A stretch of 64,000 nucleotides of DNA from Candidatus Bathyarchaeia archaeon (GTDB taxonomy: Archaea; Thermoproteota; Bathyarchaeia; 40CM-2-53-6), in NCBI GenBank assembly GCA_049513715.1, contig JBEKVV010000005.1, forward strand, positions 128,001 to 192,000, given 5' to 3'. The notes under the pieces were generated by a model. That model ran no database searches. It was given only the letters and a program-made list of their open reading frames with translations, and was not told where the DNA came from. A program made the position numbers and the translations under genes. Of this stretch, positions 1-64,000 are shown in pieces (positions within the stretch are counted from its first letter, which is position 1; every line of letters starts with the position of its first letter).

Positions 1-13
1 ACTTGCTGGGGAA

Positions 14-1348
14 TTGTTGACGAAAGCGGAGAAGCTTCTTGACCAAGAAGTTCACCCCACTGTCATTGTTGAAGGTTACAAGAAAGCATCGGAGAAGGCG
101 CTGGAGATTCTCCAAAGTCTTGCAATAGACATGCAGCCCGACGACGAAAAACAACTCATGCAAGTCGCGATGACATCCCTGGAAACTAAGTCGGCTGCAG
201 AGTCCCGGGACCACTTTGCCAAACTCGCTGTGAAAGCTGTAAAACAAATCGCTGACAATCGCGACGGAAAAGTCACAGCGGATATTGACAGAGTCAAAGT
301 GCTGAAGAAGAAGGGCGAAAGCATGGAACAAAGTGAACTTGTTCGCGGGATCGTCGTGGATAAGGAAGTCTCACATCCGCAAATGCCCAAGCAAGTCAAG
401 AACGCTAAGATCGCATTGCTAAACGCAAAAGTTGAGATTGAGAAGACCGAGTTCGATGCAAAGATCAATATCAACTCCCCGGATCAGATGAAACGTTTCC
501 TAGATGAAGAAGAAAATATGCTCCGAGAGATGACGGATAAGATCAACAGGAGCGGGGCAAATGTGATTTTCTGCGAGAAAGGCATAGACGACCTTGCCCT
601 ACACTTCCTTTCAAAGAAGAACATCATGGCCGTGAAGAATATCAGCAGCGGCGACATGGAGAAACTGGCAAAGGCCACGGGGGGCGCAATCTTAGCTAGC
701 ACAAAGGACATGGCTGCAGAAGCCTTGGGTGAAGCGAAACTGGTCGAAGAGATCAAGATCGGAGACGATAAACTCGTCTACGTGCGCGACTGCAAAGACC
801 CCCGTGCCGTCACAGTCGTCATTCGAGGCGGCTCCGAGCACGTCGTTGACGAAGCCGAGAGGTCATTCCATGATGCCCTTTGCGTGGTCAGAAACGCTGT
901 TGAGGACCACAAGGTCGTGGCGGGTGGAGGAGCACCTGAAGCTGAAACAGCGAAGCAACTCCGCGACTACGCCGTAAAGGTTGGCGGTCGTGAACAATTA
1001 GCTATAGAAGCCTACGCTGAAGCACTGGAAGCGATCCCGCTCACCATCGCTGAAAATGCCGGACTCGACCCAATTGACATAATGGTCGAACTCAGGTCGA
1101 AACATGCGGAGCCAGGGAACAAGTGGTACGGAGTACAAGTGAAGACAGGGAAGATCGCCGATATGCTTGCTGATGAGGTAATTGAACCACTAAGGGTGAA
1201 ACTGCAGGTTATCAAGTCAGCCACTGAAGCGGCGAGTATGCTCCTAAGAATAGATGATGTTGTATCCTCCAAAGGCTCGAAAGAGAGCGGACCGCCCGGT
1301 GGTGGAATGCCCGGAGGCATGCCAGGCGGTATGCCGGGCATGATGTAA
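14..1348 (+). CDS. ths: Thermosome (group II chaperonin) subunit, 5'-truncated by window edge
   Basis: VAGGGAPE, IRGGSEHVVDEAERS and LLRIDDV motifs; GGMPGGM tail. Confidence 0.97.
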   Translation: MLTKAEKLLDQEVHPTVIVEGYKKASEKALEILQSLAIDMQPDDEKQLMQVAMTSLETKSAAESRDHFAKLAVKAVKQIADNRDGKVTADIDRVKVLKKKGESMEQSELVRGIVVDKEVSHPQMPKQVKNAKIALLNAKVEIEKTEFDAKININSPDQMKRFLDEEENMLREMTDKINRSGANVIFCEKGIDDLALHFLSKKNIMAVKNISSGDMEKLAKATGGAILASTKDMAAEALGEAKLVEEIKIGDDKLVYVRDCKDPRAVTVVIRGGSEHVVDEAERSFHDALCVVRNAVEDHKVVAGGGAPEAETAKQLRDYAVKVGGREQLAIEAYAEALEAIPLTIAENAGLDPIDIMVELRSKHAEPGNKWYGVQVKTGKIADMLADEVIEPLRVKLQVIKSATEAASMLLRIDDVVSSKGSKESGPPGGGMPGGMPGGMPGMM

Positions 1349-1425
1349 GCGACCTGCATCTACCCCGGAATGAATGTGGCCAAATCGCACAAACCTCAAA
1401 TTCTCAAACCTTTACACTGGCCAGT

Positions 1426-1815
1426 GTGAGCGAGATGGCTTCGAAGCTCACTCCAAACGCCATCCGACTAATTGAAGGAAACAACCTCGGCTTTCTGGCG
1501 ACCCTATTGCCCGACGGGTCGCCCCATGTTACACCCGTGTGGGTTGATCACGAAGGCGACATTGTCCTTGTCAACACTTCTGTCGGCCGAGTGAAGCAAA
1601 GGAACATTGAAAGAGACCCACGTGTCATGATTGCCATTGCGGATTCAAAGAACCCGTACGACCGTGTAATAATCCGGGGCCGGGTTCAGCAAACTTACGA
1701 GGAAGCGCATATCGATAAGCTTGCGAACAAGTACACTGGCGCAAAGAAGTATCAACGGTCATCCCCCACGGAGAAACGCGTGATCCTCAAAATAGAACCG
1801 CAGAAGATCTCGTAA
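1426..1815 (+). CDS. PPOX-class (F420-dependent) oxidoreductase
   Basis: LATLLPDGSPHVTPVW, KQRNIERDPRV. Confidence 0.9.
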   Translation: MSEMASKLTPNAIRLIEGNNLGFLATLLPDGSPHVTPVWVDHEGDIVLVNTSVGRVKQRNIERDPRVMIAIADSKNPYDRVIIRGRVQQTYEEAHIDKLANKYTGAKKYQRSSPTEKRVILKIEPQKIS

Positions 1816-1830
1816 GACCAGCAGACTCAC

Positions 1831-3018
1831 TTGAGGGTTCGACAAAACAATCGGACGGTAGGTTTCTCATTGTCTAAGGATTCTCGTTGGGGCTCCTCCC
1901 TCGACATTTTGCGAAAGCTGACGGAGTTTCCCACATACGAAGTGTCGGGAATGCGCAGCTGCGCTGAGTTTCTAGCCGGAGAACTAGAGGATCTGGGCTT
2001 CAGTTCCAAGCTGGATAAGTTGAATAGTGTCTACGCTGAGAAAACTTTTGAGGATGGCGAGGGGACTTTTCTAATCAATACGCACTTCGATACTGTTTCA
2101 TCTTCACAGAGATGGGTTAGGGACCCACTGCGTGCTTCCCTAGAAGGCGGTCGACTTTACGGCCTCGGTACTGCCGACGCCAAGGGCGGAATCGCCGCGA
2201 CGCTATATGCAATGGCTAGAATGAAGAACTGCAGGTTTCGGAAGCTTGAGGTACTTTTCTCGAACTACGAAGACAATAGCATAACTATAGATGGTGAAAC
2301 GTGGCTAGGAACTCCATATTTTCTGGTGCATAATCCGCTGAAGGCGGATGGAGGAATCAACGTGGAGGGAACCGTGAAGGGCGATAAGTTCATGGTGTCC
2401 CTTGGGTGCGGGGGCAGGGTGGGTTTCACCGTGACCACACTTGGGAGGGAAGCTCATTCCTCAGACCCACGCTTAGGCAGGAACGCGATCTACGACATGG
2501 TGAAAGTCATCGAGGCGCTTAGACGCGTCCCGCCCGCAAGGATGACTCTCGACGACCACGAAGCGTACACTGAACTCAATGTGAGCGTAATCAATGGTGG
2601 CACAGCAATCAACATAGTCCCAGGCGAGTGCAGAATAATATGTGAACGACGTGTTCTACCAAATGAAAGCTGGGACGAGGTGAAGAAAGAAGTAGACCAG
2701 GCTTTGTCCACAGTGCAAGGAGTCCACGTCAAGGTGGAGTTCAATAAACCTCAAAGGGCGTACCTTCTGGACCGGAAACACCCAACAGTGACTCTTGCAG
2801 TCGATAGCACGCTGAAAGCTGTGGGCTACAAACCCCAATTCAGGGTTGAGGCGGGGCGAACAGATTCAACTTACATCGATCAATTGGCGGGAATCAAAAC
2901 CGTAATACTAGGACCTGGGGAAACCGAAAACGAGCATGCACCAGACGAGTTCATCAACGTCAAACGTCTCGAAGAGTTCACTGAAATAATGTACCACATG
3001 CTTTCTAAACCGAACTGA
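1831..3018 (+). CDS. M20/ArgE-DapE family metallopeptidase/deacylase
   Basis: NTHFDTV, GLGTADAKGG, GREAHSS, EHAPDE; start uncertain. Confidence 0.9.
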   Translation: MRVRQNNRTVGFSLSKDSRWGSSLDILRKLTEFPTYEVSGMRSCAEFLAGELEDLGFSSKLDKLNSVYAEKTFEDGEGTFLINTHFDTVSSSQRWVRDPLRASLEGGRLYGLGTADAKGGIAATLYAMARMKNCRFRKLEVLFSNYEDNSITIDGETWLGTPYFLVHNPLKADGGINVEGTVKGDKFMVSLGCGGRVGFTVTTLGREAHSSDPRLGRNAIYDMVKVIEALRRVPPARMTLDDHEAYTELNVSVINGGTAINIVPGECRIICERRVLPNESWDEVKKEVDQALSTVQGVHVKVEFNKPQRAYLLDRKHPTVTLAVDSTLKAVGYKPQFRVEAGRTDSTYIDQLAGIKTVILGPGETENEHAPDEFINVKRLEEFTEIMYHMLSKPN

Positions 3019-3094
3019 TCAACTCAAATCAGAAGAGATTGAAGACCGAGCCTTAACATCCACGGCGCGCTCTGCTAAGCTTTTGCTCTCACGA

Positions 3095-4990
3095 TTAGAG
3101 TCTGGAGATTGATTTTTTGTGACCAGTATTCCTTTTTCGAGCACTTCGAGCGAGTTGTAATGTGGAGACAAGAAGAGTTAGGAGTATGACCTGAATTCCC
3201 ATTGGGAACTCTGGGACGGCCACGGTTGACTGAAGCGTTCTAGTGGCTCCGTCGAGGGCACTTAACCAATTGGAGCCCAAGTCAGTGACATAGATTTCAT
3301 TCTTGGCTAGGTTTAGGGCGACACCGAAGGGAGTGTATCCCGTTGGAATATCGCCTGCCAATTCGCCTGTTATGCCATCGAATATGAAGATAGCATTGGC
3401 TTGTGCGTTTGCCACGTAGACCGACCCATCGAGCGGGCTGACAGCAATCCCATTCATGGCATACCCAACTGGGATACGACCAATAATGCTTCCACCTGAA
3501 CCGTCAATGATGAGGATCGAGTATGTCCCAATCCCTGTCACGTAAATTCTGTTGGTTGTTGGGTCAACCGCGATCCCCACAGGCATGAAGCTGATAGGGA
3601 TGGTTTGGACCACAAGATTACTTGAACCGTCAATTACCGAAACTGAGTACCCCCCCAAGTTGGCCACGTACACCATGTTTGTGATGGGATTGACTGCAAC
3701 TGCTGAGGGAAATTTCAGTGTTACGTTCCCGATTATCGTATCTGTTGAGGTGTCGATGACGTACAACGTGTTTGAAGCAAGGTCTGTGACATACAATCTG
3801 CTCGAATTTGAGTTCACTGCCACCCCAAACGAAGTATACCCTACAGGAATTGCTCCGAGCAGGACCTTGTCGGTTTCGTCTACCACGAGAACTGAATGAC
3901 TCTGAACGTGCGTAACGTAGACCACGTTGAGGTGTGAATCAAAAGCTACTCCGGATGGAGGTTTGCTGACTGAGATGTGGTCCAAGACCGCATCATTGGA
4001 ACCATCTATGACCAAGAGCGAGTACGCTCCGGCATCGGTAACATATATCCGGTTGGTGTTCGGGTTGGTTTCCACACCGTAAGGTGAAAATTGCCCGCTG
4101 ATTGTAGCTACGATAGTGTTGGTCGACCCGTCGATAACGCTAATTGAATTGGACTGAAAGTTGGCGACGTAGATCTTGTCGGTTACAGGGTTCACAGCCA
4201 AACCAATCGGAAAATAACCCACATTCACATCCGCCATAACTTGGTTCGTTGATCCATCGATTGCGAAAACAGCGTTTCTTCCGACACTCGTAACGTAAAC
4301 CATACCGGTCTGTTGGTCAACGGTCACGCCCCAAGGGAATGGTACGGATACTACACCAGAAACAGCGTTTGATGAACCATTGATGACAGACAATGTATCA
4401 GACCCGAGGTTTGCTACATACACAGTGTCGGTTTTTGCGTTGACCGCAACGCCGAATGGATTAAGGCCGACGTGCAGCGTGGCAACAACCTGATTGCTCG
4501 AACCGTCAATTACTGATACAGAGTTCGACTGGAGGTTAGAAACGTATATGCGGTTAGTTGTTGGGTTTACCGCAACACCAGATGGCAAATTGCCAACGAG
4601 AATCGTCGCGACCAGACTATCGGTCGACCCGTCTACTACCGAAGTCGAATTCGAACCTAGATTGGTGACATAGATCATGTTCGATGTGGGATTTACCGCG
4701 ACGCCCGCTGGGATGCTGCCCACTTGTACGCTGTCAAGCTCTGTGTCAGTAGGTCCGTCGAATGCGTAGAGGGACTGCGTCCACCCGTTTGCTACGTATA
4801 CTCTGTTTGTTATAGGATTCACTGCGACCCCGTAGGTATTGGGGTTGACAGCGACACTTGACGGACCTGCAGCAGGCGCGAGCGCCGTTCCACTAATAGG
4901 TGACGCAAGAGTGCTAGGTATTTGACCGAGGGTTGTTAAGGCGAGTATGGCAACGATCACGATGACGAGTTGCAAGGTTCGCACGTTCAA
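3095..4990 (-). CDS. Secreted YVTN/YncE beta-propeller repeat surface protein with PEF-CTERM-like tail
   Basis: Signal peptide; repeated P.GVAVNP.TN.IYV.N..SNSVSVIDG units; C-terminal VPEFP + hydrophobic helix + basic residues. Confidence 0.9.
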   Translation of the reverse strand: MNVRTLQLVIVIVAILALTTLGQIPSTLASPISGTALAPAAGPSSVAVNPNTYGVAVNPITNRVYVANGWTQSLYAFDGPTDTELDSVQVGSIPAGVAVNPTSNMIYVTNLGSNSTSVVDGSTDSLVATILVGNLPSGVAVNPTTNRIYVSNLQSNSVSVIDGSSNQVVATLHVGLNPFGVAVNAKTDTVYVANLGSDTLSVINGSSNAVSGVVSVPFPWGVTVDQQTGMVYVTSVGRNAVFAIDGSTNQVMADVNVGYFPIGLAVNPVTDKIYVANFQSNSISVIDGSTNTIVATISGQFSPYGVETNPNTNRIYVTDAGAYSLLVIDGSNDAVLDHISVSKPPSGVAFDSHLNVVYVTHVQSHSVLVVDETDKVLLGAIPVGYTSFGVAVNSNSSRLYVTDLASNTLYVIDTSTDTIIGNVTLKFPSAVAVNPITNMVYVANLGGYSVSVIDGSSNLVVQTIPISFMPVGIAVDPTTNRIYVTGIGTYSILIIDGSGGSIIGRIPVGYAMNGIAVSPLDGSVYVANAQANAIFIFDGITGELAGDIPTGYTPFGVALNLAKNEIYVTDLGSNWLSALDGATRTLQSTVAVPEFPMGIQVILLTLLVSTLQLARSARKRNTGHKKSISRL

Positions 4991-5005
4991 CTCACATCAT
5001 CTGCG

Positions 5006-6610
5006 CTAATTCACAATCCATATGGATTGTTCTCGCATAAATTGTGGTATGTAGTTTGGGCCAAGCGCACTCTTGCCTGTGGAGCCGCTGCCTTTCCATC
5101 CACCGAACGAGTTTACGCCAGGCCAGGCACCAGTTGTAGCTCCGGCGCGGCGGTTTGAGTAGGTTACTCCTGCTTGGATGTGGTCGAAGAAGTATTGCCT
5201 TTCATCCTTGTTTCTCGTGTAAATTCCCGCGCATAAGCCGTACTCGCTATCGTTTGCGAGTTTCATTGATTCCTCGAATGAGTCTACTCCTGCTACGACG
5301 AGGAAAGGGACGAAGAGCTCTTCCCTGAAGATTCTGTGAGTGACGGGAAGGCCGTCGACGATGGCGGGTTCAACAAAGTAGCCTTTCGAAAACTCGCCGG
5401 TGGTCAGTGCGTTTCCACCACAGACGAATTTGCCACCATCACGCCTCGCTTCGTCTGCTGCTTGGGTGTATGTTTCGACAGCTCCTTTGTTGACTAATGG
5501 GCCGAGGGAAACTTCTTTCCTGGTTGGGTCGCCAACTTTCACACATTTCTCAGTATATGCTTTCAGGGCGACCAGAAACTTGTCTTTTACACGGTTGTCC
5601 ACATAGACCCGCGAGCATGCGCTACACTTCTGCCCCCCAAACCCGAACGCGGCCCGCACTATTCCTTCGGCAGCCTCGTCGAGGTCGGCGCTGCTGGTTA
5701 CGATGGCCGGGTTCTTGCCACCCATCTCCGTAATCACTGGTTTCGGAAAATCCCTGGCGAACCGATGGTAGAGATCCATGCCGACAGCTTTAGACCCTGT
5801 GAAAATCAACCCATCAACATCTTTGTTCTCCTGCAACTCCGCGCCAACGGTTCCACCGGGGCCTGTGATAAAATTGAGGACCCCACGGGGTATCCCAGCG
5901 TCGATGTAAGCACGAGCCAATTCATAGCCTAAAACTGGCGATTCACTTGAAGGTTTGAAGACGACTGTGTTCCCAGCGACTAATGCGCCTGCGGTCATTC
6001 CCGCGGCCAGCGCGAATGGGAAGTTCCATGGCGCAATTACTGCCCAAACACCATAAGGCCTCAACACACTGAATGTTTCCTGCTTGGGGCCCGGTGATTC
6101 GAGCACAAGAACGAAACCTTTGTTTTGCTCAATTTGCTCGCAGTAATACCGAATGAGCTCTGCCCCTTCGTTGACTTCCGCCAATGCTTCGGAGCGATTC
6201 TTTCCTACCTCAAAAGCCATCCATGCACACAATTCGTAACGTCGGTTGATAATTAAGTCGGCTGCTTTGCGCAGTATGTGCACCCGTTCCTTGTACGATG
6301 TTGCGCTCCATGCCCGAAAAGAATCACGTGCTGCCGTGACCGCTGACTTGGCGTCCTCGCGGGTTCCCTTTGGAAAGTGACTAACGATAATCGCTGTGTC
6401 CACCGGGCTTGGATGCGACATTGATTCTCCCGTCGAAGCCCATTTCTCACCGTTGACATACATCGGAAACCGATTACCAAGCTTCGTTCGCACATCCTTT
6501 ACGGCCAAGTCGTAGGCTTGATCATCCTTCGGCGTTATCGTCATCGTCGCATAGGTGATACGAGGACCCTTAGACGTCTTCTTGCCAGCTCGTTTTGATG
6601 GAACCAACAA
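5006..6610 (-). CDS. Aldehyde dehydrogenase, 1-pyrroline-5-carboxylate dehydrogenase-like
   Basis: APWNFP, FTGS, EMGGKN, GQKCSACSR, EELFVP, FGGWKGSG. Confidence 0.85.
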   Translation of the reverse strand: MLVPSKRAGKKTSKGPRITYATMTITPKDDQAYDLAVKDVRTKLGNRFPMYVNGEKWASTGESMSHPSPVDTAIIVSHFPKGTREDAKSAVTAARDSFRAWSATSYKERVHILRKAADLIINRRYELCAWMAFEVGKNRSEALAEVNEGAELIRYYCEQIEQNKGFVLVLESPGPKQETFSVLRPYGVWAVIAPWNFPFALAAGMTAGALVAGNTVVFKPSSESPVLGYELARAYIDAGIPRGVLNFITGPGGTVGAELQENKDVDGLIFTGSKAVGMDLYHRFARDFPKPVITEMGGKNPAIVTSSADLDEAAEGIVRAAFGFGGQKCSACSRVYVDNRVKDKFLVALKAYTEKCVKVGDPTRKEVSLGPLVNKGAVETYTQAADEARRDGGKFVCGGNALTTGEFSKGYFVEPAIVDGLPVTHRIFREELFVPFLVVAGVDSFEESMKLANDSEYGLCAGIYTRNKDERQYFFDHIQAGVTYSNRRAGATTGAWPGVNSFGGWKGSGSTGKSALGPNYIPQFMREQSIWIVN

Positions 6611-6751
6611 TCGTGCCTCTAAGAAAGCCGCGTGTCCCCATATGTATTTCAGTGTTATGCACTGCCTTCACCAACAGTTACACTGCTCGCGAGCAAACCC
6701 AAAAGAAGATTTACATTCACAAACCAATCACTAAGTACACAGGAGTATCAA

Positions 6752-6928
6752 ATGTCGACTGTTGGCGAACCCGAGAAAGGTAAGTGGAGATTCTCACATG
6801 TTAGTTTCTACACTGAGAGTGTCTGCGAGACCTTCACAGATGATAAGGGTAAAGATCACTATCGATGGCAATACCCAGATGGGAAAATGGAGTACATCTG
6901 TGTATGCCACAGATTCCTGAACAGATAG
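6752..6928 (+). CDS. Small hypothetical protein (58 aa, C/CxCH residues)
   Basis: ATG at 6752 preceded by AGGAG; in frame with the 6632-6928 ORF. Confidence 0.5.
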   Translation: MSTVGEPEKGKWRFSHVSFYTESVCETFTDDKGKDHYRWQYPDGKMEYICVCHRFLNR

Positions 6929-6982
6929 ATGGCTGCGGTAGAAGTGCAAAAATGGAAAAGGGGAACGCCCAAGAATGCGTAC

Positions 6983-7084
6983 TCAGCTTGGTTTTCGGCT
7001 GGATTTTATCTTCTTCCTGTGACGTTGTTTATTCTTCTGGCGCCTGCGAATCCTGAACGCGGTTCTGCTTAACCTGTGTGGCAT
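6983..7084 (-). CDS. Very small, highly basic protein (33 aa)
   Basis: Manual translation MPHRLSRTAFRIRRRQKNKQRHRKKIKSSRKPS; G-rich RBS-like and TTTAAC box upstream. Confidence 0.5.
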   Translation of the reverse strand: MPHRLSRTAFRIRRRQKNKQRHRKKIKSSRKPS

Positions 7085-7343
7085 CCTTTGCCAACCCCTT
7101 TGATACCGGGCGTGCACATGCTCAGGCATATGTTAAAGCTAATCGGTTCACATCTTTCTGCCGAAAACTAGAACTTGCTCGGTCAAAGCTACGGCATTGC
7201 TAAGGATCGGGAAGTTCCCTTCTTGCCATGCGAACCATCATGGGGAATCTCAACTGGGAACATTCCCTGAAATTTGACAGAACCCAGAACGCAATTGCCA
7301 TATTGCCTTCAGATTGTTGAGGCCGCACGCCGGTGGTTGAAAC

Positions 7344-7727
7344 TTGTCAATTAAGGAGCTTTCGAGAAAAGGCTCAGCCCAATGCCAAGAGGCGTTCGCA
7401 CTCCTGAGGGAGCAGATGAAGTCTCTAGGGAATGTCGAAGAGACGGTTGAGTATGAACCGCTGAAGGAAAGTGAAGCGCCGACCTACAATGTGAACGAGA
7501 CGCCAAGAGTTCGAGTTTTCTTCGGCGAAAAGTTAGAGGTTTTCCTCTTCATTCCTGAGACGTCCGTTGCAAGCATCAAGTCAGATAGTACGGTATCTGA
7601 AGCCCTGAGGGCGTGGGTTGACAGGGCGCAGCTTGGCGGCATGAGCCGGCTCCTTCGAGTTCAATTGGCAACCAGGAAGGATGTCGAGGTACTGCTCCCT
7701 CTGATTACAGCGGTAATTCGACAGTAA
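7344..7727 (+). CDS. Hypothetical protein
   Basis: 127-aa ORF filling an intergenic gap; GGTGG upstream. Confidence 0.6.
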   Translation: MSIKELSRKGSAQCQEAFALLREQMKSLGNVEETVEYEPLKESEAPTYNVNETPRVRVFFGEKLEVFLFIPETSVASIKSDSTVSEALRAWVDRAQLGGMSRLLRVQLATRKDVEVLLPLITAVIRQ

Positions 7728-7751
7728 CTTCGTTGAGATTTTGAGGGCTGC

Positions 7752-8141
7752 TCAGACAGTCTCATTGTAGGCTCTGATGAATTCCTCATCCACTACGCCT
7801 GAAACAACCTTCTCTGTTCCATCAGGGAGAACAATCGATAGGCCGGCTGCGTGGTATGGCAGTTCGTACCTCTGGAGCCTTTCAGGGTCGTCGGTTTCGT
7901 AGGCTTTAATCCATTTCCCATTCTGTTGCCGGTAGCAGAGGACCTTTCGAAGTCTTCTCTCTCCCACCCCACCAACTCGGCCCCCTGCAGCGCCTGGTGC
8001 CTCTGCGGGCAGTTCGAGCACGTAGACTCCGTTCGTTCCGTCATTATTGCTGAGGTCGATTGAGTGTTCAGCAACGAATATCCTTCTGCCCCCTTCGCTC
8101 GCCAGCTGCGCAAGCTCTTCTAAGGGGGTCACAGAATGCAC
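7752..8141 (-). CDS. Hypothetical protein
   Basis: 129-aa ORF with GAGGG RBS. Confidence 0.65.
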   Translation of the reverse strand: MHSVTPLEELAQLASEGGRRIFVAEHSIDLSNNDGTNGVYVLELPAEAPGAAGGRVGGVGERRLRKVLCYRQQNGKWIKAYETDDPERLQRYELPYHAAGLSIVLPDGTEKVVSGVVDEEFIRAYNETV

Positions 8142-8185
8142 ACGACCCTCAAATGGGGGACGTTACTGTTCGGATCAAAAGATGA

Positions 8186-8845
8186 CTAGGAGATTTGTGG
8201 AACTGCTGATTTCAGAGAAGCTTGAAGCACCGTCAAAGTGCCCGTTTTTCGGCTGAGGGACAGTTGGATTTCTCCCCTGAAGCTCCTGACTCTTGCATCA
8301 TGGACCTGCACAACGTCTCCCTCCGAGATTGTGTGGATTTGACTATTCCAAACAACTAGAGGAATCTCGCCAGTTCCATCCGAGAGCGTAACTGTACAAA
8401 CCAGGAGCGGGTTTCCGTCCCGGGACGTAACGGCCCTGACCTCCGATTTCCTAACAACGTTCGCCTTGAAGGACACGCCTTTCAAACCGTACTTCAAGCC
8501 GCTAATCTGCCTCTCAGATTGGCCATTCGAATCATCTCGATCATCATCGAGGTTTCGAAATTCGTCAGGCAGGTTCTTCAGTTTCTTAACAGTTTCGTCT
8601 GGAATCTCAGCTTGGCCCAAGGGTCTGCCTTCGAGGGAGAACATGTAGGTTGCAGAGGACTCACCCTGCATCCTAGTTTCGATAATAAATTTCCCGCGGC
8701 GTGCGTTACCACGTCTTCGTGCAGCGAGCATTGTTGAATGGAGAAGCAAAGGGTCGAGGTTGTGCTTCCTGGACATTTGAAGTAGGTATATGAGATCTCT
8801 GTCTTGACCACGTGTTTTCGGTGCACTTCGGAGCGCTGTTAACAT
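8186..8845 (-). CDS. OB-fold nucleic-acid-binding (SSB/RPA-like) domain protein with unknown N-terminal domain
   Basis: C-terminal LSDGTGEIPLVVWN...ARVRSFRGEIQLS OB-fold signature. Confidence 0.8.
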   Translation of the reverse strand: MLTALRSAPKTRGQDRDLIYLLQMSRKHNLDPLLLHSTMLAARRRGNARRGKFIIETRMQGESSATYMFSLEGRPLGQAEIPDETVKKLKNLPDEFRNLDDDRDDSNGQSERQISGLKYGLKGVSFKANVVRKSEVRAVTSRDGNPLLVCTVTLSDGTGEIPLVVWNSQIHTISEGDVVQVHDARVRSFRGEIQLSLSRKTGTLTVLQASLKSAVPQIS

Positions 8846-8942
8846 GGCAAACCCGCAGCCGATATGGCATCATCAGTATTAAAGAGAACCGAAAAAGGAA
8901 ATTAAGGGAAACCCAAGAGAGCCCGGATTGGGCTCTGTTCCT

Positions 8943-9443
8943 TCATCCATTGGATTGGGCCCTTTTCCCTAGCTCAACATCGAGCATGAATATGGCACCG
9001 CCGTCACTCCCGAGGAGTTCAAGCCTCTGTAGGGTAGCAAAGGCGCTGGCTTCCTCTTCGACTTGCTCTTTTATGAACCATTGAAGAAAAACCTCGGTCG
9101 CATGATCTTTCTCGGACTTCGCCAACTCAAATAGTTCCGTTATGGCCTTCGTTACCTTCTGTTCATGCTGATACGCGTCCTCGAAGACGTTCTTGTGTGA
9201 GTTCCAGTTCGATGGAGGTGCGTCCAGTTTCTCGAGCACAATCTTCCCTCCTCGTTCCAATAGGTAATCGTACAATTTCATTGCATGACCGGATTCTTCG
9301 CCGGCTTGCATTCGCATCCAATGGGCGAATCCTTTCAGGTTTGCCGATTCGAAATGGGCGGCCATGGCCAAGTACAGGTAATACGAGTAGAATTCCTTGT
9401 TAATCTGACCGTTAATGACCCTTTCAACTCTCTCATTAATCAT
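8943..9443 (-). CDS. ftnA: Non-heme ferritin
   Basis: QINKEFYS.YLY, EESGHAMK, HEQKVT, FLQWFIKEQVEEE ferroxidase motifs. Confidence 0.93.
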   Translation of the reverse strand: MINERVERVINGQINKEFYSYYLYLAMAAHFESANLKGFAHWMRMQAGEESGHAMKLYDYLLERGGKIVLEKLDAPPSNWNSHKNVFEDAYQHEQKVTKAITELFELAKSEKDHATEVFLQWFIKEQVEEEASAFATLQRLELLGSDGGAIFMLDVELGKRAQSNG

Positions 9444-9518
9444 GGTTAATCCAACAACTCCGCAGTCGCAAGCTTTCCCTCAAGGCGAATATAACAGTGG
9501 TGATATTTCCGTTGCCGT

Positions 9519-9911
9519 CTACTTTGTGAACTCGCGCTTGTCGACGTACACGCTAATTGACCTTAGGTAGGAAGGCGCGTTGCCTGCTGGGCCCGCAGTG
9601 GTGAAGAGGCTGTCGACGTGGAACTTGAAGTGCGCATCTCTGTTGGTCCCCGCGTAAGTTATCAGAACCTCACCCGGCCTGCCGGAACTAGTCTTCTCAT
9701 GCCTAATGGTTATGTTTTTGTCGCGCTCGCTGAACCAGGATTCAATTTCCTTTCTCATTGTTGGCTCGACCGATTCGAAGGGAATTCCCTTGTGCGTTTG
9801 CTCAAACTTGGCGGTCAGCCCTTTGCGGCATTCCTTAGCTAAGTTGGTCATGTATGTGAAGGCCTTCTCAACCAACTCCTTGCCTGATTTAACATCCGTC
9901 ACTGCTCGCAC
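9519..9911 (-). CDS. Hypothetical protein
   Basis: 130-aa ORF co-oriented with its neighbours. Confidence 0.65.
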   Translation of the reverse strand: MRAVTDVKSGKELVEKAFTYMTNLAKECRKGLTAKFEQTHKGIPFESVEPTMRKEIESWFSERDKNITIRHEKTSSGRPGEVLITYAGTNRDAHFKFHVDSLFTTAGPAGNAPSYLRSISVYVDKREFTK

Positions 9912-9923
9912 CTTAGGTCAGGA

Positions 9924-10331
9924 CTATTGCTTTCTCTTCCCGAAATACTCTTTCAATGGCCAGTAGAAGTCTATCCAACCTTCACGGTATGAAGCTGCTT
10001 GTTCTTTAGGGACGTTTGAATGGATCATAGTCAGCTCAGTCCCATTGTTTTTTTCTTTGAAGGAAAACTCTACCGTCGAGGGCATGTATCCCGCTGGCCA
10101 TTCCGAGGTTTTCCACTCCTGCACTATTCGCTTGCTCTTTTCGAGCTTCAAGTTTGTTCCTGTGATGTATCCGTCCCACGCAGTGAACTTGCCGCCCACT
10201 TTCGGGTCGCAGGTTGCCTTGGCCCCAGTGAAGGCCATGTGCTCGGCCTCATCTATGAGTGCGTTGTAGACTTGCGCAGGTTTTACTGGAAAGAGCACCT
10301 TCTGTTTGATTATGACTGTGGTTTTGGCCAC
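9924..10331 (-). CDS. SRPBCC/AHSA1-like domain protein
   Basis: GGKFTAWDGYITG, RIVQEW, GWIDFYW. Confidence 0.88.
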   Translation of the reverse strand: MAKTTVIIKQKVLFPVKPAQVYNALIDEAEHMAFTGAKATCDPKVGGKFTAWDGYITGTNLKLEKSKRIVQEWKTSEWPAGYMPSTVEFSFKEKNNGTELTMIHSNVPKEQAASYREGWIDFYWPLKEYFGKRKQ

Positions 10332-10539
10332 CTCAACCGCCTAGGGAGTGGGTTCCTAGTGCGGAACGACTATAAGTTTTCCACAAGTCATGTGGGGTGA
10401 AGGGCAAACAACCCAACTCAGCTTGTCATCAATATCAGCCCTCTTAGGGAACAACGAGCAATGATTTTCCGTGCTGAGAATAACGATAGCAAGAAAAGCA
10501 TGGAAAGGCTTTAGTTTCATGTGCCGCGGTTGAGCTGAG

Positions 10540-10911
10540 TTGCCCCGAAGTCACACTATGTTTTCAGTATTCCTGATTCTCGTATCGTCAATGTTACTGT
10601 TTTCGCACGGAAGCATGATGCTTGGCGGAGGGATCACTATACTGACATCAACGATGACGACCACAGTTGAAGTGACTTACAATTACTTCACGAGTTCGAA
10701 CGGGACAACGCTCTTAGGCGGACATCTCACAACGAGCACGTTAGCCATCCCCATGACTGCGACAAGCACCTTTGCCAATTCCACTTCGTCAGCCTGGGGG
10801 CCTTTGCCGACCCTCGGTTTTGACCCGGGATGGATTATTGTTGGCCTAGTTCTGGGAATTGTTGCCCTCTACCTAATTCGCCGACACACTCACGAAGCTT
10901 ACATTGAATAA
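10540..10911 (+). CDS. Small secreted Thr-rich protein with C-terminal TM anchor
   Basis: Signal-like N-terminus, Thr-rich body, LGF + TM + RRH tail. Confidence 0.65.
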   Translation: MPRSHTMFSVFLILVSSMLLFSHGSMMLGGGITILTSTMTTTVEVTYNYFTSSNGTTLLGGHLTTSTLAIPMTATSTFANSTSSAWGPLPTLGFDPGWIIVGLVLGIVALYLIRRHTHEAYIE

Positions 10912-10938
10912 TGTTACCTTGTCCGTAGTCTTTCGCTG

Positions 10939-11571
10939 TTAGCTAATTGCTTCTAATATCTGCTGGGCGACACTGTCGGGATCTGCGTTCGCGTCATCGT
11001 TTCGTATGTTCTTGAGTATGCTCTTGGCGCGGTAGAACTCAACAACCGGTTCAGATGCTTCCCTGTAAACCTTCAAGCGTTCCCGAATCACTTCGGGTTG
11101 ATCGTCCACACGCCTGTACAACTCACCGTCACACTTGTCGCATTTACCCGAAATCTTCGGTTTTAGGGTCCGTTCATTGTAAATTTCTCCGCACGCTCTG
11201 CATTGAAGGCGCGCAGAAAGTCTAGCAACGATTAAATCATCCGGGACCCCGAGATTAACGACAGCGTCAAGTTTCGTGATTCTCTCAAGTGCCTTTGCTT
11301 GGTTGACTGTTCGCGGGTATCCCTCTAGAATGAATCCTTTCGAGACCTCGGCGCTTATGCGGTTCTTTAGTATCTCGGTGATTACATCGTCCGGTACCAG
11401 AGCTCCTGAGTTGCTGTAGTTCTCGATCGTTTTCCCCAGAGGAGTATTGTTACGAATCTCCTCTCGGACTAGATTGCCCGTGGAGATGTGCGGAACACCA
11501 AGTTTCTGGGTCAGCCTAGAAGCGTAGGTCCCCTTCCCGGACCCGGGTGGGCCAAATATGACAACTCTCAC
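10939..11571 (-). CDS. adk: Adenylate kinase (bacterial-type, Zn-lid)
   Basis: GPPGSGKGT P-loop, GYPRT, CxxC..CxxC lid, RVDD. Confidence 0.93.
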   Translation of the reverse strand: MRVVIFGPPGSGKGTYASRLTQKLGVPHISTGNLVREEIRNNTPLGKTIENYSNSGALVPDDVITEILKNRISAEVSKGFILEGYPRTVNQAKALERITKLDAVVNLGVPDDLIVARLSARLQCRACGEIYNERTLKPKISGKCDKCDGELYRRVDDQPEVIRERLKVYREASEPVVEFYRAKSILKNIRNDDANADPDSVAQQILEAIS

Positions 11572-11887
11572 CGCCCAAGCCTCCCATTAATCGAACTTAG
11601 GGTGAGAGCTCGGCCTTTTACCTGTGTGCAGTTTTCGCGATAACAAGTGGTCCACATCACATTTTCCACAGGCATCTGTGTAACCTTACACTAACGATGA
11701 GGCAGCTAGCAGTTTAAGAAATCGATGCTTCAACGTCAGGGACGAAAACGGGCGCTGTTTCTGTGTTAGCCTAATGTCGTGAATCGCTCGTCATCGGCAA
11801 TCGCGTTCGGAGTGAATCCCGCCGATGCTGTCTCGAAAATACATTCAAGTATTGCGTGCTGGAACGTGGGTTCGCCGCGTAACTGCA

Positions 11888-12658
11888 ATGACTGACATTG
11901 TGGGGTTGGTGGGTCTTGTCCTTGCAGCCTTGGCGGCAGGGATTATCAATTCTGTAGCTGGCGGTGGAACTCTCGTCTCTTTCCCCGCGCTCGTCGCATT
12001 CGGCCAACCAGAAATAGTTTCTAACGCGACGAATACGGCGGCATTGTGGCCTGGTTCGGTGAGCAGTGCGCTCGGTTACAGAAAAGACACGTCGGTCCAG
12101 CGCGGCCTTCTAATAATACTCGCTGTTCCAAGCCTAGTAGGCGGCCTCGTCGGTGCAATGATTCTAGTTAATACGACTGCCGAAACCTTCAAACTAATCG
12201 TGCCATTCCTAGTTCTCTTTGCCACGCTCGTACTCGCCTCACGCAGTATTCTCAGCAAAAGAATTGGCAGCCGCACGGACGGAGAACATGTGACTAGGAT
12301 GGGTCAGATTGGGGGAACGATCTTTCAATTCTTCGTTGGAACATACGGAGGGTATTTTGGTGCTGGTATCGGTATCCTAATGCTCGGATCCTTCAGCTTG
12401 ATGGGCTTGCGAGACGTTCACAAAATGAACGCAATCAAAACCCCACTGCAAGCCGCGGTCAACTTGACCGCTTTCATCTTCTTTGCGTTGAAAGGGCTAG
12501 TGGTTTGGCCTTTGGCGTTTCTTATGATGGGTGGTGCAATTACTGGAGGGTACGGCGGGGCACGGTTGGCTAAGCGTGTGAACCCGCGACTGTTACATTA
12601 TTGCATAGTCGCGATAGGCCTAGGCGTTTCAGTTTGGTTCTTCTTCAAATCCTTTTAG
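11888..12658 (+). CDS. Sulfite exporter TauE/SafE family membrane protein
   Basis: AGIINSVAGGGTLVSFP, GTYGGYFGAGIG; ATG 11888 preferred over 11825. Confidence 0.9.
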   Translation: MTDIVGLVGLVLAALAAGIINSVAGGGTLVSFPALVAFGQPEIVSNATNTAALWPGSVSSALGYRKDTSVQRGLLIILAVPSLVGGLVGAMILVNTTAETFKLIVPFLVLFATLVLASRSILSKRIGSRTDGEHVTRMGQIGGTIFQFFVGTYGGYFGAGIGILMLGSFSLMGLRDVHKMNAIKTPLQAAVNLTAFIFFALKGLVVWPLAFLMMGGAITGGYGGARLAKRVNPRLLHYCIVAIGLGVSVWFFFKSF

Positions 12659-12772
12659 TGAATTTGACCGCCCCAGTCCTCGGCCGCTACACTTCCACGC
12701 CATAGTAGTGTTACACTGTCGTGTCTTTGAACCTGCATGAACTATAGGGCGCCAAAGCGTTTTCCTGCTGGA

Positions 12773-13522
12773 TCATCTTCGGTGGCCAAACACTATTGTG
12801 CCAACTATTATCATTCCAACATCGAACGCGATGAGGGCTAGAAGGTCGTAATGGAACGGAAAGACCGGAGTCCAAGCTTCCCTGAGAATTATGACACGCA
12901 AGGCGTCGACCCCATAGGTGAGTGGGTCCACGACGCTAACCCATCTGAGCCACTGTGGGACAAAGGTTAACGGAAAAAGTGCGCCGCTCAAGAAGAACAA
13001 TGGCAAGTTGACGAAGGTTTGAATGACCCCAAAACTTTCCAGACTATCCATCAGCGAAGCTATGGTCAAACCTGTTGACACCATTCCGAAGGTAATCAGT
13101 ACCATCACCGGCAGCGAGAGAAGGAATGCTACAGGGTTGGGGCTTATCCCCACAATGAAGCTGAACAGGAAAACGAAACTCCCTTGTATCACAGCATCCG
13201 TACTGCCACCCAACATCTTTCCCACGAAGACTGAAGCCCTCGAGATCGGAGCCACAAGAATTTCCTTGAGGAAGCCGAACTCTCTATCCCAGATGACTGA
13301 GATTCCCATGAACATTGATGTGAAGAGTAGCGTTTGCCCAATGATTCCGGGAAAGATGAATTTCTGGTAATCGATCCCTGTCGTTGCGAAACGCATTCCT
13401 GAACCAAAGATCACCAGCCACAGAAGTGGTTGTATGAAAGAGCTGACCAGCCTTGTCTTCTCTCTCCCGTAACGTTTCACTTCCCTAAGCCATAGTGTGT
13501 AGATTCCTCGAATCTCACTCAT
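12773..13522 (-). CDS. ABC-2 type transporter permease
   Basis: DREFGFLKEILVAP, FLSGALFP, DPLTYGVDALR. Confidence 0.92.
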   Translation of the reverse strand: MSEIRGIYTLWLREVKRYGREKTRLVSSFIQPLLWLVIFGSGMRFATTGIDYQKFIFPGIIGQTLLFTSMFMGISVIWDREFGFLKEILVAPISRASVFVGKMLGGSTDAVIQGSFVFLFSFIVGISPNPVAFLLSLPVMVLITFGMVSTGLTIASLMDSLESFGVIQTFVNLPLFFLSGALFPLTFVPQWLRWVSVVDPLTYGVDALRVIILREAWTPVFPFHYDLLALIAFDVGMIIVGTIVFGHRR

Positions 13523-14520
13523 TTTATGCTATGCCTTCTTATTGCCGCTATCCCGCCGTATTCGTCTCCAACTTCACCGCGTATCTCTCTCCCCGTGTAG
13601 TTCAAAAAAACGTCCTCAAGTGTTGGTTCGTGGATTGACATGGAGTCGATGTGGATTCCTGAGCTTGCGGCGATTTCAACGACTCGCGGGAGGGCGGCAT
13701 TGCCATCTTTGACCACCAGCTTCAGCTGACCGTTTTCCTCACGTGATTCCTTCACCCAACCCACGCCAATCAATTTCGCAGACAACTGCTTCATCGCATC
13801 CGTCTTAACTGAAATTATGTCACCCTCAAGTGCCTCTTTGAGTCTATCCGGCTCGTCGAGCGCGACTATTTTTCCGTAGTCTATGATAGCCACGCGGTCG
13901 CACAAATTGTCAGCTTCCTCCATGTAGTGAGTTGTGAGAATGATCGTGATGCCCTCGCGTTCACTCAGCTCAGAAATGTAGGTCCAGATGTGCCCTCGGG
14001 TTTGAGGATCTAGACCTAAGGTTGGCTCGTCGAGGAACAACACTTTCGGGTAATGTATGAACCCTCTTGCTATCTCAAGGCGCCGCCTCATCCCTCCGGA
14101 ATAGGTTCTCATGAGCAGATCAGCCTTGTCGTGCAACTCGACCAGTTCCAAGACATCTTCTATACGTTTCCTCTGCTCTCTCTTCGGAACCCCATACAGA
14201 TCGGCGTGCATCTCCAAGTTCTCCCGCCCGGTTAGCCTGTCATCGATGCTCGGTTCCTGAAACACGATGCCTATCGAGCGGCGGACTTGCGATGGGTGCT
14301 CTGTTATGTCGTACCCGTTCACAATTGCTGTTCCGGAAGTTGGTTTCAGAATAGTGCATAACATAGACAAGGTCGTGGTTTTTCCGGCTCCGTTCGGACC
14401 AAGTAGTCCGAAGACCTCGCCTTGTTCGACTGTGAAATTCAGAGTATCAACCGCGACAAGTTCTCTGAACTTTCGCGTTAGATCTCTGACATCAATTACG
14501 TTGCTCATGCCTACAGCCAA
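13519..14520 (-). CDS. ABC transporter ATP-binding protein (DrrA-like)
   Basis: GPNGAGKTT, YSGGMRRR, LDEPT, TTHYMEEA. Confidence 0.95.
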   Translation of the reverse strand: MAVGMSNVIDVRDLTRKFRELVAVDTLNFTVEQGEVFGLLGPNGAGKTTTLSMLCTILKPTSGTAIVNGYDITEHPSQVRRSIGIVFQEPSIDDRLTGRENLEMHADLYGVPKREQRKRIEDVLELVELHDKADLLMRTYSGGMRRRLEIARGFIHYPKVLFLDEPTLGLDPQTRGHIWTYISELSEREGITIILTTHYMEEADNLCDRVAIIDYGKIVALDEPDRLKEALEGDIISVKTDAMKQLSAKLIGVGWVKESREENGQLKLVVKDGNAALPRVVEIAASSGIHIDSMSIHEPTLEDVFLNYTGREIRGEVGDEYGGIAAIRRHSIK

Positions 14521-14712
14521 GACCGGCTTACGTCCCTAGGCGTTTATGTTTATAGTGTGTGTTTTTCGTTCCCGAAGCAGAAAGATGACGCTGCAGAATG
14601 CGATTTCTTGAGGTATTTTTCGTGGACGAATTCAAAAATCGCGGCCACGAAAATTCCATCAATTCCCGTCTCTTTCTCGCCCGGGATGTGCAGGTAGAAG
14701 TAGTCCTTCGCA

Positions 14713-15921
14713 CTAAGATGGCAGCGCTCCGATAACTACCGGTACGACCACATATTTGGTTGATCTGACTATGCCGAATTGCATCGTCTGTCCTGGAGTG
14801 GCGTGCCTTTCTAGGTATGTTGAAAGCGAGTCGTAGTTAACAATCCGGATTCCGTTTATAGAGACGATCATGTCGCCTCCGATGATGTACTGTTGCGCAC
14901 CTATGGTAACCAAGTTCTGCCCTGCCTTGAGACCAGCTTTGTCTGCTGGCCCGCCTGGAACTGTTTTTTCTACCAAGACGCCATAAGTGTAGTTGGTTCC
15001 TATTGTTTGGGCCAATTGGTAATTCATGTCGTCCCCCTGAAACCCGAGGTAAGGATGCATATTGTATTTCCCTGTGCTTATGAGAGACGGCAGTTCACGG
15101 AGGATGGTGTCGGACGGTATGGCGAAACCGACCCCCTGCGCACCGGTTACTGCTGCGGAGGTAATTCCAAGAACCGTGCCATCAGCATTGAGCAACGGTC
15201 CCCCGGAATTTCCAGGATTTATGGGCGCACTGAATTGGATCGCGTCGGCTAGGGTGAACGTTCCTGTAGTGGATTGATACTGTATACTTCTTCCCAGTTG
15301 ACTTACTATGCCGAAAGTCACTGAGCCCGAGAGCCCGAAAGGATTCCCGATTGCTAAAACAGGTTGGCCAACTCTCAAAGTGTATGATGATGCGAAGTTT
15401 AGAGGGTGAAGGTCGTTCTGCGGAGCTTTGGTTGAGAGAACTGCGATGTCGCTGTAAGGGTCAGACCCGACGACCGTTGCCACGTAGGCGTCACCGTTCC
15501 AGAACGTTACCGTCGTGTTAACCATCGAGTCTACTACGTGGAAATTGGTTACCACAAGATACGAATCAGAATTCTCAATAACAAAACCAGAACCAAGCAC
15601 ACTTTCCACGCTCGTCTGGGGGCCGAATATGGTTAGCACTGTTACACTTCGCGACCCCTGAACTGTGACTACGCTGTCGTTGGAGCTGGCGTAGATGGCG
15701 ACCGGGTTCAAACCAACGACAGATACGTTTCCTTGTGGTTGAGTAGAGGAAAGTTGATTCCGCAGCTTTCCAACAGACTCTTGAAGTGAGGCAACTTTCG
15801 CGTTTGCCGAGGCCAAGGCAGAATTATAGTACACAATCATTGAACCGAGAACCAATACGAATAACAGAAGAATACCAGCAGCTCTTCTGATAGTGACTTG
15901 CTGAGAACCCATATTGACCAA
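14713..15921 (-). CDS. htrA: HtrA/DegP-type trypsin-like serine protease with PDZ
   Basis: GSGF, TNFHVV, DIAVL, INPGNSGGPL, C-terminal PDZ; N-terminal TM. Confidence 0.92.
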   Translation of the reverse strand: MVNMGSQQVTIRRAAGILLLFVLVLGSMIVYYNSALASANAKVASLQESVGKLRNQLSSTQPQGNVSVVGLNPVAIYASSNDSVVTVQGSRSVTVLTIFGPQTSVESVLGSGFVIENSDSYLVVTNFHVVDSMVNTTVTFWNGDAYVATVVGSDPYSDIAVLSTKAPQNDLHPLNFASSYTLRVGQPVLAIGNPFGLSGSVTFGIVSQLGRSIQYQSTTGTFTLADAIQFSAPINPGNSGGPLLNADGTVLGITSAAVTGAQGVGFAIPSDTILRELPSLISTGKYNMHPYLGFQGDDMNYQLAQTIGTNYTYGVLVEKTVPGGPADKAGLKAGQNLVTIGAQQYIIGGDMIVSINGIRIVNYDSLSTYLERHATPGQTMQFGIVRSTKYVVVPVVIGALPS

Positions 15922-16102
15922 TCCGATTTCGAGGAAGTTAGCAACTACAGCACGTAGTTAAACTTTCACACGAACCAACCGGCCGCACCAGCCAGGTTAG
16001 CCGCAACTAAGGCTCGGCTACAGGTACTACTACGAGCTCTCTGGATTCTGGAACCGCGCTATCTTTGACCGTCAAAGGACTGTGTGGGGTTGTGCCAACT
16101 TT

Positions 16103-16615
16103 CTAATCTTGGGGTTTGTGGCATCTAAACGAGTGAACCACAGTGTCATAGAGTTCGCCAAAATCTGGGGGCGCGTTAGGCGAGAGCATGGTGTAGATCA
16201 CAAAGTACCTCGATGTTTCGGCGCAACGTAGATGAACTGAGTATGCGTCATGTTTCACGGTTCTTTTGCCAGGGAGTAAGCCGCCAGCTGCCTCGTCGAG
16301 CGTTATGTGATTGAACGCGGCTTTGTGTGAGTTTACTTCAATTGAGTCTTGCTTGACCCGCTCAAAATTACGCACATTCCCGGTCTTACGGATGTTTTTT
16401 AGCGTTTGTTCGGCTTGTTCCTCCACCGTCGGGAACTTCTCCTGAACTTTCTCTATCGCCCCCCAAGTAACGAAGACCTTCTCCCTGTCGGGGAAGTGAA
16501 AAACAATATCACCGCCCTCACGGCGGCTTTTGGGGTTAAATTCAATCCTGCAAACTTTCGGGTAGTCTATGGAGAAACCGTAGATGCTGAACTTTTCGAA
16601 ACTCTCTTTTTCCAA
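16103..16615 (-). CDS. Hypothetical protein
   Basis: 170-aa ORF. Confidence 0.65.
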   Translation of the reverse strand: MEKESFEKFSIYGFSIDYPKVCRIEFNPKSRREGGDIVFHFPDREKVFVTWGAIEKVQEKFPTVEEQAEQTLKNIRKTGNVRNFERVKQDSIEVNSHKAAFNHITLDEAAGGLLPGKRTVKHDAYSVHLRCAETSRYFVIYTMLSPNAPPDFGELYDTVVHSFRCHKPQD

Positions 16616-16806
16616 GAAACAACACTCACAGTGTACCCTGACTAGCTTGAAGTGTGGAAATTAATGATTCCGCACAAGGTTTGCCCTCGAAAAGTAACGT
16701 TGTTCAAGGTATGGCGAAAGCTACGCGACCTAATCGAAGGGTCTGATATCCATGTGGGAGGAGACCAATCCGTAAGCAAACGAATATGTCACAATCGTCA
16801 TTTGGT

Positions 16807-17874
16807 CTACCTGGCAATTTGTGAAACCTGATGCTTACTGATTTGTCTAGCGGCCTTCTCAGCTGCAGTCAAGGTGTATTCTATGTCTTCTCTCTCAATA
16901 CCTCTATGCGTAACCATCCTCACCCGCGCGCCCTCCACTGCTCCCGCCTTTACTCCGAACTCGTTCATCTTTGCAACCCACTCCTCCGCGTTTACTCCCA
17001 AACCTTTCACATCGTAGATGACGATGTTCGTTTGAACACGTGATGGATCTATGGAGATTCCGTTGATCTTCGCAAGCCCTTGCGCTAGCATTTTGGCGTT
17101 TGCGTGGTCATCTTTGAGGCGGTCGATCATTTTTTCGATCGCAACTATCCCTGCGGCCGCGATTACTCCTGCCTGTCGCATACCTCCTCCAAGCATCTTT
17201 CTATAGCGCCTAGCACGACCGACAAACTCGCTGTTGCCCACCACCAGAGACCCGATCGGTGCACTCAAACCTTTGGAAAGGCAGAACATCAAAGTGTCTA
17301 CGCTACGCGTGAACTCACGCACGTCTACATCCTGCGCCACGGCAGCATTGAATATTCTAGCCCCATCCATGTGAACGCTCAAGTCGCGGCTCTTCGCGAA
17401 ATCAAATACGGCTTTTGTTTGGGACGGCGACCAAACTGTTCCACCGGCGCGGTTGTGGGTGTTTTCTAAACAAACCAGTGTAGTGGGAGGGAAGTGAATA
17501 TTGGGTGGCCTTAGTGCTGCATCGATCTCCTCCGGTGTCATGACTCCCGCTTGTCCTCTAACAAGCCGAGGAATGAGCCCACCCAACGCAGAGAACGCAC
17601 CGACTTCATAGTAGTACATGTGCGCATCAGTCTCCAAGATGACCTCATCACCTCGTTTGGTTTGACTCAAAACACTCACCAAGTTTGCTTGTGTTCCGCT
17701 GGTAGTGAGTAGTGCCGCTTCTTTGCCCATCTTCCTGGCGGCGAGCTCTTCAAGCCGGTTAACGGTCGGGTCCTCTCGATAGACATCGTCCCCTAACTTG
17801 GCCGTTCGAATCGCCTCAAGCATTTCCTCAGTTGGCAACGTGACAGTGTCGCTCCTCAGATCAACAATCCGCAA
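16807..17874 (-). CDS. ltaE: Low-specificity L-threonine aldolase
   Basis: DLRSDTVT, LENTHN, HMDGARIFNA, CLSKGL.APIGS, GGGMRQAG. Confidence 0.95.
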   Translation of the reverse strand: MRIVDLRSDTVTLPTEEMLEAIRTAKLGDDVYREDPTVNRLEELAARKMGKEAALLTTSGTQANLVSVLSQTKRGDEVILETDAHMYYYEVGAFSALGGLIPRLVRGQAGVMTPEEIDAALRPPNIHFPPTTLVCLENTHNRAGGTVWSPSQTKAVFDFAKSRDLSVHMDGARIFNAAVAQDVDVREFTRSVDTLMFCLSKGLSAPIGSLVVGNSEFVGRARRYRKMLGGGMRQAGVIAAAGIVAIEKMIDRLKDDHANAKMLAQGLAKINGISIDPSRVQTNIVIYDVKGLGVNAEEWVAKMNEFGVKAGAVEGARVRMVTHRGIEREDIEYTLTAAEKAARQISKHQVSQIAR

Positions 17875-18037
17875 ACTAACCCGCCAAATCCACGTGCCAA
17901 CTAACAGCCAAATATACGTACTGGAAAGATTACAGATACCTCGTTTGCGCGCATCGTAGACGCAGGCCGCTCAAGCTATTGAGATTATGTATAGTATAGT
18001 GGGCAGTAGATATATCGGCCTCCAATATCAATAGACA

Positions 18038-19009
18038 ATGAGTGTCGCTTCAGTGTGCCCGCATTACACGGAGCTTGCGTTGCGCGATGGAGATTACGAT
18101 TCTTCAGATGCGGGATTGATTCTCAACATAGCAAGGTATTCCACTCACGATGGCCCAGGCATTCGCACCACCGTATTTTTCAAAGGATGCCCTCTTAATT
18201 GCTGGTGGTGCCACAATCCCGAAAGCCAATCCCCCGTGCCACAACTCATCTTCAGGGAAGACAGGTGTATCCATTGCTTTGCTTGTGTGAAAACCTGTCC
18301 GCATCAAGCGCTTGTGATAATCGATGACAGCCCGGCGGCGCTCGGTGATCTATGTGACCTCTCAGGCGAATGTGTTCGAGTATGCCATTCCGGGGCACGC
18401 GAAATCGTCGGTAAGAAGATGATTTCTGCCAACCTGATGAACGAGATAGAGAGGGACACCGTGTTCTATGATGAGTCTGGAGGAGGGGTCACATTTTCAG
18501 GGGGCGAACCGTTCATGCAACCTCGATTCCTCAAGAGCCTTCTCAGACTATGCAAAGAGAGAAGGATACATACCGCAGTAGAAACTTGCGGCTTCGTCAA
18601 TTCTGAAGTCCTTGCTAGCACCAGCGCATACGTCGATCAGTACCTTTACGATTTGAAAATCATACAGGATGAAAAACATAGAAAATTCACCCGCGTCTCA
18701 AACGCACTAATCCTGCAAAATCTTAGACAGCTCGCTCGTTCCCATGACCACGTCACGATTCGATTTCCAGTCATTCCAAGCGTGAATGATGATGAAGAGA
18801 ACGTGTCACAACTTGGCGAATTCGTGGCGTCTTTGAGGGGGATTGAAGAAGTTGATGTTCTTCCTTATCATGAACTCGGCATCGCGAAATACGGGAGGTT
18901 AGGAGTAAGCTACAGGATGTGCGAGATCAAGCCACCTTCAAGTGAAGAAGTAACGAACGTAGTGGAACGGCTCAGAGAGTACGGACTAAAAGTGAAAGTT
19001 GGAGGTTGA
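18038..19009 (+). CDS. Glycyl-radical enzyme activating protein (radical SAM with ferredoxin insert)
   Basis: HDGPGIRTTVFFKGCPLNCWWCHNPES, extra Cys clusters, SGGEP, LPYH. Confidence 0.96.
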   Translation: MSVASVCPHYTELALRDGDYDSSDAGLILNIARYSTHDGPGIRTTVFFKGCPLNCWWCHNPESQSPVPQLIFREDRCIHCFACVKTCPHQALVIIDDSPAALGDLCDLSGECVRVCHSGAREIVGKKMISANLMNEIERDTVFYDESGGGVTFSGGEPFMQPRFLKSLLRLCKERRIHTAVETCGFVNSEVLASTSAYVDQYLYDLKIIQDEKHRKFTRVSNALILQNLRQLARSHDHVTIRFPVIPSVNDDEENVSQLGEFVASLRGIEEVDVLPYHELGIAKYGRLGVSYRMCEIKPPSSEEVTNVVERLREYGLKVKVGG

Positions 19010-19013
19010 AGCC

Positions 19014-21371
19014 ATGAACGAGAGAGTTCGAAGACTGAGGCAAGTTAGTCTAGATACCAGGTCGCATATTTCCACGGAACGAGCTGAAATCATGACTGGA
19101 TTTTATCGAAGTTCTCTGGAGCCTTCAGCTCCTGTCCGCAGGGCCTTGGCATTCAAGCAGCTAATGGAGAGCAAAACAATCTGGATTGGTCAGGACGAAC
19201 TTATCGTCGGAGAAAGAGGCCCTGCTCCGAAGGCGACTTACACTTATCCTGAATTATGTTGCCATAGCCTTGAAGATCTCAGAATCCTCAACGACCGCAA
19301 GAAGATCTCCTTCGCAGTCAACGACGAAGCGCGCCGAACGTACGAGCAGAAGATTATCCCGTTCTGGCGCGGCCGAACGATGCGTGACATGATTTTCTCC
19401 GAGATGACGGAAGAATGGAAAGCAGCCTATAACGCAGGTGTTTACACCGAATTCATGGAGCAACGCGCTCCTGGCCACACAGTCTTAGATGATAAAATCT
19501 ATCGCAGAGGATTCCTCGACTTCAAGGCTGACATTGAAAAGAGCTTGCAAAACCTAGATTTTGATGATGATCCCGCGGCCTACCCCAAACAGAAGGAACT
19601 GGAGGCTATGTCAATTTGCTGCGACGTCATCGTACGATTCGCTGAACGACACGCTGAGAGAGCGCGAGGGATGACCAAGCACGAAACCGACCCTAACCGG
19701 AGGAAGGAATTAGAGAGAATAGCTGAAGTCTGCTCTCACGTCCCAGCGCACGCGCCTCGAGATTTCTGGGAAGCTTTGCAGGCCTATTGGTTTGTCCACT
19801 TAGGCGTTATTTCGGAGCTGAATACTTGGGATTCGTTTTGCCCAGGCCATTTGGACCAACACTTGTACCCATTCTACAAGAAGGAGCTGGAAGAAGGTAC
19901 CCTGACTCGCGAGCAGGCGAAAGAACTTCTAGGATGTTTCTGGGTGAAATTCAACAACCAGCCCGCCCCACCAAAGGTCGGAGTGACCGCAGAAGAAAGT
20001 GCAACCTACACTGATTTTGCTAACATAAACATAGGCGGCCTTAGGCCAGACGGCTCTGATGGAGTCAACGATGTTAGTTACCTGATCCTAGAAGTTATTG
20101 ACGACATGCGGCTGACACAACCATCCTCCAACATCCAACTAAGCAAGAAGAACCCTGACCGTTTCTTAGCGAGGGCATGTGAAATCATTCGAGAAGGATG
20201 GGGACAACCCTCTCTCTTCAACGCTGACTTGGTCGTGGAGGAACTCGTTCGCCAAGGCAAATCGATTGCCGACGCGCGATCTGGCGGGACGAGCGGTTGC
20301 GTGGAAACAGGTTGCTTTGGGAAGGAAGCCTACATACTCACTGGATATCTCAACCTGCCAAAAATACTGGAAATCACCCTCAACAATGGAACCGACCCAA
20401 GAACGGGCAAGAAGATTGGCTTGGAGACAGGTGACCCTACAGCATTCAAATCATTTTACGATGTCTTTGATGCCTTCGCTAAACAACTCAAGTACTTTGT
20501 TGACACTAAGGTCAAAGGGAATAACATTATTGAGAGGCTATTCGCCGCCAATATGCCAGCCCCGTTTCTTTCCACACTAATTGATGATTGCATAAGATCT
20601 GGCAAGGACTACAACGACGGTGGGCCTAGGTACAACACCACTTACATCATGGGCGTGGGCATCGGTACATTGACCGACAGCCTATCAGCGATCAAATACC
20701 ACGTCTTCGACGAGAAGGCTCTTACTATGGATCAGTTGCTGAAATTACTGGCGGACAATTTCGAGAGACAAGAGAGAACACGCCTGATGCTGTGGAACAA
20801 GACGCCGAAGTATGGAAATGACGATGATTACGCCGACACGATACTGAGGGCATCATTCAACGCTTTTCATGACACGGTAAGCGGCCGGAAGAATACGAAG
20901 GGCGGATTCTATGCGGTCAATTATCTTTCCACTACTTGCCACATCTATTTTGGGTCAAGGGTAGGCGCAACGCCGGACGGAAGAAAAGCTTGGGAGCCTG
21001 TTTCTGAAGGCATCTCGCCAGTGCAAGGTGCAGATATGCACGGCCCTACTGCTGTGATAAAGTCCGCCGCCAAAATGGATCAAGTTCGCACCAGCGGAAC
21101 ACTGCTTAATCAAAAATTCTCTCCATCACTCCTTCAAGGCGAAGAAGGCATCAACAACCTAGCACATTTGGTGCGATCCTACTTCAAGTTGGACGGCCAT
21201 CACATTCAGTTGAATGTCATAACAGGAGAGACCCTTCGAGCAGCCCAAGCCAACCCGGAAAAGTATAGAGACTTGATTGTCCGCGTGGCAGGGTACAGCG
21301 ATTACTTCTGCGACCTCAACAAGGCCTTACAGGACGAAATCATCGCCCGAACGGAACACAAATCCTACTGA
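19014..21371 (+). CDS. hypD: Glycyl radical enzyme, trans-4-hydroxy-L-proline dehydratase (HypD)-type
   Basis: RVAGYS Gly loop, SGCVE Cys loop, EQRAPGH, NTWDSF, PPKVGVTAEESATYTDF; GGAGG RBS before ATG 19014. Confidence 0.85.
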   Translation: MNERVRRLRQVSLDTRSHISTERAEIMTGFYRSSLEPSAPVRRALAFKQLMESKTIWIGQDELIVGERGPAPKATYTYPELCCHSLEDLRILNDRKKISFAVNDEARRTYEQKIIPFWRGRTMRDMIFSEMTEEWKAAYNAGVYTEFMEQRAPGHTVLDDKIYRRGFLDFKADIEKSLQNLDFDDDPAAYPKQKELEAMSICCDVIVRFAERHAERARGMTKHETDPNRRKELERIAEVCSHVPAHAPRDFWEALQAYWFVHLGVISELNTWDSFCPGHLDQHLYPFYKKELEEGTLTREQAKELLGCFWVKFNNQPAPPKVGVTAEESATYTDFANINIGGLRPDGSDGVNDVSYLILEVIDDMRLTQPSSNIQLSKKNPDRFLARACEIIREGWGQPSLFNADLVVEELVRQGKSIADARSGGTSGCVETGCFGKEAYILTGYLNLPKILEITLNNGTDPRTGKKIGLETGDPTAFKSFYDVFDAFAKQLKYFVDTKVKGNNIIERLFAANMPAPFLSTLIDDCIRSGKDYNDGGPRYNTTYIMGVGIGTLTDSLSAIKYHVFDEKALTMDQLLKLLADNFERQERTRLMLWNKTPKYGNDDDYADTILRASFNAFHDTVSGRKNTKGGFYAVNYLSTTCHIYFGSRVGATPDGRKAWEPVSEGISPVQGADMHGPTAVIKSAAKMDQVRTSGTLLNQKFSPSLLQGEEGINNLAHLVRSYFKLDGHHIQLNVITGETLRAAQANPEKYRDLIVRVAGYSDYFCDLNKALQDEIIARTEHKSY

Positions 21372-21420
21372 GGCATAGACGCCCCGATTTCAGCACGTCA
21401 AGAGATGTTGAAGCAGATTT

Positions 21421-21807
21421 CTAACGCCAGTGCGGGTAGGTCACGTAGAAGCCGCGGCCTCTGGTCGGGGAAGACCATTCAACCTTCAGGCCTTTCCTCT
21501 TTGGTATGTACACGACATCTCCAGCTTGAACCTCGGTTCTGGTCTCGCCCTCTTTCAACAGGAACGAGCCGTCAGTACAATAGATCACCGCGCAGTCGTT
21601 GTCATAGTCGAACTCGCACGGTTCGGATTTCACGACTTCTATTATACCCGCAGTTACTGGTGCATCTTGTTTCCTGTCGATCACATCGACGAGTTTCAAA
21701 TCGGCTTTTCCAGCTTCAAACCTCTCGGGAACAATACCCGACTTCTTAACTAGAACAACAGACAACGAATTCACCACAACAAGCATCTGTGTGGATGTAT
21801 TTAGCAT
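21421..21807 (-). CDS. EutQ-like cupin domain protein
   Basis: FDYDND.AVIY, AGDVVYIPK, FYVTYPHW; true start probably downstream of 21807. Confidence 0.75.
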   Translation of the reverse strand: MLNTSTQMLVVVNSLSVVLVKKSGIVPERFEAGKADLKLVDVIDRKQDAPVTAGIIEVVKSEPCEFDYDNDCAVIYCTDGSFLLKEGETRTEVQAGDVVYIPKRKGLKVEWSSPTRGRGFYVTYPHWR

Positions 21808-22088
21808 TTGACTAGTCTGGTCACGCGTTGAGCTAATCCAAAAGAAAACTTCGCACTCTCAAAATTGCAATTTCACAACACACGAAACGATCGAAAAACC
21901 TTCGTCAATCACACTCATCGTCATCAGCACGTGTCGATTGACCGGAATCAACAAAATTCATGAGAACGCACTAGAAGTGCCACTATGCGTGTTTTGCGCC
22001 AAGAAGCTATGCGTTATGGTCTTACAACCTACGCGGCAAAGTGTATGTATGACTAAAGCGCTACAATCTGTATTGTGGAGTGATTTGA

Positions 22089-22493
22089 ATGGCACAAGCT
22101 AAGCGGCTTACCGCTGCTGACATCATGACCCAACCCGTCGTGACCGGTGGGCCGTACGATGCTCTCACAAGAATCGCCGCTCAGATGCAACGGCACACAA
22201 TCGGATCGATCGTAATTGTGGAGAATCGAAAGATAGCTGGAATATTGACGGAAAGGGATTGTGTTCGGATAGTCGAGCAAGTGGGAGGGTTGCTTAGCAA
22301 GAATCAGGCCAAAGATCACATGACCAAACCGGTACTTACCGTGCAATCAGACACATCGGTGTCCGACGTCATCAAGCTCATGAGTGAAAAACACATTAGG
22401 CATCTCGTTGTGTTGGACAAGAAAGGCGACGTGGCGGGCATAATCAGTTCCCGAGATTTGATGAAGATCACAAAAGACGTTATGGCGATTTAG
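22089..22493 (+). CDS. CBS domain pair protein
   Basis: DIMTQPV, GILTERD, IRHLVV, GIISSRDL. Confidence 0.93.
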   Translation: MAQAKRLTAADIMTQPVVTGGPYDALTRIAAQMQRHTIGSIVIVENRKIAGILTERDCVRIVEQVGGLLSKNQAKDHMTKPVLTVQSDTSVSDVIKLMSEKHIRHLVVLDKKGDVAGIISSRDLMKITKDVMAI

Positions 22494-22623
22494 CAAAATC
22501 CGATCTAGAATCATTTAACGAGAGAAGCGAAAGGAACTGCGTTCCAACACCCTCTCATTTCGTTACGGCCCAACGCGTTTAGCGACTGCCTGGAATGCGC
22601 CTGCGTCGGCAGTGTTTACTGTG

Positions 22624-23253
22624 TCACCGCGATTTGCCCGGTGACATTTTCGGGAGGAAGCGTCCGACATTTTTCTTGTACTCAACGTACCCATCTCCGA
22701 ATCTCGTCTCCAGCATCTTTTCTTCGCTATGCGTTATCAGCACGTAGCCTGGAATAGCGATTAAGGGGATTAGAGCGAAGGCATTATGCCACATTAGCAG
22801 GAACCCGATGAACATTAAGAAATACGCCAGGTATGAAGGATGTCTAACGTAGCGGTAGGGGCCCCAATCCACAAGCTTATGACCCACTGGCATCTGCCAC
22901 GACGTAGCATACCGCCCTCTAGCCACAACGCTCCAGATGAAAATCAAATACCCAAGAACCATGACGAACGATCCGAAAGGCTCCAACAGACCCATTCCGA
23001 ATGTGCCGAAATCAAGGAAACTGAAAAGCGAGTTTCTAGAGTAACCCAAGAACACATAGAGAAAGGACTCGAAGAAGAACGCAACTGTTCCTGCTCCAGC
23101 CAGCACCAAGGAACCCGCGATTTGCCTCTCGATCTCAGGTTTTGCGGATCTACCCGAACGGCTCCTGTGATAACGCAAGAGATTGTCCAGATTGATGGCT
23201 GTGAAAAGCACCAGACATCCCGCTACGATAATGACGTTAAGTAGAGGAATCAT
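22624..23253 (-). CDS. Isoprenylcysteine carboxylmethyltransferase (ICMT/PEMT) family membrane protein
   Basis: GPYRYVRHPSY, EEKML..FG..Y.EY. Confidence 0.9.
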   Translation of the reverse strand: MIPLLNVIIVAGCLVLFTAINLDNLLRYHRSRSGRSAKPEIERQIAGSLVLAGAGTVAFFFESFLYVFLGYSRNSLFSFLDFGTFGMGLLEPFGSFVMVLGYLIFIWSVVARGRYATSWQMPVGHKLVDWGPYRYVRHPSYLAYFLMFIGFLLMWHNAFALIPLIAIPGYVLITHSEEKMLETRFGDGYVEYKKNVGRFLPKMSPGKSR

Positions 23254-23404
23254 TGTACGACACTTTTTGCAGGACCGTTTCAGAGGACAGTTCGATTATC
23301 TGACGAGCCTATACATTAAAGGAGCTCTGATGCGAGAGGCTGTTCAGCGGATAGCCCCCGCAGGAACACCTATCTTCAAGAGCTTTGAACGCAGCTTGAC
23401 AAAA

Positions 23405-23818
23405 TTGTCGTTCGAACTTCGCACGGTCTATTACATAACGAAAGGGCTAGTCTGGGGAATCGTTGCTATTCTTGTTGCAGTCCTCGCGTTGCTTGTCTTC
23501 ACAATTGTGGTGCCTGTCTGGCTGCGAAGCCTTCTTGCGGCAAGTTCCTCCCAAAATGAAACGGTAATGGTACTTGTTGCGTTGAGTCAAGAGCGTGGTC
23601 TTGTAGGTCTCGCGTCATTGATGTTCGTTTTGGTGATTGTCGTGATTTTCATCGGAATAATCGCCTCAATTGTCATCGGAGTTTTCGGGACAAAGCCGCT
23701 GAGTCAAGTGAAGGGGGCGGATGAAGCGTCCGAGACCCTGAAACTACGTTACGCGAAAGGAGAAATCACAAAAGCGCAGTTCCTCGAAATGAAGAAAACT
23801 CTAGAAAAGGGCGAATGA
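23405..23818 (+). CDS. Membrane protein with C-terminal SHOCT domain
   Basis: Two TM helices; LKLRYAKGEITKAQFLEMKK; start uncertain (ORF open from 23183). Confidence 0.7.
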   Translation: MSFELRTVYYITKGLVWGIVAILVAVLALLVFTIVVPVWLRSLLAASSSQNETVMVLVALSQERGLVGLASLMFVLVIVVIFIGIIASIVIGVFGTKPLSQVKGADEASETLKLRYAKGEITKAQFLEMKKTLEKGE

Positions 23819-23838
23819 CAACCCCGAGCCTTAGCTAC

Positions 23839-24651
23839 CTAGACTTCTCTCCATCTCGCCTTGCTTCTCGCAACTAGGAACAGTGCTACAGTTACAGCGA
23901 TCAGAATCATCCAGTCAAGAGCAGTCGCGGTGGATGACACAGCCAGATATCCGGCAGCACCCTGAGCGAGTTCTGCAGCGTACGTGGTCGGAGACAAGTA
24001 AGCGAAGTACCTGTACGGAAGCGGAATGTAAGTGATCGGATAATAGACAGGCGGTATCGTCGAGAAAAGAGTTGAAACAAGTCTCGAAAAGGCAAAGCTC
24101 TGAACAATGTCGGTCGAGAATGTTGAAAGAGTGAAACCGATTGCGACTGAAGTTAGGAACATCAAAAGAAGCACTCCCGCAAAGGCCATTGCCCCAATCG
24201 CGCTCAAATCCATGAAGTAATGCGCAAGAACCCCGAGCACGATGAGTGCAGGGAAAGAATAGACAATCTCCGAAATCGCCATACCAAACATGTAAGTCTG
24301 CCAGGCAGTTGGGGAACTAACCACCATGTCTTGGAGCTTGAAATCGTTCTTCAAATGCGAAAGATCTCCCTGAAGTCCCACACCGGCCGAGAACATGGTC
24401 ATAATGAACCCGCCCTCTATGGCCTCTCCAATTAGGGCTCCATGACTCACGAACACAATCACAAGCAGAAACGAGAGGGGAGAGAGAACTGTGTTGATTA
24501 GAACAATAGGATAATTCCTCATTTCAAAAATTGAATTGACGAGTATGGCAGCCAAGATTTGGCTGAACCTGTTCCTCTTCTGCACAGAACTCTTTTCGTC
24601 AGACAATTCAACTGCCTCCTTTTCGACTCGCAAGGTAGAAGAATATGTCAT
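23839..24651 (-). CDS. ABC-2 type transporter permease
   Basis: Multiple TMs, PPVYYPI, LSPTTYAA; follows ATPase. Confidence 0.88.
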   Translation of the reverse strand: MTYSSTLRVEKEAVELSDEKSSVQKRNRFSQILAAILVNSIFEMRNYPIVLINTVLSPLSFLLVIVFVSHGALIGEAIEGGFIMTMFSAGVGLQGDLSHLKNDFKLQDMVVSSPTAWQTYMFGMAISEIVYSFPALIVLGVLAHYFMDLSAIGAMAFAGVLLLMFLTSVAIGFTLSTFSTDIVQSFAFSRLVSTLFSTIPPVYYPITYIPLPYRYFAYLSPTTYAAELAQGAAGYLAVSSTATALDWMILIAVTVALFLVARSKARWREV

Positions 24652-25522
24652 CGAGTGAGACAGGATTAATTGTGAATTTGACCCCGCTCTTTGCGAGCTC
24701 CCTGGAGATCCTGAAAGCCTCTTCTTCGACTGTAAGGATCCTTACATTGCCATCCATTCCGGTAATCACCTCGCCTTTCTCCAGAGCCGGAATACTGGGC
24801 GCGGGCCTTGAGAGAAGCCTCATACTGTAGTTGTAGTTCACACTCTTCCGCAATTCTTCTAACGTTCCAATCCGGATGAGCTTACCACGGTCCAGTATGC
24901 CAATATGATCGGCCAGCCGCTCTGCCTCTTCCAAGTAGTGCGTCGTAAGGAACGTAAAGCGCTCCTTTCCGATCTCTCTGAGAGTCTCCCAGAACTCTCT
25001 TCTCGAAATCGGGTCGAGCCCTGTGGTCGGCTCGTCTAAGAAAATCACTTCAGCTTCTGAGGCTAGAACTGTAGCAACCATGACTTTTCTTCTCATTCCA
25101 CCGGAGAGTTTGCGGTTGAGTTGGTCGGATGAGCCACCGAGATCTAACCTTTCAAGTGCTCGCCTCGCCCTGCGCTTTGCTTCACCGTAGCCGAACCCTC
25201 TCCAAAGAAGATATGAGAAGACTGTCTGCATCGGGGTCATCCAAGGTATCGGCCTGGCTTCCTGGGGCACAATGGCAATTCTCTCTCTGACCCTGCGTGC
25301 CTCCTTCACAACATCCATCCCGTTTATTGTAGCAGATCCGGATGTTGGCTCAAGCTCCGTTGCCAAAATTCGCACAAGCGTGGTCTTCCCCGAACCATTC
25401 CTGCCTATCAGCACGAATATGCCACGGGAAGCCAAAGAGAAGCTCGCAGAATCGAGCGCCTTGGTTTTGCTATTCCCGTAGACTTTGGTCAGGTGATCAC
25501 ATACAACCTGCCCACTGCTCAT
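24608..25522 (-). CDS. ABC transporter ATP-binding protein
   Basis: GRNGSGKTT, LSGGMRRK, LDEPTTGLD; ATG 25522 has purine-rich RBS. Confidence 0.93.
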   Translation of the reverse strand: MSSGQVVCDHLTKVYGNSKTKALDSASFSLASRGIFVLIGRNGSGKTTLVRILATELEPTSGSATINGMDVVKEARRVRERIAIVPQEARPIPWMTPMQTVFSYLLWRGFGYGEAKRRARRALERLDLGGSSDQLNRKLSGGMRRKVMVATVLASEAEVIFLDEPTTGLDPISRREFWETLREIGKERFTFLTTHYLEEAERLADHIGILDRGKLIRIGTLEELRKSVNYNYSMRLLSRPAPSIPALEKGEVITGMDGNVRILTVEEEAFRISRELAKSGVKFTINPVSLDDIFFYLASRKGGS

Positions 25523-25639
25523 TTCCTTCTCCCCCTTGAAGCAACCGTTGGATTGGTGCGTCATAGGATTTGCTGAAACGGAAAGAGACATTCGAAGGGC
25601 TTAACCATGCCAACTGCGCACGATAAATAGGGGGTCCAT

Positions 25640-26650
25640 TTGCCGTACTTCAATTCAGTTGGTGTCGGGTTCGAGGAATACGAGGACTCACATGAATTTC
25701 TGAATCTGGTCAGGCTCACAGACAAAGCGAACTTTTCAAGCCTATGGATTCAGGAAGGAAGCCAAAGAAGCTCACTGTCGTTGGCGGCGCTTGCCCTTAA
25801 CTCAACTGTTCGGATCAAAGTGGGCGTCGGCGTAACCAGCCCCCTTAGAAGACATCCGCAGATTCTCGCCATTGAAGCAGCAACACTCAATGAAATATCC
25901 GGTGGGCGGTTTATTCTGGGATTGGGAGTTGCGTCCTCTGCGATCACAAACTACGGGCTGGAAATAAGACCGATACCTGCCATGCGGGATACGTTCCGAA
26001 TTGTCAGAGGGCTCCTTTCAGATGAGCCATCGCAGTTTTCCTACAACGGTGAGGCATTCTCACTTAAGGCACCCCAAAAACGATTGATGATGCCTCGCGT
26101 TCCCATTTACTTTGGCGGGATTGGCCCACGAATGCTCGATCTTGCTGGGAAGGTAGCGGATGGACTAGTTTTGACGAGGAGAGGTTCATTTTCTGTTGAA
26201 TACGCAAAGTACGCGATTGAGCGAGTAGTCAAGAGCGCGAAGAGCCACAAACGAGACCCAAGCAAGATTGATTTTCTCGCATTCTTTGAGACTTGCATTT
26301 CAGAGAATGAGAACTCAGCCATACAATTTGCAAAGAGAATACTTGGAACCTATACAATTCCTCAGACTCCGAGCTTTGTTTCAAGCCTGGCCGGCATCCA
26401 AGATGGCGAAATCATGGCCGTGAAAGAAAGGTATCTGCATGGAGACTTTGCAGGTGCAATTGAGGCTGTTACGGATGAGATGGTCGCCAAGTTTGCTGTC
26501 GCTGGCACGCCATCCCAATGTTTGGAGAAGCTTGCGAAGTTCACCGAAACCGGCTTGAAGACGCCCATTCTGTACATCCATGGGCCAGACAAGAAGATAG
26601 CCGCGAAATTAGCGACCGAACAAATCGTTCCAAAACTCATACGCCAATAA
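25640..26650 (+). CDS. LLM-class (Mer-like, probably F420-dependent) oxidoreductase
   Basis: ATLNEISGGRFILGLG, PIYFGGIGPRMLDLAG.VADG. Confidence 0.9.
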   Translation: MPYFNSVGVGFEEYEDSHEFLNLVRLTDKANFSSLWIQEGSQRSSLSLAALALNSTVRIKVGVGVTSPLRRHPQILAIEAATLNEISGGRFILGLGVASSAITNYGLEIRPIPAMRDTFRIVRGLLSDEPSQFSYNGEAFSLKAPQKRLMMPRVPIYFGGIGPRMLDLAGKVADGLVLTRRGSFSVEYAKYAIERVVKSAKSHKRDPSKIDFLAFFETCISENENSAIQFAKRILGTYTIPQTPSFVSSLAGIQDGEIMAVKERYLHGDFAGAIEAVTDEMVAKFAVAGTPSQCLEKLAKFTETGLKTPILYIHGPDKKIAAKLATEQIVPKLIRQ

Positions 26651-26720
26651 GCCAAATTCATTTAGACCTTGAGCGCAATTCAACATCACAAAAGAGCAGG
26701 CTAGGTGTGCGAAAAAGCGA

Positions 26721-27104
26721 GTGATGTTGACTGGCATGGATTTGCCATCATTGAAGTCATGGCTCGATTCCTATGGCCGTGCCTGGGAGACCAAAAATCC
26801 GGAAGCGGCGGGAGTGCAGTTCACTGAGGATACCTCTTATCAAGAGTCGCCATACGATGAACCAATGCGCGGCCGGTCAGCAATAGTTGAGTACTGGTCT
26901 CACGTACAACGCACACAAGAAGACATTCATTTCAACCACGAAATAATCGTTCTTACAAGCCATGTTGCAACCGTTCATTGGACGGCATCATTCACACGTA
27001 CTCCATCAAAAGCCAAAGTGAAACTTGACGGGATTTTTCTACTGAATTTCGAAGGGAATCATTGCAGGAGCCTCCGGGAATGGTGGGTTAGGCGCGAGAT
27101 GTAG
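26721..27104 (+). CDS. NTF2/SnoaL-like protein
   Basis: YGRAWE, FTED..Y, GR.AI..YW, LREWW. Confidence 0.85.
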   Translation: MMLTGMDLPSLKSWLDSYGRAWETKNPEAAGVQFTEDTSYQESPYDEPMRGRSAIVEYWSHVQRTQEDIHFNHEIIVLTSHVATVHWTASFTRTPSKAKVKLDGIFLLNFEGNHCRSLREWWVRREM

Positions 27105-27185
27105 GCTACGCACACAGCCACGGTGTTCTATGCGATGACCGCGCACACTACATGATCCTGCGGGGACGATTAGATCAGTTTCGCC

Positions 27186-27986
27186 TCAGAGGAAGTCTCT
27201 CCTTCCACCATCGACCAAGAGGGTTTTGCCGGTGATGAATCGGGATTCGTCGCTCGCGAAGAACAGAACGGCAGCAGCGATGTCTTCTGGCTCACCGATC
27301 ATGCCCAACGAGGTGATCTTCTTCCTCGCCTCGAGAAACTCCACGTACTCTTGGTCGGTCATTTTCCCTTTCAGCATGTCAGTGTGAACAGCCCCGGGCG
27401 CCACACAATTCACATTAATGCCGTATTGTCCTAGTTCAAATGCCGCAGTCTTTGTCAACTGGATAACCGCCGCTTTCGACGTGGCGTATGCGGTTTCTCC
27501 CCATAGAGCGATACCGAATCCTGAGTTCGATGAAATGTTCACGATTTTCCCATAGTTTCTTTGCATCATGTGCTTTGCGGCTACTTGTGTGCAAAGAAAT
27601 ACGCCCTTGAGGTTCACGTTTAAGGTTCTGTCCCAGATTTCGTCAGTGGTCTCTAGAAGGCGCGTACCGAAATCGACGGCGGCGTTATTGACGAGAATGT
27701 CCACTGTGCCGAACTCGTCCAGAGTGGTCTTGATCATGACTTCAACCTCACTCCTGATTGAGACGTCGCATTTGACCGCGATGGCTCGCGCTTTCACGCC
27801 TCTTATCGCGTTAACGACCTCGTCTGCTTTCTCTTGATTCTTCTCATAGTTGACGACGACGCTGCAGCCCTCCCTGGCCAGGGCCAGAGCCGTTGCCCTG
27901 CCGATTCCGCGGGAACCCCCTGTGACTATGGCTGTTTTTCCATCAAAACGCATCTTGCGCACTTCATTGCGGATAGGCATCTTCAA
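27186..27986 (-). CDS. Short-chain dehydrogenase/reductase (FabG-like)
   Basis: TGGSRGIG, NNAA, YATSK, VNCVAPG, VDGG. Confidence 0.95.
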   Translation of the reverse strand: MKMPIRNEVRKMRFDGKTAIVTGGSRGIGRATALALAREGCSVVVNYEKNQEKADEVVNAIRGVKARAIAVKCDVSIRSEVEVMIKTTLDEFGTVDILVNNAAVDFGTRLLETTDEIWDRTLNVNLKGVFLCTQVAAKHMMQRNYGKIVNISSNSGFGIALWGETAYATSKAAVIQLTKTAAFELGQYGINVNCVAPGAVHTDMLKGKMTDQEYVEFLEARKKITSLGMIGEPEDIAAAVLFFASDESRFITGKTLLVDGGRRDFL

Positions 27987-28077
27987 TCACCAGGAGAGTT
28001 GACATTCGACCAGTTGAGGTCTCTATTCTTCAATTGCGGACGCCACTGCTTGTTCAGTCGGCGCTGGCAGGTTCGGA

Positions 28078-29163
28078 TCAGGCGGTTGCCAATTCCTTGA
28101 CGGTGGAGGCTATGGTTGCTCCAACTTGCTTCGTGCTAGAGGTCCCACCTAGATCAGGCGTTAGTGTGGTTCCTTCTTTGAGAAGTTTTCGTATTGCAGC
28201 AGTTGTCAGCTCAGAAGCGTGTTTCTCTCCCAGCCATTCAAGGAGTAGGGCAGTTGCATTCAGTATTGCTATTGGATTCGCGATTCCTTTGCCCGCAATG
28301 TCAGGTGCGGATCCGTGAACGGCTTCAAAGAGCCCGGCTTCTTCCCCCAGATTGGCACTACCGGCAAGGCCCAGCCCGCCTACAGTGGCTGATGCGAGGT
28401 CGCTCAAGATGTCGCCGGTATAATTCTCTGTGACTAGAACGTTCAACTTCTCAGGAGAAAACAGCATTTGCTGAGTGATGGCGTCGGCGTACATGTAGTC
28501 CCTTTGGATGTCTTGATACTCTTGTGCTACCTCGTCGAATTTTGACCGAAAGAAGGCGAAGCTTCTGAGAACGTTGCTTTTGTCAACGCACGTAACCCTC
28601 CTCTTTCCGTCGTGAGGCGAACCTTTGCTATTTCTAGACAACTCGAAGGCTTTTCTCACTACACGCTTGACGCCGTTCTTTGTCATTACAAGGGGGTCCA
28701 CTGCAATCTCATCACGAAGAATTCCTGACCTGTGAGCTGCATAGAGGCCTTCGGTGTTCTCTCGGACTATAGTGTAGTTGATTTGACCTGGTTTCTTGCC
28801 TGTGAGGACCGTTCTCACGCCATCATTCAGTACAATGGGCCTAATGTTGGCGTAGAGATCTAACTCAAACCTTAGACAGAGCTCGATGCCGATTCCCACT
28901 TCTGTGCCGTCATCGTACCTGATGTTGGGCAGTCCAACCGGACCTTTCAGAATCGCGTCTGCCTTCGAACAGACCGATAGGTCGTCCTTCGAGATGCTCG
29001 TTCCCGTTTCGAGGTAATGTTGTGCTCCGAGAGGGATTTCAGTAAACTCCAATTCAAGGTTGTTCACGCTATCCCGCAGGGCCTCTAATACTCGCAATGC
29101 TTCAGGCATTATTTCCGGCCCCACGCCGTCTCCTTGAATCACAACTATCTTGTAGCTACCCAA
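28078..29163 (-). CDS. Isocitrate/isopropylmalate/tartrate dehydrogenase family protein
   Basis: GDGVGPEI, RENTEGLY, DKSNVL, GDILSDL, FEAVHGSAPDIAGKG. Confidence 0.93.
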   Translation of the reverse strand: MGSYKIVVIQGDGVGPEIMPEALRVLEALRDSVNNLELEFTEIPLGAQHYLETGTSISKDDLSVCSKADAILKGPVGLPNIRYDDGTEVGIGIELCLRFELDLYANIRPIVLNDGVRTVLTGKKPGQINYTIVRENTEGLYAAHRSGILRDEIAVDPLVMTKNGVKRVVRKAFELSRNSKGSPHDGKRRVTCVDKSNVLRSFAFFRSKFDEVAQEYQDIQRDYMYADAITQQMLFSPEKLNVLVTENYTGDILSDLASATVGGLGLAGSANLGEEAGLFEAVHGSAPDIAGKGIANPIAILNATALLLEWLGEKHASELTTAAIRKLLKEGTTLTPDLGGTSSTKQVGATIASTVKELATA

Positions 29164-29337
29164 ACTGGGCCAATCTCCCCAAATCAAACCCCATTGCTCA
29201 CTGCCTACAAATCAATTTTGGCCGTATAGAAATCATGAGAACATCACGAAATTCCAGTGCACGGCGCGAGAAATAACGGGTGAGTGGGAGTGGTTTTAGG
29301 GGTTCCTTAGTTCGCGAAGGATAGGGTGGGCCACACC

Positions 29338-30231
29338 CTACAGCACCCGGTCGTACTTTCTGAGAACGGTTGGTAAAGCCTCGATGAGATCTGAGGCGAC
29401 CATATGGAAACCCTTCTCCCTGCGAACAAGGTCTCCAGCTAGCCCATGAACATATGCTCCAGCAGCTGCTGCGAAGAGGGACTCTGCACCTTGGGCCAGA
29501 AAGGCACCAATAATACCTGACAGAACATCGCCCATCCCACCAGTAGCCATCCCTGGATTGCCTGTTCTGTTAATTCTCACGCGCCGCCCGTCTGTAACCA
29601 CCGTATCGCGACCTTTCAAGAGAAGCACGCACGAAAATTCCGCGGCGAATCTAGTGCAAATAGGCAAGCGTTCACGCCAAGTTGGAGGCGCGTCGATTCC
29701 GGAGATTGCTCTGAACTCTCCCGCGTGCGGAGTGATAATTGCGTTTGCCCGTTTCAAAATGCCAGCTCGCCCGTTGAGGGCTTTAATCGCGTCCGCATCG
29801 ATGAGGATAGGCTTCTTCATTCTGATCGCTGACTCAACCATCAAAGGAACGGCCCGCTTAGTCTTCGCGTGGAGACCGATTCCAGGGCCCAATACGAGAG
29901 CATCTGATCTTCCAAGCAGCTGGACTACCTTGGGCACATCATCGGATGTGATCACATCGCTCTTGAGTGAATGCACAATGAGGTTTGGGGAATAGGATCT
30001 TATGGTTCCCGCAACTCCTTTTGGTGCTGCTATGATTGCAAGCCCTGTTCCTGTCCTGAGGGCGGCCATTCCAGCCAAGGCGGGAGCACCAGAGTAAACG
30101 TCACTGCCCCCAACAATCAGGAGCCAGCCAAAATCACCTTTGTGGGAGTATACCGACCTTGCTTTCACTACTTGTTTGACATCTGCTGGGCCGGAAAATG
30201 TTGGATTTGTCATGGGGCTACACAGATTCAT
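29338..30231 (-). CDS. nnrD: ADP-dependent NAD(P)H-hydrate dehydratase (stand-alone)
   Basis: HKGDFG, YSGAP, GPGIG, DADA, TPHAGEF, TGGMGDVLSG. Confidence 0.92.
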   Translation of the reverse strand: MNLCSPMTNPTFSGPADVKQVVKARSVYSHKGDFGWLLIVGGSDVYSGAPALAGMAALRTGTGLAIIAAPKGVAGTIRSYSPNLIVHSLKSDVITSDDVPKVVQLLGRSDALVLGPGIGLHAKTKRAVPLMVESAIRMKKPILIDADAIKALNGRAGILKRANAIITPHAGEFRAISGIDAPPTWRERLPICTRFAAEFSCVLLLKGRDTVVTDGRRVRINRTGNPGMATGGMGDVLSGIIGAFLAQGAESLFAAAAGAYVHGLAGDLVRREKGFHMVASDLIEALPTVLRKYDRVL

Positions 30232-30332
30232 TTGTGCGTATTAGAAACAGCGCTTCCTCCACCATGGTACAGCAGGCTCTCTACAAATGAACTAGGTGAA
30301 GAGCCATCACGATTCCTCGATAAGCCCTTCTT

Positions 30333-31478
30333 CTAACTGAACCAAGCTGACATTCTTTCTGTCAGGAACCGATGCTTCTCCAGATATCCTTCAGCGGAAG
30401 GAGGTGTGAACTCCCATGTTGGTGCCGGTTGCTCGTAGAAGTTTGCGCGAACTGGTGCGGCTTTTCCGTCCCCAACCTCCATGATGCACACTCCTGCCCC
30501 ATCAAACTTGGCAGAAGGTTGTTTGCCCTGAATCTCACTGATTATGTTCTCAGCTGCCACCTTGCCTTGCTCCTCTGCTAGGTTGCCCGCTCTAGGAAGC
30601 ATTAGCCCCTTCGGCACTTTTGTGCCGGCGCAGTCTCCCACCGCGAAAACACCCGGTGCAGCCGTACTCATGGTAGCGGAGTCGACAGGAACCCAACCTG
30701 ACTGATCAACAAGGCCGGAATCCTTCAAGACCCGTGGAGCTACATGAACGGGAATCGCAAAAACCAAATCGTGCTCAATCTCCGCCGATTCAGTCAGAAC
30801 ACTCTTGCCGCGAATTTCCATAATTTTCTGAGCAGGGTGATATTCTATTCCACGTTCTGCCAAGAGACTAGTGACCTTCTTCCCCGCTTCCGGGCCGAGT
30901 ATCGTTAGCGGATGTTGTTCAGGCGTGATGACTTGAAGCTTGACGTTTTTCCTTACATTTCTCTTGCGGAGGACATCATCGATGATCATCGCAGCCTCGT
31001 ACGGTGCGGGCGGACATTTGAAAGGAAGCCCGCAGATTAGGATGGTCAAGGTTCCATTGTCGAATGACCGCAACTTATCCCTGATCTGAGAGCACCCACT
31101 TTCTGTGTAGAGGTTAGTGGCATATTTCTGAAATCCTGGAGTGGACTCTGGAGAATAATCAGCTCCAAGAGCAATTATCAGGTAGTCGTATGAGAGTTTG
31201 TGTTTTCCAACGTTCACTTGTTTATCGTTGGGCCTTATTGCGGTGATCTCACCCTCGATGAAATCGATGCCGCGTTTGACCATGGCGTTACGATCGCCAG
31301 CGTTTTCACCCACCCGCCGTCTGCCATCAAGAATCCACAGTTTCGTTAAGCCCATGAAGAAAAGTGTCTGCCTGTCAACCAAGGTCACCTTGCTATCTGA
31401 CCCAAGGCTTCTGCGAAATGTGTTCGCTGCCGCAAGCCCTCCGAACCCTCCGCCGAGTATCAGTATGTGCTTAGTCAC
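30333..31478 (-). CDS. FAD-dependent pyridine-nucleotide-disulfide oxidoreductase, sulfide:quinone/FCSD-like
   Basis: GGGFGG, KCPPAPYE, FAVGD, C-terminal Cys (GVCIME). Confidence 0.85.
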   Translation of the reverse strand: MTKHILILGGGFGGLAAANTFRRSLGSDSKVTLVDRQTLFFMGLTKLWILDGRRRVGENAGDRNAMVKRGIDFIEGEITAIRPNDKQVNVGKHKLSYDYLIIALGADYSPESTPGFQKYATNLYTESGCSQIRDKLRSFDNGTLTILICGLPFKCPPAPYEAAMIIDDVLRKRNVRKNVKLQVITPEQHPLTILGPEAGKKVTSLLAERGIEYHPAQKIMEIRGKSVLTESAEIEHDLVFAIPVHVAPRVLKDSGLVDQSGWVPVDSATMSTAAPGVFAVGDCAGTKVPKGLMLPRAGNLAEEQGKVAAENIISEIQGKQPSAKFDGAGVCIMEVGDGKAAPVRANFYEQPAPTWEFTPPSAEGYLEKHRFLTERMSAWFS

Positions 31479-31741
31479 GATCGTTCAAGGACAGTATAGC
31501 TCAAGCATTTAGAAAGCTTTCTTGAAGCGGTGAAATTTCAGGCACGGCCTGTGCGCAAGACCATTCCGTTCTTAGTGCCGCAATCAAAGTGATAATTGGA
31601 CCGGGAAGTGAATATCGCCCGCGATTCGCCACTCAATCCTGTACCTGTACAGTCAGGAACGATAACTTTGATTTAGCCCCAATTCAGCCATTTTAGGGGT
31701 TATGAACCACTAGGTGGAATAGTGGAGCTTGTTCCACCCTG

Positions 31742-31756
31742 CTTTAAGTATAAAGT
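31742..31756 (+). promoter_or_regulatory. Putative archaeal TATA box
   Basis: CTTTAAGTATAAAGT upstream of the small ORF at 31800. Confidence 0.4.
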
Positions 31757-31799
31757 ACCCCAAGCTGTCTGTTGAAAGCGAAAGGGTGGTGAATTGAAG

Positions 31800-31883
31800 A
31801 TGGCGAAGAAACGCAAGGTCAAGATGCGAGTTAACGCAGACGCTCCAAGATCCGAGAAGGGCAGCAGCGAATACGTAGCATAA
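31800..31883 (+). CDS. Small basic peptide (27 aa)
   Basis: MAKKRKVKMRVNADAPRSEKGSSEYVA; GGTGGTGA RBS 7 nt upstream. Confidence 0.55.
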   Translation: MAKKRKVKMRVNADAPRSEKGSSEYVA

Positions 31884-31911
31884 GCCCAACGAGGCTAATG
31901 CTGCTTGGACG

Positions 31912-31947
31912 AGGTTCCTTCGGGAACCTTCCCGATTTACCCTTTTT
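31912..31947 (+). terminator. UUCG-tetraloop hairpin followed by pyrimidine/T tract
   Basis: AGGTTCC-TTCG-GGAACCT, then CCCTTTTT. Confidence 0.55.
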
Positions 31948-32032
31948 CCGGTAAACCCATGAGTTTCTAGCGTGCAGGTTTCATGTTGCCTGCAACTAAG
32001 TTGAGGCGTTTAAGTTCAGAGACGTGGGATTT

Positions 32033-32078
32033 TGGTGCGGGGGAGGGGATTTTGACCCCACTTTACCGGTACATATAA
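32033..32078 (-). repeat. Family A copy 1 (arm + tRNA-Leu-like 3' end with CCA)
   Basis: Minus strand: TTATATGTACCGGTAAAGTGGGGTCAAAATCCCCTCCCCCGCACCA. Confidence 0.9.
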
Positions 32079-32175
32079 ACAGGCTTCGTGGGTCCCGTGG
32101 TTCCCACATGGATTTGCCAGTGGGACGCATTTCAAATCATCATGAAATAAGTCGATTCAAGTTCCGTTGTTTTTT

Positions 32176-32234
32176 TACGGTGGGTCGGATTCGAACCCCC
32201 CGTAGTACCCGTGCTTGGCTGGATGAACACCGGA
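32176..32234 (-). repeat. Family C copy 1 (arm + degenerate tRNA 3' end)
   Basis: Minus: TCCGGTGTTC...AGCCAAGCAC...CTACGGGGGGTTCGAATCCGACCCACCGT. Confidence 0.75.
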
Positions 32235-32330
32235 CCGTTCTCGGTTTGGCAGGGTTTGTCGTCGGACAATTCGCTCACAATCTCACTAAATGTGCATCTA
32301 ACTCTAAACCATTTGGCTGATGCCGAACAG

Positions 32331-32358
32331 TCGTGGGGTCGATGGGATACGAACCCAC
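32331..32358 (-). repeat. Isolated tRNA 3'-end fragment (not a full tRNA)
   Basis: Minus: GTGGGTTCGTATCCCATCGACCCCACGA (T-stem, T-loop, acceptor 3' strand). Confidence 0.7.
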
Positions 32359-32453
32359 CAAGATCGGACTTCGAATTCAAAATCAAAGCCAGTAAACAGC
32401 CGTAGATGAGAATTGTAATTTGCAGTGGAAATGAGTGTACAGGGTCCGTCAAA

Positions 32454-32515
32454 TAGTACGCAGGGCCGGATTCGAACCCCCCGTAGCTGTTGTGCTTGGC
32501 TCCGCGAACACCGGA
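32454..32515 (-). repeat. Family C copy 2
   Basis: Minus: TCCGGTGTTC...AGCCAAGCAC...CTACGGGGGGTTCGAATCCGGCCCTGCGTACTA. Confidence 0.75.
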
Positions 32516-32609
32516 TGCTTGCTTTGGGAGAGAAGAATCTAGTAACAAGACTGAAGCTCTCGTATCTTCTCCCGTGGTGAAAAAGCCGCCACTCAAACAG
32601 CACCAGTCG

Positions 32610-32657
32610 GAGATGGGCAGGGGATTTCAACCCCAATTTGCCGGTACATGTAAGCCG
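32610..32657 (-). repeat. Family A copy 2
   Basis: Plus: GAGATGGGCAGGGGATTTCAACCCCAATTTGCCGGTACATGTAAGCCG. Confidence 0.9.
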
Positions 32658-32764
32658 TTGAAACTTGTCACGAAATAATGGAGGGCACAACGTAAGATCC
32701 GACTGCAGAACATTGACGAAAACATACGCTGAGAGGGGAATCAGGGGATAGGTTAAAAACAAAC

Positions 32765-33736
32765 TTGCAACTCAGCCCAATTATGCCTTTAACGCGTATT
32801 TTCTTTACGTCAGATGTTCATGGATCTGATGTGTGCTTCATGAAGTTTCTCAATGCCGCCAAGTTCTACGAAGCGAGCATCCTCATCTTGGGCGGAGACC
32901 TTACTGGGAAGATGATAGTCCCAGTCATAGAACAGTCCGACGGAGAATACACTACCGAGTTTCTTGGCATGCATCAAACACTGAAGACTCGGCAGGCTAA
33001 GGATGAGGTAGTGAAACAGATCCGAGACAGCGGGTACTACCCATACGAAAGCACTCCGAGTGAGGCAGAGAAACTCCGGGAGAACAAGAAACTGGTGGAC
33101 GAGCTTTTTACGAAAGTAATGGTTGATGGAGTTAAGCGATGGGTCTCGATTGCCGAAGAACGATTGAAGGGAACCGGCGTAGAGTGCTACATAAGTCCTG
33201 GAAACGATGACCGATTTGAAGTCGATCCGATTCTAAAAGGATCGCAGAAGATTCATTGCCCTGAGGATGAGGTTGTCTGGTTGGATAAGAACCACGAAAT
33301 GATAACGAGTAGCTGGACGAACCAGACACCCTGGCATAGCCCGCGTGAGACAACAGAGGACAAACTTACTGAGATTTTCGGTAGAATGATCTCAAGAGTT
33401 CAGCGAATGGAAAACTGCATCTTCAACTTACACGTTCCGCCCTACAACACGCCCATGGATTTGGCTCCCGAGCTGGATGAGACGCTGAAACCAGTGGTGA
33501 AGGGTGGGGGGATGAGCATGATTCATGTTGGAAGTACCGCGGTTAGGAGTGCAATTGAGAAGCACCAGCCATTGTTGGGTATCCACGGACACATTCATGA
33601 ATCCCGGGGTTTCGAAAACATCGGAAGAACGCTGGTCCTGAACCCTGGCAGTGAGTACGGGGAAGGAATTCTGCGTGGTGCAATCATTAACCTTGATGAG
33701 AAGAAAGTCAAGAGTTATCTTCTTACCCAAGGATGA
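32765..33736 (+). CDS. Icc-related metallophosphoesterase
   Basis: SDVHGS, GGDLTGK, PGNDD, HVPP, HGHIHE, NPGS. Confidence 0.92.
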   Translation: MQLSPIMPLTRIFFTSDVHGSDVCFMKFLNAAKFYEASILILGGDLTGKMIVPVIEQSDGEYTTEFLGMHQTLKTRQAKDEVVKQIRDSGYYPYESTPSEAEKLRENKKLVDELFTKVMVDGVKRWVSIAEERLKGTGVECYISPGNDDRFEVDPILKGSQKIHCPEDEVVWLDKNHEMITSSWTNQTPWHSPRETTEDKLTEIFGRMISRVQRMENCIFNLHVPPYNTPMDLAPELDETLKPVVKGGGMSMIHVGSTAVRSAIEKHQPLLGIHGHIHESRGFENIGRTLVLNPGSEYGEGILRGAIINLDEKKVKSYLLTQG

Positions 33737-34011
33737 CGGTTGCCAATTTGTCCCTGGATGAAGCACTTTACAGGGTGTGGTTCGTCGTTCGTCCTTAGGT
33801 GGTTTGATCGCTCTCAGGGTAGTAGCTTTCGGACAGAGCTTGGAGGCAAAAGCCGGGATCAGCCAGACTTGAGCCTATTAGTTTTGGTATGCGGGCGACA
33901 TAAGTTGAGCAACCGTAGAATATGATTCAAACCCCCAGGAACATGAGAATCTAGAGATTACAGAAACGAATAAAAGACGGGTTTCGTGAGATCCATATCG
34001 AGTTTTTCTGA

Positions 34012-35223
34012 ATGGAAGTCGACATCCCTAAGCAGGTTTACTACGGGCGAGTCAAGAGAATACGGGAATATTTGCAGGAACACGAACTGAAAGCGCTTCT
34101 GGTCTTCGAAAGTCAAAATCTCATGTACATCTCGGGGTTCATTGATGATTCCGGAAATCCCGTCGAGAGACCGATCGTTTGCGTGGTTCCCCTCGAAGAA
34201 GAACCTTTCATGATACTATGTGAATTGTCCAGGAACCGCGCTCTTTTCGAGATTGAGAGTAAAACGTGCCCAATTGAGGATATACGTTTCTACGCGGAAC
34301 ACCCGCAACAAGTGAATAGGACGTACTACACCACGCAATGGGCAGATATGGTCGTGGATATTCTTGCTGAGAAGAAATGCCTAGGTGGAAGACTCGGCCT
34401 TGATGTTCCACCCGCGAGTGTGGACTCAGTCTTGGCCGTGAAGCTTTCGAAGATGATGGATGCATCAGACCTCCTTCGAGAGATGCGACTCATAAAATGC
34501 AAAGAAGAACTTGATCTAATCAGAGTATGCGGTCCATTTAGCGACTTGGGTCAGGAGGTCTTGAGGCAAGAAATCCATGTTGGAAAGTCGCAACTAGAAA
34601 TCGGTGTGGAAGCCACCACTGCTATGCGACGAGAAGGCGCCAAGAAATATCCAGACGCCTGCATCCGCGCCACAGCCGCAGTATTTGGATCAGGCCCAGT
34701 ATACAGCGTAATGCCTGACGCTGTGCGAGGAGTGGGTAGGAAGCTTGAGCGAGGTGACAACTTGATAGATATCACCGATTTTCGGTTGAACATGTACGGC
34801 GTTGAGAACGAGAGGACCTTCATTATTGGACCCGCCTCTGAAAAACAGGTGAGAGCGTTCAACGTAATGGTTGAAGCACAGGAAAGAGCTTTCGAGGCAG
34901 AAAGACCCGGAAACAAGATGTCAGACGTGGATGCAGCCGCACGAAAAGTCTTTGAAGATGCAGGCTACGGCGACTGTATCTCCCATAGAACATATCACGG
35001 AATGGGGCTTCACATGGGTCAGTATAATCATGAATATCCCTATCTCACATCGTTCATGGAACGCAAAATCATGTCTGGAATGGTGTTTTCCTGCGAGCCG
35101 GGAATCTACGTTCCGGGGGTGGGCGGTTTCAGACATTCTGATACTGTCATCATAACTGATAGTGGACCAGAGAGAGTCACTAACTTTCCGAGAGATCTAG
35201 AATCTTTGACTGTGAAAACATAA
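34012..35223 (+). CDS. M24 (Xaa-Pro peptidase/creatinase fold) protein
   Basis: MRLIK, ENERT, HGMGL, HEYP, CEPGIY, FRHSDT. Confidence 0.9.
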   Translation: MEVDIPKQVYYGRVKRIREYLQEHELKALLVFESQNLMYISGFIDDSGNPVERPIVCVVPLEEEPFMILCELSRNRALFEIESKTCPIEDIRFYAEHPQQVNRTYYTTQWADMVVDILAEKKCLGGRLGLDVPPASVDSVLAVKLSKMMDASDLLREMRLIKCKEELDLIRVCGPFSDLGQEVLRQEIHVGKSQLEIGVEATTAMRREGAKKYPDACIRATAAVFGSGPVYSVMPDAVRGVGRKLERGDNLIDITDFRLNMYGVENERTFIIGPASEKQVRAFNVMVEAQERAFEAERPGNKMSDVDAAARKVFEDAGYGDCISHRTYHGMGLHMGQYNHEYPYLTSFMERKIMSGMVFSCEPGIYVPGVGGFRHSDTVIITDSGPERVTNFPRDLESLTVKT

Positions 35224-35485
35224 ACGGTTTCCGAAAGGCTTCCTCCCGCAGCTTTCCAATGACGTCCTCGGACATTTAGAGAATATCTTGAGTTTTTCCA
35301 CCGTGGTTTCGTTAAACGTATACGAGCGATATTCGAACCACGATGTGATTAGTTTCTGATGCAGTTGAAAGTTAGATTGTTGTTGATTTGTTGACTTTTG
35401 TAAACAATGACACACGTTCGGTCGTAGCCAACGGAAGCGTTAAATACAATGATCCCAGGAGCTAACCTTTCCGAGAAGATATTTT

Positions 35486-37078
35486 ATGTCGAAGGCGAAG
35501 CCGATCGACACACAAGTATACGTTCGTGAAGCGACTGGCCTTGTTCGAGAACTTGGGGCTAAAGATATTTTCATTTGGACAATTGTTTGGTATCCGTTAT
35601 TTGCTTCTTATGTTAACTATTTCTGGTATACGCCTGCGCTTGTTCATAATGTAAACTACTACCTTGCGTTTGGTCTTTGGTTTATTCTCTTCTGCATTTT
35701 TCCGCCTGCATTATGGTGGATGATGATTTCTATCATGCCCAAGACGGGCGGTGACTACGTCTTCACTTCAAGAGCCCTTCATCCAGCGATAGGATTTTCC
35801 GCGAGTTTTTGTGTGACCTTTGCATTGGCTTTGACCGCGATCTCTGGTGGAACTTATTATGGTTTGGCTGAGACAGCCGTACAATTGGAAACGGCTGGTC
35901 AGATATCAGGTAATCAAGCTGTCACAGCAGCTGGTTTACTCATAGATCCTTTTGCGGGCGGCAGCTTGCCTCTGATCTTCGCCTTAGGGGTGATTGTACT
36001 CGTCATTGGAGCTGCATTCGCGTACTTTGGCAGTGGTGTCTTTAACAAGGTAATTTGGGTAATTTTCGGAATAGGTCTCGTCGGTCTCGTAATTGAAGTT
36101 CCCATCCTACTCATGACTTCAAGATCTACGTTCGCTGCTGCCTATGCTCAATACTATTCGGGTGGCGTTCAAGGTGTATTTGCAGCAGCGCAGAAGGGAG
36201 GGTATGTGCCGGGGTATTCGATGGCTGCCACTCTCCTAGCGGTTCCAGTGATTGCGGGAAGCCTGGGGCCCTACCTCGTCCTAGGGAACGTTGCAGGTGA
36301 AGTAAAGAACGTTAAGAGAAGTTATCTGCTCGGACTTTGGGGAGCAATCGTATTGTCGGCTGTTGTTTGGGTAGTTCTAACATTCCTGACGGATCGAGTT
36401 ATTGGCCTAGACTTCATAGAGGCTTGGACCGTTGGCCCGGGAGGCGGCTTTCCGCCGGTCGTGAGTGCGCTATTAACTGTCGTCGCACCTAATCTCACAT
36501 TGAACATCGCTGTGGCACTAATACTCCTGATCTCGAACATTGGTTTCTCGTACCTGGGATTCGCATTCGCAAGTAGGGCGATGCTCGCTTGGGCATTCGA
36601 CCGGGTCGCCCCTGCGAGGCTTGCATATGTAAATGAGAAGTATCATTCGCCGGGTGTGGCCATCCTCGTAACGCTCCTAATTTCATTGTCGGGATGGACT
36701 CTCATCGAGTTTACAAGATTCACCTCCATCGTCTTGAATAGCGACGTGCTGAAGTACGTGGCGTGGGGTGTCGTCAGCCTTTCCGCAGTCATAATGCCCT
36801 TCAGAAAGAAGGAACTCTTTGATAGGTCTCCAGTGAAATACAGAATTGCAGGCGTCCCCGTCATTTCCATATTGGGATTGGTGTCCTTCTTCCTCTACGC
36901 ATACTACATCATATTGTTTACAACAACGAACCTCTTCTTCTCGCCGTCAGTAACACAAGTCTATTTTCTGGCATTTATGTTCGTAATTGCGATTGCGGGA
37001 TACTTTGTCGCATATGCGTACCGGAAATCGAAAGGAATCGACATTACGAAAGCGTTTGAAGAGCTACCGCCAGACTAA
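35486..37078 (+). CDS. APC family amino acid permease
   Basis: REATGLVRE, MPKTGGDYV, SRAMLAWAFDR, FEELPPD; many TM helices. Confidence 0.92.
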   Translation: MSKAKPIDTQVYVREATGLVRELGAKDIFIWTIVWYPLFASYVNYFWYTPALVHNVNYYLAFGLWFILFCIFPPALWWMMISIMPKTGGDYVFTSRALHPAIGFSASFCVTFALALTAISGGTYYGLAETAVQLETAGQISGNQAVTAAGLLIDPFAGGSLPLIFALGVIVLVIGAAFAYFGSGVFNKVIWVIFGIGLVGLVIEVPILLMTSRSTFAAAYAQYYSGGVQGVFAAAQKGGYVPGYSMAATLLAVPVIAGSLGPYLVLGNVAGEVKNVKRSYLLGLWGAIVLSAVVWVVLTFLTDRVIGLDFIEAWTVGPGGGFPPVVSALLTVVAPNLTLNIAVALILLISNIGFSYLGFAFASRAMLAWAFDRVAPARLAYVNEKYHSPGVAILVTLLISLSGWTLIEFTRFTSIVLNSDVLKYVAWGVVSLSAVIMPFRKKELFDRSPVKYRIAGVPVISILGLVSFFLYAYYIILFTTTNLFFSPSVTQVYFLAFMFVIAIAGYFVAYAYRKSKGIDITKAFEELPPD

Positions 37079-37209
37079 GCGGCCGCGCATTCCCGGGCTA
37101 AGCGGGTCCCAGTCCTCGGACCCGAAAAAGTAATCGCTAGAGTTGTGGGTTTGCGACCGGTGTGTGGCCGATTTGTTCGGGGTTTGTTCGTGGGTTTGAG
37201 GTTGAGAAA

Positions 37210-37254
37210 CTTCAGGGATGGAGCAGGGGATTTCAACCCCAATTTACCAGTACA
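37210..37254 (-). repeat. Family A copy 3
   Basis: Plus: CTTCAGGGATGGAGCAGGGGATTTCAACCCCAATTTACCAGTACA. Confidence 0.88.
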
Positions 37255-37341
37255 AGCAAGAAATGAGTCCGCCTATTTTCTTGCCTTTTAGTGAGAGATG
37301 AGCCCGAATGGATACCCTGGAACTCCAAATCTGGGTACTGT

Positions 37342-38874
37342 TCATTTGCGCCTTTGGTGCGAACGCTTCATCACCAGCAGTGTCAAAGCAGCACCTGTTG
37401 AAACGACAAGAACGATGACAATTATAGTTAGTTGCTCAAGCGAAAGATCAAGGGTTGGCCCTGCTGAGGATAGCGTCCCGATGTTCTGCTGACTCGTAGT
37501 CTGCGTAACGGATACAGTGGGATTCTTTGAGGCTGCGTTTGCCATCTCTGATGCTGATTTCGCAGCCTGCATGGCATCTACGAATCCACCTTCACTGAAT
37601 GACGATTGGGCCTTGGTGAGCTGATTCTTTGCCGCTTCGAGACCGTTGTCTCTAGATTCGATTTGCGCTTTGGAGATGGCGTCTTGTGCGCTTGCGATTA
37701 TGTTGTTTGCTTCATTCGCTTGATTCCCCGTCAAAGCATTTGCTATCATAACCCTGTAAGCGTAACCCGTTCTGTCAACCACGATGATAGAGAAATCTTT
37801 GGCTTGATTGACTAAGGCCGGAATGTTGCTTCGGCCGATGTTGAATGGGGCATCGAACAAGTCCTTTTCTGGATCTGGATTGCTGTTGGGATGAGAGTCT
37901 ACGACTTTGACTTGCCCTTCATCAGATTGGCTGCAACATTCAAGAGTCCATGTTCCATCAACGGTGTAGATGAGGACGCCAAATTGTGGGTCCGGGTAGT
38001 TGGAAGATGAATACAAAGAGAGAGATTGGTCTTCACCAAGCTTCTCTCGGACCTCGACGTAGTATGTCAAAGTAGAGCCCGGCAAGTGAATCCTAGCCAG
38101 ATACGTTTTGCCTGTGGCATTTTCTAGGGCATCGATGGTGATTGTCCTCTGAACACTGTCGCTAACGTCTACTATCTGATTTTTCTGGAGCCACCCGAGT
38201 CTTATCAGAGACCATGAAGTGAACCCGCCGAGGCTCCAAGACATGAGGTCCCATGGTCCAAGCCAAACAGCAGATGGTTTGCTCTGCTCAGCAAGCCCGT
38301 AGCTGTACAAATCTGGAAGGTGGCCTAGTGCGTGACCAAGCTCATGGCAGTAAGTGAAGGAATCCGTATTTTCGTTTTCGAAAGAAACGCCGATGCTTGG
38401 GAACGCATGAGGCCAGACTTCACCCGCATAGACAATGAACGTAATCGCATATTTGCCAGCGCCTATTCCCAACTGCCCCAGACGACCCCGTGCTGTTGCG
38501 TCGACCGTTTGCATCTGGCCATCATCGTAGTTCCATTCAAACAGCTTCATCTCCTTCACCTTAACCGGCAACGTAATCCAATTCGGTAGTACCTCAGCTG
38601 TTAGCTTCAACTTCCCATAAGAAACCGTGGTGTAGTATTCCTGAACTTGCGTCACTGTGATCTCCCGCAATTCATCAATTGACTTTGTGTGAGGCAAATC
38701 TGTGAAATCAAAGAAAGCCACCAAATACTTTGCTTCGTTGGGAACCGTATACGCTTGTGCACTCATCGACTTGTTGAGCCATGGTAAGTAGCTTGTAAAG
38801 ACCAATAAGAGAATAATCAAGCAAGCTAACTTGCTCGCAGCTGACTTACTACGGAAACAAGATTCGGCAGACAT
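37342..38874 (-). CDS. Membrane-anchored M6 (InhA-like) metalloprotease
   Basis: HELGHALGHLPDLY, WDLMS, LGW; N- and C-terminal TM. Confidence 0.88.
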   Translation of the reverse strand: MSAESCFRSKSAASKLACLIILLLVFTSYLPWLNKSMSAQAYTVPNEAKYLVAFFDFTDLPHTKSIDELREITVTQVQEYYTTVSYGKLKLTAEVLPNWITLPVKVKEMKLFEWNYDDGQMQTVDATARGRLGQLGIGAGKYAITFIVYAGEVWPHAFPSIGVSFENENTDSFTYCHELGHALGHLPDLYSYGLAEQSKPSAVWLGPWDLMSWSLGGFTSWSLIRLGWLQKNQIVDVSDSVQRTITIDALENATGKTYLARIHLPGSTLTYYVEVREKLGEDQSLSLYSSSNYPDPQFGVLIYTVDGTWTLECCSQSDEGQVKVVDSHPNSNPDPEKDLFDAPFNIGRSNIPALVNQAKDFSIIVVDRTGYAYRVMIANALTGNQANEANNIIASAQDAISKAQIESRDNGLEAAKNQLTKAQSSFSEGGFVDAMQAAKSASEMANAASKNPTVSVTQTTSQQNIGTLSSAGPTLDLSLEQLTIIVIVLVVSTGAALTLLVMKRSHQRRK

Positions 38875-38935
38875 GTTCCGAATTACCGTCTTCTAGCGTG
38901 TTAAATGCAATCTATATAGCACATGTAGGTTCACG

Positions 38936-38987
38936 TTCAGAGATGGAGAAGGGGATTTTGACCCCAATTTATCGGTACATATAAGCC
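38936..38987 (-). repeat. Family A copy 4
   Basis: Plus: TTCAGAGATGGAGAAGGGGATTTTGACCCCAATTTATCGGTACATATAAGCC. Confidence 0.9.
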
Positions 38988-39027
38988 GGTTCAAATTGCG
39001 TTGCCCGCACCAGCTGACCCACACACA
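38988..39027 (+). repeat. Family B copy (tRNA-like core + GACCCACACAC arm)
   Basis: GGTTCAAAT-TGCGTTGCCCGC-ACCA-GCTGACCCACACACA. Confidence 0.85.
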
Positions 39028-39042
39028 GCCAAGATCGTTTCG

Positions 39043-39936
39043 CTAGCTGGTTCCTTTCTCAAATCCTCTTGCTATTGAATCTACAAGTTCTTCTGCGATG
39101 GAACCGTCTGGGTCTAGTTCGGGGTTGAAAATAGCGATGTCCATCCCTACTGCTCTTTTGCTGCCAAGAGCACAGGTCAGAAGATTCGACAGGTCACGGA
39201 AGCTCAGTCCGCCGGGTGTGCGATAGTCCACAGCAGGCATTATGGCGTCATCCAGTACATCCACATCCAAGTGGATCCAGAATCCGTCAATGCCTGTCTC
39301 GATTAGCTTGTCAATAGCTTCTGACGATTTGTTCGTAATTCCACTTTTCCGAATATCTTCCCATTCAACAGTGAGGACGCCTGTGGTCTTGACGTCTTGG
39401 CTACCGTTACGTTGTTGTTCTTCAACATCACGATAACCAAATGCGACAGTATGCTCATCCCTAACGAGTGGTTTGAGTCCATCGATGTTCGTAAGAATCT
39501 CTGGTCCTCTGCCGGTTACAATTGCAAGGTCCATGTCTGCCACTTCGCCAGTTGGCGAAGCTGATGGTTGGTAGAAATCAGCGTGTCCGTCGATAAAGAA
39601 GAGTCCATAGTTGCCAAGTTGCCGCAGTGCAAGCATACAACCAATCAAGATACTGCAATCGCCCCCCAAAACTAGGGGAAAGAAACCGTCCGTTATCTCC
39701 TGTCGTATTTTATTCGATAGGGAAATGGAAAATTCACGTATCCCTTTCGAGTTAAGTACGTTCGTTTCACTGTCTCTTTGGTAGCTGTATGAAGAGATGG
39801 GCACTACTCTTCCATGATACTCCGCGCCGACCCTCTGGATTAATCCTTTAGCCTTCAACGCTTCAGGCAATCTCTCGACCCCCTGAGGTTTCAGGCCTAG
39901 GATAGAGGGACCATCAACGACGGCTATGGGCTTCAT
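39043..39936 (-). CDS. Arginase family protein
   Basis: GGDCS, DGHADF, HLDVDVLD, PGGL, NPELD. Confidence 0.92.
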   Translation of the reverse strand: MKPIAVVDGPSILGLKPQGVERLPEALKAKGLIQRVGAEYHGRVVPISSYSYQRDSETNVLNSKGIREFSISLSNKIRQEITDGFFPLVLGGDCSILIGCMLALRQLGNYGLFFIDGHADFYQPSASPTGEVADMDLAIVTGRGPEILTNIDGLKPLVRDEHTVAFGYRDVEEQQRNGSQDVKTTGVLTVEWEDIRKSGITNKSSEAIDKLIETGIDGFWIHLDVDVLDDAIMPAVDYRTPGGLSFRDLSNLLTCALGSKRAVGMDIAIFNPELDPDGSIAEELVDSIARGFEKGTS

Positions 39937-40046
39937 TACACTTCTGAGAATACCCGCTCCGACTTTAGGAGTTATTCTTGTAAGGCGTCTTTCATTTCAT
40001 GCGCAAGACTGAAGACTCTCCAAGGGCGCGCCGTTTCTAGTGTGTG

Positions 40047-40068
40047 CGCACCAGCTGACCCACACACA
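40047..40068 (+). repeat. Family B partial copy, identical to 39006-39027
   Basis: CGCACCAGCTGACCCACACACA (22/22 identity). Confidence 0.9.
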
Positions 40069-40086
40069 AAGGACTAGATGTCTAAG

Positions 40087-40118
40087 TCAGAGATGGGTCA
40101 GGGGATTTTGACCCCACT
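40087..40118 (-). repeat. Family A copy 5 (arm truncated)
   Basis: Plus: TCAGAGATGGGTCAGGGGATTTTGACCCCACT. Confidence 0.85.
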
Positions 40119-40222
40119 AGCCTGGTCTTGAGTACGTTTAACAGTAACAGTGTAACAGTAATCTATCACGTCAAATGTCTCATTTTGAGATTATTGCGAT
40201 GGGTTAGTCGGTGGTTCATGTT

Positions 40223-40264
40223 GGTTCAAATTCTGATGCTCGCACCATTAGACCCCACACACAC
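40223..40264 (+). repeat. Family B copy
   Basis: GGTTCAAAT-TCTGATGCTCGC-ACCA-TTAGACCCCACACACAC. Confidence 0.82.
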
Positions 40265-40365
40265 TGAACCCCACGATTCATTCCAAAGTTCAGGCATGAT
40301 ACCCAGACACATCGGCTAAAGCAACCTACATGAACAGAACCCGATGAGCTGGTCGTAGTGTAGAC

Positions 40366-40956
40366 TTGGACCAGCACATTGCCTTTGGGCCCGAAGAAAC
40401 CGTAATCTTGATTGTGTGTCTTGTATGGGCGTTCAGTGAATTTGTGGGAGGTTACATTATCCCTCGTTTGCGAGGAAGAGGGACGGTCAAAGCGAGAAGT
40501 GATAAGGGTTCTAGCATGGTTATCTGGTTGAGTCTCTTTGTTTCGATAACTATTGTCTTCTTTTTCGGGAAGAATGGTATCACGCTGCTGCCCGATTGGT
40601 TCTTCTATCTTGGGATACCGTTGATGGTGGCGGGAATTGCGTTTCGTCAGTGGGCGATCCTCGTATTGGGCCGGTTCTTCTCGACTACGGTTAAGATCAT
40701 TAGCGACCACAGAATAATCAGTAATGGACCATACCGGCTTATTCGTCACCCTACCTACGCCGGGTCACTCCTCACCCTCGTGGGCCTCGGTCTCGCCTCG
40801 AGAACATGGGGAGGCACACTGGTTATTGCGGCTCTGTTTGGGTTAGTCTACAACTACCGCATCAGTGTCGAAGAAAAAGCATTGAAAGCAGAGTTTGGAC
40901 AGGAGTACGTTGACTACGCCGGAAAAACAAAGCGGTTAATCCCATTTCTGTTGTGA
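40366..40956 (+). CDS. ICMT family membrane methyltransferase
   Basis: LGRFFS, GPYRLIRHPTYAG, RISVEEKAL..FG.EY. Confidence 0.92.
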   Translation: MDQHIAFGPEETVILIVCLVWAFSEFVGGYIIPRLRGRGTVKARSDKGSSMVIWLSLFVSITIVFFFGKNGITLLPDWFFYLGIPLMVAGIAFRQWAILVLGRFFSTTVKIISDHRIISNGPYRLIRHPTYAGSLLTLVGLGLASRTWGGTLVIAALFGLVYNYRISVEEKALKAEFGQEYVDYAGKTKRLIPFLL

Positions 40957-41093
40957 ACGGGGATATCAACGCGGAGTGGGCATTCGCCCATCCTTTTCGG
41001 ATTCGAACATCGTGGTTTTGGTCAAGCTCGTATTTGCAGCGGTGAAGGGCTTAGCTTGCGTTTCACTCAGCGTTCCGACAGCGGTAGCCATTT

Positions 41094-41510
41094 CTACTTT
41101 TCAAGTAGGCTTGTGAAGAAGTCGTGGTGTTCTTCTTCCTCAGCCTCTATTTCTTCGAACATCTCCTTCGTGGCTACGTCTCCTTCCTTGTGGGCTTGTT
41201 CCATGATTTCCTTGTACATTTTGATGGCGCCCTCTTCCGCCTTCACGTCTAGTGTCAACATTTCCGTCAGGTTTTCGCCGACTTTTATCGGGCTTGGTTG
41301 TATTGTCGGTTTTCCTCCGAGGTACCAGAGGCGTTCAGCCACCTTCTCGGCGTGCTTCATCTCATCAACAGCGATTTTCTTGATTCCCACAGTAACGGCG
41401 TAATGTTCAACGCCTTTCCATTGAACGTGTTGCCACATGTACTGAATTGCTGCCTGCATCTCATCAGCGATCGCATTGTTCAACATTCCCAGCAGCTTCT
41501 CTGAAGCCAT
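41094..41510 (-). CDS. Ferritin-like (bacterioferritin-type) protein
   Basis: ADEMQAAIQY, DEMKHAE, EEGAIKMY, EEEHHDFF. Confidence 0.9.
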   Translation of the reverse strand: MASEKLLGMLNNAIADEMQAAIQYMWQHVQWKGVEHYAVTVGIKKIAVDEMKHAEKVAERLWYLGGKPTIQPSPIKVGENLTEMLTLDVKAEEGAIKMYKEIMEQAHKEGDVATKEMFEEIEAEEEEHHDFFTSLLEK

Positions 41511-41651
41511 TCAACACATCTCGACTACCACTCCTCAGAAGCCTCGAAATATACGACTTTTTTTCAGTAGTGAAAACTCCTCAGGACAGTGAATTACGTA
41601 GGGTAATTTATGTGACCTCTAGAAACACGTACTCAGCTTAGAGGCGGTTGT

Positions 41652-42440
41652 ACTACGAAAGTTGTTGTCACGTCCGATCATCACTTGGGTTACGCAAATG
41701 CTGACAAGACAGCGTTCAACGCATTCCTCGACAACCTTAGTCAAGAAAGCGATGTTACGCACATGGTTCTTCTTGGAGATGTGGTGGATATGTGGAGGAG
41801 GGATGCTGCAGGGGTATTCCTGGAACACCACGACACAGTTGCTAAGCTTCTTGCTCTCAAATCCAAAGGGGTCCAGGTATTTTACGTGGCGGGAAATCAT
41901 GATTATCATGTCGTGGATCTTGTCAACCCAGCATATCCCCTTGAGTTCAGGAAGGAATTGAGCCTGACTGATGGACAGTTCAATTATCGTTTCGTTCACG
42001 GCTACCAGTTCGATCCTGAACAGAAGATGCCTTTGATGGCATTCTTGTGTCGAGTAATGTCCGACCAAGGCGGTGCCCTAGAGAGTAACTTATGGGTAGA
42101 TTTCAATAGCGTGAACAATATTTTCTCGAAGATAGAACCCTCTTTCGTAAAAGCAGATCTAGCAGCGATGGCTGAGCGGCTTCACCGGCGCCCTGAGGAT
42201 AGACTAAAGGAGTCTCTCAATAAAATCAATATGACTGCTTGTAATGAAGTCAAGCCTGGGGAAGTTCTCATATTTGGTCACACCCACGTTCCATTCGTCA
42301 ACAAAGCGGAAAACGTAGTGAACACCGGTTCTTGGGTTAAAGACGCTGTCATCCACAACACCTACGTGGAGCTTAGCGGTGGAAAGCCCAGACTCTTCGT
42401 GTACGGTGGACATGAAATAACTGAACGCACAGAACCTTGA
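41652..42440 (+). CDS. Calcineurin-like metallophosphoesterase (LpxH-like); start codon appears frameshifted
   Basis: SDHHLG, LGDVVD, GNHD, HG, GHTH, NTGSW; frame open upstream of TTG 41685 but has no in-frame start. Confidence 0.85.
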   Translation, partial: TTKVVVTSDHHLGYANADKTAFNAFLDNLSQESDVTHMVLLGDVVDMWRRDAAGVFLEHHDTVAKLLALKSKGVQVFYVAGNHDYHVVDLVNPAYPLEFRKELSLTDGQFNYRFVHGYQFDPEQKMPLMAFLCRVMSDQGGALESNLWVDFNSVNNIFSKIEPSFVKADLAAMAERLHRRPEDRLKESLNKINMTACNEVKPGEVLIFGHTHVPFVNKAENVVNTGSWVKDAVIHNTYVELSGGKPRLFVYGGHEITERTEP

Positions 42441-42639
42441 CATCCTTCTTGTTCTCAAACTTTTCTTGCATAACAGCGTATCTCCAAGTGTGATTTTCCG
42501 CTTTTGTTTTGTTTCTGTGCTTTCACTCCTGACAAGCATGACTCGTGCGAGGAACTGAAACATGTTTTGCGTTCAACTGTTAACAAGAAAGAAGAAGAGA
42601 GAAACCACGGTCTGCTGTCTCCCTCTGCGGCGGATTGGG

Positions 42640-42807
42640 CTAGGTTTGTTTGATGGCGCCCTGTAATTTCGACATCAAATCCGGAGAGAGGGCACTCATT
42701 CCATGAGTCTTAGCATGGTCCATTCCTTTCTTCAATAGATCGTCTTTGTTCTCTGCCTCTAGCTCCATAGTGCATCCAGACATGGGGCACTTCAATTTGA
42801 AACCCAT
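42640..42807 (-). CDS. DUF1059-like small metal-binding protein (55 aa)
   Basis: Manual translation MGFKLKCPMSGCTMELEAENKDDLLKKGMDHAKTHGM...AIKQT; AGGTGA RBS. Confidence 0.8.
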   Translation of the reverse strand: MGFKLKCPMSGCTMELEAENKDDLLKKGMDHAKTHGMSALSPDLMSKLQGAIKQT

Positions 42808-42975
42808 AAGATATTCACCTCTACGGGACGAGAGTTTGTAGTCCTAGAACATAAAAAATCTTCTAATACTGTCGTAATCACCAAAATGTGCACGTTCTCA
42901 TACGAACGGCTTCTAAACGTCTAGCAAGCAACGGTAAGGAAAAAAAGTGGAACGAACTTCTGGGTGGCGGAAGTC

Positions 42976-43170
42976 CTATTTGGTCATGTCGACTATCTTG
43001 GCCTTAGAAGCATTGGTCTTGACTGATTCAACGCCTTTCATGCAGCCTTCTTTCGATTCGTAGCCCTGACCAGACGCTATCTCTTCGTCGTTCGAAGCTT
43101 TCAATCTCCACCTAAACTTGTCGGCATGGTCTTTGTAGACCTCGAATTTTGGTTCCGCTGGCATATACAT
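42976..43170 (-). CDS. YegP/DUF1508 family protein
   Basis: KFEVYKD..KFRWRLKASN.E.IASGQGY; GGAGGTGA RBS. Confidence 0.9.
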   Translation of the reverse strand: MYMPAEPKFEVYKDHADKFRWRLKASNDEEIASGQGYESKEGCMKGVESVKTNASKAKIVDMTK

Positions 43171-43290
43171 TCACCTCCATTCTTCTTCCTTCATCTGCCT
43201 CGTGCCCAATGACCCGTTAACATTCAGAGCCCTAATCTGTTTTGCGAACCTGTCAAATGGATGTTAAGAGAGAGGCATCCTGCGAATGTA

Positions 43291-43322
43291 CTTCAGGGAT
43301 GGGGCAGGGATTTTGACCCGAA
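43291..43322 (-). repeat. Family A copy 6 (arm truncated)
   Basis: Plus: CTTCAGGGATGGGGCAGGGATTTTGACCCGAA. Confidence 0.8.
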
Positions 43323-43386
43323 CTAAGTCGGAGTTAGACTATTACTGTTCGCTACAATAATCACTGGTTGTGGAGACGTCGACGGA

Positions 43387-43812
43387 ATGAAGCTTCTGTT
43401 TGTCTGTTCTGGCAATACGTGTCGAAGCCCTATGGCTGAAGGAATTGCTCGCAAGATGTTTGAAGCCAATGTTCACGTCGAAAGCGCTGGAACCCACGCC
43501 CATGTTAGGGACCCCCCGGCCACCAATGCTGTGAAAACCATGCGTGACAAATTCGGAGTGGACATTTCGTCACATCGATCCCGGAGCGTAAATGACGTGC
43601 ACATCGAGGAGTTCGATTACATTGTTCCAATGGCTGATGTTGTTCAAGACGATCTGAAGGAAAGTTTTCCAAGTTTAGGCGAAAAACTGATGCCCTCATG
43701 GAGAATAGATGATCCCTACCGTGGCGACCTCCGCACATATGAAGAAACAGCCGCCAAAATTCAGAAACATATGGAAGAGCTTTCCATTTTCCTCAAGAAA
43801 ACAAAGAGATGA
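43387..43812 (+). CDS. Low-molecular-weight protein tyrosine phosphatase family
   Basis: FVCSGNTCRSPMAE, SAGT, IDDPY. Confidence 0.93.
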   Translation: MKLLFVCSGNTCRSPMAEGIARKMFEANVHVESAGTHAHVRDPPATNAVKTMRDKFGVDISSHRSRSVNDVHIEEFDYIVPMADVVQDDLKESFPSLGEKLMPSWRIDDPYRGDLRTYEETAAKIQKHMEELSIFLKKTKR

Positions 43813-43844
43813 TTCGGAGAACTATGCGTGCACAGTGAGTGAGT

Positions 43845-43881
43845 AGGGGATTTGAGCCCCAATTTACCGGTACATATAAGC
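43845..43881 (-). repeat. Family A copy 7
   Basis: Plus: AGGGGATTTGAGCCCCAATTTACCGGTACATATAAGC. Confidence 0.88.
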
Positions 43882-43911
43882 GCTTAAGCGAGAATTCGCA
43901 AAGGCGGTTCC

Positions 43912-44040
43912 TCACGCCTGACGCATTATTTGTAATTGTTCAGCTTGTTGTTTGAGCGCTAAACTCATCTTGTCAAATTCCTTCTGTGTGTCCTTTATTG
44001 TCTTTGAGAGAAATGGTAGAAAGAGGCATGTTTGCCATTG
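43912..44040 (-). pseudogene. Possible C-terminal remnant of an SRPBCC/polyketide cyclase gene
   Basis: LFLPFLSKTIKDTQKEFDKMSLALKQQAE resembles the SRPBCC terminal helix; no recognisable N-terminus. Confidence 0.35.
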
Positions 44041-44378
44041 AATGGCCCGGGAATCCACAAGTGCTCCTTCCAAAGCAACTGCGGGGCGAGTTATCAGGAG
44101 GATTCTGGTGAGTCTAACCACGGGTCTCACCAAGCGGTACTGTTATTCCACGAAATGAGAAGAGACTCCTGCAATTCACAAGGTAATTTGATACTTTGCG
44201 TATATGCAATACATACATGTGGAACCAAAATTGTTGAGCTGACAAGCATATTCGGCGATGTCACCGGCCTCAAGATTGTGGCACTCAACAAGTTGGTTGT
44301 TTCAAGTTCGAGAAAGAATCGCCTTGAGGTAGACATAGATAATTAGTGTGACATTATCATGCGTCGAAGGATAGGCCT

Positions 44379-45284
44379 TTGACCAAGGTCCTAGATGTCA
44401 TTGGGGGTCTGATTTTTGGTGGAGTTGTCTGGATTATCCTCAATGTACTTCTTACATTCATTCCCATTATCGGATGGATATTTGCGGCCTTCATCGGTGG
44501 CTACCTTGCCGGCCGGTTTGGAGGAACAATCGCCGCAGTAATACTTGCTGTCATCGCGCCGATAGTAATAGGGATGCTTGGAGCTTCCCTAATTGCCCTC
44601 TTGTCAGCGATAATTCCCGTTCCGATTCTTTGGAGGCTCGCGAGCGGGATTTTGGGAACCGTAATAGCACTTTGGGCGTTGGTCAACCTGACGTTTGTAG
44701 GTCTCGGCGGATATGTGGGAAACAAGGCTTACAGATCCTCAAGATGTCCCAAATGTGGAGAGAAGATTACGAAAGGAGTCTCGGTATGTCCGAACTGTGG
44801 CAGGGATCTCAACTTGAAAGTTCCGACTGAAGAAAAAACAGAGAGCAGATCGCCTGAGAACCAGAAGGTTGCCAGACATGAAGCTTCAGAGCCGCAACAA
44901 GGAGACGTATCAAGAGTCGCTCAAATCGATCATGTGATGGACGATTTGAAACGAAAGTTTGCTGACGGCAAGATTAACGAGGACACCTACAAGTACTTGA
45001 AGAACAAAGCGGAGGAAGAACTGCGAAACGAATTTGAGAAAATGATTAGACCGGTGGAAGAGCCTCCCCAGCAAGCGAATGTTTTGAGCTCGACGAAGTC
45101 AGACGCTGCCGGAGAGGCCTCCGGAGACGGAATGACGCATGTGAGTGCCCCTGAACCCGGTACCGAGAAGCCGGAACCAGTACGCGTGATCGGCATACGT
45201 CAGAAGCCGCAAATCTTCAGCGCCAAAGTAGTGGGCGTAAGAAAGACCGAGAAGGAGAAAACGCTTAACCAGCCAGAACATTGA
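44379..45284 (+). CDS. Membrane protein with zinc-ribbon and SHOCT-like cytoplasmic domains
   Basis: N-terminal TMs, CPKCG..CPNCG, LKRKFADGKINEDTY. Confidence 0.8.
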   Translation: MTKVLDVIGGLIFGGVVWIILNVLLTFIPIIGWIFAAFIGGYLAGRFGGTIAAVILAVIAPIVIGMLGASLIALLSAIIPVPILWRLASGILGTVIALWALVNLTFVGLGGYVGNKAYRSSRCPKCGEKITKGVSVCPNCGRDLNLKVPTEEKTESRSPENQKVARHEASEPQQGDVSRVAQIDHVMDDLKRKFADGKINEDTYKYLKNKAEEELRNEFEKMIRPVEEPPQQANVLSSTKSDAAGEASGDGMTHVSAPEPGTEKPEPVRVIGIRQKPQIFSAKVVGVRKTEKEKTLNQPEH

Positions 45285-46057
45285 GAAACAGGAATGAGCT
45301 AATCCGGGTGAGCGTTGACATGATACGCATAAGCGTTCTGGAACCTGTCACAAGCCAGATCGTCGACCTCGATGCAAACCCTAGCGCGACCGTCGGAGAG
45401 ATCACCAACATTGTCGCCAATCAACTAGGACTGCCCAAAAGGAATTACACACTTGACATACACGGAAGGCGATTGAGTTCACATGTCACTTTGGCTCAAG
45501 CAGGTATTGTCGACAAAGATGAATTGACGCTCGCACAGCCTGCGGTTACAGAGTGGGGCCTCAAGAGACCGTCACTTAAACTGTTTTCATCTAGGAAGGC
45601 TCTATTCGCCTTGTCGATGCTAATTATAGTCGTCCTCTCTTTGGCAAGCGTGTATTTTGTAAGTCAGCTTCCTGGCTCGCCTTCTACCACATCCAATGGC
45701 CAACCGTTTGATTTCTCAGTAATAGCGAGTCATACCGATGGAACCCCCGTGACTACAATTGTCCTCTGTGGAGCGGGTTACTCGGAGCTTGCCATTTCGA
45801 TTTTGCCAATTTCCGGGAATCCACGATCAGTGAACCTAGTCGTGCGTGATGTTGAGTCACACCCGTTGTTTATAGATGGCATTTCTCTCTCTCAAACCTC
45901 AGGAATACCTCCATTCACCTCCACTCTGCTCATCCGAGCCAATTACAACTATGCCCACGAGGGCGACACTTATGTTCTGACGCTAGTAGGGGACGACTTA
46001 GTCGGTCAACTTCACACGCTTTCAATCACTGTAGTCTATCAATGCCGGGCTTTATGA
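45281..46057 (+). CDS. Ubiquitin-like (EsaB/YukD-type) domain + TM + extracellular beta-sandwich
   Basis: ATVGEI...LGLP...TLAQAGIVDKDELTL beta-grasp pattern, then single TM. Confidence 0.7.
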   Translation: MRNRNELIRVSVDMIRISVLEPVTSQIVDLDANPSATVGEITNIVANQLGLPKRNYTLDIHGRRLSSHVTLAQAGIVDKDELTLAQPAVTEWGLKRPSLKLFSSRKALFALSMLIIVVLSLASVYFVSQLPGSPSTTSNGQPFDFSVIASHTDGTPVTTIVLCGAGYSELAISILPISGNPRSVNLVVRDVESHPLFIDGISLSQTSGIPPFTSTLLIRANYNYAHEGDTYVLTLVGDDLVGQLHTLSITVVYQCRAL

Positions 46058-46214
46058 CAACACGCAATCAGCTTGCCACTCAAAATTGAGCTGAGTACAT
46101 CTAGAACGATCGGTAAACGAGTTGACATTAAGAAGACTTAGTCGAGGATGCCGCTGGATCTATTGACCGTAGGAAGCCGAAACATCCGACCGATTAGAAT
46201 CCTCTGGTGCTTTC

Positions 46215-47009
46215 TTATTTGAGGTTGGAGGATCTGAGGTCTAGCGAGGTCGAATAGTGGATTCCTTGTTCTGAAAGTGACTTGGAAGGTTCCAATAACC
46301 TATCACTGTTCCAGAGCTCAAATCTCTCTCCTCCACGCTGTTGAGGCGTGTGATCTTTGAGAAGTTCATGCACTACGTTGCCTACCCGTGTGGTTGTGGG
46401 CATTCGGAAATGACGGATAGCTCCAAGCTGCGGTGCCCGCACAGTCACATACGCTGTTTCGTCTTCGACCACTGATATTCCTCTATGCCACGGAAGGTCA
46501 GGTGCCGTTACTTCCCAGTGCCACCCGCAACTCGAACAGCAATAACGCTGAACGACAGCATCAAATGCAGGCACATCTTTGACTGGTTCATTGGTTTTCA
46601 GGCACACAGGACAGGTCTTCGCAAGCCCAGGCGTTAGGTACAAAAACAACCGATCGTTGTTCTGTATATCGTTGTTTTTGAACGACAAGGCGGGGTCGAC
46701 GGTCCATCGCATGCGTTTGCCAAACTGTTCGGAGGCTCGAATAATCGTTGTTATACGCGGGTTCAAATCTAGCTTCTCGCAAGCTTCCACCTTGAGTCTC
46801 CCGACAATCTGCTCAAGCTCGACATCGAAGGCCTCGTCTAGCATTTCTCTCGTCTTCACGGCACAGAAGTATACTTTCAATTCAATCATCCCAGCTGCCA
46901 TCGATTCATGCCTCTTCAGGAATTCACAGAATTTCACGCCAATCATTGAGGCGTAATAAGGCTGAATGGCAAGATTCATGCGAAATTGACGTGGTGATTC
47001 CGCGAACAT
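46215..47009 (-). CDS. Protein with two ubiquitin-like domains flanking a CxxC..CxxC zinc ribbon
   Basis: SFKNNDIQNNDRLFL and SLSEQGIHYSTSLDL Ubl ends; CPVC...CSSC; true start probably near 46890-46910. Confidence 0.6.
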   Translation of the reverse strand: MFAESPRQFRMNLAIQPYYASMIGVKFCEFLKRHESMAAGMIELKVYFCAVKTREMLDEAFDVELEQIVGRLKVEACEKLDLNPRITTIIRASEQFGKRMRWTVDPALSFKNNDIQNNDRLFLYLTPGLAKTCPVCLKTNEPVKDVPAFDAVVQRYCCSSCGWHWEVTAPDLPWHRGISVVEDETAYVTVRAPQLGAIRHFRMPTTTRVGNVVHELLKDHTPQQRGGERFELWNSDRLLEPSKSLSEQGIHYSTSLDLRSSNLK

Positions 47010-47010
47010 G

Positions 47011-47062
47011 CTTCAGGGATGGGTCAGGGGATTTTGACTCCAATTTACCGGTACATATAAGC
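47011..47062 (-). repeat. Family A copy 8
   Basis: Plus: CTTCAGGGATGGGTCAGGGGATTTTGACTCCAATTTACCGGTACATATAAGC. Confidence 0.9.
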
Positions 47063-47084
47063 TAGCAATGCAACGAGCAACGTC

Positions 47085-47178
47085 AGTTCAAATTACGTTG
47101 TCCGCACCGTCACTGCCACACACACTCAAAATGACGGTTCAAATTCCACCGCTCACACCAGTAGACCCCCACACACAC
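47085..47178 (+). repeat. Two tandem family B copies
   Basis: AGTTCAAAT-TACGTTGTCCGC-ACCG...CCACACACAC (47085-47125); GGTTCAAAT-TCCACCGCTCAC-ACCA-GTAGACCCCCACACACAC (47136-47178). Confidence 0.8.
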
Positions 47179-47231
47179 AGGAACAAGTCCCGCTCAAACG
47201 ACGATAAGACGCCACTAGTTCACAATAGTGA

Positions 47232-47726
47232 TTGATGTCATTCTTATATGACATGAATGTGGTGCAGGAAATTACTATCCCACCAACTGAGGAGAAATGT
47301 ATAATGGGAAAACGAAATCAGGTTCAGCACGTTATTGAGTGGACTATCTCTGGCGGAAAAGCCGATGCCTTCAAACATAGTGTCCCAGTGGTTTCAATTG
47401 TGATCTTGGTCATTATTTTTTCCACTTTTCTAGCAAGTCAATTAGGCAGAAATGTCTGGACGAGTACAATTCTGATGGTTCTGTTTGGGGTCATCGGAAT
47501 AGCTGGACTTGTTAAACTTAGAAATCCTGTAATCTTAGAACTTGGTGCTATTGGTTTCGTGGCAGATATCGTGTGGGAGCTTTATGGAACTGGAAATCGA
47601 TTGTGGAGTTATTATCATTCGCCGTTTTACATGATAGGTGGAACTTTGCCAATAGAAATAGCAGTGTTATACTTTTTCTTAGGGATGACTGCAGCGGTTT
47701 ATGCACTATACAGATTGGAAAAATAG
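47232..47726 (+). CDS. Hypothetical membrane protein (possibly chimeric N-terminus)
   Basis: Several TM segments, WELYG...WSY...PIEI; start uncertain. Confidence 0.6.
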   Translation: MMSFLYDMNVVQEITIPPTEEKCIMGKRNQVQHVIEWTISGGKADAFKHSVPVVSIVILVIIFSTFLASQLGRNVWTSTILMVLFGVIGIAGLVKLRNPVILELGAIGFVADIVWELYGTGNRLWSYYHSPFYMIGGTLPIEIAVLYFFLGMTAAVYALYRLEK

Positions 47727-47772
47727 TGAAGCATCGCTTTCAATCTGTTCCTCTCAGTCACATGATCCGGTG

Positions 47773-47800
47773 GTGTGTGGGTCTGGTGGTGCCCACACAC
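47773..47800. repeat. Family B arm (minus) forming a 9-bp inverted repeat
   Basis: GTGTGTGGG-TCTGGTGGTG-CCCACACAC. Confidence 0.7.
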
Positions 47801-47832
47801 ACTAAAACGACGTGGGAACGACGTACGACGAC

Positions 47833-47857
47833 GGTTCAAATCCCTCTCCCGGCGCCA
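47833..47857 (+). repeat. tRNA(Ser)-like 3'-end fragment (att-like), not a full tRNA
   Basis: GGTTCAAATCCCTCTCCCGGCGCCA; no upstream D or anticodon arms. Confidence 0.8.
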
Positions 47858-48087
47858 ATTTGTTGGTACGTGTAAATAGCTGATTATGGCAATAATGATG
47901 AGCATTCTAGTAACGAAACTCATCATATGTCCTCTTCACCAAGGAGCCTATTTGTGTATGTCACTTCTCACAATCATGATGAGTCATGTGAAGGGATTGA
48001 ATGTGAGCCCGTTTAGGTGGCAGCATGATTCTACCCATGCCGAGGTCTTAAGTACTTAGCATAAGCATGTAGCTGTTAGAAACTTTC

Positions 48088-50859
48088 TTGAAGCCTATTA
48101 CTCGGGCTTTGTTGGTTCTGCTTATTTTGACGTTGGCAGCCGGCGGCATAGTTTACTACTGGATGTTCGCCCGGCAAACTATTCCCGTGATTACCACGGG
48201 CCAGCCGGCAGCGCAATTCACTTTCTTTCTTAACCCCCCATTTTTCCACGTTGCCGCCGGTGAAGGAAAAAACATTACCACGTTCGTACAGCGAACGAGC
48301 GGTTTTTCGGGTGCTGTTAAGATTGAAATTGTGAATCCGCCGAGTTGGATAACCTACAACGCTATGACGGTCGACACAACCGTTTCAAACGCCACTTTCG
48401 CGATTATTGCTTCGCAGGATGCTCCTAAGACTGAATTGAATCTGACAGTGAGGGCGTCATCGGCGGGTGCCGCCGACCAAGTCGCAACATTGGACATGAA
48501 GGTTGTCGGTGTCTCCACTGTAACGTCAGACCATGGCTCAGCGGTTCTGTATGATACGACAAAGTTTCTCGATACCGACACGTTGAAGTCGCTCACCGCC
48601 TACTCAAATGGGACATTTGTTTTCTCCGCTGTCACTCCGCAACTGCAAAGTCTTGCTCGCGGCGACGTAATGGTGGTTCAGCCATCAAGCACACCTCTCG
48701 CAAAATTCGGTTTGGTACGCCTCGTTCTGTCGGTAACTCGGGAAGGAGGAGGTGTGATTGTGCAGACTATTCAGGCGACGCTGTTCGATGAATTGCAGCA
48801 GCTCCATGTTGGCTTTGGCAATGCTACATCGGTGCAGGCAGCACCCGGATCACTTGCTCCCGCCGCGATCCCGGACAATCCGAATCTCCCTACCGGCACA
48901 ACGCCAAACGTTGTTTTCGAGGACTGGTTTACCCTTTACAGTGGCCATTTTGGGACAGGTGGAGAGCGGTCTATTCCGGGCGGTGACGTTACCTTCTCAG
49001 CGGACGCGGGTATTGGAGTTGAGCTGGGACCTATGATCGACATTGCATGGTCAGTAGGACATCCGATTCCATCACTGGACCAGGCTAGATTGAATGTTAT
49101 TTATTGGGAAGATTTGACGCTTGCAGTGAAAGGAAGCGCAGGATCCCAACTGAACTATGAAGACGATAATCTACAACAGCTCTACTACGGCTCGATCCCG
49201 CTTGTTCCGGGCGTTTGGCTCGTCATATCAGCTACCCTGGAAGGTAAGGCCTCGGGAACGCTGCAACAGAACATCAACGGATACTTCCACCAAGGTATGA
49301 ATTATGAAATGGGCCCAACTTACAGCTCCGACGAGGGGTGGTTCTTTTACTACCGCTGTAACTCAGAAACTCGGGGGGAATGCGACCCACCGACATTCGA
49401 CAACCCACAGTTCTCGATCTCGGCAGGTTCTGGTTCTGATGCTACGATTGAGTTGGGCCCCATGGTGAAGGTCAGTGTGGACGCGGACATAGGCGTAGCT
49501 GATGCGGCTGGCTTTGCGTCGCTGTCAGGGCTCTTGTTCGTGACATTGAAATCACAGATTCCCAGACCCTCAGACAGACCGCACTCCTGGTGGCTTGAGT
49601 GGGGGCTTGACGGAGATTTCGAACTAGGACTCTCCTTGTCCGTTGGCATCTCGGTAGCAGGATACGAGATTGGGTTCTCGACGTGTCTGTGTTCCCCGCC
49701 TGCCCAAGGCAGATTGATTGGACCTGGTACACTATTCAACGGATTCGCCATTCCACCATTGGTTACTATCACATCCCCAAAGGACGGCTCAAACCTCGAC
49801 TACAACTCGCTCACGATATTCCCTTCCTTCACTGCAACTGCCACTGGAGAAGACGGTGATCTCTGCAGTGGACCTCCGCAGAACCTCATATGGTCTGATG
49901 AGTATGGTCAAATTGGTACTGGCTGCACTCTTCCCAGCGTGACGTTCAATCAGGATGGTGTTCACCATATCCAATTTACTGCAACAGACAGTGCTGGCTC
50001 AAGTTCAAGCGCTACGGTAACCGTATCAGTAATCCTAGCCAAGCCTGACGTGTACATAACCAAACCCCTTGACAATGAACAGTTCATGGTGGATGAACCC
50101 GTGACGCTTGAAGGCTACGCAATGCTGAAACTGACCAATCTTCCGTGCAACGGTGCTTCAGGGAAATTGGTTTTCAATATCTGGTTGTACGCCAATATCC
50201 CGTCCCAACCGGAATCCGGAACACAGTACTGCACCGCCACAACGACCTTCGACAAGCCAGGAACTTACTCCATCTTCCTAGTCGCCCAAGACAGTTCCGG
50301 AAAAACAACGGGCTTTTCGAAGCACGTAGAAATCAACATAATCGAGCCTTCGCAAGGTACAAACTACCCACCCAGCGTTCAGATTATTTCACCAAACGAT
50401 CAACAATCCTTCCTCTACTTGAATTGGAAGATCACTCTGGATGGAACCGTATTCGACTGGGAGGGAGACCCGCTCGGAACCTATACTTGGTCCTACGTTC
50501 CTCTATCCCTATCACAATCACCCGTAACGATAGCGACGGGCCCCCTTCCACCCTCCTCACAATGCACTAAAGATACACCATGCCACGTGACCGCCTCCCT
50601 AAACACGAATGACTATTGCAAGGACAATCCGACGGGCGGAGATCTGGCAATAGTGCTTGAGGCAACAGAAACAGGACCCGTCGAACAAACGGGTAAGAGT
50701 CAACCGGTCACGATTCATCTGTCCTGTGAAAAGCAAGTAGCGATCATCACACCAATCATTAACCAACCGCCTCCAGCAGCACATCCGAATGTCAGCGTTT
50801 CCGCAAACGGGCCTCAACGACGAATTCTCGAAAACCATTCGTGCAAGGTATGCCCATGA
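48088..50859 (+). CDS. Large secreted/membrane-anchored protein with PKD/Ig-like repeats
   Basis: N-terminal TM; repeated P.V.I.SP.D...ITL.G units; Cys pairs. Confidence 0.8.
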   Translation: MKPITRALLVLLILTLAAGGIVYYWMFARQTIPVITTGQPAAQFTFFLNPPFFHVAAGEGKNITTFVQRTSGFSGAVKIEIVNPPSWITYNAMTVDTTVSNATFAIIASQDAPKTELNLTVRASSAGAADQVATLDMKVVGVSTVTSDHGSAVLYDTTKFLDTDTLKSLTAYSNGTFVFSAVTPQLQSLARGDVMVVQPSSTPLAKFGLVRLVLSVTREGGGVIVQTIQATLFDELQQLHVGFGNATSVQAAPGSLAPAAIPDNPNLPTGTTPNVVFEDWFTLYSGHFGTGGERSIPGGDVTFSADAGIGVELGPMIDIAWSVGHPIPSLDQARLNVIYWEDLTLAVKGSAGSQLNYEDDNLQQLYYGSIPLVPGVWLVISATLEGKASGTLQQNINGYFHQGMNYEMGPTYSSDEGWFFYYRCNSETRGECDPPTFDNPQFSISAGSGSDATIELGPMVKVSVDADIGVADAAGFASLSGLLFVTLKSQIPRPSDRPHSWWLEWGLDGDFELGLSLSVGISVAGYEIGFSTCLCSPPAQGRLIGPGTLFNGFAIPPLVTITSPKDGSNLDYNSLTIFPSFTATATGEDGDLCSGPPQNLIWSDEYGQIGTGCTLPSVTFNQDGVHHIQFTATDSAGSSSSATVTVSVILAKPDVYITKPLDNEQFMVDEPVTLEGYAMLKLTNLPCNGASGKLVFNIWLYANIPSQPESGTQYCTATTTFDKPGTYSIFLVAQDSSGKTTGFSKHVEINIIEPSQGTNYPPSVQIISPNDQQSFLYLNWKITLDGTVFDWEGDPLGTYTWSYVPLSLSQSPVTIATGPLPPSSQCTKDTPCHVTASLNTNDYCKDNPTGGDLAIVLEATETGPVEQTGKSQPVTIHLSCEKQVAIITPIINQPPPAAHPNVSVSANGPQRRILENHSCKVCP

Positions 50860-52121
50860 CTAGGCCAACCGTACTTGGTCGCCGCACCCTGCACCTCGTA
50901 GCAATCATCGGGCTGCTCATCGTATTGGTTCAAGTGCCAGCGACACATGCGGCAACGCTCACACTCACCTCAGACCCTGACTGCGTCTCCCGTGGTCCAG
51001 ACCAGGTGGATTGTTTCGCTAGAGGACAGGACAACGCGCTCTGGCACTTATACCGCAAGGCAGGAACATGGTCCAGTTGGGAGTCCCTTGGAGGCAACCT
51101 AACCTCAGGGCCGTCGGCAACCTCATGGGGACCAGACCGTCTAGACATGTTTGCTAGAGGACCCGACAATGGGTTGTGGCACGTGTGGTGGGATGGATCA
51201 CTTCATCCATGGGAGTCTTTGGGCGGCGCAATTACAAGCAACCCAGATTGCACTTCCATCCCAACTACCCAGGAGATTTTCTGCTTCGCCAGAGGTCCCC
51301 AAAAGGCTCTCTGGTACACTGGCTTTTCCGGCGGAACCTGGACCACATGGAAGTCCTTAGGTGGGATCCTAGCCTCAGGCCCAGGGGTTTCATCCTGGAA
51401 GGATGACGTGGAAATCTTCGTGAAAAGCACGGATAACGCGATGTGGCAGATATCCATGGGAGCGGGAGGGAGCTTAAGCCAGTGGCAGAAAAGGGGTGGC
51501 GCACTTACCTCGGACCCTGACGCTGTCTCATGGGGGCCGAACCGTATTGATATTGTTGTGAGAGGTCCTGACAATGGGATCTGGTACAAGTGGATGAACG
51601 GAGGAACATGGAGCAATGGCTGCCAGGGCTGTGACGGATATTATAATCTAGGCGGTAAATCAATTTCAGGACCCACAATCGCGTCCAGAGATGTGAATAG
51701 CCTTGATGTCTTTACTGTAAGCACGGACAATCACCTCTATCACAAAGGATGGAACGGAGCCGTTTGGAGTCCCTGGGAAGCCATCCCGATGACAATGGCG
51801 CCCACAGGCATGACAACGACGACGAGCCAGCCAACATCTGTCAGTAGCGGCTCCACGACGATTTCTCCAATATCGATCGCCAGTAGTAGCTCTACCTCTC
51901 CGGTAGTAACTCCATCCGTCACAGTCACCTCGACACCTACGTCATTGTTCACTCAATCACCGAGCACACAAACTCCTAACCAGACTGGAATAGGGGAGAT
52001 TTTGGCTACGCTGCAGCCGACTGACCTGATCGTAATCGGCGGCATTGTTGTCATTGCGGGTGTCTTGATTGCGCTCGTGTTGAGAGTACGCGGAAAACCA
52101 GCATCAGACACTAGTTCATGA
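50856..52121 (+). CDS. PLL/fucose-lectin-like beta-propeller surface protein with Ser/Thr stalk and TM
   Basis: Repeats of FARG.DN.LWH..W.SLGG.LTS.P; ATGA overlap with upstream gene. Confidence 0.85.
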   Translation: MTRPTVLGRRTLHLVAIIGLLIVLVQVPATHAATLTLTSDPDCVSRGPDQVDCFARGQDNALWHLYRKAGTWSSWESLGGNLTSGPSATSWGPDRLDMFARGPDNGLWHVWWDGSLHPWESLGGAITSNPDCTSIPTTQEIFCFARGPQKALWYTGFSGGTWTTWKSLGGILASGPGVSSWKDDVEIFVKSTDNAMWQISMGAGGSLSQWQKRGGALTSDPDAVSWGPNRIDIVVRGPDNGIWYKWMNGGTWSNGCQGCDGYYNLGGKSISGPTIASRDVNSLDVFTVSTDNHLYHKGWNGAVWSPWEAIPMTMAPTGMTTTTSQPTSVSSGSTTISPISIASSSSTSPVVTPSVTVTSTPTSLFTQSPSTQTPNQTGIGEILATLQPTDLIVIGGIVVIAGVLIALVLRVRGKPASDTSS

Positions 52122-52373
52122 GGGAAGGGCATAGTCTACAGCATCCAATGCGGATCCCAAAATCCCAATGGCAATGAGTTCTGTGGAAAATGTGGCACTG
52201 AAGTTCAAGACTAGTGCCCGGTTCGTCCCTAGTATGTTGGTGCGCACACCCACTTTTTCACGCTCCTCGCTTCGCTTTGTGTGATATGACTGGTGCGCGA
52301 CGACGACGAAAAGACGGATGGTCTGTGGGTTGGGGTTTGTTGTTAGGTGGTTTGTGGTTGAGTGGTTAGTGGC

Positions 52374-52400
52374 GTGTGCGCACCACTATACCCACACACA
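52374..52400 (+). repeat. Family B partial copy
   Basis: GTGTGCGCACCACTATACCCACACACA; 12-bp inverted partner TGGTGCGCACAC at 52238-52249. Confidence 0.75.
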
Positions 52401-52532
52401 TTCATCGCGGAGGATGGGAAGAGGTTGCTGAAGGAGTGGCTCACAGAACGAGAATCGATGCTGGAAAAAGCAGGGCTAGAGGATTCAGACTATTTCTTCC
52501 TTAACTGGCGTCGGAAATCGAGATGCAGGTAA
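52389..52532 (+). pseudogene. Probable tyrosine recombinase/integrase internal fragment
   Basis: YPHTFIAEDGKRLLKEWLTERESMLEKAGLEDSDYFFLNWR resembles the patch II-III segment; no start codon, no catalytic boxes. Confidence 0.5.
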
Positions 52533-52600
52533 CAGCCGCGGAACACGGGCATGATGCACAGGCTTAAGTTGCCTATGATAGAGCTATCGGTGATAGGCCA

Positions 52601-54415
52601 TTGTTCTTCCGTGTCTTGAGTTCAAACCGAGCTTTGGCTTTGGTCGTTGCCTCGATGGTGATATTGTCTGTTATTTCCCCTACCGTGAGAGTTGGTGCTA
52701 TAACCACGATACTTGATCAGCAGTGTTCAACTGTTGGTGGATTTTACCTAAACGGCATCGGTGCATCTGAGCCCGCAGGGCAGACGTTCACGCCGACCCA
52801 AACATCTGTGGTAGCCTTCTCAATTAACATCTATTCGACAAGCCCCTTTCCCACACCTATGACGGCGAAGATACTAGCGGGAGGAATCGGTGGAGCGGTA
52901 CAGGGGTCCGTTAACTTCAACGTTCCGGCCGTTTTCGGTTTGCCAAGTGGCGACTGGTTCAAAGTGCAGTTTACCAGTGGAGTTCCGGTGATCCCTGGTT
53001 CGATTTATGCGCTTGATCTCACCGACAATCTCGCCTCTTCTGGCATTAAGTGGAATGGCTGTAAGGATAGCTATCCCGGGGGAAAGGCGTACTCCAGCGG
53101 GAGCTATAACACATATAACACAGTCGGAGCCTCTTACAGTTTCAAGGAGTATGCGTTCGGCCTGACGGTGACACCGGTCGCGACGCCGGATTTCTCAATC
53201 TCATCCTCTCTTGCCGCCATACCGGTAACACAGGGAGGAAGCAATACAGCTACAATTACGGTGACTTCGATTAACGGACTCAATTCGGCAGTTGACCTGT
53301 CTGCTTCTTGGGTTGGGTCCGCACCGACTGGCGTGACATTCACGCTACCGACCCCGATAACGCCACCGTCAGGAAGCACTGCGACATCACCATTGATAAT
53401 TGTGGCTACCGGAAGCGCCTCCACAGGAAGTTTCACCCTTCGTGTGACTGGGACGAGCGGATTGCTCAGTCACGATGTCATACCTGACATAACAATACAA
53501 GTGGCGGCAGTCACAACAAGCACAACAACACCACCAACACCAGCTACGGATTGGGCAGTTCTCTCCGTTTCGCTAAGCCCTTCTGCTCCACATGTCGGTG
53601 ACCCGGTCACATTCAGTATGGTAGTGACCGCGCTCTCGTCTCCGGGACCATTTCCGCAGAGCTTTGCTGCTGTTTGCCAGATCGACGGAGTATCCTGTGG
53701 TGGTGGCTCTCATACCTACCCTGGACCACTGGATACTCCTTTCACTGTAAGCGCGCAAACACCTTGGATTGCGACGGTTGGTACGCATACTCTGACCTGG
53801 GGAGTCGCCACGATCCCAGTGGGTCTCGACCCGGACAAGAGTAACAATATGAAGAGCACTACTTTCACGGTGGCACAAGCATCCTCACAGCAAACGACGA
53901 CAGCCTCTTCGACCGCGTCTCAGGCTCCTGATTTTCAGGTTAATGTGAGTCCGCCATCCCAAACCGTGCTTCAAGGCGAGACGACTTCATATGCGGTTGA
54001 TGTTGCTGGTTTGAACGGGTTCAATTCGCAGGTTTCATTGTCTGTCTCAGGATTGCCTCCGGGCGCGAATGGAGTCTTCAGTAACCCCTCGGGAACTCCA
54101 AACTTTGCTTCAACCCTCACGGTCATATTATCGGGGGATGTTGCAACTGGTTCGTATACGTTGGTGGTGACCGGGAGTGGAGGAGGATTAAGCCACGTGG
54201 CCAACCTAGTTCTAACAGTTAACGCAGCCGTAGTAACGCAAACCTCAGCCTCCTCAACTGAAACCGTAGCGTCTTCAACTCAAACATCAAGCGACCTGAC
54301 GAGCATGATCCAACAAAACCAACTCCTCATACTCGCAGCCGTAGTCTTGTTGGCAGCCGTCATAATTGCGGTAGCGTTGCGTGGCCGACGAAAACCAACC
54401 TCAACCACCAACTAA
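52601..54415 (+). CDS. Secreted, C-terminally anchored surface protein with Ig/CARDB-like domains
   Basis: Signal peptide, two PDF.I/V..S..V.QG repeats, CARDB-like segment, Thr-rich stalk, TM + RGRRK. Confidence 0.85.
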   Translation: MFFRVLSSNRALALVVASMVILSVISPTVRVGAITTILDQQCSTVGGFYLNGIGASEPAGQTFTPTQTSVVAFSINIYSTSPFPTPMTAKILAGGIGGAVQGSVNFNVPAVFGLPSGDWFKVQFTSGVPVIPGSIYALDLTDNLASSGIKWNGCKDSYPGGKAYSSGSYNTYNTVGASYSFKEYAFGLTVTPVATPDFSISSSLAAIPVTQGGSNTATITVTSINGLNSAVDLSASWVGSAPTGVTFTLPTPITPPSGSTATSPLIIVATGSASTGSFTLRVTGTSGLLSHDVIPDITIQVAAVTTSTTTPPTPATDWAVLSVSLSPSAPHVGDPVTFSMVVTALSSPGPFPQSFAAVCQIDGVSCGGGSHTYPGPLDTPFTVSAQTPWIATVGTHTLTWGVATIPVGLDPDKSNNMKSTTFTVAQASSQQTTTASSTASQAPDFQVNVSPPSQTVLQGETTSYAVDVAGLNGFNSQVSLSVSGLPPGANGVFSNPSGTPNFASTLTVILSGDVATGSYTLVVTGSGGGLSHVANLVLTVNAAVVTQTSASSTETVASSTQTSSDLTSMIQQNQLLILAAVVLLAAVIIAVALRGRRKPTSTTN

Positions 54416-54514
54416 ACCCTAACTGATCCATCAATTCGAACCCTCGCTGAGCATAGTGTGCATATCTATCGGTGCGGTCGCCTTGAGTCGGCCGGCCGTC
54501 GTTCACGTAATTTC

Positions 54515-54557
54515 GTGTGTGTGTGGGTCCAGTGGTGCGGCCGCCGGAACTCGAACC
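54515..54557 (-). repeat. Family B copy with tRNA(Gly)-like core
   Basis: Minus: GGTTCGAGT-TCCGGCGGCCGC-ACCA-CTGGACCCACACACACAC. Confidence 0.85.
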
Positions 54558-54599
54558 TACCTACGTGAATCCTTGGGACGCAGGGAAATCATCTAACTC

Positions 54600-54647
54600 G
54601 TGCGGGGGAGGGGATTTCAGCCCCACTTTACCGGTACATATAAGCCG
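54600..54647 (-). repeat. Family A copy 9 (tRNA-Leu-like acceptor retained)
   Basis: Plus: GTGCGGGGGAGGGGATTTCAGCCCCACTTTACCGGTACATATAAGCCG; near-identical to copy 1. Confidence 0.9.
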
Positions 54648-54702
54648 CCTAAGTTCAGTGTGCCCTTTGACGACTAGGTCAAGCCAACGCTAAGGGCTTA
54701 GC

Positions 54703-55029
54703 ATGAAGAAAGTACCCTTTGTTTGCACTGCCAATCTGCAGCGCAGCCCAACAGCTGAGAACCTCTTTCAAGGCTGGAATGGGGCTTGGAAAGCAAAGTC
54801 CGCTGGAATAATGCCGCATCCAAAAGGCAAATCGTTGACTCAGGAGCTCATTGATCAAACAGACCTTATCATAGTCATGGAACGAATCCACAGTCAATAC
54901 ATACACTCGCATTTCAAGTGTAGTCCAGACAAGTTACGAATCCTGAACATAGCTGACATTTACTACCGGGACGACCCGGAACTCATAAGCATACTTCGGA
55001 AGAAAGTCCCACCAATTCTACAGGAATAG
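54703..55029 (+). CDS. Small LMW phosphotyrosine phosphatase-like protein
   Basis: FVCTANLQRSPTAE, SAG, LIIVME, DDPEL. Confidence 0.88.
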   Translation: MKKVPFVCTANLQRSPTAENLFQGWNGAWKAKSAGIMPHPKGKSLTQELIDQTDLIIVMERIHSQYIHSHFKCSPDKLRILNIADIYYRDDPELISILRKKVPPILQE

Positions 55030-55217
55030 TTCCAAGTTCCTCCCAACTCCTCAGAAACTGTAAAGTCGAAGGGAGAGAATTGCCTGGGCCGGGAGCATAA
55101 GGAATCAATTAGGACGAAAAGGGAAACATTTCTACGTGTGATTTACGAATCTCTAGTCATAGTGGGAACTCTAAGCTTCAAAGAATAACGGGTCACACGG
55201 CTCGGGGAATAGCGTAC

Positions 55218-55811
55218 ATGGTCAACACTCACACTGTGAGAGGCAGGATCCGAGAAAGCGGAATGCCTCCAGAAGAGGTTTGGAGTGGCTTCTTCGATGC
55301 CGAGAAAATTCTTGATGCCATGAAGATTGACTCGGCGGTCAGGGATGCGGCAGACTTCGCATGCGGCTATGGAACATTCACTATTCCAGCTGCCCGAAGA
55401 ATACAAGGAATCATGTTTGCCTTAGATATTGACCCACGGATGGTCCGTAGTGTCGATGAGAAGTCGAGCAGCCTAGGATTGGCTAACGTAAAGTCGCTCA
55501 TCAGGGATTTACTACATGATGGTTCAGGCTTAAGGAGCGACAGTGTGGATTATGTGATGGTCTTTAACATACTCCACTTGGAAGACCCTCTGATTATTCT
55601 TCAGGAGTGCCTTAGGGTTCTCAGGCCGAAAGGGCGAGTTGGTATCATTCACTGGATACGTGATCCCAATACGCCTAGGGGACCGCCCTTGGAGATGCGC
55701 CCTACAGTGGAACGGTGCGTAAACTGGTGTCTTCAAGCGGGCTTCGTTACGGGGTCAGACATCCACGTGGACCTGAAACCGTATCATTTCGGATTGTTGA
55801 TGAGAAAGTAA
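55218..55811 (+). CDS. Class I SAM-dependent methyltransferase
   Basis: RESGMP, DFACGYGTF, LRPKG, TPRGP. Confidence 0.9.
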   Translation: MVNTHTVRGRIRESGMPPEEVWSGFFDAEKILDAMKIDSAVRDAADFACGYGTFTIPAARRIQGIMFALDIDPRMVRSVDEKSSSLGLANVKSLIRDLLHDGSGLRSDSVDYVMVFNILHLEDPLIILQECLRVLRPKGRVGIIHWIRDPNTPRGPPLEMRPTVERCVNWCLQAGFVTGSDIHVDLKPYHFGLLMRK

Positions 55812-55923
55812 GTGTCGATTATGTATGAAGTCACGTTACTCCTGCAATAATGTTTTGGGGCGGCTGGTTCGATTTGTTGGGCGTATCGAGAAACCAAAAC
55901 CTGTGGGGAGAGCTGTATATCGT

Positions 55924-56424
55924 CTAGGTCTCTGAGTACGTCTTTCCTCTGGCAGCGATCGTCAGCATCAAAATTGCGAAGAATGATGCGCTTATGAAGC
56001 TCCACTTAACATCCGAAACAGTTGCTACAACTCCAGCAAGGACTGGCCCAATTGCGTTACCGATTCCAATGACGCTCTCGTACGATCCGACCGCCGCACC
56101 CGCTTGTTCGTCCGGAAAATGGCGTGAAATGAGGCTTATGCTCAATGGGAAAACTATAGCAAAGCATCCTCCCAGGATAGCGATAGCCGGTAGGAAAGCG
56201 TTGAAGGTTGGGTGGAGGGCTATGACCAGACAGCCTGCGCAAATCGATAGGGACACTAACATTAGCGCCTTCCTCTCGCCGAAATGCAGGAAACGTTCGG
56301 ACATGGCATAGGCAGAGACTCTTACGATGCCAAATGCGGTGAATAAGCCGCCAATCAAGACCGCACTTATCCCAACCGAGTTCGCGTAACCGGGAAAGAT
56401 TGAGGTTATGATGCCGAAAACTAT
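55924..56424 (-). pseudogene. C-terminal half of an MFS transporter (5'-truncated)
   Basis: About 6 TM segments, ER..FG and G.AIGP.LAG motifs; frame closed by TGA just upstream, N-terminal half absent. Confidence 0.7.
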
Positions 56425-56484
56425 TCACCGAGGTGCGGTGAATGTGAACTTGCTTCTGTGATCCGACTACAGGATTTCATCGAC

Positions 56485-57480
56485 TCAAGTAGTGTACCGT
56501 TCGTCGCTGAAGTATCTGTCGCCTCTGTCGACGCATATGGTGACTACGTTTCCTGTGGGCAACTTCTTGGCTTCTTTCAATGCTACGTAAACATTCGCGC
56601 CTGTTGACATCCCACAGAAAATTCCTTCCTCCCTAGAGAGTTTGTATGCCGTTTCTCTTGCCTCTTCGTTTCCGACTTGGACGATCTCATCTGCGATATC
56701 TTCGTCTACTATTTGTTTTTGAATTCCGCCGGTTACTCCAGGTATTTCTTGTTTTACTCCACTTTTCCAACCTGAAAGAACTGCTTCTTCGCCAGCCCAT
56801 CCGGTTGGTTCTACAGCTACGCACCTGGTACGTGGGTTTGACTCTTTCAGAATGTGCGAGACACCCATGAAGTTTCCTCCGGTACCGATGGACGAAACGA
56901 AAACGTCAACTTTCCTGTTAAGTTGCTTTAGGATCTCTCTGCCCATGTCAGCGTGAGCGAGGAAATTGCTGGGGTTGCTGAACTGGCGTGCCCACCATAG
57001 AGAGGAATCTTTTTCCTCAGCAGCCATGCACAATGCTCTACCCGGTTCTTCAAGCATTTCTCCCGGAAGGCCCGCCTTTCTGGCTTCCTCTCGCTGGGCG
57101 AGAGGAACGGGGGAGGGTGTCGTTACGAATTGGGCTCCATAACGAGTTAGAATCTTCTTCTTCTCATCTGTCAGAGAGGCTTCTGATATGAATACCTTAA
57201 CTTTGTATCGCTTCATGCCTCCCACATATGCGAGCGCGATGGCAGTGTTTCCAGAACTTGATTCGATAATCGTACGACCGGGTTTTAGCAAACCAGCTCT
57301 CTCAGCGTCCTCGATGATTCTCAAAGCCATTCTATCCTTGTAACTCCCGCTGGGGTTGAGATTTTCCAACTTGACGAATACATTGCCATCGGCCGTACTT
57401 TTTGTCAGGCTCTTCAACTTCACAATTGGTGTATTACCAATTAGATCAAGCGTGCTTTCTACGACATTCATGCTACTCAA
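56485..57480 (-). CDS. PLP-dependent cysteine synthase family protein
   Basis: IGNTP, NPSGSYKDR, SSGNT, QFSNP.N, GTGG, DRGDRYFS. Confidence 0.92.
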   Translation of the reverse strand: MSSMNVVESTLDLIGNTPIVKLKSLTKSTADGNVFVKLENLNPSGSYKDRMALRIIEDAERAGLLKPGRTIIESSSGNTAIALAYVGGMKRYKVKVFISEASLTDEKKKILTRYGAQFVTTPSPVPLAQREEARKAGLPGEMLEEPGRALCMAAEEKDSSLWWARQFSNPSNFLAHADMGREILKQLNRKVDVFVSSIGTGGNFMGVSHILKESNPRTRCVAVEPTGWAGEEAVLSGWKSGVKQEIPGVTGGIQKQIVDEDIADEIVQVGNEEARETAYKLSREEGIFCGMSTGANVYVALKEAKKLPTGNVVTICVDRGDRYFSDERYTT

Positions 57481-57630
57481 TGCACCCCGACTTGACTTCT
57501 TGTCGAGTTTAAGGATTTAGAACAGCTTACAAAGCGATGGGGCAACGTTAAGTGTGAAGATGAGCCGCAACCAATAAACGTGGACGGAGAGCACACGGTT
57601 GTCGTCTAATCAAAAATTGAAGGAAGAATA

Positions 57631-58725
57631 ATGATGAGCTTTGCAGAATTTGACAAACAAACCTATGAACAAAGGTGGGAAAAGGTACAAAGAAGGCTAA
57701 GGGAGACTGGGAACGAAGCTTTCTTAATTAACCAACCTGGGAATGTCAAGTACCTTTCGTGTGCTCACATCCCAAGATTCCTGCCTGTCAGCAGCCTCAT
57801 AATTCCGAAGACCGGTGACATCGTCGCTCTTGCTTATCCTCTAGAGAAACCACGTGTAAGATCACTCTCAACTATACACGAGTACCTTCTCCTTCCGAAT
57901 CGCGTGCCTAGTGAGTCTCTTGTGAGAGCTGGAATATGCAGAGTACTTAGGAAACTGAGAGTCCGAAGATTGCTGAGCGATACACCCGAGCATCTTCCGG
58001 GACTTGCCTTGAAACTCGACGACTTCATCTTCAAGTTGAGGGAACAGAAGAATGATGAAGAGATTCAATGTATCGCTAAGGCTTGCGAGATCGTTGTCGG
58101 CGTAATTTCCTACGCCGAACGTGAACTGTTGAAGCCTGGTTATACTGAAGTCGAGATAGCCGCAGAAATTGACCGTGAAGCAAGAAGGTCTGGGGCTCAG
58201 ATGATGACCTTTGATACTATGGTTGCTTCTGGAGAAAACTCTGCCCACCCACATCACTTTGTTTCAGATAGACGTGTGAAGGATCATGATTGGGTAGTTT
58301 TGGACTGTGGGGCATTCTATCGAGGTTACTGTTCTGACGTAACTAGAACATATCAAGTAGGAGGGCACAGCGCTGAGTTCGAGAACATTCACAATATCGT
58401 TACAGAAGCGCAACGAAAGGCAATAGAGCTGTCACGGGCAGGTGTAAAACTGAGTGTCATCGACAGCGCTGCACGTAACGTAATAAAGGAATCCGGCTAC
58501 TATGGTAATTTCACAACTGTCACAGGACACGGATTAGGCGTTACGATGGGAGGGAGCGGGGGTGAGCGGCCCACTATAGCCCCCGGCGCTGCGGGCAGGG
58601 CTAAGAACGGCAACGTTTTCACTGTCGAGCCGGGGATTTATCTCGAGGGGAGGGGAGGCGTGCGAATCGAAGACGATGTGGTCTCCTTTGAAGACGCTCG
58701 CGTACTTTCACGATCGGAATTGTGA
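57631..58725 (+). CDS. M24 Xaa-Pro aminopeptidase family
   Basis: SAHPHH, DCGA..YCSDVTRT, GHGLG, TVEPGIY, RIEDD. Confidence 0.92.
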   Translation: MMSFAEFDKQTYEQRWEKVQRRLRETGNEAFLINQPGNVKYLSCAHIPRFLPVSSLIIPKTGDIVALAYPLEKPRVRSLSTIHEYLLLPNRVPSESLVRAGICRVLRKLRVRRLLSDTPEHLPGLALKLDDFIFKLREQKNDEEIQCIAKACEIVVGVISYAERELLKPGYTEVEIAAEIDREARRSGAQMMTFDTMVASGENSAHPHHFVSDRRVKDHDWVVLDCGAFYRGYCSDVTRTYQVGGHSAEFENIHNIVTEAQRKAIELSRAGVKLSVIDSAARNVIKESGYYGNFTTVTGHGLGVTMGGSGGERPTIAPGAAGRAKNGNVFTVEPGIYLEGRGGVRIEDDVVSFEDARVLSRSEL

Positions 58726-59830
58726 AGTGAGACAATTGGTTGATCGAAATCAAGAACTAAGAGAAGATTGTTTGGCACTCCTCAAGCGACTCCTAGAGGC
58801 GAGGGGTGTCTCTGGTTATGAAAACTCGATCAGAGATCTCGCTATGAATGAACTGAAGAATTACGTGGACAATGTCGATGTTGACAACCTTGGCAGTGTA
58901 ATAGGGGTGAAAAAAGGACTGGCCGACAAGCCGGCTATCCTAATGATAGCAGCCCACATGGATGAGATAGGACTCCTAGTGAAACATATCGACGAGAAAG
59001 GCTTCCTATATTTCGAAAAGGTAGGAAGCGTTCATGAGAGATTTCTCTTCGCACAAGCTGCAACAGTACACACTGAGAAAGGACAACTAGAGGGAATCAT
59101 CTTCTCCGAACCATTTGACACCCCGGAGGAACAGGAAAGGAAAGTCCCGGACTTGAAGTCATTCTATATGGACCTTGGAGCAAAAAGTAGGGCTGAAGTC
59201 GAACACCTAGGCGTGAGAATTGGGGACCCCATTACTATCGAGAGGCCTTTCAGAACCCTAGCGGGAAAGAACACGATAGCCAGCAGAGCATTCGACGATC
59301 GCGTTGGAATGTGCGTCCTCATCGAAGCCATGAAGCAGCTTAAAAATGAACAACTGCCGCTCTCAATCTACGTTGTCTTCACTACCCAAGAGGAAGTTGG
59401 ATTACGAGGAAGCCACGTTGCAGCATCCAAAATTGCCCCCCAAATGGCGATAGCCGTGGACGTAATGCCTGCTCGAGATACACCCGGCTTCAAAGAGAAA
59501 GAGTACATAACAAGGCTGGGCAGAGGACCAACAATCACGATAATGGAATCAATACCTGATACACCCATAGGTCTGCTAACTCATCCAAAAGTCAGGAGGA
59601 TGCTAGTCGAAACGGCTGAAGCCGAGGGGATTCCTTACCAAAGGGAGGTGTCCGCCGCGGGAACTAACGATGCCGCAGCTATTCAGCTAACGGGTGAAGG
59701 TGTTCCAAGTGGCGCAATTACCATTCCAACAAGGTACACACACGCGTATGAACTGTTGGATACAAGTGACGTTGTGGACTCTGTTCGGTTGCTCGTTGCG
59801 TCCCTCCGTCGTGCGCATAACTACCTCTAA
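58676..59830 (+). CDS. M42 (TET-like) aminopeptidase
   Basis: GVSGYE, AAHMDEIG, FDDRVG, QEEVGLRG, PTRYTH; start probably about 58727-58736. Confidence 0.93.
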   Translation: MWSPLKTLAYFHDRNCEVRQLVDRNQELREDCLALLKRLLEARGVSGYENSIRDLAMNELKNYVDNVDVDNLGSVIGVKKGLADKPAILMIAAHMDEIGLLVKHIDEKGFLYFEKVGSVHERFLFAQAATVHTEKGQLEGIIFSEPFDTPEEQERKVPDLKSFYMDLGAKSRAEVEHLGVRIGDPITIERPFRTLAGKNTIASRAFDDRVGMCVLIEAMKQLKNEQLPLSIYVVFTTQEEVGLRGSHVAASKIAPQMAIAVDVMPARDTPGFKEKEYITRLGRGPTITIMESIPDTPIGLLTHPKVRRMLVETAEAEGIPYQREVSAAGTNDAAAIQLTGEGVPSGAITIPTRYTHAYELLDTSDVVDSVRLLVASLRRAHNYL

Positions 59831-59960
59831 GTGAATGAAACGCAGATCGCGTTACTGCCTTGAGAACCCCCTCTGATCTACTGTATCGAGAAGTGTTAGG
59901 CGCCGAACCGCCGATGCACATCCGTCAGACCGTCAATTAGCAAATTAGCCAAAATGGCAT

Positions 59961-60929
59961 CTAGAGAGGAGGCAAAGAACTAAAGACTGAAGGAATCCCA
60001 CCTGTGTGAAGAAATACAACTCGCTCGTCAACCCATTCTCCTTGTCGTGCTAAGTCAATAACGCCAGCCATCGCTTTTGCAGTATAAACCGGGTCCAGAA
60101 GAATGCCCTCGCATTGCCATAATTCCTTCAAGGTGGATTTCCCCTCCTTTGACGGCACACCATAACCTTCTCCGATATAGTCCGAATTCAGATGGACCTC
60201 CCCTCTGTGAAACTCTCTGTTGAGGCCAATCTTCTTGGACAGAGCGTTGGCGACGCCGCAAATGTATTCCTCGAACATTGGATCGTCATCATTTCGGATA
60301 CCGAGAATTTTCATTTGCGAATTAGTCATCGCCTTTCCTACCAGGATGCCAGCGTGAGTGCCGCCACTTGATGAACAAAACACAAGAACCGTTGGCTTCG
60401 GCGGTAAGTTCTGTAGTTGCTTTTCAAGCTCTTCAAAACCGGCCACATAACCTTGGGCGCCGACCTCATTTGATCCTCCCACCGGGATTATGTAGGGGTT
60501 ACGGCCTTCCTTTCGCAGCCGTTGGGCAAACGCGCCCATGGCGGAGAGGCGTTCTTGCTTGGAAGACACAATGTGGATTTTCGCATCAGCGAGGACATCA
60601 AGTAGGACATTTGCTGTGGGCGGGTCAGGTTTCTCACCTGCTAAGAAAAGGTGGCATTCTATTGAGATTTTCCGAGCAGCAGCAGCGATTATGCGAGCAT
60701 GATTTGATTGCATTTGTCCTGCTGTTAAGATCACGTCGGACCTGTTCCGCAACACGTCAGCCATAAGAAATTCGGCCTTACGCGCCTTGTTTCCACCCAT
60801 CGCAAAACCGGTCAAGTCATCGCGCTTGATCCAAACATCTCTGTTTATTCTACGCGAAAACTCTTCGAGCCTATGCAGCGGAGTTGGTAAGGTGCACAGC
60901 GAAATACGTTCGTCCAAGAGTTCGTTCAA
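59961..60929 (-). CDS. D-cysteine desulfhydrase / ACC deaminase family PLP enzyme
   Basis: PTPL, KRDDLTG, GGNKARK, QSNH, LDPVYTAK, FLHTGG. Confidence 0.93.
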   Translation of the reverse strand: MNELLDERISLCTLPTPLHRLEEFSRRINRDVWIKRDDLTGFAMGGNKARKAEFLMADVLRNRSDVILTAGQMQSNHARIIAAAARKISIECHLFLAGEKPDPPTANVLLDVLADAKIHIVSSKQERLSAMGAFAQRLRKEGRNPYIIPVGGSNEVGAQGYVAGFEELEKQLQNLPPKPTVLVFCSSSGGTHAGILVGKAMTNSQMKILGIRNDDDPMFEEYICGVANALSKKIGLNREFHRGEVHLNSDYIGEGYGVPSKEGKSTLKELWQCEGILLDPVYTAKAMAGVIDLARQGEWVDERVVFLHTGGIPSVFSSLPPL

Positions 60930-61086
60930 TTCCTAATTGCTCAGATCCGCAAATCTGCAATCTCGCATTTATCAACATCGCTCAATGACGTCGTCGTATT
61001 GAGGTCATTCATTAAGACTGGTTAGCCAGTGAACAGCTTCTTTAGTTGACATTGGGAGTTCAAAGCAATCGGACTGGGTCGATGTA

Positions 61087-62054
61087 ATGTTTCCTAGATT
61101 GAATCTTGCTACTGTACCAACTCCACTTCACAAATTAGAAGTCTTGTCACAGAGCCTAGGCATAGATCTGTGGATCAAACGTGATGACTTGACCGGTTTC
61201 GGAATGGGAGGGAACAAGGTTCGAGAAGCGGAATTTTTGCTAGCAGATGCTGTGCAGCAAGAGGCAGATGTGGTGTTGACGGCTGGAACATACAATCCAA
61301 CCATGTTAGAGTAATCGCTGCTGCTTCCCAGCGAGTTGGGTTGGAGTGTCATCTCTTTCTATCCGGACAGGAACCTGATCCTCCAACAGGCAATTTCCTG
61401 CTGGACCGCCTACTAGACGCGAAGATTCATTCTACTAGTTCAAGGGCAGAGCGTCACCCAGCCATGGAGGTTTTCGCGAGCCGCCTCAGGAACGAGGGGC
61501 ATAGACCTTACGTCATTCCGGTAGGTGGCGCAAACGCGATCGGAGCGTACGGATACGTTTTAGGTTTCGAGGAGTTGGAAGGTCAAGTGCGTGGATTGCC
61601 CAAGAAACCGACGATTCTCATATTCGCTTCGTCTTCTGGGACGACATACGCGGGTCTCTTGATTGGAAAATTGCAGATAAAATCAGAAGTTCAGATTGTT
61701 GGAATAAGAACAGACTTGGATCCGAATCCTGAGAACGTAATTTGCGGGATAGCCAATGCTCTCGTTGAACGACTCGGAATTCAGGAGCGAGTTAGACGAG
61801 AAGAGGTTCATCTCAACAGGGATTATGTTGGAGAAGAATTCCGTGTGCCAACGAAAGAAGGAATCGACGCTCTAAGACTGCTATGGCGTCTGGAGGGCAT
61901 TCTGCTTGAACCCGTTTACACAGGAAAAGGAATGGCAGGCCTGATTGATCTTGCTCGAAAGGGCCTCGGGAAGACTGAGCGCGTTGTTTTTCTTCACACA
62001 GGAGGTGTTCCAGCGACCTTCAGCTTCCCAGAGATCCTCTCGCAATCAGTGTAA
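61087..62054 (+). pseudogene. Second D-cysteine desulfhydrase family gene, frameshifted near 61290
   Basis: ORFs 61087-61314 and 61341-62054 join into a full paralog if one base is restored before CAA TCC AAC CAT (QSNH). Confidence 0.8.
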
Positions 62055-62251
62055 TGATGCAGGGAACTCATTTCTTCCCATAAATGCGAACTGGAGGAAC
62101 CTTTTATGGACGCACCACACCGCAAACTTGTCGGCAATTTGTGATCCCTGCGGGACCTCGGACACCGAATCGCTAATAGCGCAAATCACAAGTTAGATTA
62201 TTTGAGCTGCCTCCGAGCGGCATCGGTTTCAGGTATTAGATTCTTCTTGTT

Positions 62252-63112
62252 TCATTCACCATTCCGAATGAGGTCTTTGTTCGCAGCTTCTTCCACTCTG
62301 TCAAGCCAATCGTTAACTAACAGGTTGAACAGTTCCTCTTGTTCTCCCGGTCCTCCCAGAAAGTGGCCCGCCCGATCCAGCACGGCGAAAGTGGCTCTTG
62401 GATAGTTTTCCAAGATTCGCCACTGGTCGGAATATCCAACAACTGAATCTTGTCTGCCACAAACAATGAGTGTTGGTTTGTCGAGATGTTCTGTGAATCC
62501 GTCTCGGTCAAAGGAGAAATTGTTGATTGTCTTAGACATAATGAACTTATGATCTGCGTCCGTATACGACGGGAGAGCGTAAGCTCTGAGGTAGTCCAGT
62601 GCTCTTTGACTCTGAACAACGAGGAAATTTCCCCTTAGAAAATCTTTTTCACGCTCAGTTAACTGCGAAGTGAACGTCGAATCTTCGACAAGCGTAGCAT
62701 GAGAAGGCAGGTTCCGCTTCCCGTAGGTAATGACAGGGACCCAGAGAAATAACCCGTCAATAAGGGAGCCTCTTCCATGAACAACTCCACGTGCAAGATA
62801 ACCACCATACGATTCACCTGCAAGCACAAAACGTTCCCCCCGCGTAACGTTATCGATGAAGTCTAAGGTCACTCGAAGCATCTCGTCGTTACCAGTAATC
62901 CAATCTAGCCCGCGCGTTTTTCCATGGCCTGGCAAGTCAGGGTAGAGACGCTTCCACCCTGAACGGTGGTTGAAAATCGGTTCCAAGCCGGCAACCATAC
63001 AACGATGGTCTTCTTCCTTGCCATGAATTATAACGATTGGCCGACCTTCACCGAACGCCTCGTAGTTGACAGTTATCTTTCCCAGATGACATTCCATGAG
63101 AAAGGTCTCCAA
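62252..63112 (-). CDS. Alpha/beta hydrolase
   Basis: IHG, DLPGHG, GESYGG nucleophile elbow, GRQD, AGH. Confidence 0.92.
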   Translation of the reverse strand: METFLMECHLGKITVNYEAFGEGRPIVIIHGKEEDHRCMVAGLEPIFNHRSGWKRLYPDLPGHGKTRGLDWITGNDEMLRVTLDFIDNVTRGERFVLAGESYGGYLARGVVHGRGSLIDGLFLWVPVITYGKRNLPSHATLVEDSTFTSQLTEREKDFLRGNFLVVQSQRALDYLRAYALPSYTDADHKFIMSKTINNFSFDRDGFTEHLDKPTLIVCGRQDSVVGYSDQWRILENYPRATFAVLDRAGHFLGGPGEQEELFNLLVNDWLDRVEEAANKDLIRNGE

Positions 63113-63303
63113 GCGTGCAATGATGAGTCAACTTGCTCGAAACTATTGCTGGATCTGGAGAAAATGGATTCGGCCCAATAAAGGAAATAGGTATTTGTGT
63201 ATGCGGGAAGTTGTGCCTAGTATATACAAATAGTAACTAATGAAAGCGTAAGTGCATAAACGTATTAGTTCACCTACGCCTTGATGAATATCGGGTCGGA
63301 GTT

Positions 63304-64000
63304 ATGTCTCCTAAATGGAAATATGCAATCGTAGGTGTAGTAATCATCATCGTCTTGCTTGGCATTGTGGCATGGCAGTTCATCACGCCCAGTGTTCCGA
63401 CCCCTCAGGTGACTCAGACAACTCAGGCAAGTGCCGTGCCGAACGCTGACACTTTGATTTGGGACACAACAGGCGAACCGAGGACCCTTGACCCAATGGA
63501 TGCTTATGACGGACCTTCAATCCGTGAAATAGCTTCCGTCTATGATCGGTTGGTGAGTGAGGATTTCATTAATGGAACCTTACAGATCGTGCCGAGCTTG
63601 GCCACAAGTTGGGAGGTTGATTCATCAGGCAGAGTCTGGACGTTTCATCTGCGTCAAGGTGTGAATTTCTCCAACGGCGATCCGTTCGATGCTAATGCTG
63701 TCAAGTACTCTTTCGATCGTTTGCTTAAGATGAATTCGCCATCAAGCGGCCTCGTATGGATGTTCAGTCAAGATATGAATCTGAACAGCACGAAAGTCAT
63801 TGACAAGTATACTGTTCAAATCACGACGACGCAGCCTTCCGGTTTCTTTCTCTCTACTATAGCCACTTGGGCAGCGTCGATCGTTGACCCTGCGGTCGTT
63901 GAAGCTCATGGAGGCGTAGTGGCCAACCAGGACAATCAGTGGATGTACGACCACGAGGTCGGTACAGGTCCTTACATGCTCGTGGAGTGGCAGCACAATC
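63304..64000 (+). CDS. ABC transporter substrate-binding protein, family 5 (OppA/DppA-like), runs off window end
   Basis: Manual translation from ATG 63304: TM anchor, TLDP, VYDRLV, PSLATSWEV, WTFHLRQGVNFSNGDPFDA.AVKYSFDR, VGTGPY. Confidence 0.9.
   Translation, partial: MSPKWKYAIVGVVIIIVLLGIVAWQFITPSVPTPQVTQTTQASAVPNADTLIWDTTGEPRTLDPMDAYDGPSIREIASVYDRLVSEDFINGTLQIVPSLATSWEVDSSGRVWTFHLRQGVNFSNGDPFDANAVKYSFDRLLKMNSPSSGLVWMFSQDMNLNSTKVIDKYTVQITTTQPSGFFLSTIATWAASIVDPAVVEAHGGVVANQDNQWMYDHEVGTGPYMLVEWQHN

What the first reader, a model, noticed from the sequence alone, without database searches (positions are those of the whole stretch)
32033..54647. Integron/tycheposon-like cassette island whose junctions are tRNA-3'-derived att-like sites
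Seen: over about 22.6 kb, most junctions between blocks of unrelated accessory genes carry short repeats with tRNA 3' geometry (GGTTCRAAT-like T-loop, 12 nt, then NCCA or a degenerate version). I found none in the first 31.9 kb. Blocks between successive family A copies: metallophosphoesterase+M24+APC; M6 protease alone; arginase alone; ICMT+bacterioferritin+phosphoesterase+DUF1059+YegP; LMW-PTP alone; Ubl/Zn-ribbon genes; surface proteins. Known: tyrosine integrases use tRNA 3' ends as attB and leave a duplicated 3' fragment; Prochlorococcus tycheposons leave partial-tRNA repeats in islands; integrons use attC rather than tRNA cores. Inference: an integrase acting in trans repeatedly adds small, integrase-less gene cassettes at tRNA-derived sites. 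That would be an archaeal gene-capture platform that is neither a classical integron nor a provirus.
Basis: partly seen in the sequence, partly recalled or inferred. Interest (0 to 1): 0.92.

Follow-up and report, generated by a model that had tools for sequence, protein, structure and literature searches.

The report
tRNA-anchored array of integrase-less gene cassettes
In this peat archaeon, small blocks of unrelated accessory genes are stacked behind a tRNA gene and separated by a 51-base recombination site that copies the tRNA's tail, so one integrase may be able to collect and reshuffle genes that carry no mobility gene of their own.

Summary
There are none in the first 32 kb.

FamA is a hairpin (GGGG-N7-CCCC) between two conserved arms. 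In the two border copies, hairpin plus left arm is the reverse complement of the last 27 nt of a multi-intron class II tRNA gene (probably Leu). That gene lies 28 kb beyond the window's end. The right arm recurs only once outside FamA: directly after that tRNA's CCA, beside the only integrase of its kind in the genome (Xer-like).

So the finding is the far third of a ~60-kb island. The genome holds 51 FamA copies, clustered and co-oriented, with no integrase remnants.

Flanks are swapped at FamA, and some cassettes are 89-94% identical between species whose core is 65-81% identical.

It is not an integron: no IntI domain, no attC fold, no gene polarity. Movement of cassettes in trans is inferred, not shown; Logan contigs showed no circle junctions.

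It is a new variant of tRNA-anchored accretion islands (tycheposon-like, CALIN-like). This scan has noted similar arrays before on other DNA, including another peat Bathyarchaeon.

The parts
32029..32082 (+). FamA type 2, the distal border of the whole island. Left arm plus hairpin is the reverse complement of the tRNA's last 27 nt including CCA; then comes the right arm.
   Evidence: nhmmer E 6.7e-14. BLAST of the tRNA region matches window 32,033-32,059 on the minus strand at 93%.
32085..32600 (-). Stretch of decayed T-arm/acceptor-like fragments of other tRNAs (32,176-32,234; 32,340-32,375; 32,457-32,515). No credible gene.
   Evidence: Direct repeat D7, sequence read. Rfam gives only a sub-threshold PreQ1 hit. 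The 154-aa ORF has no Pfam family.
32605..32657 (+). FamA, type-1-like
   Evidence: nhmmer E 1.2e-13
32765..37078 (+). Cassette block 1: metallophosphoesterase-like, M24 peptidase, amino-acid permease
   Evidence: Pfam
37210..37263 (+). FamA type 1 (end of right arm degenerate)
   Evidence: nhmmer E 6.1e-14
37342..38874 (-). Cassette 2: single 510-aa M6-like metalloprotease
   Evidence: NCBIfam TIGR03296 2e-18, below cut-off
38935..39027 (+). FamA type 1 followed directly by FamB (T-loop-like, 12 nt, ACCA, CA-rich tail)
39043..39936 (-). Cassette 3: arginase-family gene
   Evidence: Pfam PF00491 2.4e-29
40033..40262 (+). FamB tail (40,033-40,070), FamA lacking its right arm (40,085-40,127), FamB (40,224-40,262)
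40366..43170 (.). Cassette block 4: ICMT-type methyltransferase, ferritin-like, metallophosphoesterase, DUF1059, DUF1508. The phosphoesterase part (41,629-42,442) has a 98.5% copy at C3:122,456-123,266.
   Evidence: Pfam; self-BLAST
43292..43319 (+). Truncated FamA (left arm plus half hairpin). It is conserved as the left edge of the LMW-PTP cassette in another species.
   Evidence: nhmmer E 4.6e-4; 91% match 43,308-43,815 in G012
43387..43812 (+). Cassette 5: LMW phosphotyrosine phosphatase
   Evidence: Pfam PF01451 4.5e-28
43830..43883 (+). FamA with a variant left arm
   Evidence: nhmmer E 5e-11
44032..47009 (.). Cassette block 6: 104-aa ORF, Zn-ribbon protein, ubiquitin-like protein, 264-aa ORF
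   Evidence: Pfam
47011..47064 (+). FamA type 1. The DNA to its right recurs at C6:4,217-5,000 (98%) behind a different left arm.
47086..47880 (+). Nested small element: two tandem FamB copies, a 164-aa ORF (47,232-47,726), an inverted FamB tail, then another tRNA's 3'-end-like piece followed by a degenerate copy of the arm
   Evidence: In G013 and G012 the same ORF (91-94%) lies between inverted FamB copies.
48088..54415 (+). Cassette block 7: PKD-domain 923-aa protein, DUF346-repeat protein, 604-aa ORF
   Evidence: Pfam
54517..54565 (-). FamB-type copy on the minus strand, close to the 3' end and downstream tail of the gene ARAGORN calls tRNA-Val at C3:86,163
   Evidence: sequence compared
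54594..54647 (+). FamA type 2, the second copy that carries the tRNA acceptor/CCA complement. Its 83-nt left flank recurs at C6:4,964-5,092 (93%).

Best explanation
Window 32,029-54,647 is the distal third of a roughly 60-kb accretion island (C5:160,034-220,118). The island lies downstream of a multi-intron class II tRNA gene, probably tRNA-Leu.

The blocks are separated by FamA, a 51-nt double-strand recombination site of a Xer-like tyrosine integrase. FamA has three parts:
1. A 17-nt arm, TTTACCGGTACAYATAA.
2. A GGGG-N7-CCCC hairpin that mimics the tRNA T-arm. Parentage of the flanks switches there.
3. A left arm. It is either the complement of the tRNA acceptor strand plus CCA (type 2, the displaced tRNA end) or a conserved 14-nt arm, TTCAGAGATGGGGC (type 1).

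Shown:
- the anatomy of the site
- its derivation from the tRNA 3' end
- its link to the single integrase module
- its clustering and common orientation
- the absence of integrases in the blocks
- flank swaps at the site
- cassettes shared between species

Inferred:
- An integrase-bearing element first integrates at the tRNA and leaves a type-2 site.
- Integrase-less circles, each carrying one FamA, are then inserted, excised and exchanged at FamA sites by that integrase, or by a transient relative acting in trans.
- The result is cassette arrays without gene polarity.
For: Site boundaries. Information content across 45 strong copies is 0.4-2.0 bits over positions 2-52 and 0.3 bits or less over the 80 nt on each side.

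Copy number and placement. There are 51 nhmmer hits in 2.79 Mb. 30 of 35 neighbouring pairs lie within 10 kb (random mean 6.2, maximum 13 in 1,000 trials), and 28 of those 30 are co-oriented. 33 of 45 copies lie within 12 kb of a contig end, a zone that makes up 8.7% of the genome.

Derivation from the tRNA. The 3' end of the ~205-nt gene at C5:220,118-220,320(-) matches window 32,033-32,059(-) at 93%. The gene region matches in 21 of 22 genus relatives, nearly full-length in 12. In all 12 loci read, the DNA diverges straight after CCA. After in-silico removal of two variable inserts, ARAGORN recognised a full tRNA in 1,743 of 3,430 boundary variants, 1,488 of them Leu.

Link to the integrase. 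The 21-nt arm pattern (up to 2 mismatches) hits the genome 38 times. 37 hits are FamA. The other abuts the tRNA's CCA at C5:220,100-220,120, followed by a 182-aa ORF that reads like a ribbon-helix-helix protein by eye and a 319-aa integrase. The reversed control pattern gives 0 hits.

The predicted two-armed form (inverted arm, tRNA 3'-like core, arm) exists in 5 metagenome contigs.

Integrase class. It is Xer-like: XerA_Arch 181.6 bits, and PDB XerA 2.3e-16.

No other integrase.
- Only 2 PF00589 matches in the genome pass the cut-off.
- tblastn finds no fragments.
- 0 recombinases among the 137 ORFs scanned in the other FamA-rich regions or among the island ORFs scanned, apart from that one integrase.

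Spacing. The median FamA-to-FamA distance is 2.3 kb, and many gaps are 0.4-1.7 kb. That is too small for autonomous elements.

Flank swaps.
- The C6:5,007 copy has the left flank of window 54,600 and the right flank of window 47,017. The switch falls in the 3' half of the hairpin.
- C5:206,437 (type 1) and C1:892,382 (type 2) share 2.3 kb on the right at 96%.

Cassettes shared between species at 89-94%, against a core of 65-81%. The LMW-PTP cassette in G012 keeps FamA remnants at both edges in a different neighbourhood.

Same layout elsewhere. A tRNA with oppositely oriented FamA copies downstream is seen at C9, C3:421.8 kb and C1:124.5 kb, and in G013, where 5 copies follow the tRNA with no integrase among the ORFs scanned.
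Against: No excision product, circle junction or empty site was seen. In Logan contigs of 4 peat runs (2017-2021), one 8,140-nt contig with no differences spans four FamA sites in 3 of the runs. Every listed 'joint' has 43 nt or less on one side, that is, a repeat cross-match. Contigs cannot show rare variants.

Close orthologues of the integrase (63-66% identity) occur in only 4 of 22 relatives. Those 4 carry just 1-5 arm copies. G013 (100% complete, 9 copies) and G004 (16 copies) have no orthologue.

The type-1 left arm has no source that I could find outside FamA. A longer form puts about 62 nt between the hairpin and an acceptor-like end, which the simple model does not explain.

Hairpin loops differ between copies. 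If the loop were the strand-exchange overlap, unlike sites should not recombine.

The duplicates used as flank-swap evidence are 93-98% identical, not 100%. The bin has 8.8% contamination, so some may come from co-assembled strains.
Confidence: 0.68

Rival explanations
1. Classical serial integration only. Each block is what remains of an autonomous integrase-bearing element that integrated at the tRNA, pushed older ones outward (as in tycheposon or Islander-type tandem islands), and then lost its integrase and replication genes by deletion. FamA copies are inert scars. Nothing moves in trans.
For: An intact tRNA with an integrase module sits at the proximal end, and displaced tRNA 3' ends (type 2) sit at 54,600 and at the far border 32,035. 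Two-armed junctions, as expected between tandem elements, exist in metagenome contigs. The arrangement is stable over 2017-2021. Sites persist in genomes without the integrase. Tandem re-use of one att site is known in archaea (PMC6563490, passages) and in Prochlorococcus (bioRxiv 10.1101/2020.12.28.424599, passages).
Against: There is not one integrase fragment next to some 50 sites. Spacings of 0.4-3 kb hold intact, unrelated genes. Both sides of the 51-nt unit are conserved and sharply bounded, whereas a scar should keep only the element-side arm. The type-1 arm is conserved in most copies yet is not tRNA flank. Single cassettes are shared between species with FamA at their edges.
Confidence: 0.22
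2. FamA is a self-spreading short repeat (MITE/REP-like) or a transcription signal (promoter, terminator, small RNA) that merely marks intergenic DNA in variable regions.
For: The unit is short, mostly intergenic (35 of 45 copies do not overlap an ORF of 80 aa or more) and carries a small hairpin and a TATA-like stretch.
Against: Flanking genes show no strand bias: 23 same and 19 opposite downstream, 18 and 23 upstream. Copies are co-oriented within clusters whatever the gene strand (28 of 30). No Rfam family matches. The fold is no better than shuffles (z -0.2 to +0.95). There are no terminal inverted repeats or target duplications. The unit shares 27 nt with a tRNA end and its arm with the integrase-side att site.
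Confidence: 0.06
3. A true (divergent) integron: FamA is an attC and the integrase is an IntI.
For: An array of gene cassettes separated by one site family, with one tyrosine recombinase at the end.
Against: The integron-integrase models score far below cut-off: TIGR02249 42.5 against 265, PRK15417 24.2 against 435. No single-strand attC-like fold. No Rfam hit. Genes lie in both orientations. The site is a tRNA 3' copy.
Confidence: 0.03

Closest known systems
Tycheposon-built genomic islands of Prochlorococcus (Hackl et al., bioRxiv 10.1101/2020.12.28.424599; passages read)
   Same: The islands sit next to tRNA genes. Tyrosine-recombinase elements integrate at the tRNA, and new arrivals push older DNA outward. 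Partial tRNA copies are scattered through the island, and the cargo is niche-related genes.
   Different: There, elements carry integrase plus replication modules, and remnants include fragmented integrases. Here about 50 junctions lack any integrase trace. The junction is a conserved, sharply bounded 51-nt three-part site rather than a bare partial tRNA. Blocks are often single genes. The host is an archaeon, and the target tRNA is interrupted by inserts.
Integrons and CALINs, including archaeal ones (Ghaly et al. 2022, PMC9668308; passages read)
   Same: Arrays of small, recombinase-less cassettes are separated by one family of recombination sites, with one Xer-related tyrosine recombinase at the array end. 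Arrays without the recombinase occur in relatives.
   Different: No IntI-specific domain. The site does not fold as single-strand attC. Cassette genes have no common orientation. The site derives from a tRNA 3' end and the array is anchored to a tRNA gene.
dif modules of Acinetobacter plasmids (PMC6449649; search listing and start of abstract only; details recalled)
   Same: Gene modules of one to a few genes without a recombinase of their own are bounded by short Xer-type sites and are thought to be shuffled in trans by a Xer recombinase.
   Different: Those sites are 28-bp XerC/XerD sites in alternating orientation on plasmids (recalled). Here the sites are 51 nt, directly repeated, chromosomal, tRNA-derived, and tied to a dedicated integrase rather than the housekeeping Xer.
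tRNA-integrating archaeal elements and their tandem arrays (Krupovic et al. 2019, PMC6563490; passages read)
   Same: A tyrosine integrase recombines with the 3' part of tRNA genes, intron-bearing ones included, and the same site is re-used to form arrays.
   Different: The elements described there each carry an integrase, and the att repeats are short (median 17 bp). No multi-copy, integrase-less cassette system is described in the passages I read.

Membership tests
Integron (IntI + attC cassette array) | Integrase with the IntI-specific additional domain | tested here: not met
   TIGR02249 42.5 bits (cut-off 265); PRK15417 24.2 bits (cut-off 435). The best model is archaeal XerA at 181.6 bits (cut-off 220).
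Integron (IntI + attC cassette array) | attC: imperfect inverted repeat that folds as a single strand across the whole site | tested here: not met
   Six 66-nt stretches folded as DNA give z -0.20 to +0.95. Only the 4-bp hairpin recurs. No Rfam match.
Integron (IntI + attC cassette array) | Cassette ORFs mostly in one orientation relative to the site | tested here: not met
   Downstream genes: 23 same strand, 19 opposite, 3 none. Upstream: 18, 23 and 4.
Integron (IntI + attC cassette array) | Tandem array of recombinase-less cassettes separated by one site family, with a recombinase gene at one end | tested here: met
   15 co-oriented FamA hits on C5:160-220 kb (the last, at the tRNA gene, marginal at E 0.49), with the integrase at C5:218,588-219,544.
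tRNA-anchored island built by serial site-specific integration (Islander/tycheposon type) | Intact target tRNA gene at one end, restored by element-borne sequence, with the integrase adjacent | tested here: met
   Gene at C5:220,118-220,320(-), conserved in the genus. The arm follows CCA, then the 182-aa ORF and the integrase.
tRNA-anchored island built by serial site-specific integration (Islander/tycheposon type) | Displaced copy of the tRNA 3' end as a direct repeat at the far border | tested here: met
   Window 32,033-32,059(-), 93% over 27 nt; a second copy at about 54,600.
tRNA-anchored island built by serial site-specific integration (Islander/tycheposon type) | Each unit is, or was, an autonomous element with its own integrase | tested here: not met
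   tblastn of the integrase against the genome at E<=1 finds only itself and four weak matches (E 0.024-0.75), three of them at other recombinase-like loci. No recombinase in the island ORFs or in 137 ORFs of the other arrays.
Tycheposons | Hallmark replication module (primase/helicase/polymerase) linked to the integrase | tested here: inconclusive
   The four ORFs beyond the integrase and the 182-aa ORF in the 4.2-kb integrase module have no Pfam or NCBIfam family. None was folded.
Xer-dependent dif modules | 28-bp XerC/XerD-type sites in alternating orientation around each module | tested here: not met
   The sites are 51 nt and directly repeated (28 of 30 neighbouring pairs co-oriented).
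MITE/REP-type dispersed repeat | Terminal inverted repeats with target duplication, dispersed in random orientation | tested here: not met
   No conservation outside the unit and no flanking duplication. Copies are clustered and co-oriented.

The most novel reading that the evidence does not exclude
A double-strand, orientation-free analogue of the integron in Bathyarchaeia. A dedicated Xer-like integrase (with a small DNA-binding partner) uses a 51-nt tRNA-tail mimic as a universal cassette site. With it, the enzyme captures, stacks and exchanges integrase-less one- to five-gene cassettes among several tRNA-anchored arrays in one genome and between species. About 5-7% of this genome would be organised this way. 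Type-2 sites would act as attI-like entry points and type-1 sites as attC-like cassette sites.
Probability: 0.35. Interest if true: 0.8.

Novelty: new variant of a known kind. Interest (0 to 1): 0.62.

Why it matters
Bathyarchaeia are abundant, uncultured soil and sediment archaea, and how they gain and swap accessory genes is largely unknown.

This locus offers a concrete, testable machine: one integrase, one small partner protein, one 51-nt site with defined arms, and dozens of natural substrates. That machine could explain how metabolic, transport and surface genes are stockpiled and exchanged between species without plasmids or viruses in view.

It also shows that integron-like cassette arrays can arise from ordinary tRNA-targeting integrases, independently of IntI and attC. 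That bears on the unsolved question of how gene cassettes originate.

In practice, the site pattern marks flexible DNA in fragmented MAGs: 33 of 45 copies lie near contig ends, which helps explain why these assemblies break.

Tried and rejected
- tRNA genes in the window: ARAGORN found 0. Rfam at E<=10 gave only a sub-threshold PreQ1 hit. ARAGORN intron mode on the whole genome gave many doubtful calls and missed the target gene.
- I first guessed a Nitrososphaera host from GC content and genome size. Record titles of relatives say Bathyarchaeia.
- I first read the tRNA as Ser. The discriminator A and ARAGORN after intron removal favour Leu. The anticodon is unresolved (taa, gag and cag solutions).
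- Reading FamA as a conserved C-terminal coding end, or as a C/D-box RNA, was dropped. No ORF runs into it and no box motifs are present.
- Reads: all 24 runs found are Logan contigs from peat or wetland metagenomes and may include the source sample. Laying 4 of them gave only repeat cross-match 'joints' with 43 nt or less on one side. That is no verdict on circles or excision.
- Empty-site search: synteny within the genus is too weak, even for the core-like left flank.
- Two-armed site in the own genome or in the fetched loci: none.
- Of 110 metagenome stretches matching the two-armed pattern, only 5 have the tRNA-like centre. The rest are unrelated palindromes. I examined 3 of the 5, and none has an integrase nearby.
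- IMG/VR: no relative of the integrase. Two arm-pattern hits lack the hairpin and are chance matches.
- A native source for the type-1 arm: none outside FamA.
- Literature: searches, plus passages read, turned up no description of this site or of cassette arrays in Bathyarchaeia. Supplements were not opened.
- (a MAFFT script) returned no answer. I replaced it with anchored, ungapped alignments.

Full report
**Setting.** The window is C5:128,001-192,000 of a 2.79-Mb, 11-contig bin that is 99.4% complete with 8.8% contamination. Public records holding the same repeat are almost all titled Bathyarchaeia or Bathyarchaeota MAGs: 22 of 29 loci. Three more are 'archaeon RBG_16_50_20', one is a Promethearchaeati bin, and three bacterial loci lack the hairpin. 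Earlier notes of this scan also call this genome a peat Bathyarchaeon with multi-intron tRNA genes.

The repeat finder returned a 7-copy, 51-nt family. A profile built from the genome's own copies finds 8 copies in the window, all on the + strand. They start at about 32,029, 32,605, 37,210, 38,935, 40,085, 43,292, 43,830 and 54,594, and none lies in the first 32 kb.

The 'T-loop + 12 nt + NCCA' geometry belongs to a second family, FamB: 5 matches against 0.45 expected, all between 38,989 and 47,857. G+C dips slightly, to 0.46-0.50 over 32-48 kb against 0.49-0.52 before.

**Anatomy of FamA.** I anchored 45 strong copies without gaps. Information content is 0.4-2.0 bits over positions 2-52 and 0.3 bits or less in the 80 nt on either side. 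FamA is therefore a discrete unit, not the edge of a longer shared sequence. It has three parts:
- a left arm
- a GGGG-N7-CCCC hairpin with variable loops
- a right arm, AATTTACCGGTACATATAAGC

Most copies have the left arm TTCAGAGATGGGGC (type 1). A minority, including both borders of the finding (32,029 and 54,594), have TGGTGCGGGGGA (type 2).

**The parent tRNA and the integrase lie outside the window.** At C5:220,118-220,320, on the minus strand, lies a ~205-nt gene. It starts GCGGGGG, has a class-II-type D region and variable arm, carries the T-arm GGGGTTCAAATCCCC, and ends CCCCCGC-A-CCA.
- Its region matches in 21 of 22 genus relatives, nearly full-length in 12. In all 12 loci read, the DNA diverges immediately after CCA, as expected of an insertion hot spot.
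- Two variable inserts interrupt it. After removing them in silico, ARAGORN recognised a whole tRNA in 1,743 of 3,430 boundary variants, 1,488 of them Leu. The anticodon is unresolved.
- BLAST matches its last 27 nt to window 32,033-32,059 on the minus strand at 93%. A type-2 FamA is therefore the displaced tRNA tail read backwards.
- Directly after the gene's CCA comes TTTTACCGGTACACATAA, which is FamA's right arm. A 182-aa ORF follows; its N-terminus looks ribbon-helix-helix by eye and it has no significant family match. Then comes a 319-aa tyrosine integrase: PF00589 2e-27, best model archaeal XerA at 181.6 bits (below the 220 cut-off), best solved relative XerA 5hxy at 2.3e-16.
- With up to 2 mismatches, the 21-nt arm pattern occurs 38 times in the genome. 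37 are FamA and one is this tRNA-adjacent site. The reversed control gives 0.

**Predicted attP architecture, then found.** Together these facts predict an element site of the form: inverted arm, tRNA 3' segment, arm. No such two-armed site exists in this genome or in the loci I had fetched. A pattern scan of public metagenome contigs returned 5 clear cases among 110 palindromic matches: L157, L154, L094, L090 and L110. In each, the two inverted arms flank a T-arm-like hairpin plus acceptor-CCA. The three I examined lie between ordinary genes, not beside an integrase. That is how an internal junction between stacked units should look.

**Extent and distribution.**
- On C5 the array resumes after window 54,647 at 206,437 and has 15 co-oriented profile hits between 160,034 and 220,143, the last a marginal one (E 0.49) at the tRNA gene itself. 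The finding is thus the distal third of a ~60-kb island.
- Genome-wide there are 51 hits (45 strong). 30 of 35 neighbouring pairs are within 10 kb (random mean 6.2, maximum 13). 28 of those 30 are co-oriented. 33 of 45 copies lie within 12 kb of a contig end.
- Other class II tRNA genes with the same tail have oppositely oriented FamA copies downstream: C9, C3:421.8 kb and C1:124.5 kb.
- In relative G013, five FamA copies follow the orthologous tRNA in the same relative orientation, with no integrase among the ORFs scanned.
- The arm occurs in 17 of 22 genus relatives at 1-16 copies, against 38 here. A longer pattern found none in 12 genomes of other genera of the order.

**The blocks have no mobility genes.**
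- Only two PF00589 matches in the genome pass the cut-off. The other, at C1:532 kb, I take to be the housekeeping Xer, which I did not test.
- tblastn of the integrase finds no fragment anywhere.
- None of the 137 ORFs in about 130 kb of other FamA-rich DNA is a recombinase or transposase. Among the island ORFs scanned, only that one integrase is.
- The median FamA spacing is 2.3 kb.
- Flanking genes show no strand preference. This argues against a promoter or terminator role and sets the array apart from integrons.

**Evidence for exchange at the site.**
- The C6:5,007 copy combines the left arm and 83-nt flank of window 54,594 (93%) with the right flank of window 47,011 (98% over 776 nt). 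Parentage switches between the loop and the first bases of the arm.
- C5:206,437 (type 1) and C1:892,382 (type 2) share 2.3 kb to the right at 96% but have different left sides.
- The LMW-PTP cassette (43,308-43,815) is 91% identical in G012. There it keeps a decayed FamA at each edge but has other neighbours.
- The phosphoesterase and ORF164 segments are 89-94% identical in G013, G012 and G032. Core-like DNA left of the island is only 65-81% identical in five relatives and is not syntenic.
- Caveat: the intragenomic copies are 93-98% identical, not 100%, and could partly reflect co-binned strains.

**What speaks against an active in-trans system.**
- Contigs from four peat runs (2017-2021) show the same arrangement. 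One 8,140-nt contig without differences spans four FamA sites in 3 of the runs. There is no credible alternative junction, although contigs hide rare variants.
- Close integrase orthologues (63-66% identity) occur in 4 of 22 relatives, each about 0.6 kb downstream of a tRNA-tail copy. Site-rich relatives lack them.
- The type-1 arm occurs nowhere outside FamA.
- Five copies, plus two in relatives, carry about 62 nt between the hairpin and an acceptor-like CTCCCCGCACCA. I cannot explain that form.

**Second family.** FamB is a T-loop-like GTTCAAAT, about 5 variable nt, TGCYCGC-ACCA, then a tail like CTAGACCCACACACAC. It resembles the 3' end and downstream tail of the gene ARAGORN calls tRNA-Val at C3:86,163. 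A loose regular expression finds 37 sites, a few of them real tRNA ends. FamB often sits as 50-nt tandem pairs or directly after FamA. In G013 and G012, inverted FamB copies bracket the 164-aa ORF of window 47,232-47,726. The island therefore also holds att-like relics derived from other tRNAs.

**Comparison with known systems.**
- It works most like a tycheposon or Islander-type tRNA island, but its units lack integrases and the junction is a conserved three-part site.
- It looks like an integron or CALIN but fails three defining tests: the IntI domain, the attC fold and cassette polarity.
- The idea of recombinase-less modules bounded by Xer-type sites recalls Acinetobacter dif modules (abstract only; details recalled).
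- My literature searches found no description of this site or of such arrays in Bathyarchaeia.
- This scan's own earlier notes record similar tRNA-anchored, integrase-less arrays in other genomes, one of them a peat Bathyarchaeon at tRNA-Arg. Those notes are leads, not independent evidence.

**Verdict.** I rate it a new variant of a known kind, with interest 0.62.

Noticed in passing
L008:13,118-13,320 (= C5:220,118-220,320, minus strand; outside the window): Class II tRNA gene (probably Leu) of about 205 nt, interrupted by at least two inserts, one in the D-arm region and one or two around the anticodon arm. It is conserved across the genus with variable insert sequences. Neither ARAGORN nor Rfam detects it unaided.
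   Followed up: partly
window 47,068-47,880: Small nested element: a 164-aa ORF of no known family bracketed by FamB units (tRNA-Val-like tail copies). The same ORF at 91-94% identity lies between inverted FamB copies in two other species and has a 98% copy on C6. It may be a separate mobile unit with tRNA-like ends.
   Followed up: partly
C2:8,977, C6:9,445, C7:29,680, C9:2,224, C10:7,670; L014:2,094; L036:573: A longer form of FamA type 1. After the hairpin come about 62 conserved nt (with a GGGTTCAAACG motif) and then an acceptor-like CTCCCCGCACCA. It looks as if a tRNA tail carried an intron-like insert between T-arm and acceptor strand. In two copies the native downstream flank of the C1 tRNA follows.
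   Followed up: partly
L007:12,489-13,421; L007:11,697-11,999; L075:4,274-4,843; L032:5,653-5,979; L037:17,956-18,897: Extra copies of basal information-processing genes (TFB, eIF-1A, TBP, a TFIIS-type Zn ribbon) lie inside FamA-rich accessory DNA, in this genome and in G013.
   Followed up: no
C5:206,446-210,728 vs C1:888,639-892,385 vs C5:98,130-101,268: A PAS histidine kinase/response regulator module exists in three copies at 90-96% identity. Two lie behind FamA sites and one in FamA-free DNA 60 kb upstream, which hints that host genes were copied into the arrays.
   Followed up: no
window 31,634-32,000: The ~370 nt just left of the first FamA (it holds a 59-aa ORF) is itself repeated at C1:823,636 (96%), C7:40,974 (95%), C6:8,850 (79%) and C5:210,941 (74%, again ending at a FamA). 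The true island border may therefore lie a little left of 32,029.
   Followed up: no
window 54,703-55,029 and L067:5,754-6,101: Two ORFs, each with only the first ~40 residues matching LMW-PTP, lie just inside FamA arrays (on C5 and C4; 69% DNA identity). An intact LMW-PTP is a cassette of its own at 43,387-43,812.
   Followed up: no
C5:221,598-222,047; C4:1-450; C6:283-726; C8:283-726: A repeat of 450 nt or more (88-96% identity) sits at four contig ends. Helicase C-terminal ORFs sit at the ends of C4 and C3. This is probably a multi-copy element that breaks the assembly next to the arrays.
   Followed up: no
L008:6,048-7,391: An amino-acid permease is split into 346-aa and 96-aa ORFs, a likely frameshift or pseudogene, inside the island.
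   Followed up: no
L072:1,332-2,246 and L076:709-1,065: Terminase large-subunit N- and C-terminal fragments lie on two FamA-bearing contig ends (C11, C3), possibly remains of a head-tailed provirus. A 717-aa ORF on C11 has a weak, partial Pfam match to a ribosome-inactivating-protein domain (1e-7, 33 residues).
   Followed up: no

Follow-up and report, generated by a model that had tools for sequence, protein, structure and literature searches.

Repeats in a Bathyarchaeia genome as probable attachment sites of a tRNA-targeting integrase module

Within a 64,000-nucleotide stretch of the genome of a peat archaeon belonging to the Bathyarchaeia (the window, whose coordinates are used below unless a contig is named), nine copies of a repeat share a single orientation, raising the question of what kind of site they are. 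A sequence-only reading had described each copy as a palindromic arm fused to a mutated tRNA-Leu T-arm and proposed tyrosine-recombinase sites. The nine copies, their positions, and their common orientation were confirmed. The description also held for the consensus and the TACCGGTA palindrome, for the GGGG/CCCC frame with its variable loop, and for the division into two tail types. Several particulars required correction. Copies 40087 and 43291 consist of core and tail only and have no palindromic arm; the tail classes hold in general, with an atypical tail at copy 43845; the outer pair, described as nearly identical, matches at 45 of 51 nt; and the 7-nt loop varies in its first four letters, the last three (AAT) being nearly fixed in the genus.

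A repeat finder placed seven of the nine copies in a single 51-nt family and assigned the tail part to a second. Scanning the 2.79-Mb genome with a matrix of the nine copies gave 56 matches above 14 bits (the nine included, a few of them overlapping), compared to 3 matches in each of three base-shuffled genomes. Genome-wide, 43 full copies lie in clusters, and neighboring sites are co-oriented in 26 of 28 cases. A non-tRNA tail is carried by six internal copies in the window and by 30 of the 43 copies genome-wide. Contigs assembled from four public runs cross six of seven tested sites with flat depth; because these runs may be the genome's source, they check the assembly only.

No tRNA was found in the window by ARAGORN. 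However, the host tRNA ending in CCCCTCCCCCGCACCA implied by the sequence-only reading exists as an intact tRNA-Leu gene 28 kb beyond the window (G000:C5:220141, minus strand), which carries an intron, was missed by ARAGORN, and was recovered by its T-arm pattern. It is followed by the arm of the repeat in inverted form and directly backed by a two-gene module encoding a 174-aa accessory protein and a XerA-like tyrosine recombinase, with tRNA, inverted arm, and both genes spanning G000:C5:218588-220270. Host tRNA, inverted arm, and recombinase together point to the repeats being tyrosine-recombinase attachment sites derived from tRNA-Leu. The recombinase gene is whole (319 aa) and its att site lies 600 bp upstream; an SSV-type (suicidal) integrase was rejected, since the gene is not split by the att site.

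The same arrangement recurs across the class. A tRNA end and arm stand upstream of close recombinase homologues at eight of nine loci, the ninth being on a short contig, and at the accessory gene at 18 of 22 Bathyarchaeia loci (16 by pattern and 2 by eye; of the rest, 1 was negative and 3 were not assessable). The recombinase follows the accessory gene at 14 of these 22 loci, and five others have no room for it. One further locus, from a scan of genome contigs, is in a Hadesarchaea record. On sequence grounds, the tRNA end, NWTTACYRGTA, the accessory gene, and the XerA-like recombinase form a conserved unit. Close recombinase homologues were found in 7 of the 41 genomes searched, many of them incomplete, and sites were found in 26.

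Residues R160, K188, H263, R266, and Y298 are invariant in six aligned recombinases, and the His/Trp-III position is RGD in all six. The closest solved structure is a Thermoplasma-type XerA (5hxy, E 2e-16). The enzyme scores 181 bits against the XerA model (cutoff, 220) and 42.5 bits against the IntI model TIGR02249 (cutoff, 265). A role in XerA/dif chromosome resolution was rejected on the first of these scores, on the presence of homologues in so few genomes, and on the count of 43 sites rather than one. The accessory protein is predicted to contain a ribbon-helix-helix-like start, a coiled coil, and a winged helix. It belongs to no Pfam family, Atlas gave unnamed archaeal clusters only, and a fold search with its model (pLDDT, 78; pTM, 0.41) returned no match at E 0.001 and only weak winged-helix matches. 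The four open reading frames after the G000 recombinase likewise have no Pfam family. No conjugation genes appeared among 139 + 63 proteins in a general Pfam scan, and no replication or packaging gene was found in the short elements, the cargo of relatives being judged by eye.

The anatomy of a site is clearest in copy 32033, an attR-type site (32030..32080, minus strand) in which the arm is followed by the left core TGGGGTCAAAA, the spacer TCCCCT (32044-32049), and the 3' end of the host tRNA-Leu, reproduced exactly (CCCCCGCACCA). At its opposite end, the element carries a mirror arm, TACYRGTAAAN-TGG(T/G)G, joined to a displaced tRNA end. Across the class, most left cores read TGGTGCG.., which is the tRNA end in reverse complement. 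In six attL/attR pairs, the 6-bp spacer is common to each pair, and the T-loop is identical in one only.

The non-tRNA tail had been taken for a mutated tRNA end, but it proved to be a conserved motif of its own. Sixty-three distinct right flanks begin directly behind it, and conservation is 1.3 to 2 bits per position within the tail and none beyond; no second conserved motif was found past the tail. (Tails were classed by a pattern taken from the same data, and metagenome loci were retrieved with a left-half pattern.) Reverse-complemented about the center TCC|CCT, the tail matches the T-arm of the target tRNA on its 5' side. A reversed matrix of 59 nonredundant tails reached 9.7 bits, precisely at the mirror position, in the two tRNA genes with the spacer TCCCCT; these were the best of 31 T-arms, with a background of 4.5e-4 per position and negative scores at all shifted positions. 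Because the tail mirrors the 5' side of the T-arm about this center, the core appears dif-like, with a 6-bp spacer (TCCCCT or TCCCAC) flanked by two putative recombinase sites of 11 bp, an 11+6+11 layout rather than a T-loop overlap. An alternative chromosomal target, with a tRNA-like left side and the tail, was absent among 38 tail matches.

Comparison of flanks indicates that sites take part in rearrangement. Among 159 unique sites, 25 pairs have only the right flank in common, 11 only the left, and 3 both, so that, on the sequence evidence, left and right site halves have been exchanged between loci. Both arms are present at only 5 of the 159 sites, and the genome has 3 attL-like sites compared to 43 attR-like sites. 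One site is joined to the 247 bp that directly follow tRNA-Leu in G014. In one empty/filled pair, a 714-bp unit occupies a tail-type site, although a deletion by homologous recombination between 45-bp repeats would look alike. Apart from the phosphatase cassette described below, the search yielded no complete inter-site unit, both ends included, in plainly distinct surroundings. Many inter-site units are cut by other att families.

Within the window, minus-strand tail-type sites lie at 32605..32655 (tail shorter by one base), 37211..37261 (outer arm partly decayed), and 38936..38986, the last abutting a family-B site of opposite orientation (38988-39027). The site at 40086..40136 (minus) has core and tail without the palindromic arm, and that at 43292..43342 (minus) has core and tail with a different left side. 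The latter borders a one-gene cassette on the plus strand (43308..43850) encoding a low-molecular-weight phosphatase (43387-43812), of which a 91% identical copy occurs in G012 with other neighbors; it begins at the site core, and a decayed site follows. Next comes a full arm and core with an atypical right half (43831..43881, minus).

Copy 47011 is a tail-type site (47012..47062, minus) whose left half is joined, on contig C6, to the right half of copy 54600, an attR-type site (54595..54645, minus) with a tRNA-Leu end in which CCA is changed to CGA. The unit between them includes a small cassette body (47026..47801, plus) holding a 164-aa membrane protein of no Pfam family (47232-47726) and family-B sites; its second copy on C6 is 97.6% identical and circularly permuted. 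Extra cargo of 6.7 kb (47801..54517), encoding three large secreted or surface proteins between two family-B sites, is missing from the C6 copy. A stray attL-like site of opposite orientation (47827..47880, plus) combines a tRNA-Leu-like end (TCCCTC TCCCGGCGCCA) with a decayed inverted arm. On C6 the two ends of the unit are fused at the core, at single-copy depth in three of the four runs. In the run contigs, the fused junction is identical to the chromosomal copy on C6, and no free circle was seen. The right half of the 54600 site recurs with three different left sides.

These relationships overturn the suggestion that the outer pair marks the ends of one island. Copies 32033 and 54600 are both of attR type, carrying displaced tRNA ends; the attL, comprising tRNA and arm, is found 37.5 kb past 54600; and the small unit ending at 47011 includes the right half of 54600. 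Copy 32033 was also rejected as a true host-side border because the DNA beyond it is repeated mobile sequence.

We put at roughly 60% the probability that the repeats serve as att sites for an integrase module targeting tRNA-Leu/Ser and that tail-type copies act as cassette sites for integrase-free units. The integrase would insert and excise such units downstream of the tRNA via tail-type sites, with the accessory protein binding the outer palindrome TACYRGTA and the tail providing a second core site that reproduces, mirrored, the left arm of the tRNA itself. A circle with a single tail-type site would destroy the tRNA upon entering it, so that such circles would be retained only at attR-type or tail-type sites; older units would then move outward and co-oriented arrays would result. 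Viral contigs contained no exact match to one left-half pattern, weak evidence against a viral vehicle.

The rival account that survives best, although we consider it unlikely, holds that the repeats are scars of passive accretion: ordinary elements integrated at the tRNA, or at an attR left earlier, and subsequently decayed; the tail spread a single time, after which homologous recombination produced deletions and conversions; and no dedicated cassette traffic took place. Tandem integration at an occupied tRNA predicts two-armed internal junctions, which the few two-armed sites noted above hardly provide, even though the tRNA-type copies are true displaced tRNA ends and the distance from tRNA-Leu to a common gene block, ~82 kb in G000, is ~6 kb in G014 and ~3 kb in G004. 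Conversion predicts that the left half of 47011 should differ inside the core from its two other occurrences, as it does, but a conserved tail ahead of so many right flanks, with nothing conserved beyond it, would be hard to obtain from decay, and that tail mirrors the left arm of the target tRNA. Precedents lie in tycheposon islands with scattered partial tRNAs (bioRxiv 10.1101/2020.12.28.424599) and in CIMEs, which are known to accrete (PMC5704250).

It is improbable that the same system uses the T-loop as its overlap, with the GGGG/CCCC stems as core sites and mismatched overlaps tolerated. The sequence-only reading had assigned the overlap to the 7-nt loop, but the symmetry of both the element arms and the tail centers on TCC|CCT, which lies 3' of the loop, and not on the middle of the loop. 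Loops do fall into a few recurrent types, and Tn916 coupling sequences are passed on, as loops would be if the overlap lay there. Among independent pairs, the loop was inherited with the left flank in 4 of 9 cases and with the right flank in 8 of 18 (44% either way), compared to 16% of unrelated pairs; being inherited with either flank about equally, it does not place the crossover point. A first loop count favoring the left side, with crossover right of the loop, was discarded because it rested on redundant pairs. In G149, purines GGG(G) stand where the loop has AA, which would need at least five mismatches in seven. T-loop crossovers are a known sublocation (PMC8371274). Stem pairing is not kept: opposite a right stem of CCCAC, the left stem remains TGGGG or TGGTG.

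A portable promoter, regulator site, or small RNA ahead of accessory genes is highly improbable: the arm has a conserved TATATA-like stretch and attL an AT-rich TATA-like one after the palindrome, ~50 nt before the accessory gene, but site halves are exchanged at the site itself, among 85 arm-side cases, with varied distances, the gene is directed away from the arm in 36 and toward it in 49, a promoter scan gave chance-level counts with a bacterial model ill suited to archaea, no Rfam match was obtained at E 0.5 (0 in 30000-56000), and no stable hairpin was predicted (folding z, −0.63 to +0.86 for eight strands from five of the nine sites).

The module shares with archaeal type II tRNA elements (XerA/XerC/pNOB8, SNJ2, and Thaumarchaeota cryptic integrated elements; PMC8371274, PMC5861418, PMC6563490) an intact simple tyrosine recombinase by a restored tRNA 3' end, a displaced tRNA end marking the distal border, cargo that varies, and arrays from a reused site; attL and attR form a direct repeat here. 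It differs in that each genome holds dozens of sites with a single arm, most of them with a mirror tail that is not of tRNA type. In the same sources, SNJ2 has two cotranscribed helpers, a coiled-coil protein and a winged-helix protein, whereas one helper here is predicted to join both, a likeness of helper architecture only. CIMEs associated with ICEs/IMEs and tycheposons (PMC5704250 and bioRxiv 10.1101/2020.12.28.424599) also stack integrase-free units behind a tRNA, with newer units displacing older ones outward and partial tRNAs inside. CIMEs, as decayed elements, have attL, attR, and internal junctions with two arms, in contrast to the one-armed, mostly non-tRNA sites here, and tycheposons carry replication modules, of which none was recognized. 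The array is a form of tRNA-targeted island accretion.

Integrons, including archaeal ones (bioRxiv 10.1101/2022.02.06.479319), have a common layout with this system, in which a recombinase heads co-oriented sites around small accessory units and enzyme-free clusters occur; here too, co-oriented sites bound integrase-free units whose order changes. Integron identity was nonetheless rejected on the IntI score, the attC hairpin, and cassette-gene orientation: there is no IntI-level score and no single-strand hairpin, the sites derive from a tRNA att site, gene orientation is mixed (36:49 on the arm side and 36:47 on the tail side), and units of 0.4 to 7.6 kb often hold several genes. XerA/dif (PMC5357621) and Xer-site-bounded modules such as pdif have in common the putative 11+6+11 core, partial dyad symmetry, and outer accessory sequence, but the present enzyme is patchy in distribution, always beside a tRNA, and below the XerA cutoff, and its sites are many and in direct orientation. 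The site family was not found described in the literature searched, which comprised few subscription papers and main texts without supplements. Tentatively, the system may be a double-stranded, tRNA-derived counterpart of integrons, in which a tRNA integrase would have acquired a cassette site of its own, with a mirror copy of the tRNA's left core in place of the acceptor half. Cassettes could then be inserted, excised, and reordered without touching the tRNA, and att families of other integrases, placed back-to-back on the same cassettes, would provide every circle with several entry keys.

Genetic tools are lacking for Bathyarchaeia, an abundant and mostly uncultured group in which the question is how accessory genes are acquired and rearranged. 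These sites show where their variable regions are joined together and account for some of the assembly breaks, and the candidates now named comprise the recombinase, its helper protein, and the site of 50 bp. If tail-type sites do not recombine, they are still a well-resolved att-site family overlooked by annotation tools; if they do, integron-like cassette arrays would have been reached here independently, and the system would supply a small candidate tool for integration in archaea.

The tRNA from which the family-A repeats derive lies 28 kb outside the window (G000:C5:128001-192000), on the minus strand at G000:C5:220141 (contig C5 of the source genome, G000), where an intron-bearing class II tRNA carries the Leu-type end CCCCTCCCCCGCACCA. 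Directly 3' of it stands TTTTACCGGTACACATAA, the family-A arm inverted, followed by a gene for a 174-aa accessory protein (the helper) and then by one for a tyrosine recombinase of 319 aa that has a SAM-like and a catalytic domain, so the tRNA-Leu origin proposed by the sequence-only reading has its host gene. The tRNA locus is kept across the genus; the gene itself (G000:C5:220100-220330), missed by ARAGORN, seemingly contains two introns, and its anticodon, read by eye, is probably TAA. The order of tRNA end, NWTTACYRGTA, helper, and recombinase recurred at 8 of the 9 loci where close homologues of the recombinase lie and at 18 of the 22 helper loci drawn from 301 class genomes. Matching far ends, each an arm plus a displaced tRNA end, were found 5.4 to 29 kb downstream on G000:C3 and in G002, G003, G031, and G123, and one metagenome family-A site was fused to 247 bp that in the related genome G014 directly trail the same tRNA. 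The shared module order, the far ends, and this fusion together identify the arm as the module's att arm and window copies 32033 and 54600 as attR-type sites; the identity of the family-A repeats as att sites is close to certain.

All nine window copies (starts 32033, 32610, 37210, 38936, 40087, 43291, 43845, 47011, and 54600) are present in one orientation, as first proposed, and far above chance, with 56 matrix matches of more than 14 bits in the genome versus 3 per shuffled genome. The palindromic arm ascribed to every copy is lacking in 40087 and 43291, which consist of core and tail. The names of homologues and the run records point to a bathyarchaeal host from peat. A stricter left-half matrix yielded 43 sites in the genome, 37 of them with another no more than 10 kb away; orientation was shared by 26 of 28 close neighbours. 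Nearly all sites are intergenic (11 of 93 within an ORF of at least 90 aa, versus 110 of 150 random positions). The left-half pattern occurred in 74 of the 301 Bathyarchaeia genomes, and a reversed-pattern control in none. In 30 of the 43 sites, including six of the nine window copies, the tRNA end is replaced by the tail CCCCT-NNN-CCATCTCTGAR, in which conservation stops sharply at GAR (63 nonredundant flanks); a search of the 301 genomes turned up this tail pattern in 10, of which 8 are in the same genus. A contig end lies within 32 kb of 33 of the 43 sites, so several arrays may exceed their assembled length or be joined. A segment of 300 to 450 bp at window 31634-32000, possibly with a short basic ORF inside, is repeated on C1, C5, C6, and C7 (74 to 96%) and often adjoins a family-A site.

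The outer pair, 32033 and 54600, are not the two ends of one island as first supposed, since both are of attR type and past 32033 the DNA is itself repeated and mobile. The 54600 copy runs, on its right half, into a unit whose opposite end is 47011. From the tRNA to the same downstream gene block, recognised by blastn matches of 65 to 67%, the distance is ~82 kb in G000 versus ~6 kb in G014 and ~3 kb in G004, which places the window in the middle of a long stretch built up by accretion.

Comparison of 159 unique sites, from the source genome and 125 stretches of metagenome (some share an organism, and only identical ones were merged), gave 25 pairs with only the right flank in common and 11 with only the left; these sequences show family-A sites to be joints where DNA is exchanged. 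One empty/filled pair was found among 260 sites, a 714-bp unit in L098 lying between halves joined in L093/L094, all tail type. Window unit 47011-54600 recurs on C6 without its 6.7-kb inner cargo; there its ends are joined to each other at the core, and the unit is instead open at sites of a second att-like family, B. Read depth was flat and doubled across the shared 0.8 kb, and in 3 of 4 runs the fused junction had the depth of a single copy, marking the C6 unit as a second chromosomal copy in circular permutation. The phosphatase unit 43308-43815 has other neighbours in G012. Whole units present in two contexts were few, and many units are interrupted by other att families. Deletions of identical appearance could also arise by homologous recombination between the repeats. 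A metallophosphoesterase gene at 41629-42442 is a recent mobile unit without family-A sites at its borders; C3 has a copy at 98.5% identity, and relatives have copies at 89 to 91%.

The position of the core can be read from two symmetries. Reversed, the tail fits the 5' side of the T-arm in exactly two tRNA genes, those with the spacer TCCCCT; a matrix built from tails only scored 9.7 bits at the mirror position, the best of 31 T-arms (background, 4.5e-4), and was negative at all shifts. Class-wide, the element's own arms share this centre of symmetry, TACYRGTAAAN-TGGTGCG mirroring CGCACCA-NTTTACYRGTA. From these two independent symmetries we infer a dif-like core of 11+6+11, the geometry given for dif in PMC5357621. 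Crossover may instead fall in the T-loop, whose 7 nt had been taken as the overlap: loop inheritance is even in independent pairs (4/9 and 8/18, versus 16% in unrelated pairs), an earlier count pointing the other way having been inflated by redundant pairs. However, in six attL/attR pairs the spacer agrees every time and the T-loop once, G149 has lost the AA of the loop altogether, and both symmetries centre elsewhere.

Other att-like families share the window. Family B sites lie on the plus strand at 38988-39027, 40033-40068, 47136-47178, and 52365-52400 and on the minus strand at 47773-47800 and 54515-54557. They comprise a T-loop, a degenerate acceptor, GCACCA, and then CT(G/A)GACCCACACAC, the motif directly past the tRNA at G000:C3:86187, and stand back to back with a family-A arm in 16 of 188 nonredundant left flanks. 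Family D (window 32085-32115; G000:C5:206516, C3:427310, and C1:892317) consists of displaced ends of the tRNA at C3:166058, which adjoins a 480-aa recombinase, and by a loose pattern lies directly upstream of family-A arms in 16 of 188 flanks. Two 59-nt copies with the T-loop-like GGTTCGAATCC on the minus strand (32176-32234 and 32457-32515) have counterparts on C4 and in three relatives, and an Rfam search gave no match. Two PLP-enzyme paralogues at 59961-62054 have diverged (64% DNA identity) and lie inverted relative to each other, and the second has a frameshift close to its start; an M42 peptidase gene lies nearby, with a second copy 12 kb further on.

In the proposed mechanism, the recombinase would bind the two cores and the helper the outer palindrome, the latter by likeness to the action proposed for the coiled-coil and winged-helix SNJ2 helpers in PMC5861418. 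The helper model (pLDDT 78) has an extended start, two short helices, a 45-residue helix, and a winged helix, and its predicted start looks ribbon-helix-helix-like by eye. Elements carrying the integrase would enter the tRNA and leave attR; a circle with one tail-type site could not restore the tRNA and so would be kept at attR-type or tail-type sites. This predicts the arrays of G013 and G004, where runs of tails precede a tRNA-type site at the distal end; arrays of G019 and G000:C4 have tRNA-type sites inside. Under plain tandem integration two-armed junctions are expected; they occur at 5 of 159 sites, and the genome has three attL-like sites. It is likely that tail-type sites carry active cassette traffic.

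Among systems already described, the module belongs with the archaeal tRNA-targeting elements with an intact integrase covered in PMC8371274 and PMC6563490, and the array works in like manner to CIME accretion and tycheposon islands, as outlined in PMC5704250 and in the tycheposon literature. No description of the site family was found in the literature searched, supplements aside. With integrons the likeness is in layout only, and integron identity was rejected (IntI score 42.5 versus a cut-off of 265, no hairpin, random gene orientation). Profile comparison likewise rejected a housekeeping XerA (classification context in PMC8138268). The recombinase (G000:C5:218588-219544; L001:1453-2412) has L-R-G-D in place of the Xer L-G-H, invariant in six homologues. 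In five genomes of the genus, G014, G016, G018, and G013 among them, no recombinase reached the cut-off for archaeal XerA, and G018 (98% complete) had none whatever at E 1e-5. Viral contigs searched with one exact left-half pattern yielded no vehicle for the cassettes. The recombinase is missing from most searched genomes that carry sites, and the arrays would therefore depend on visiting elements.
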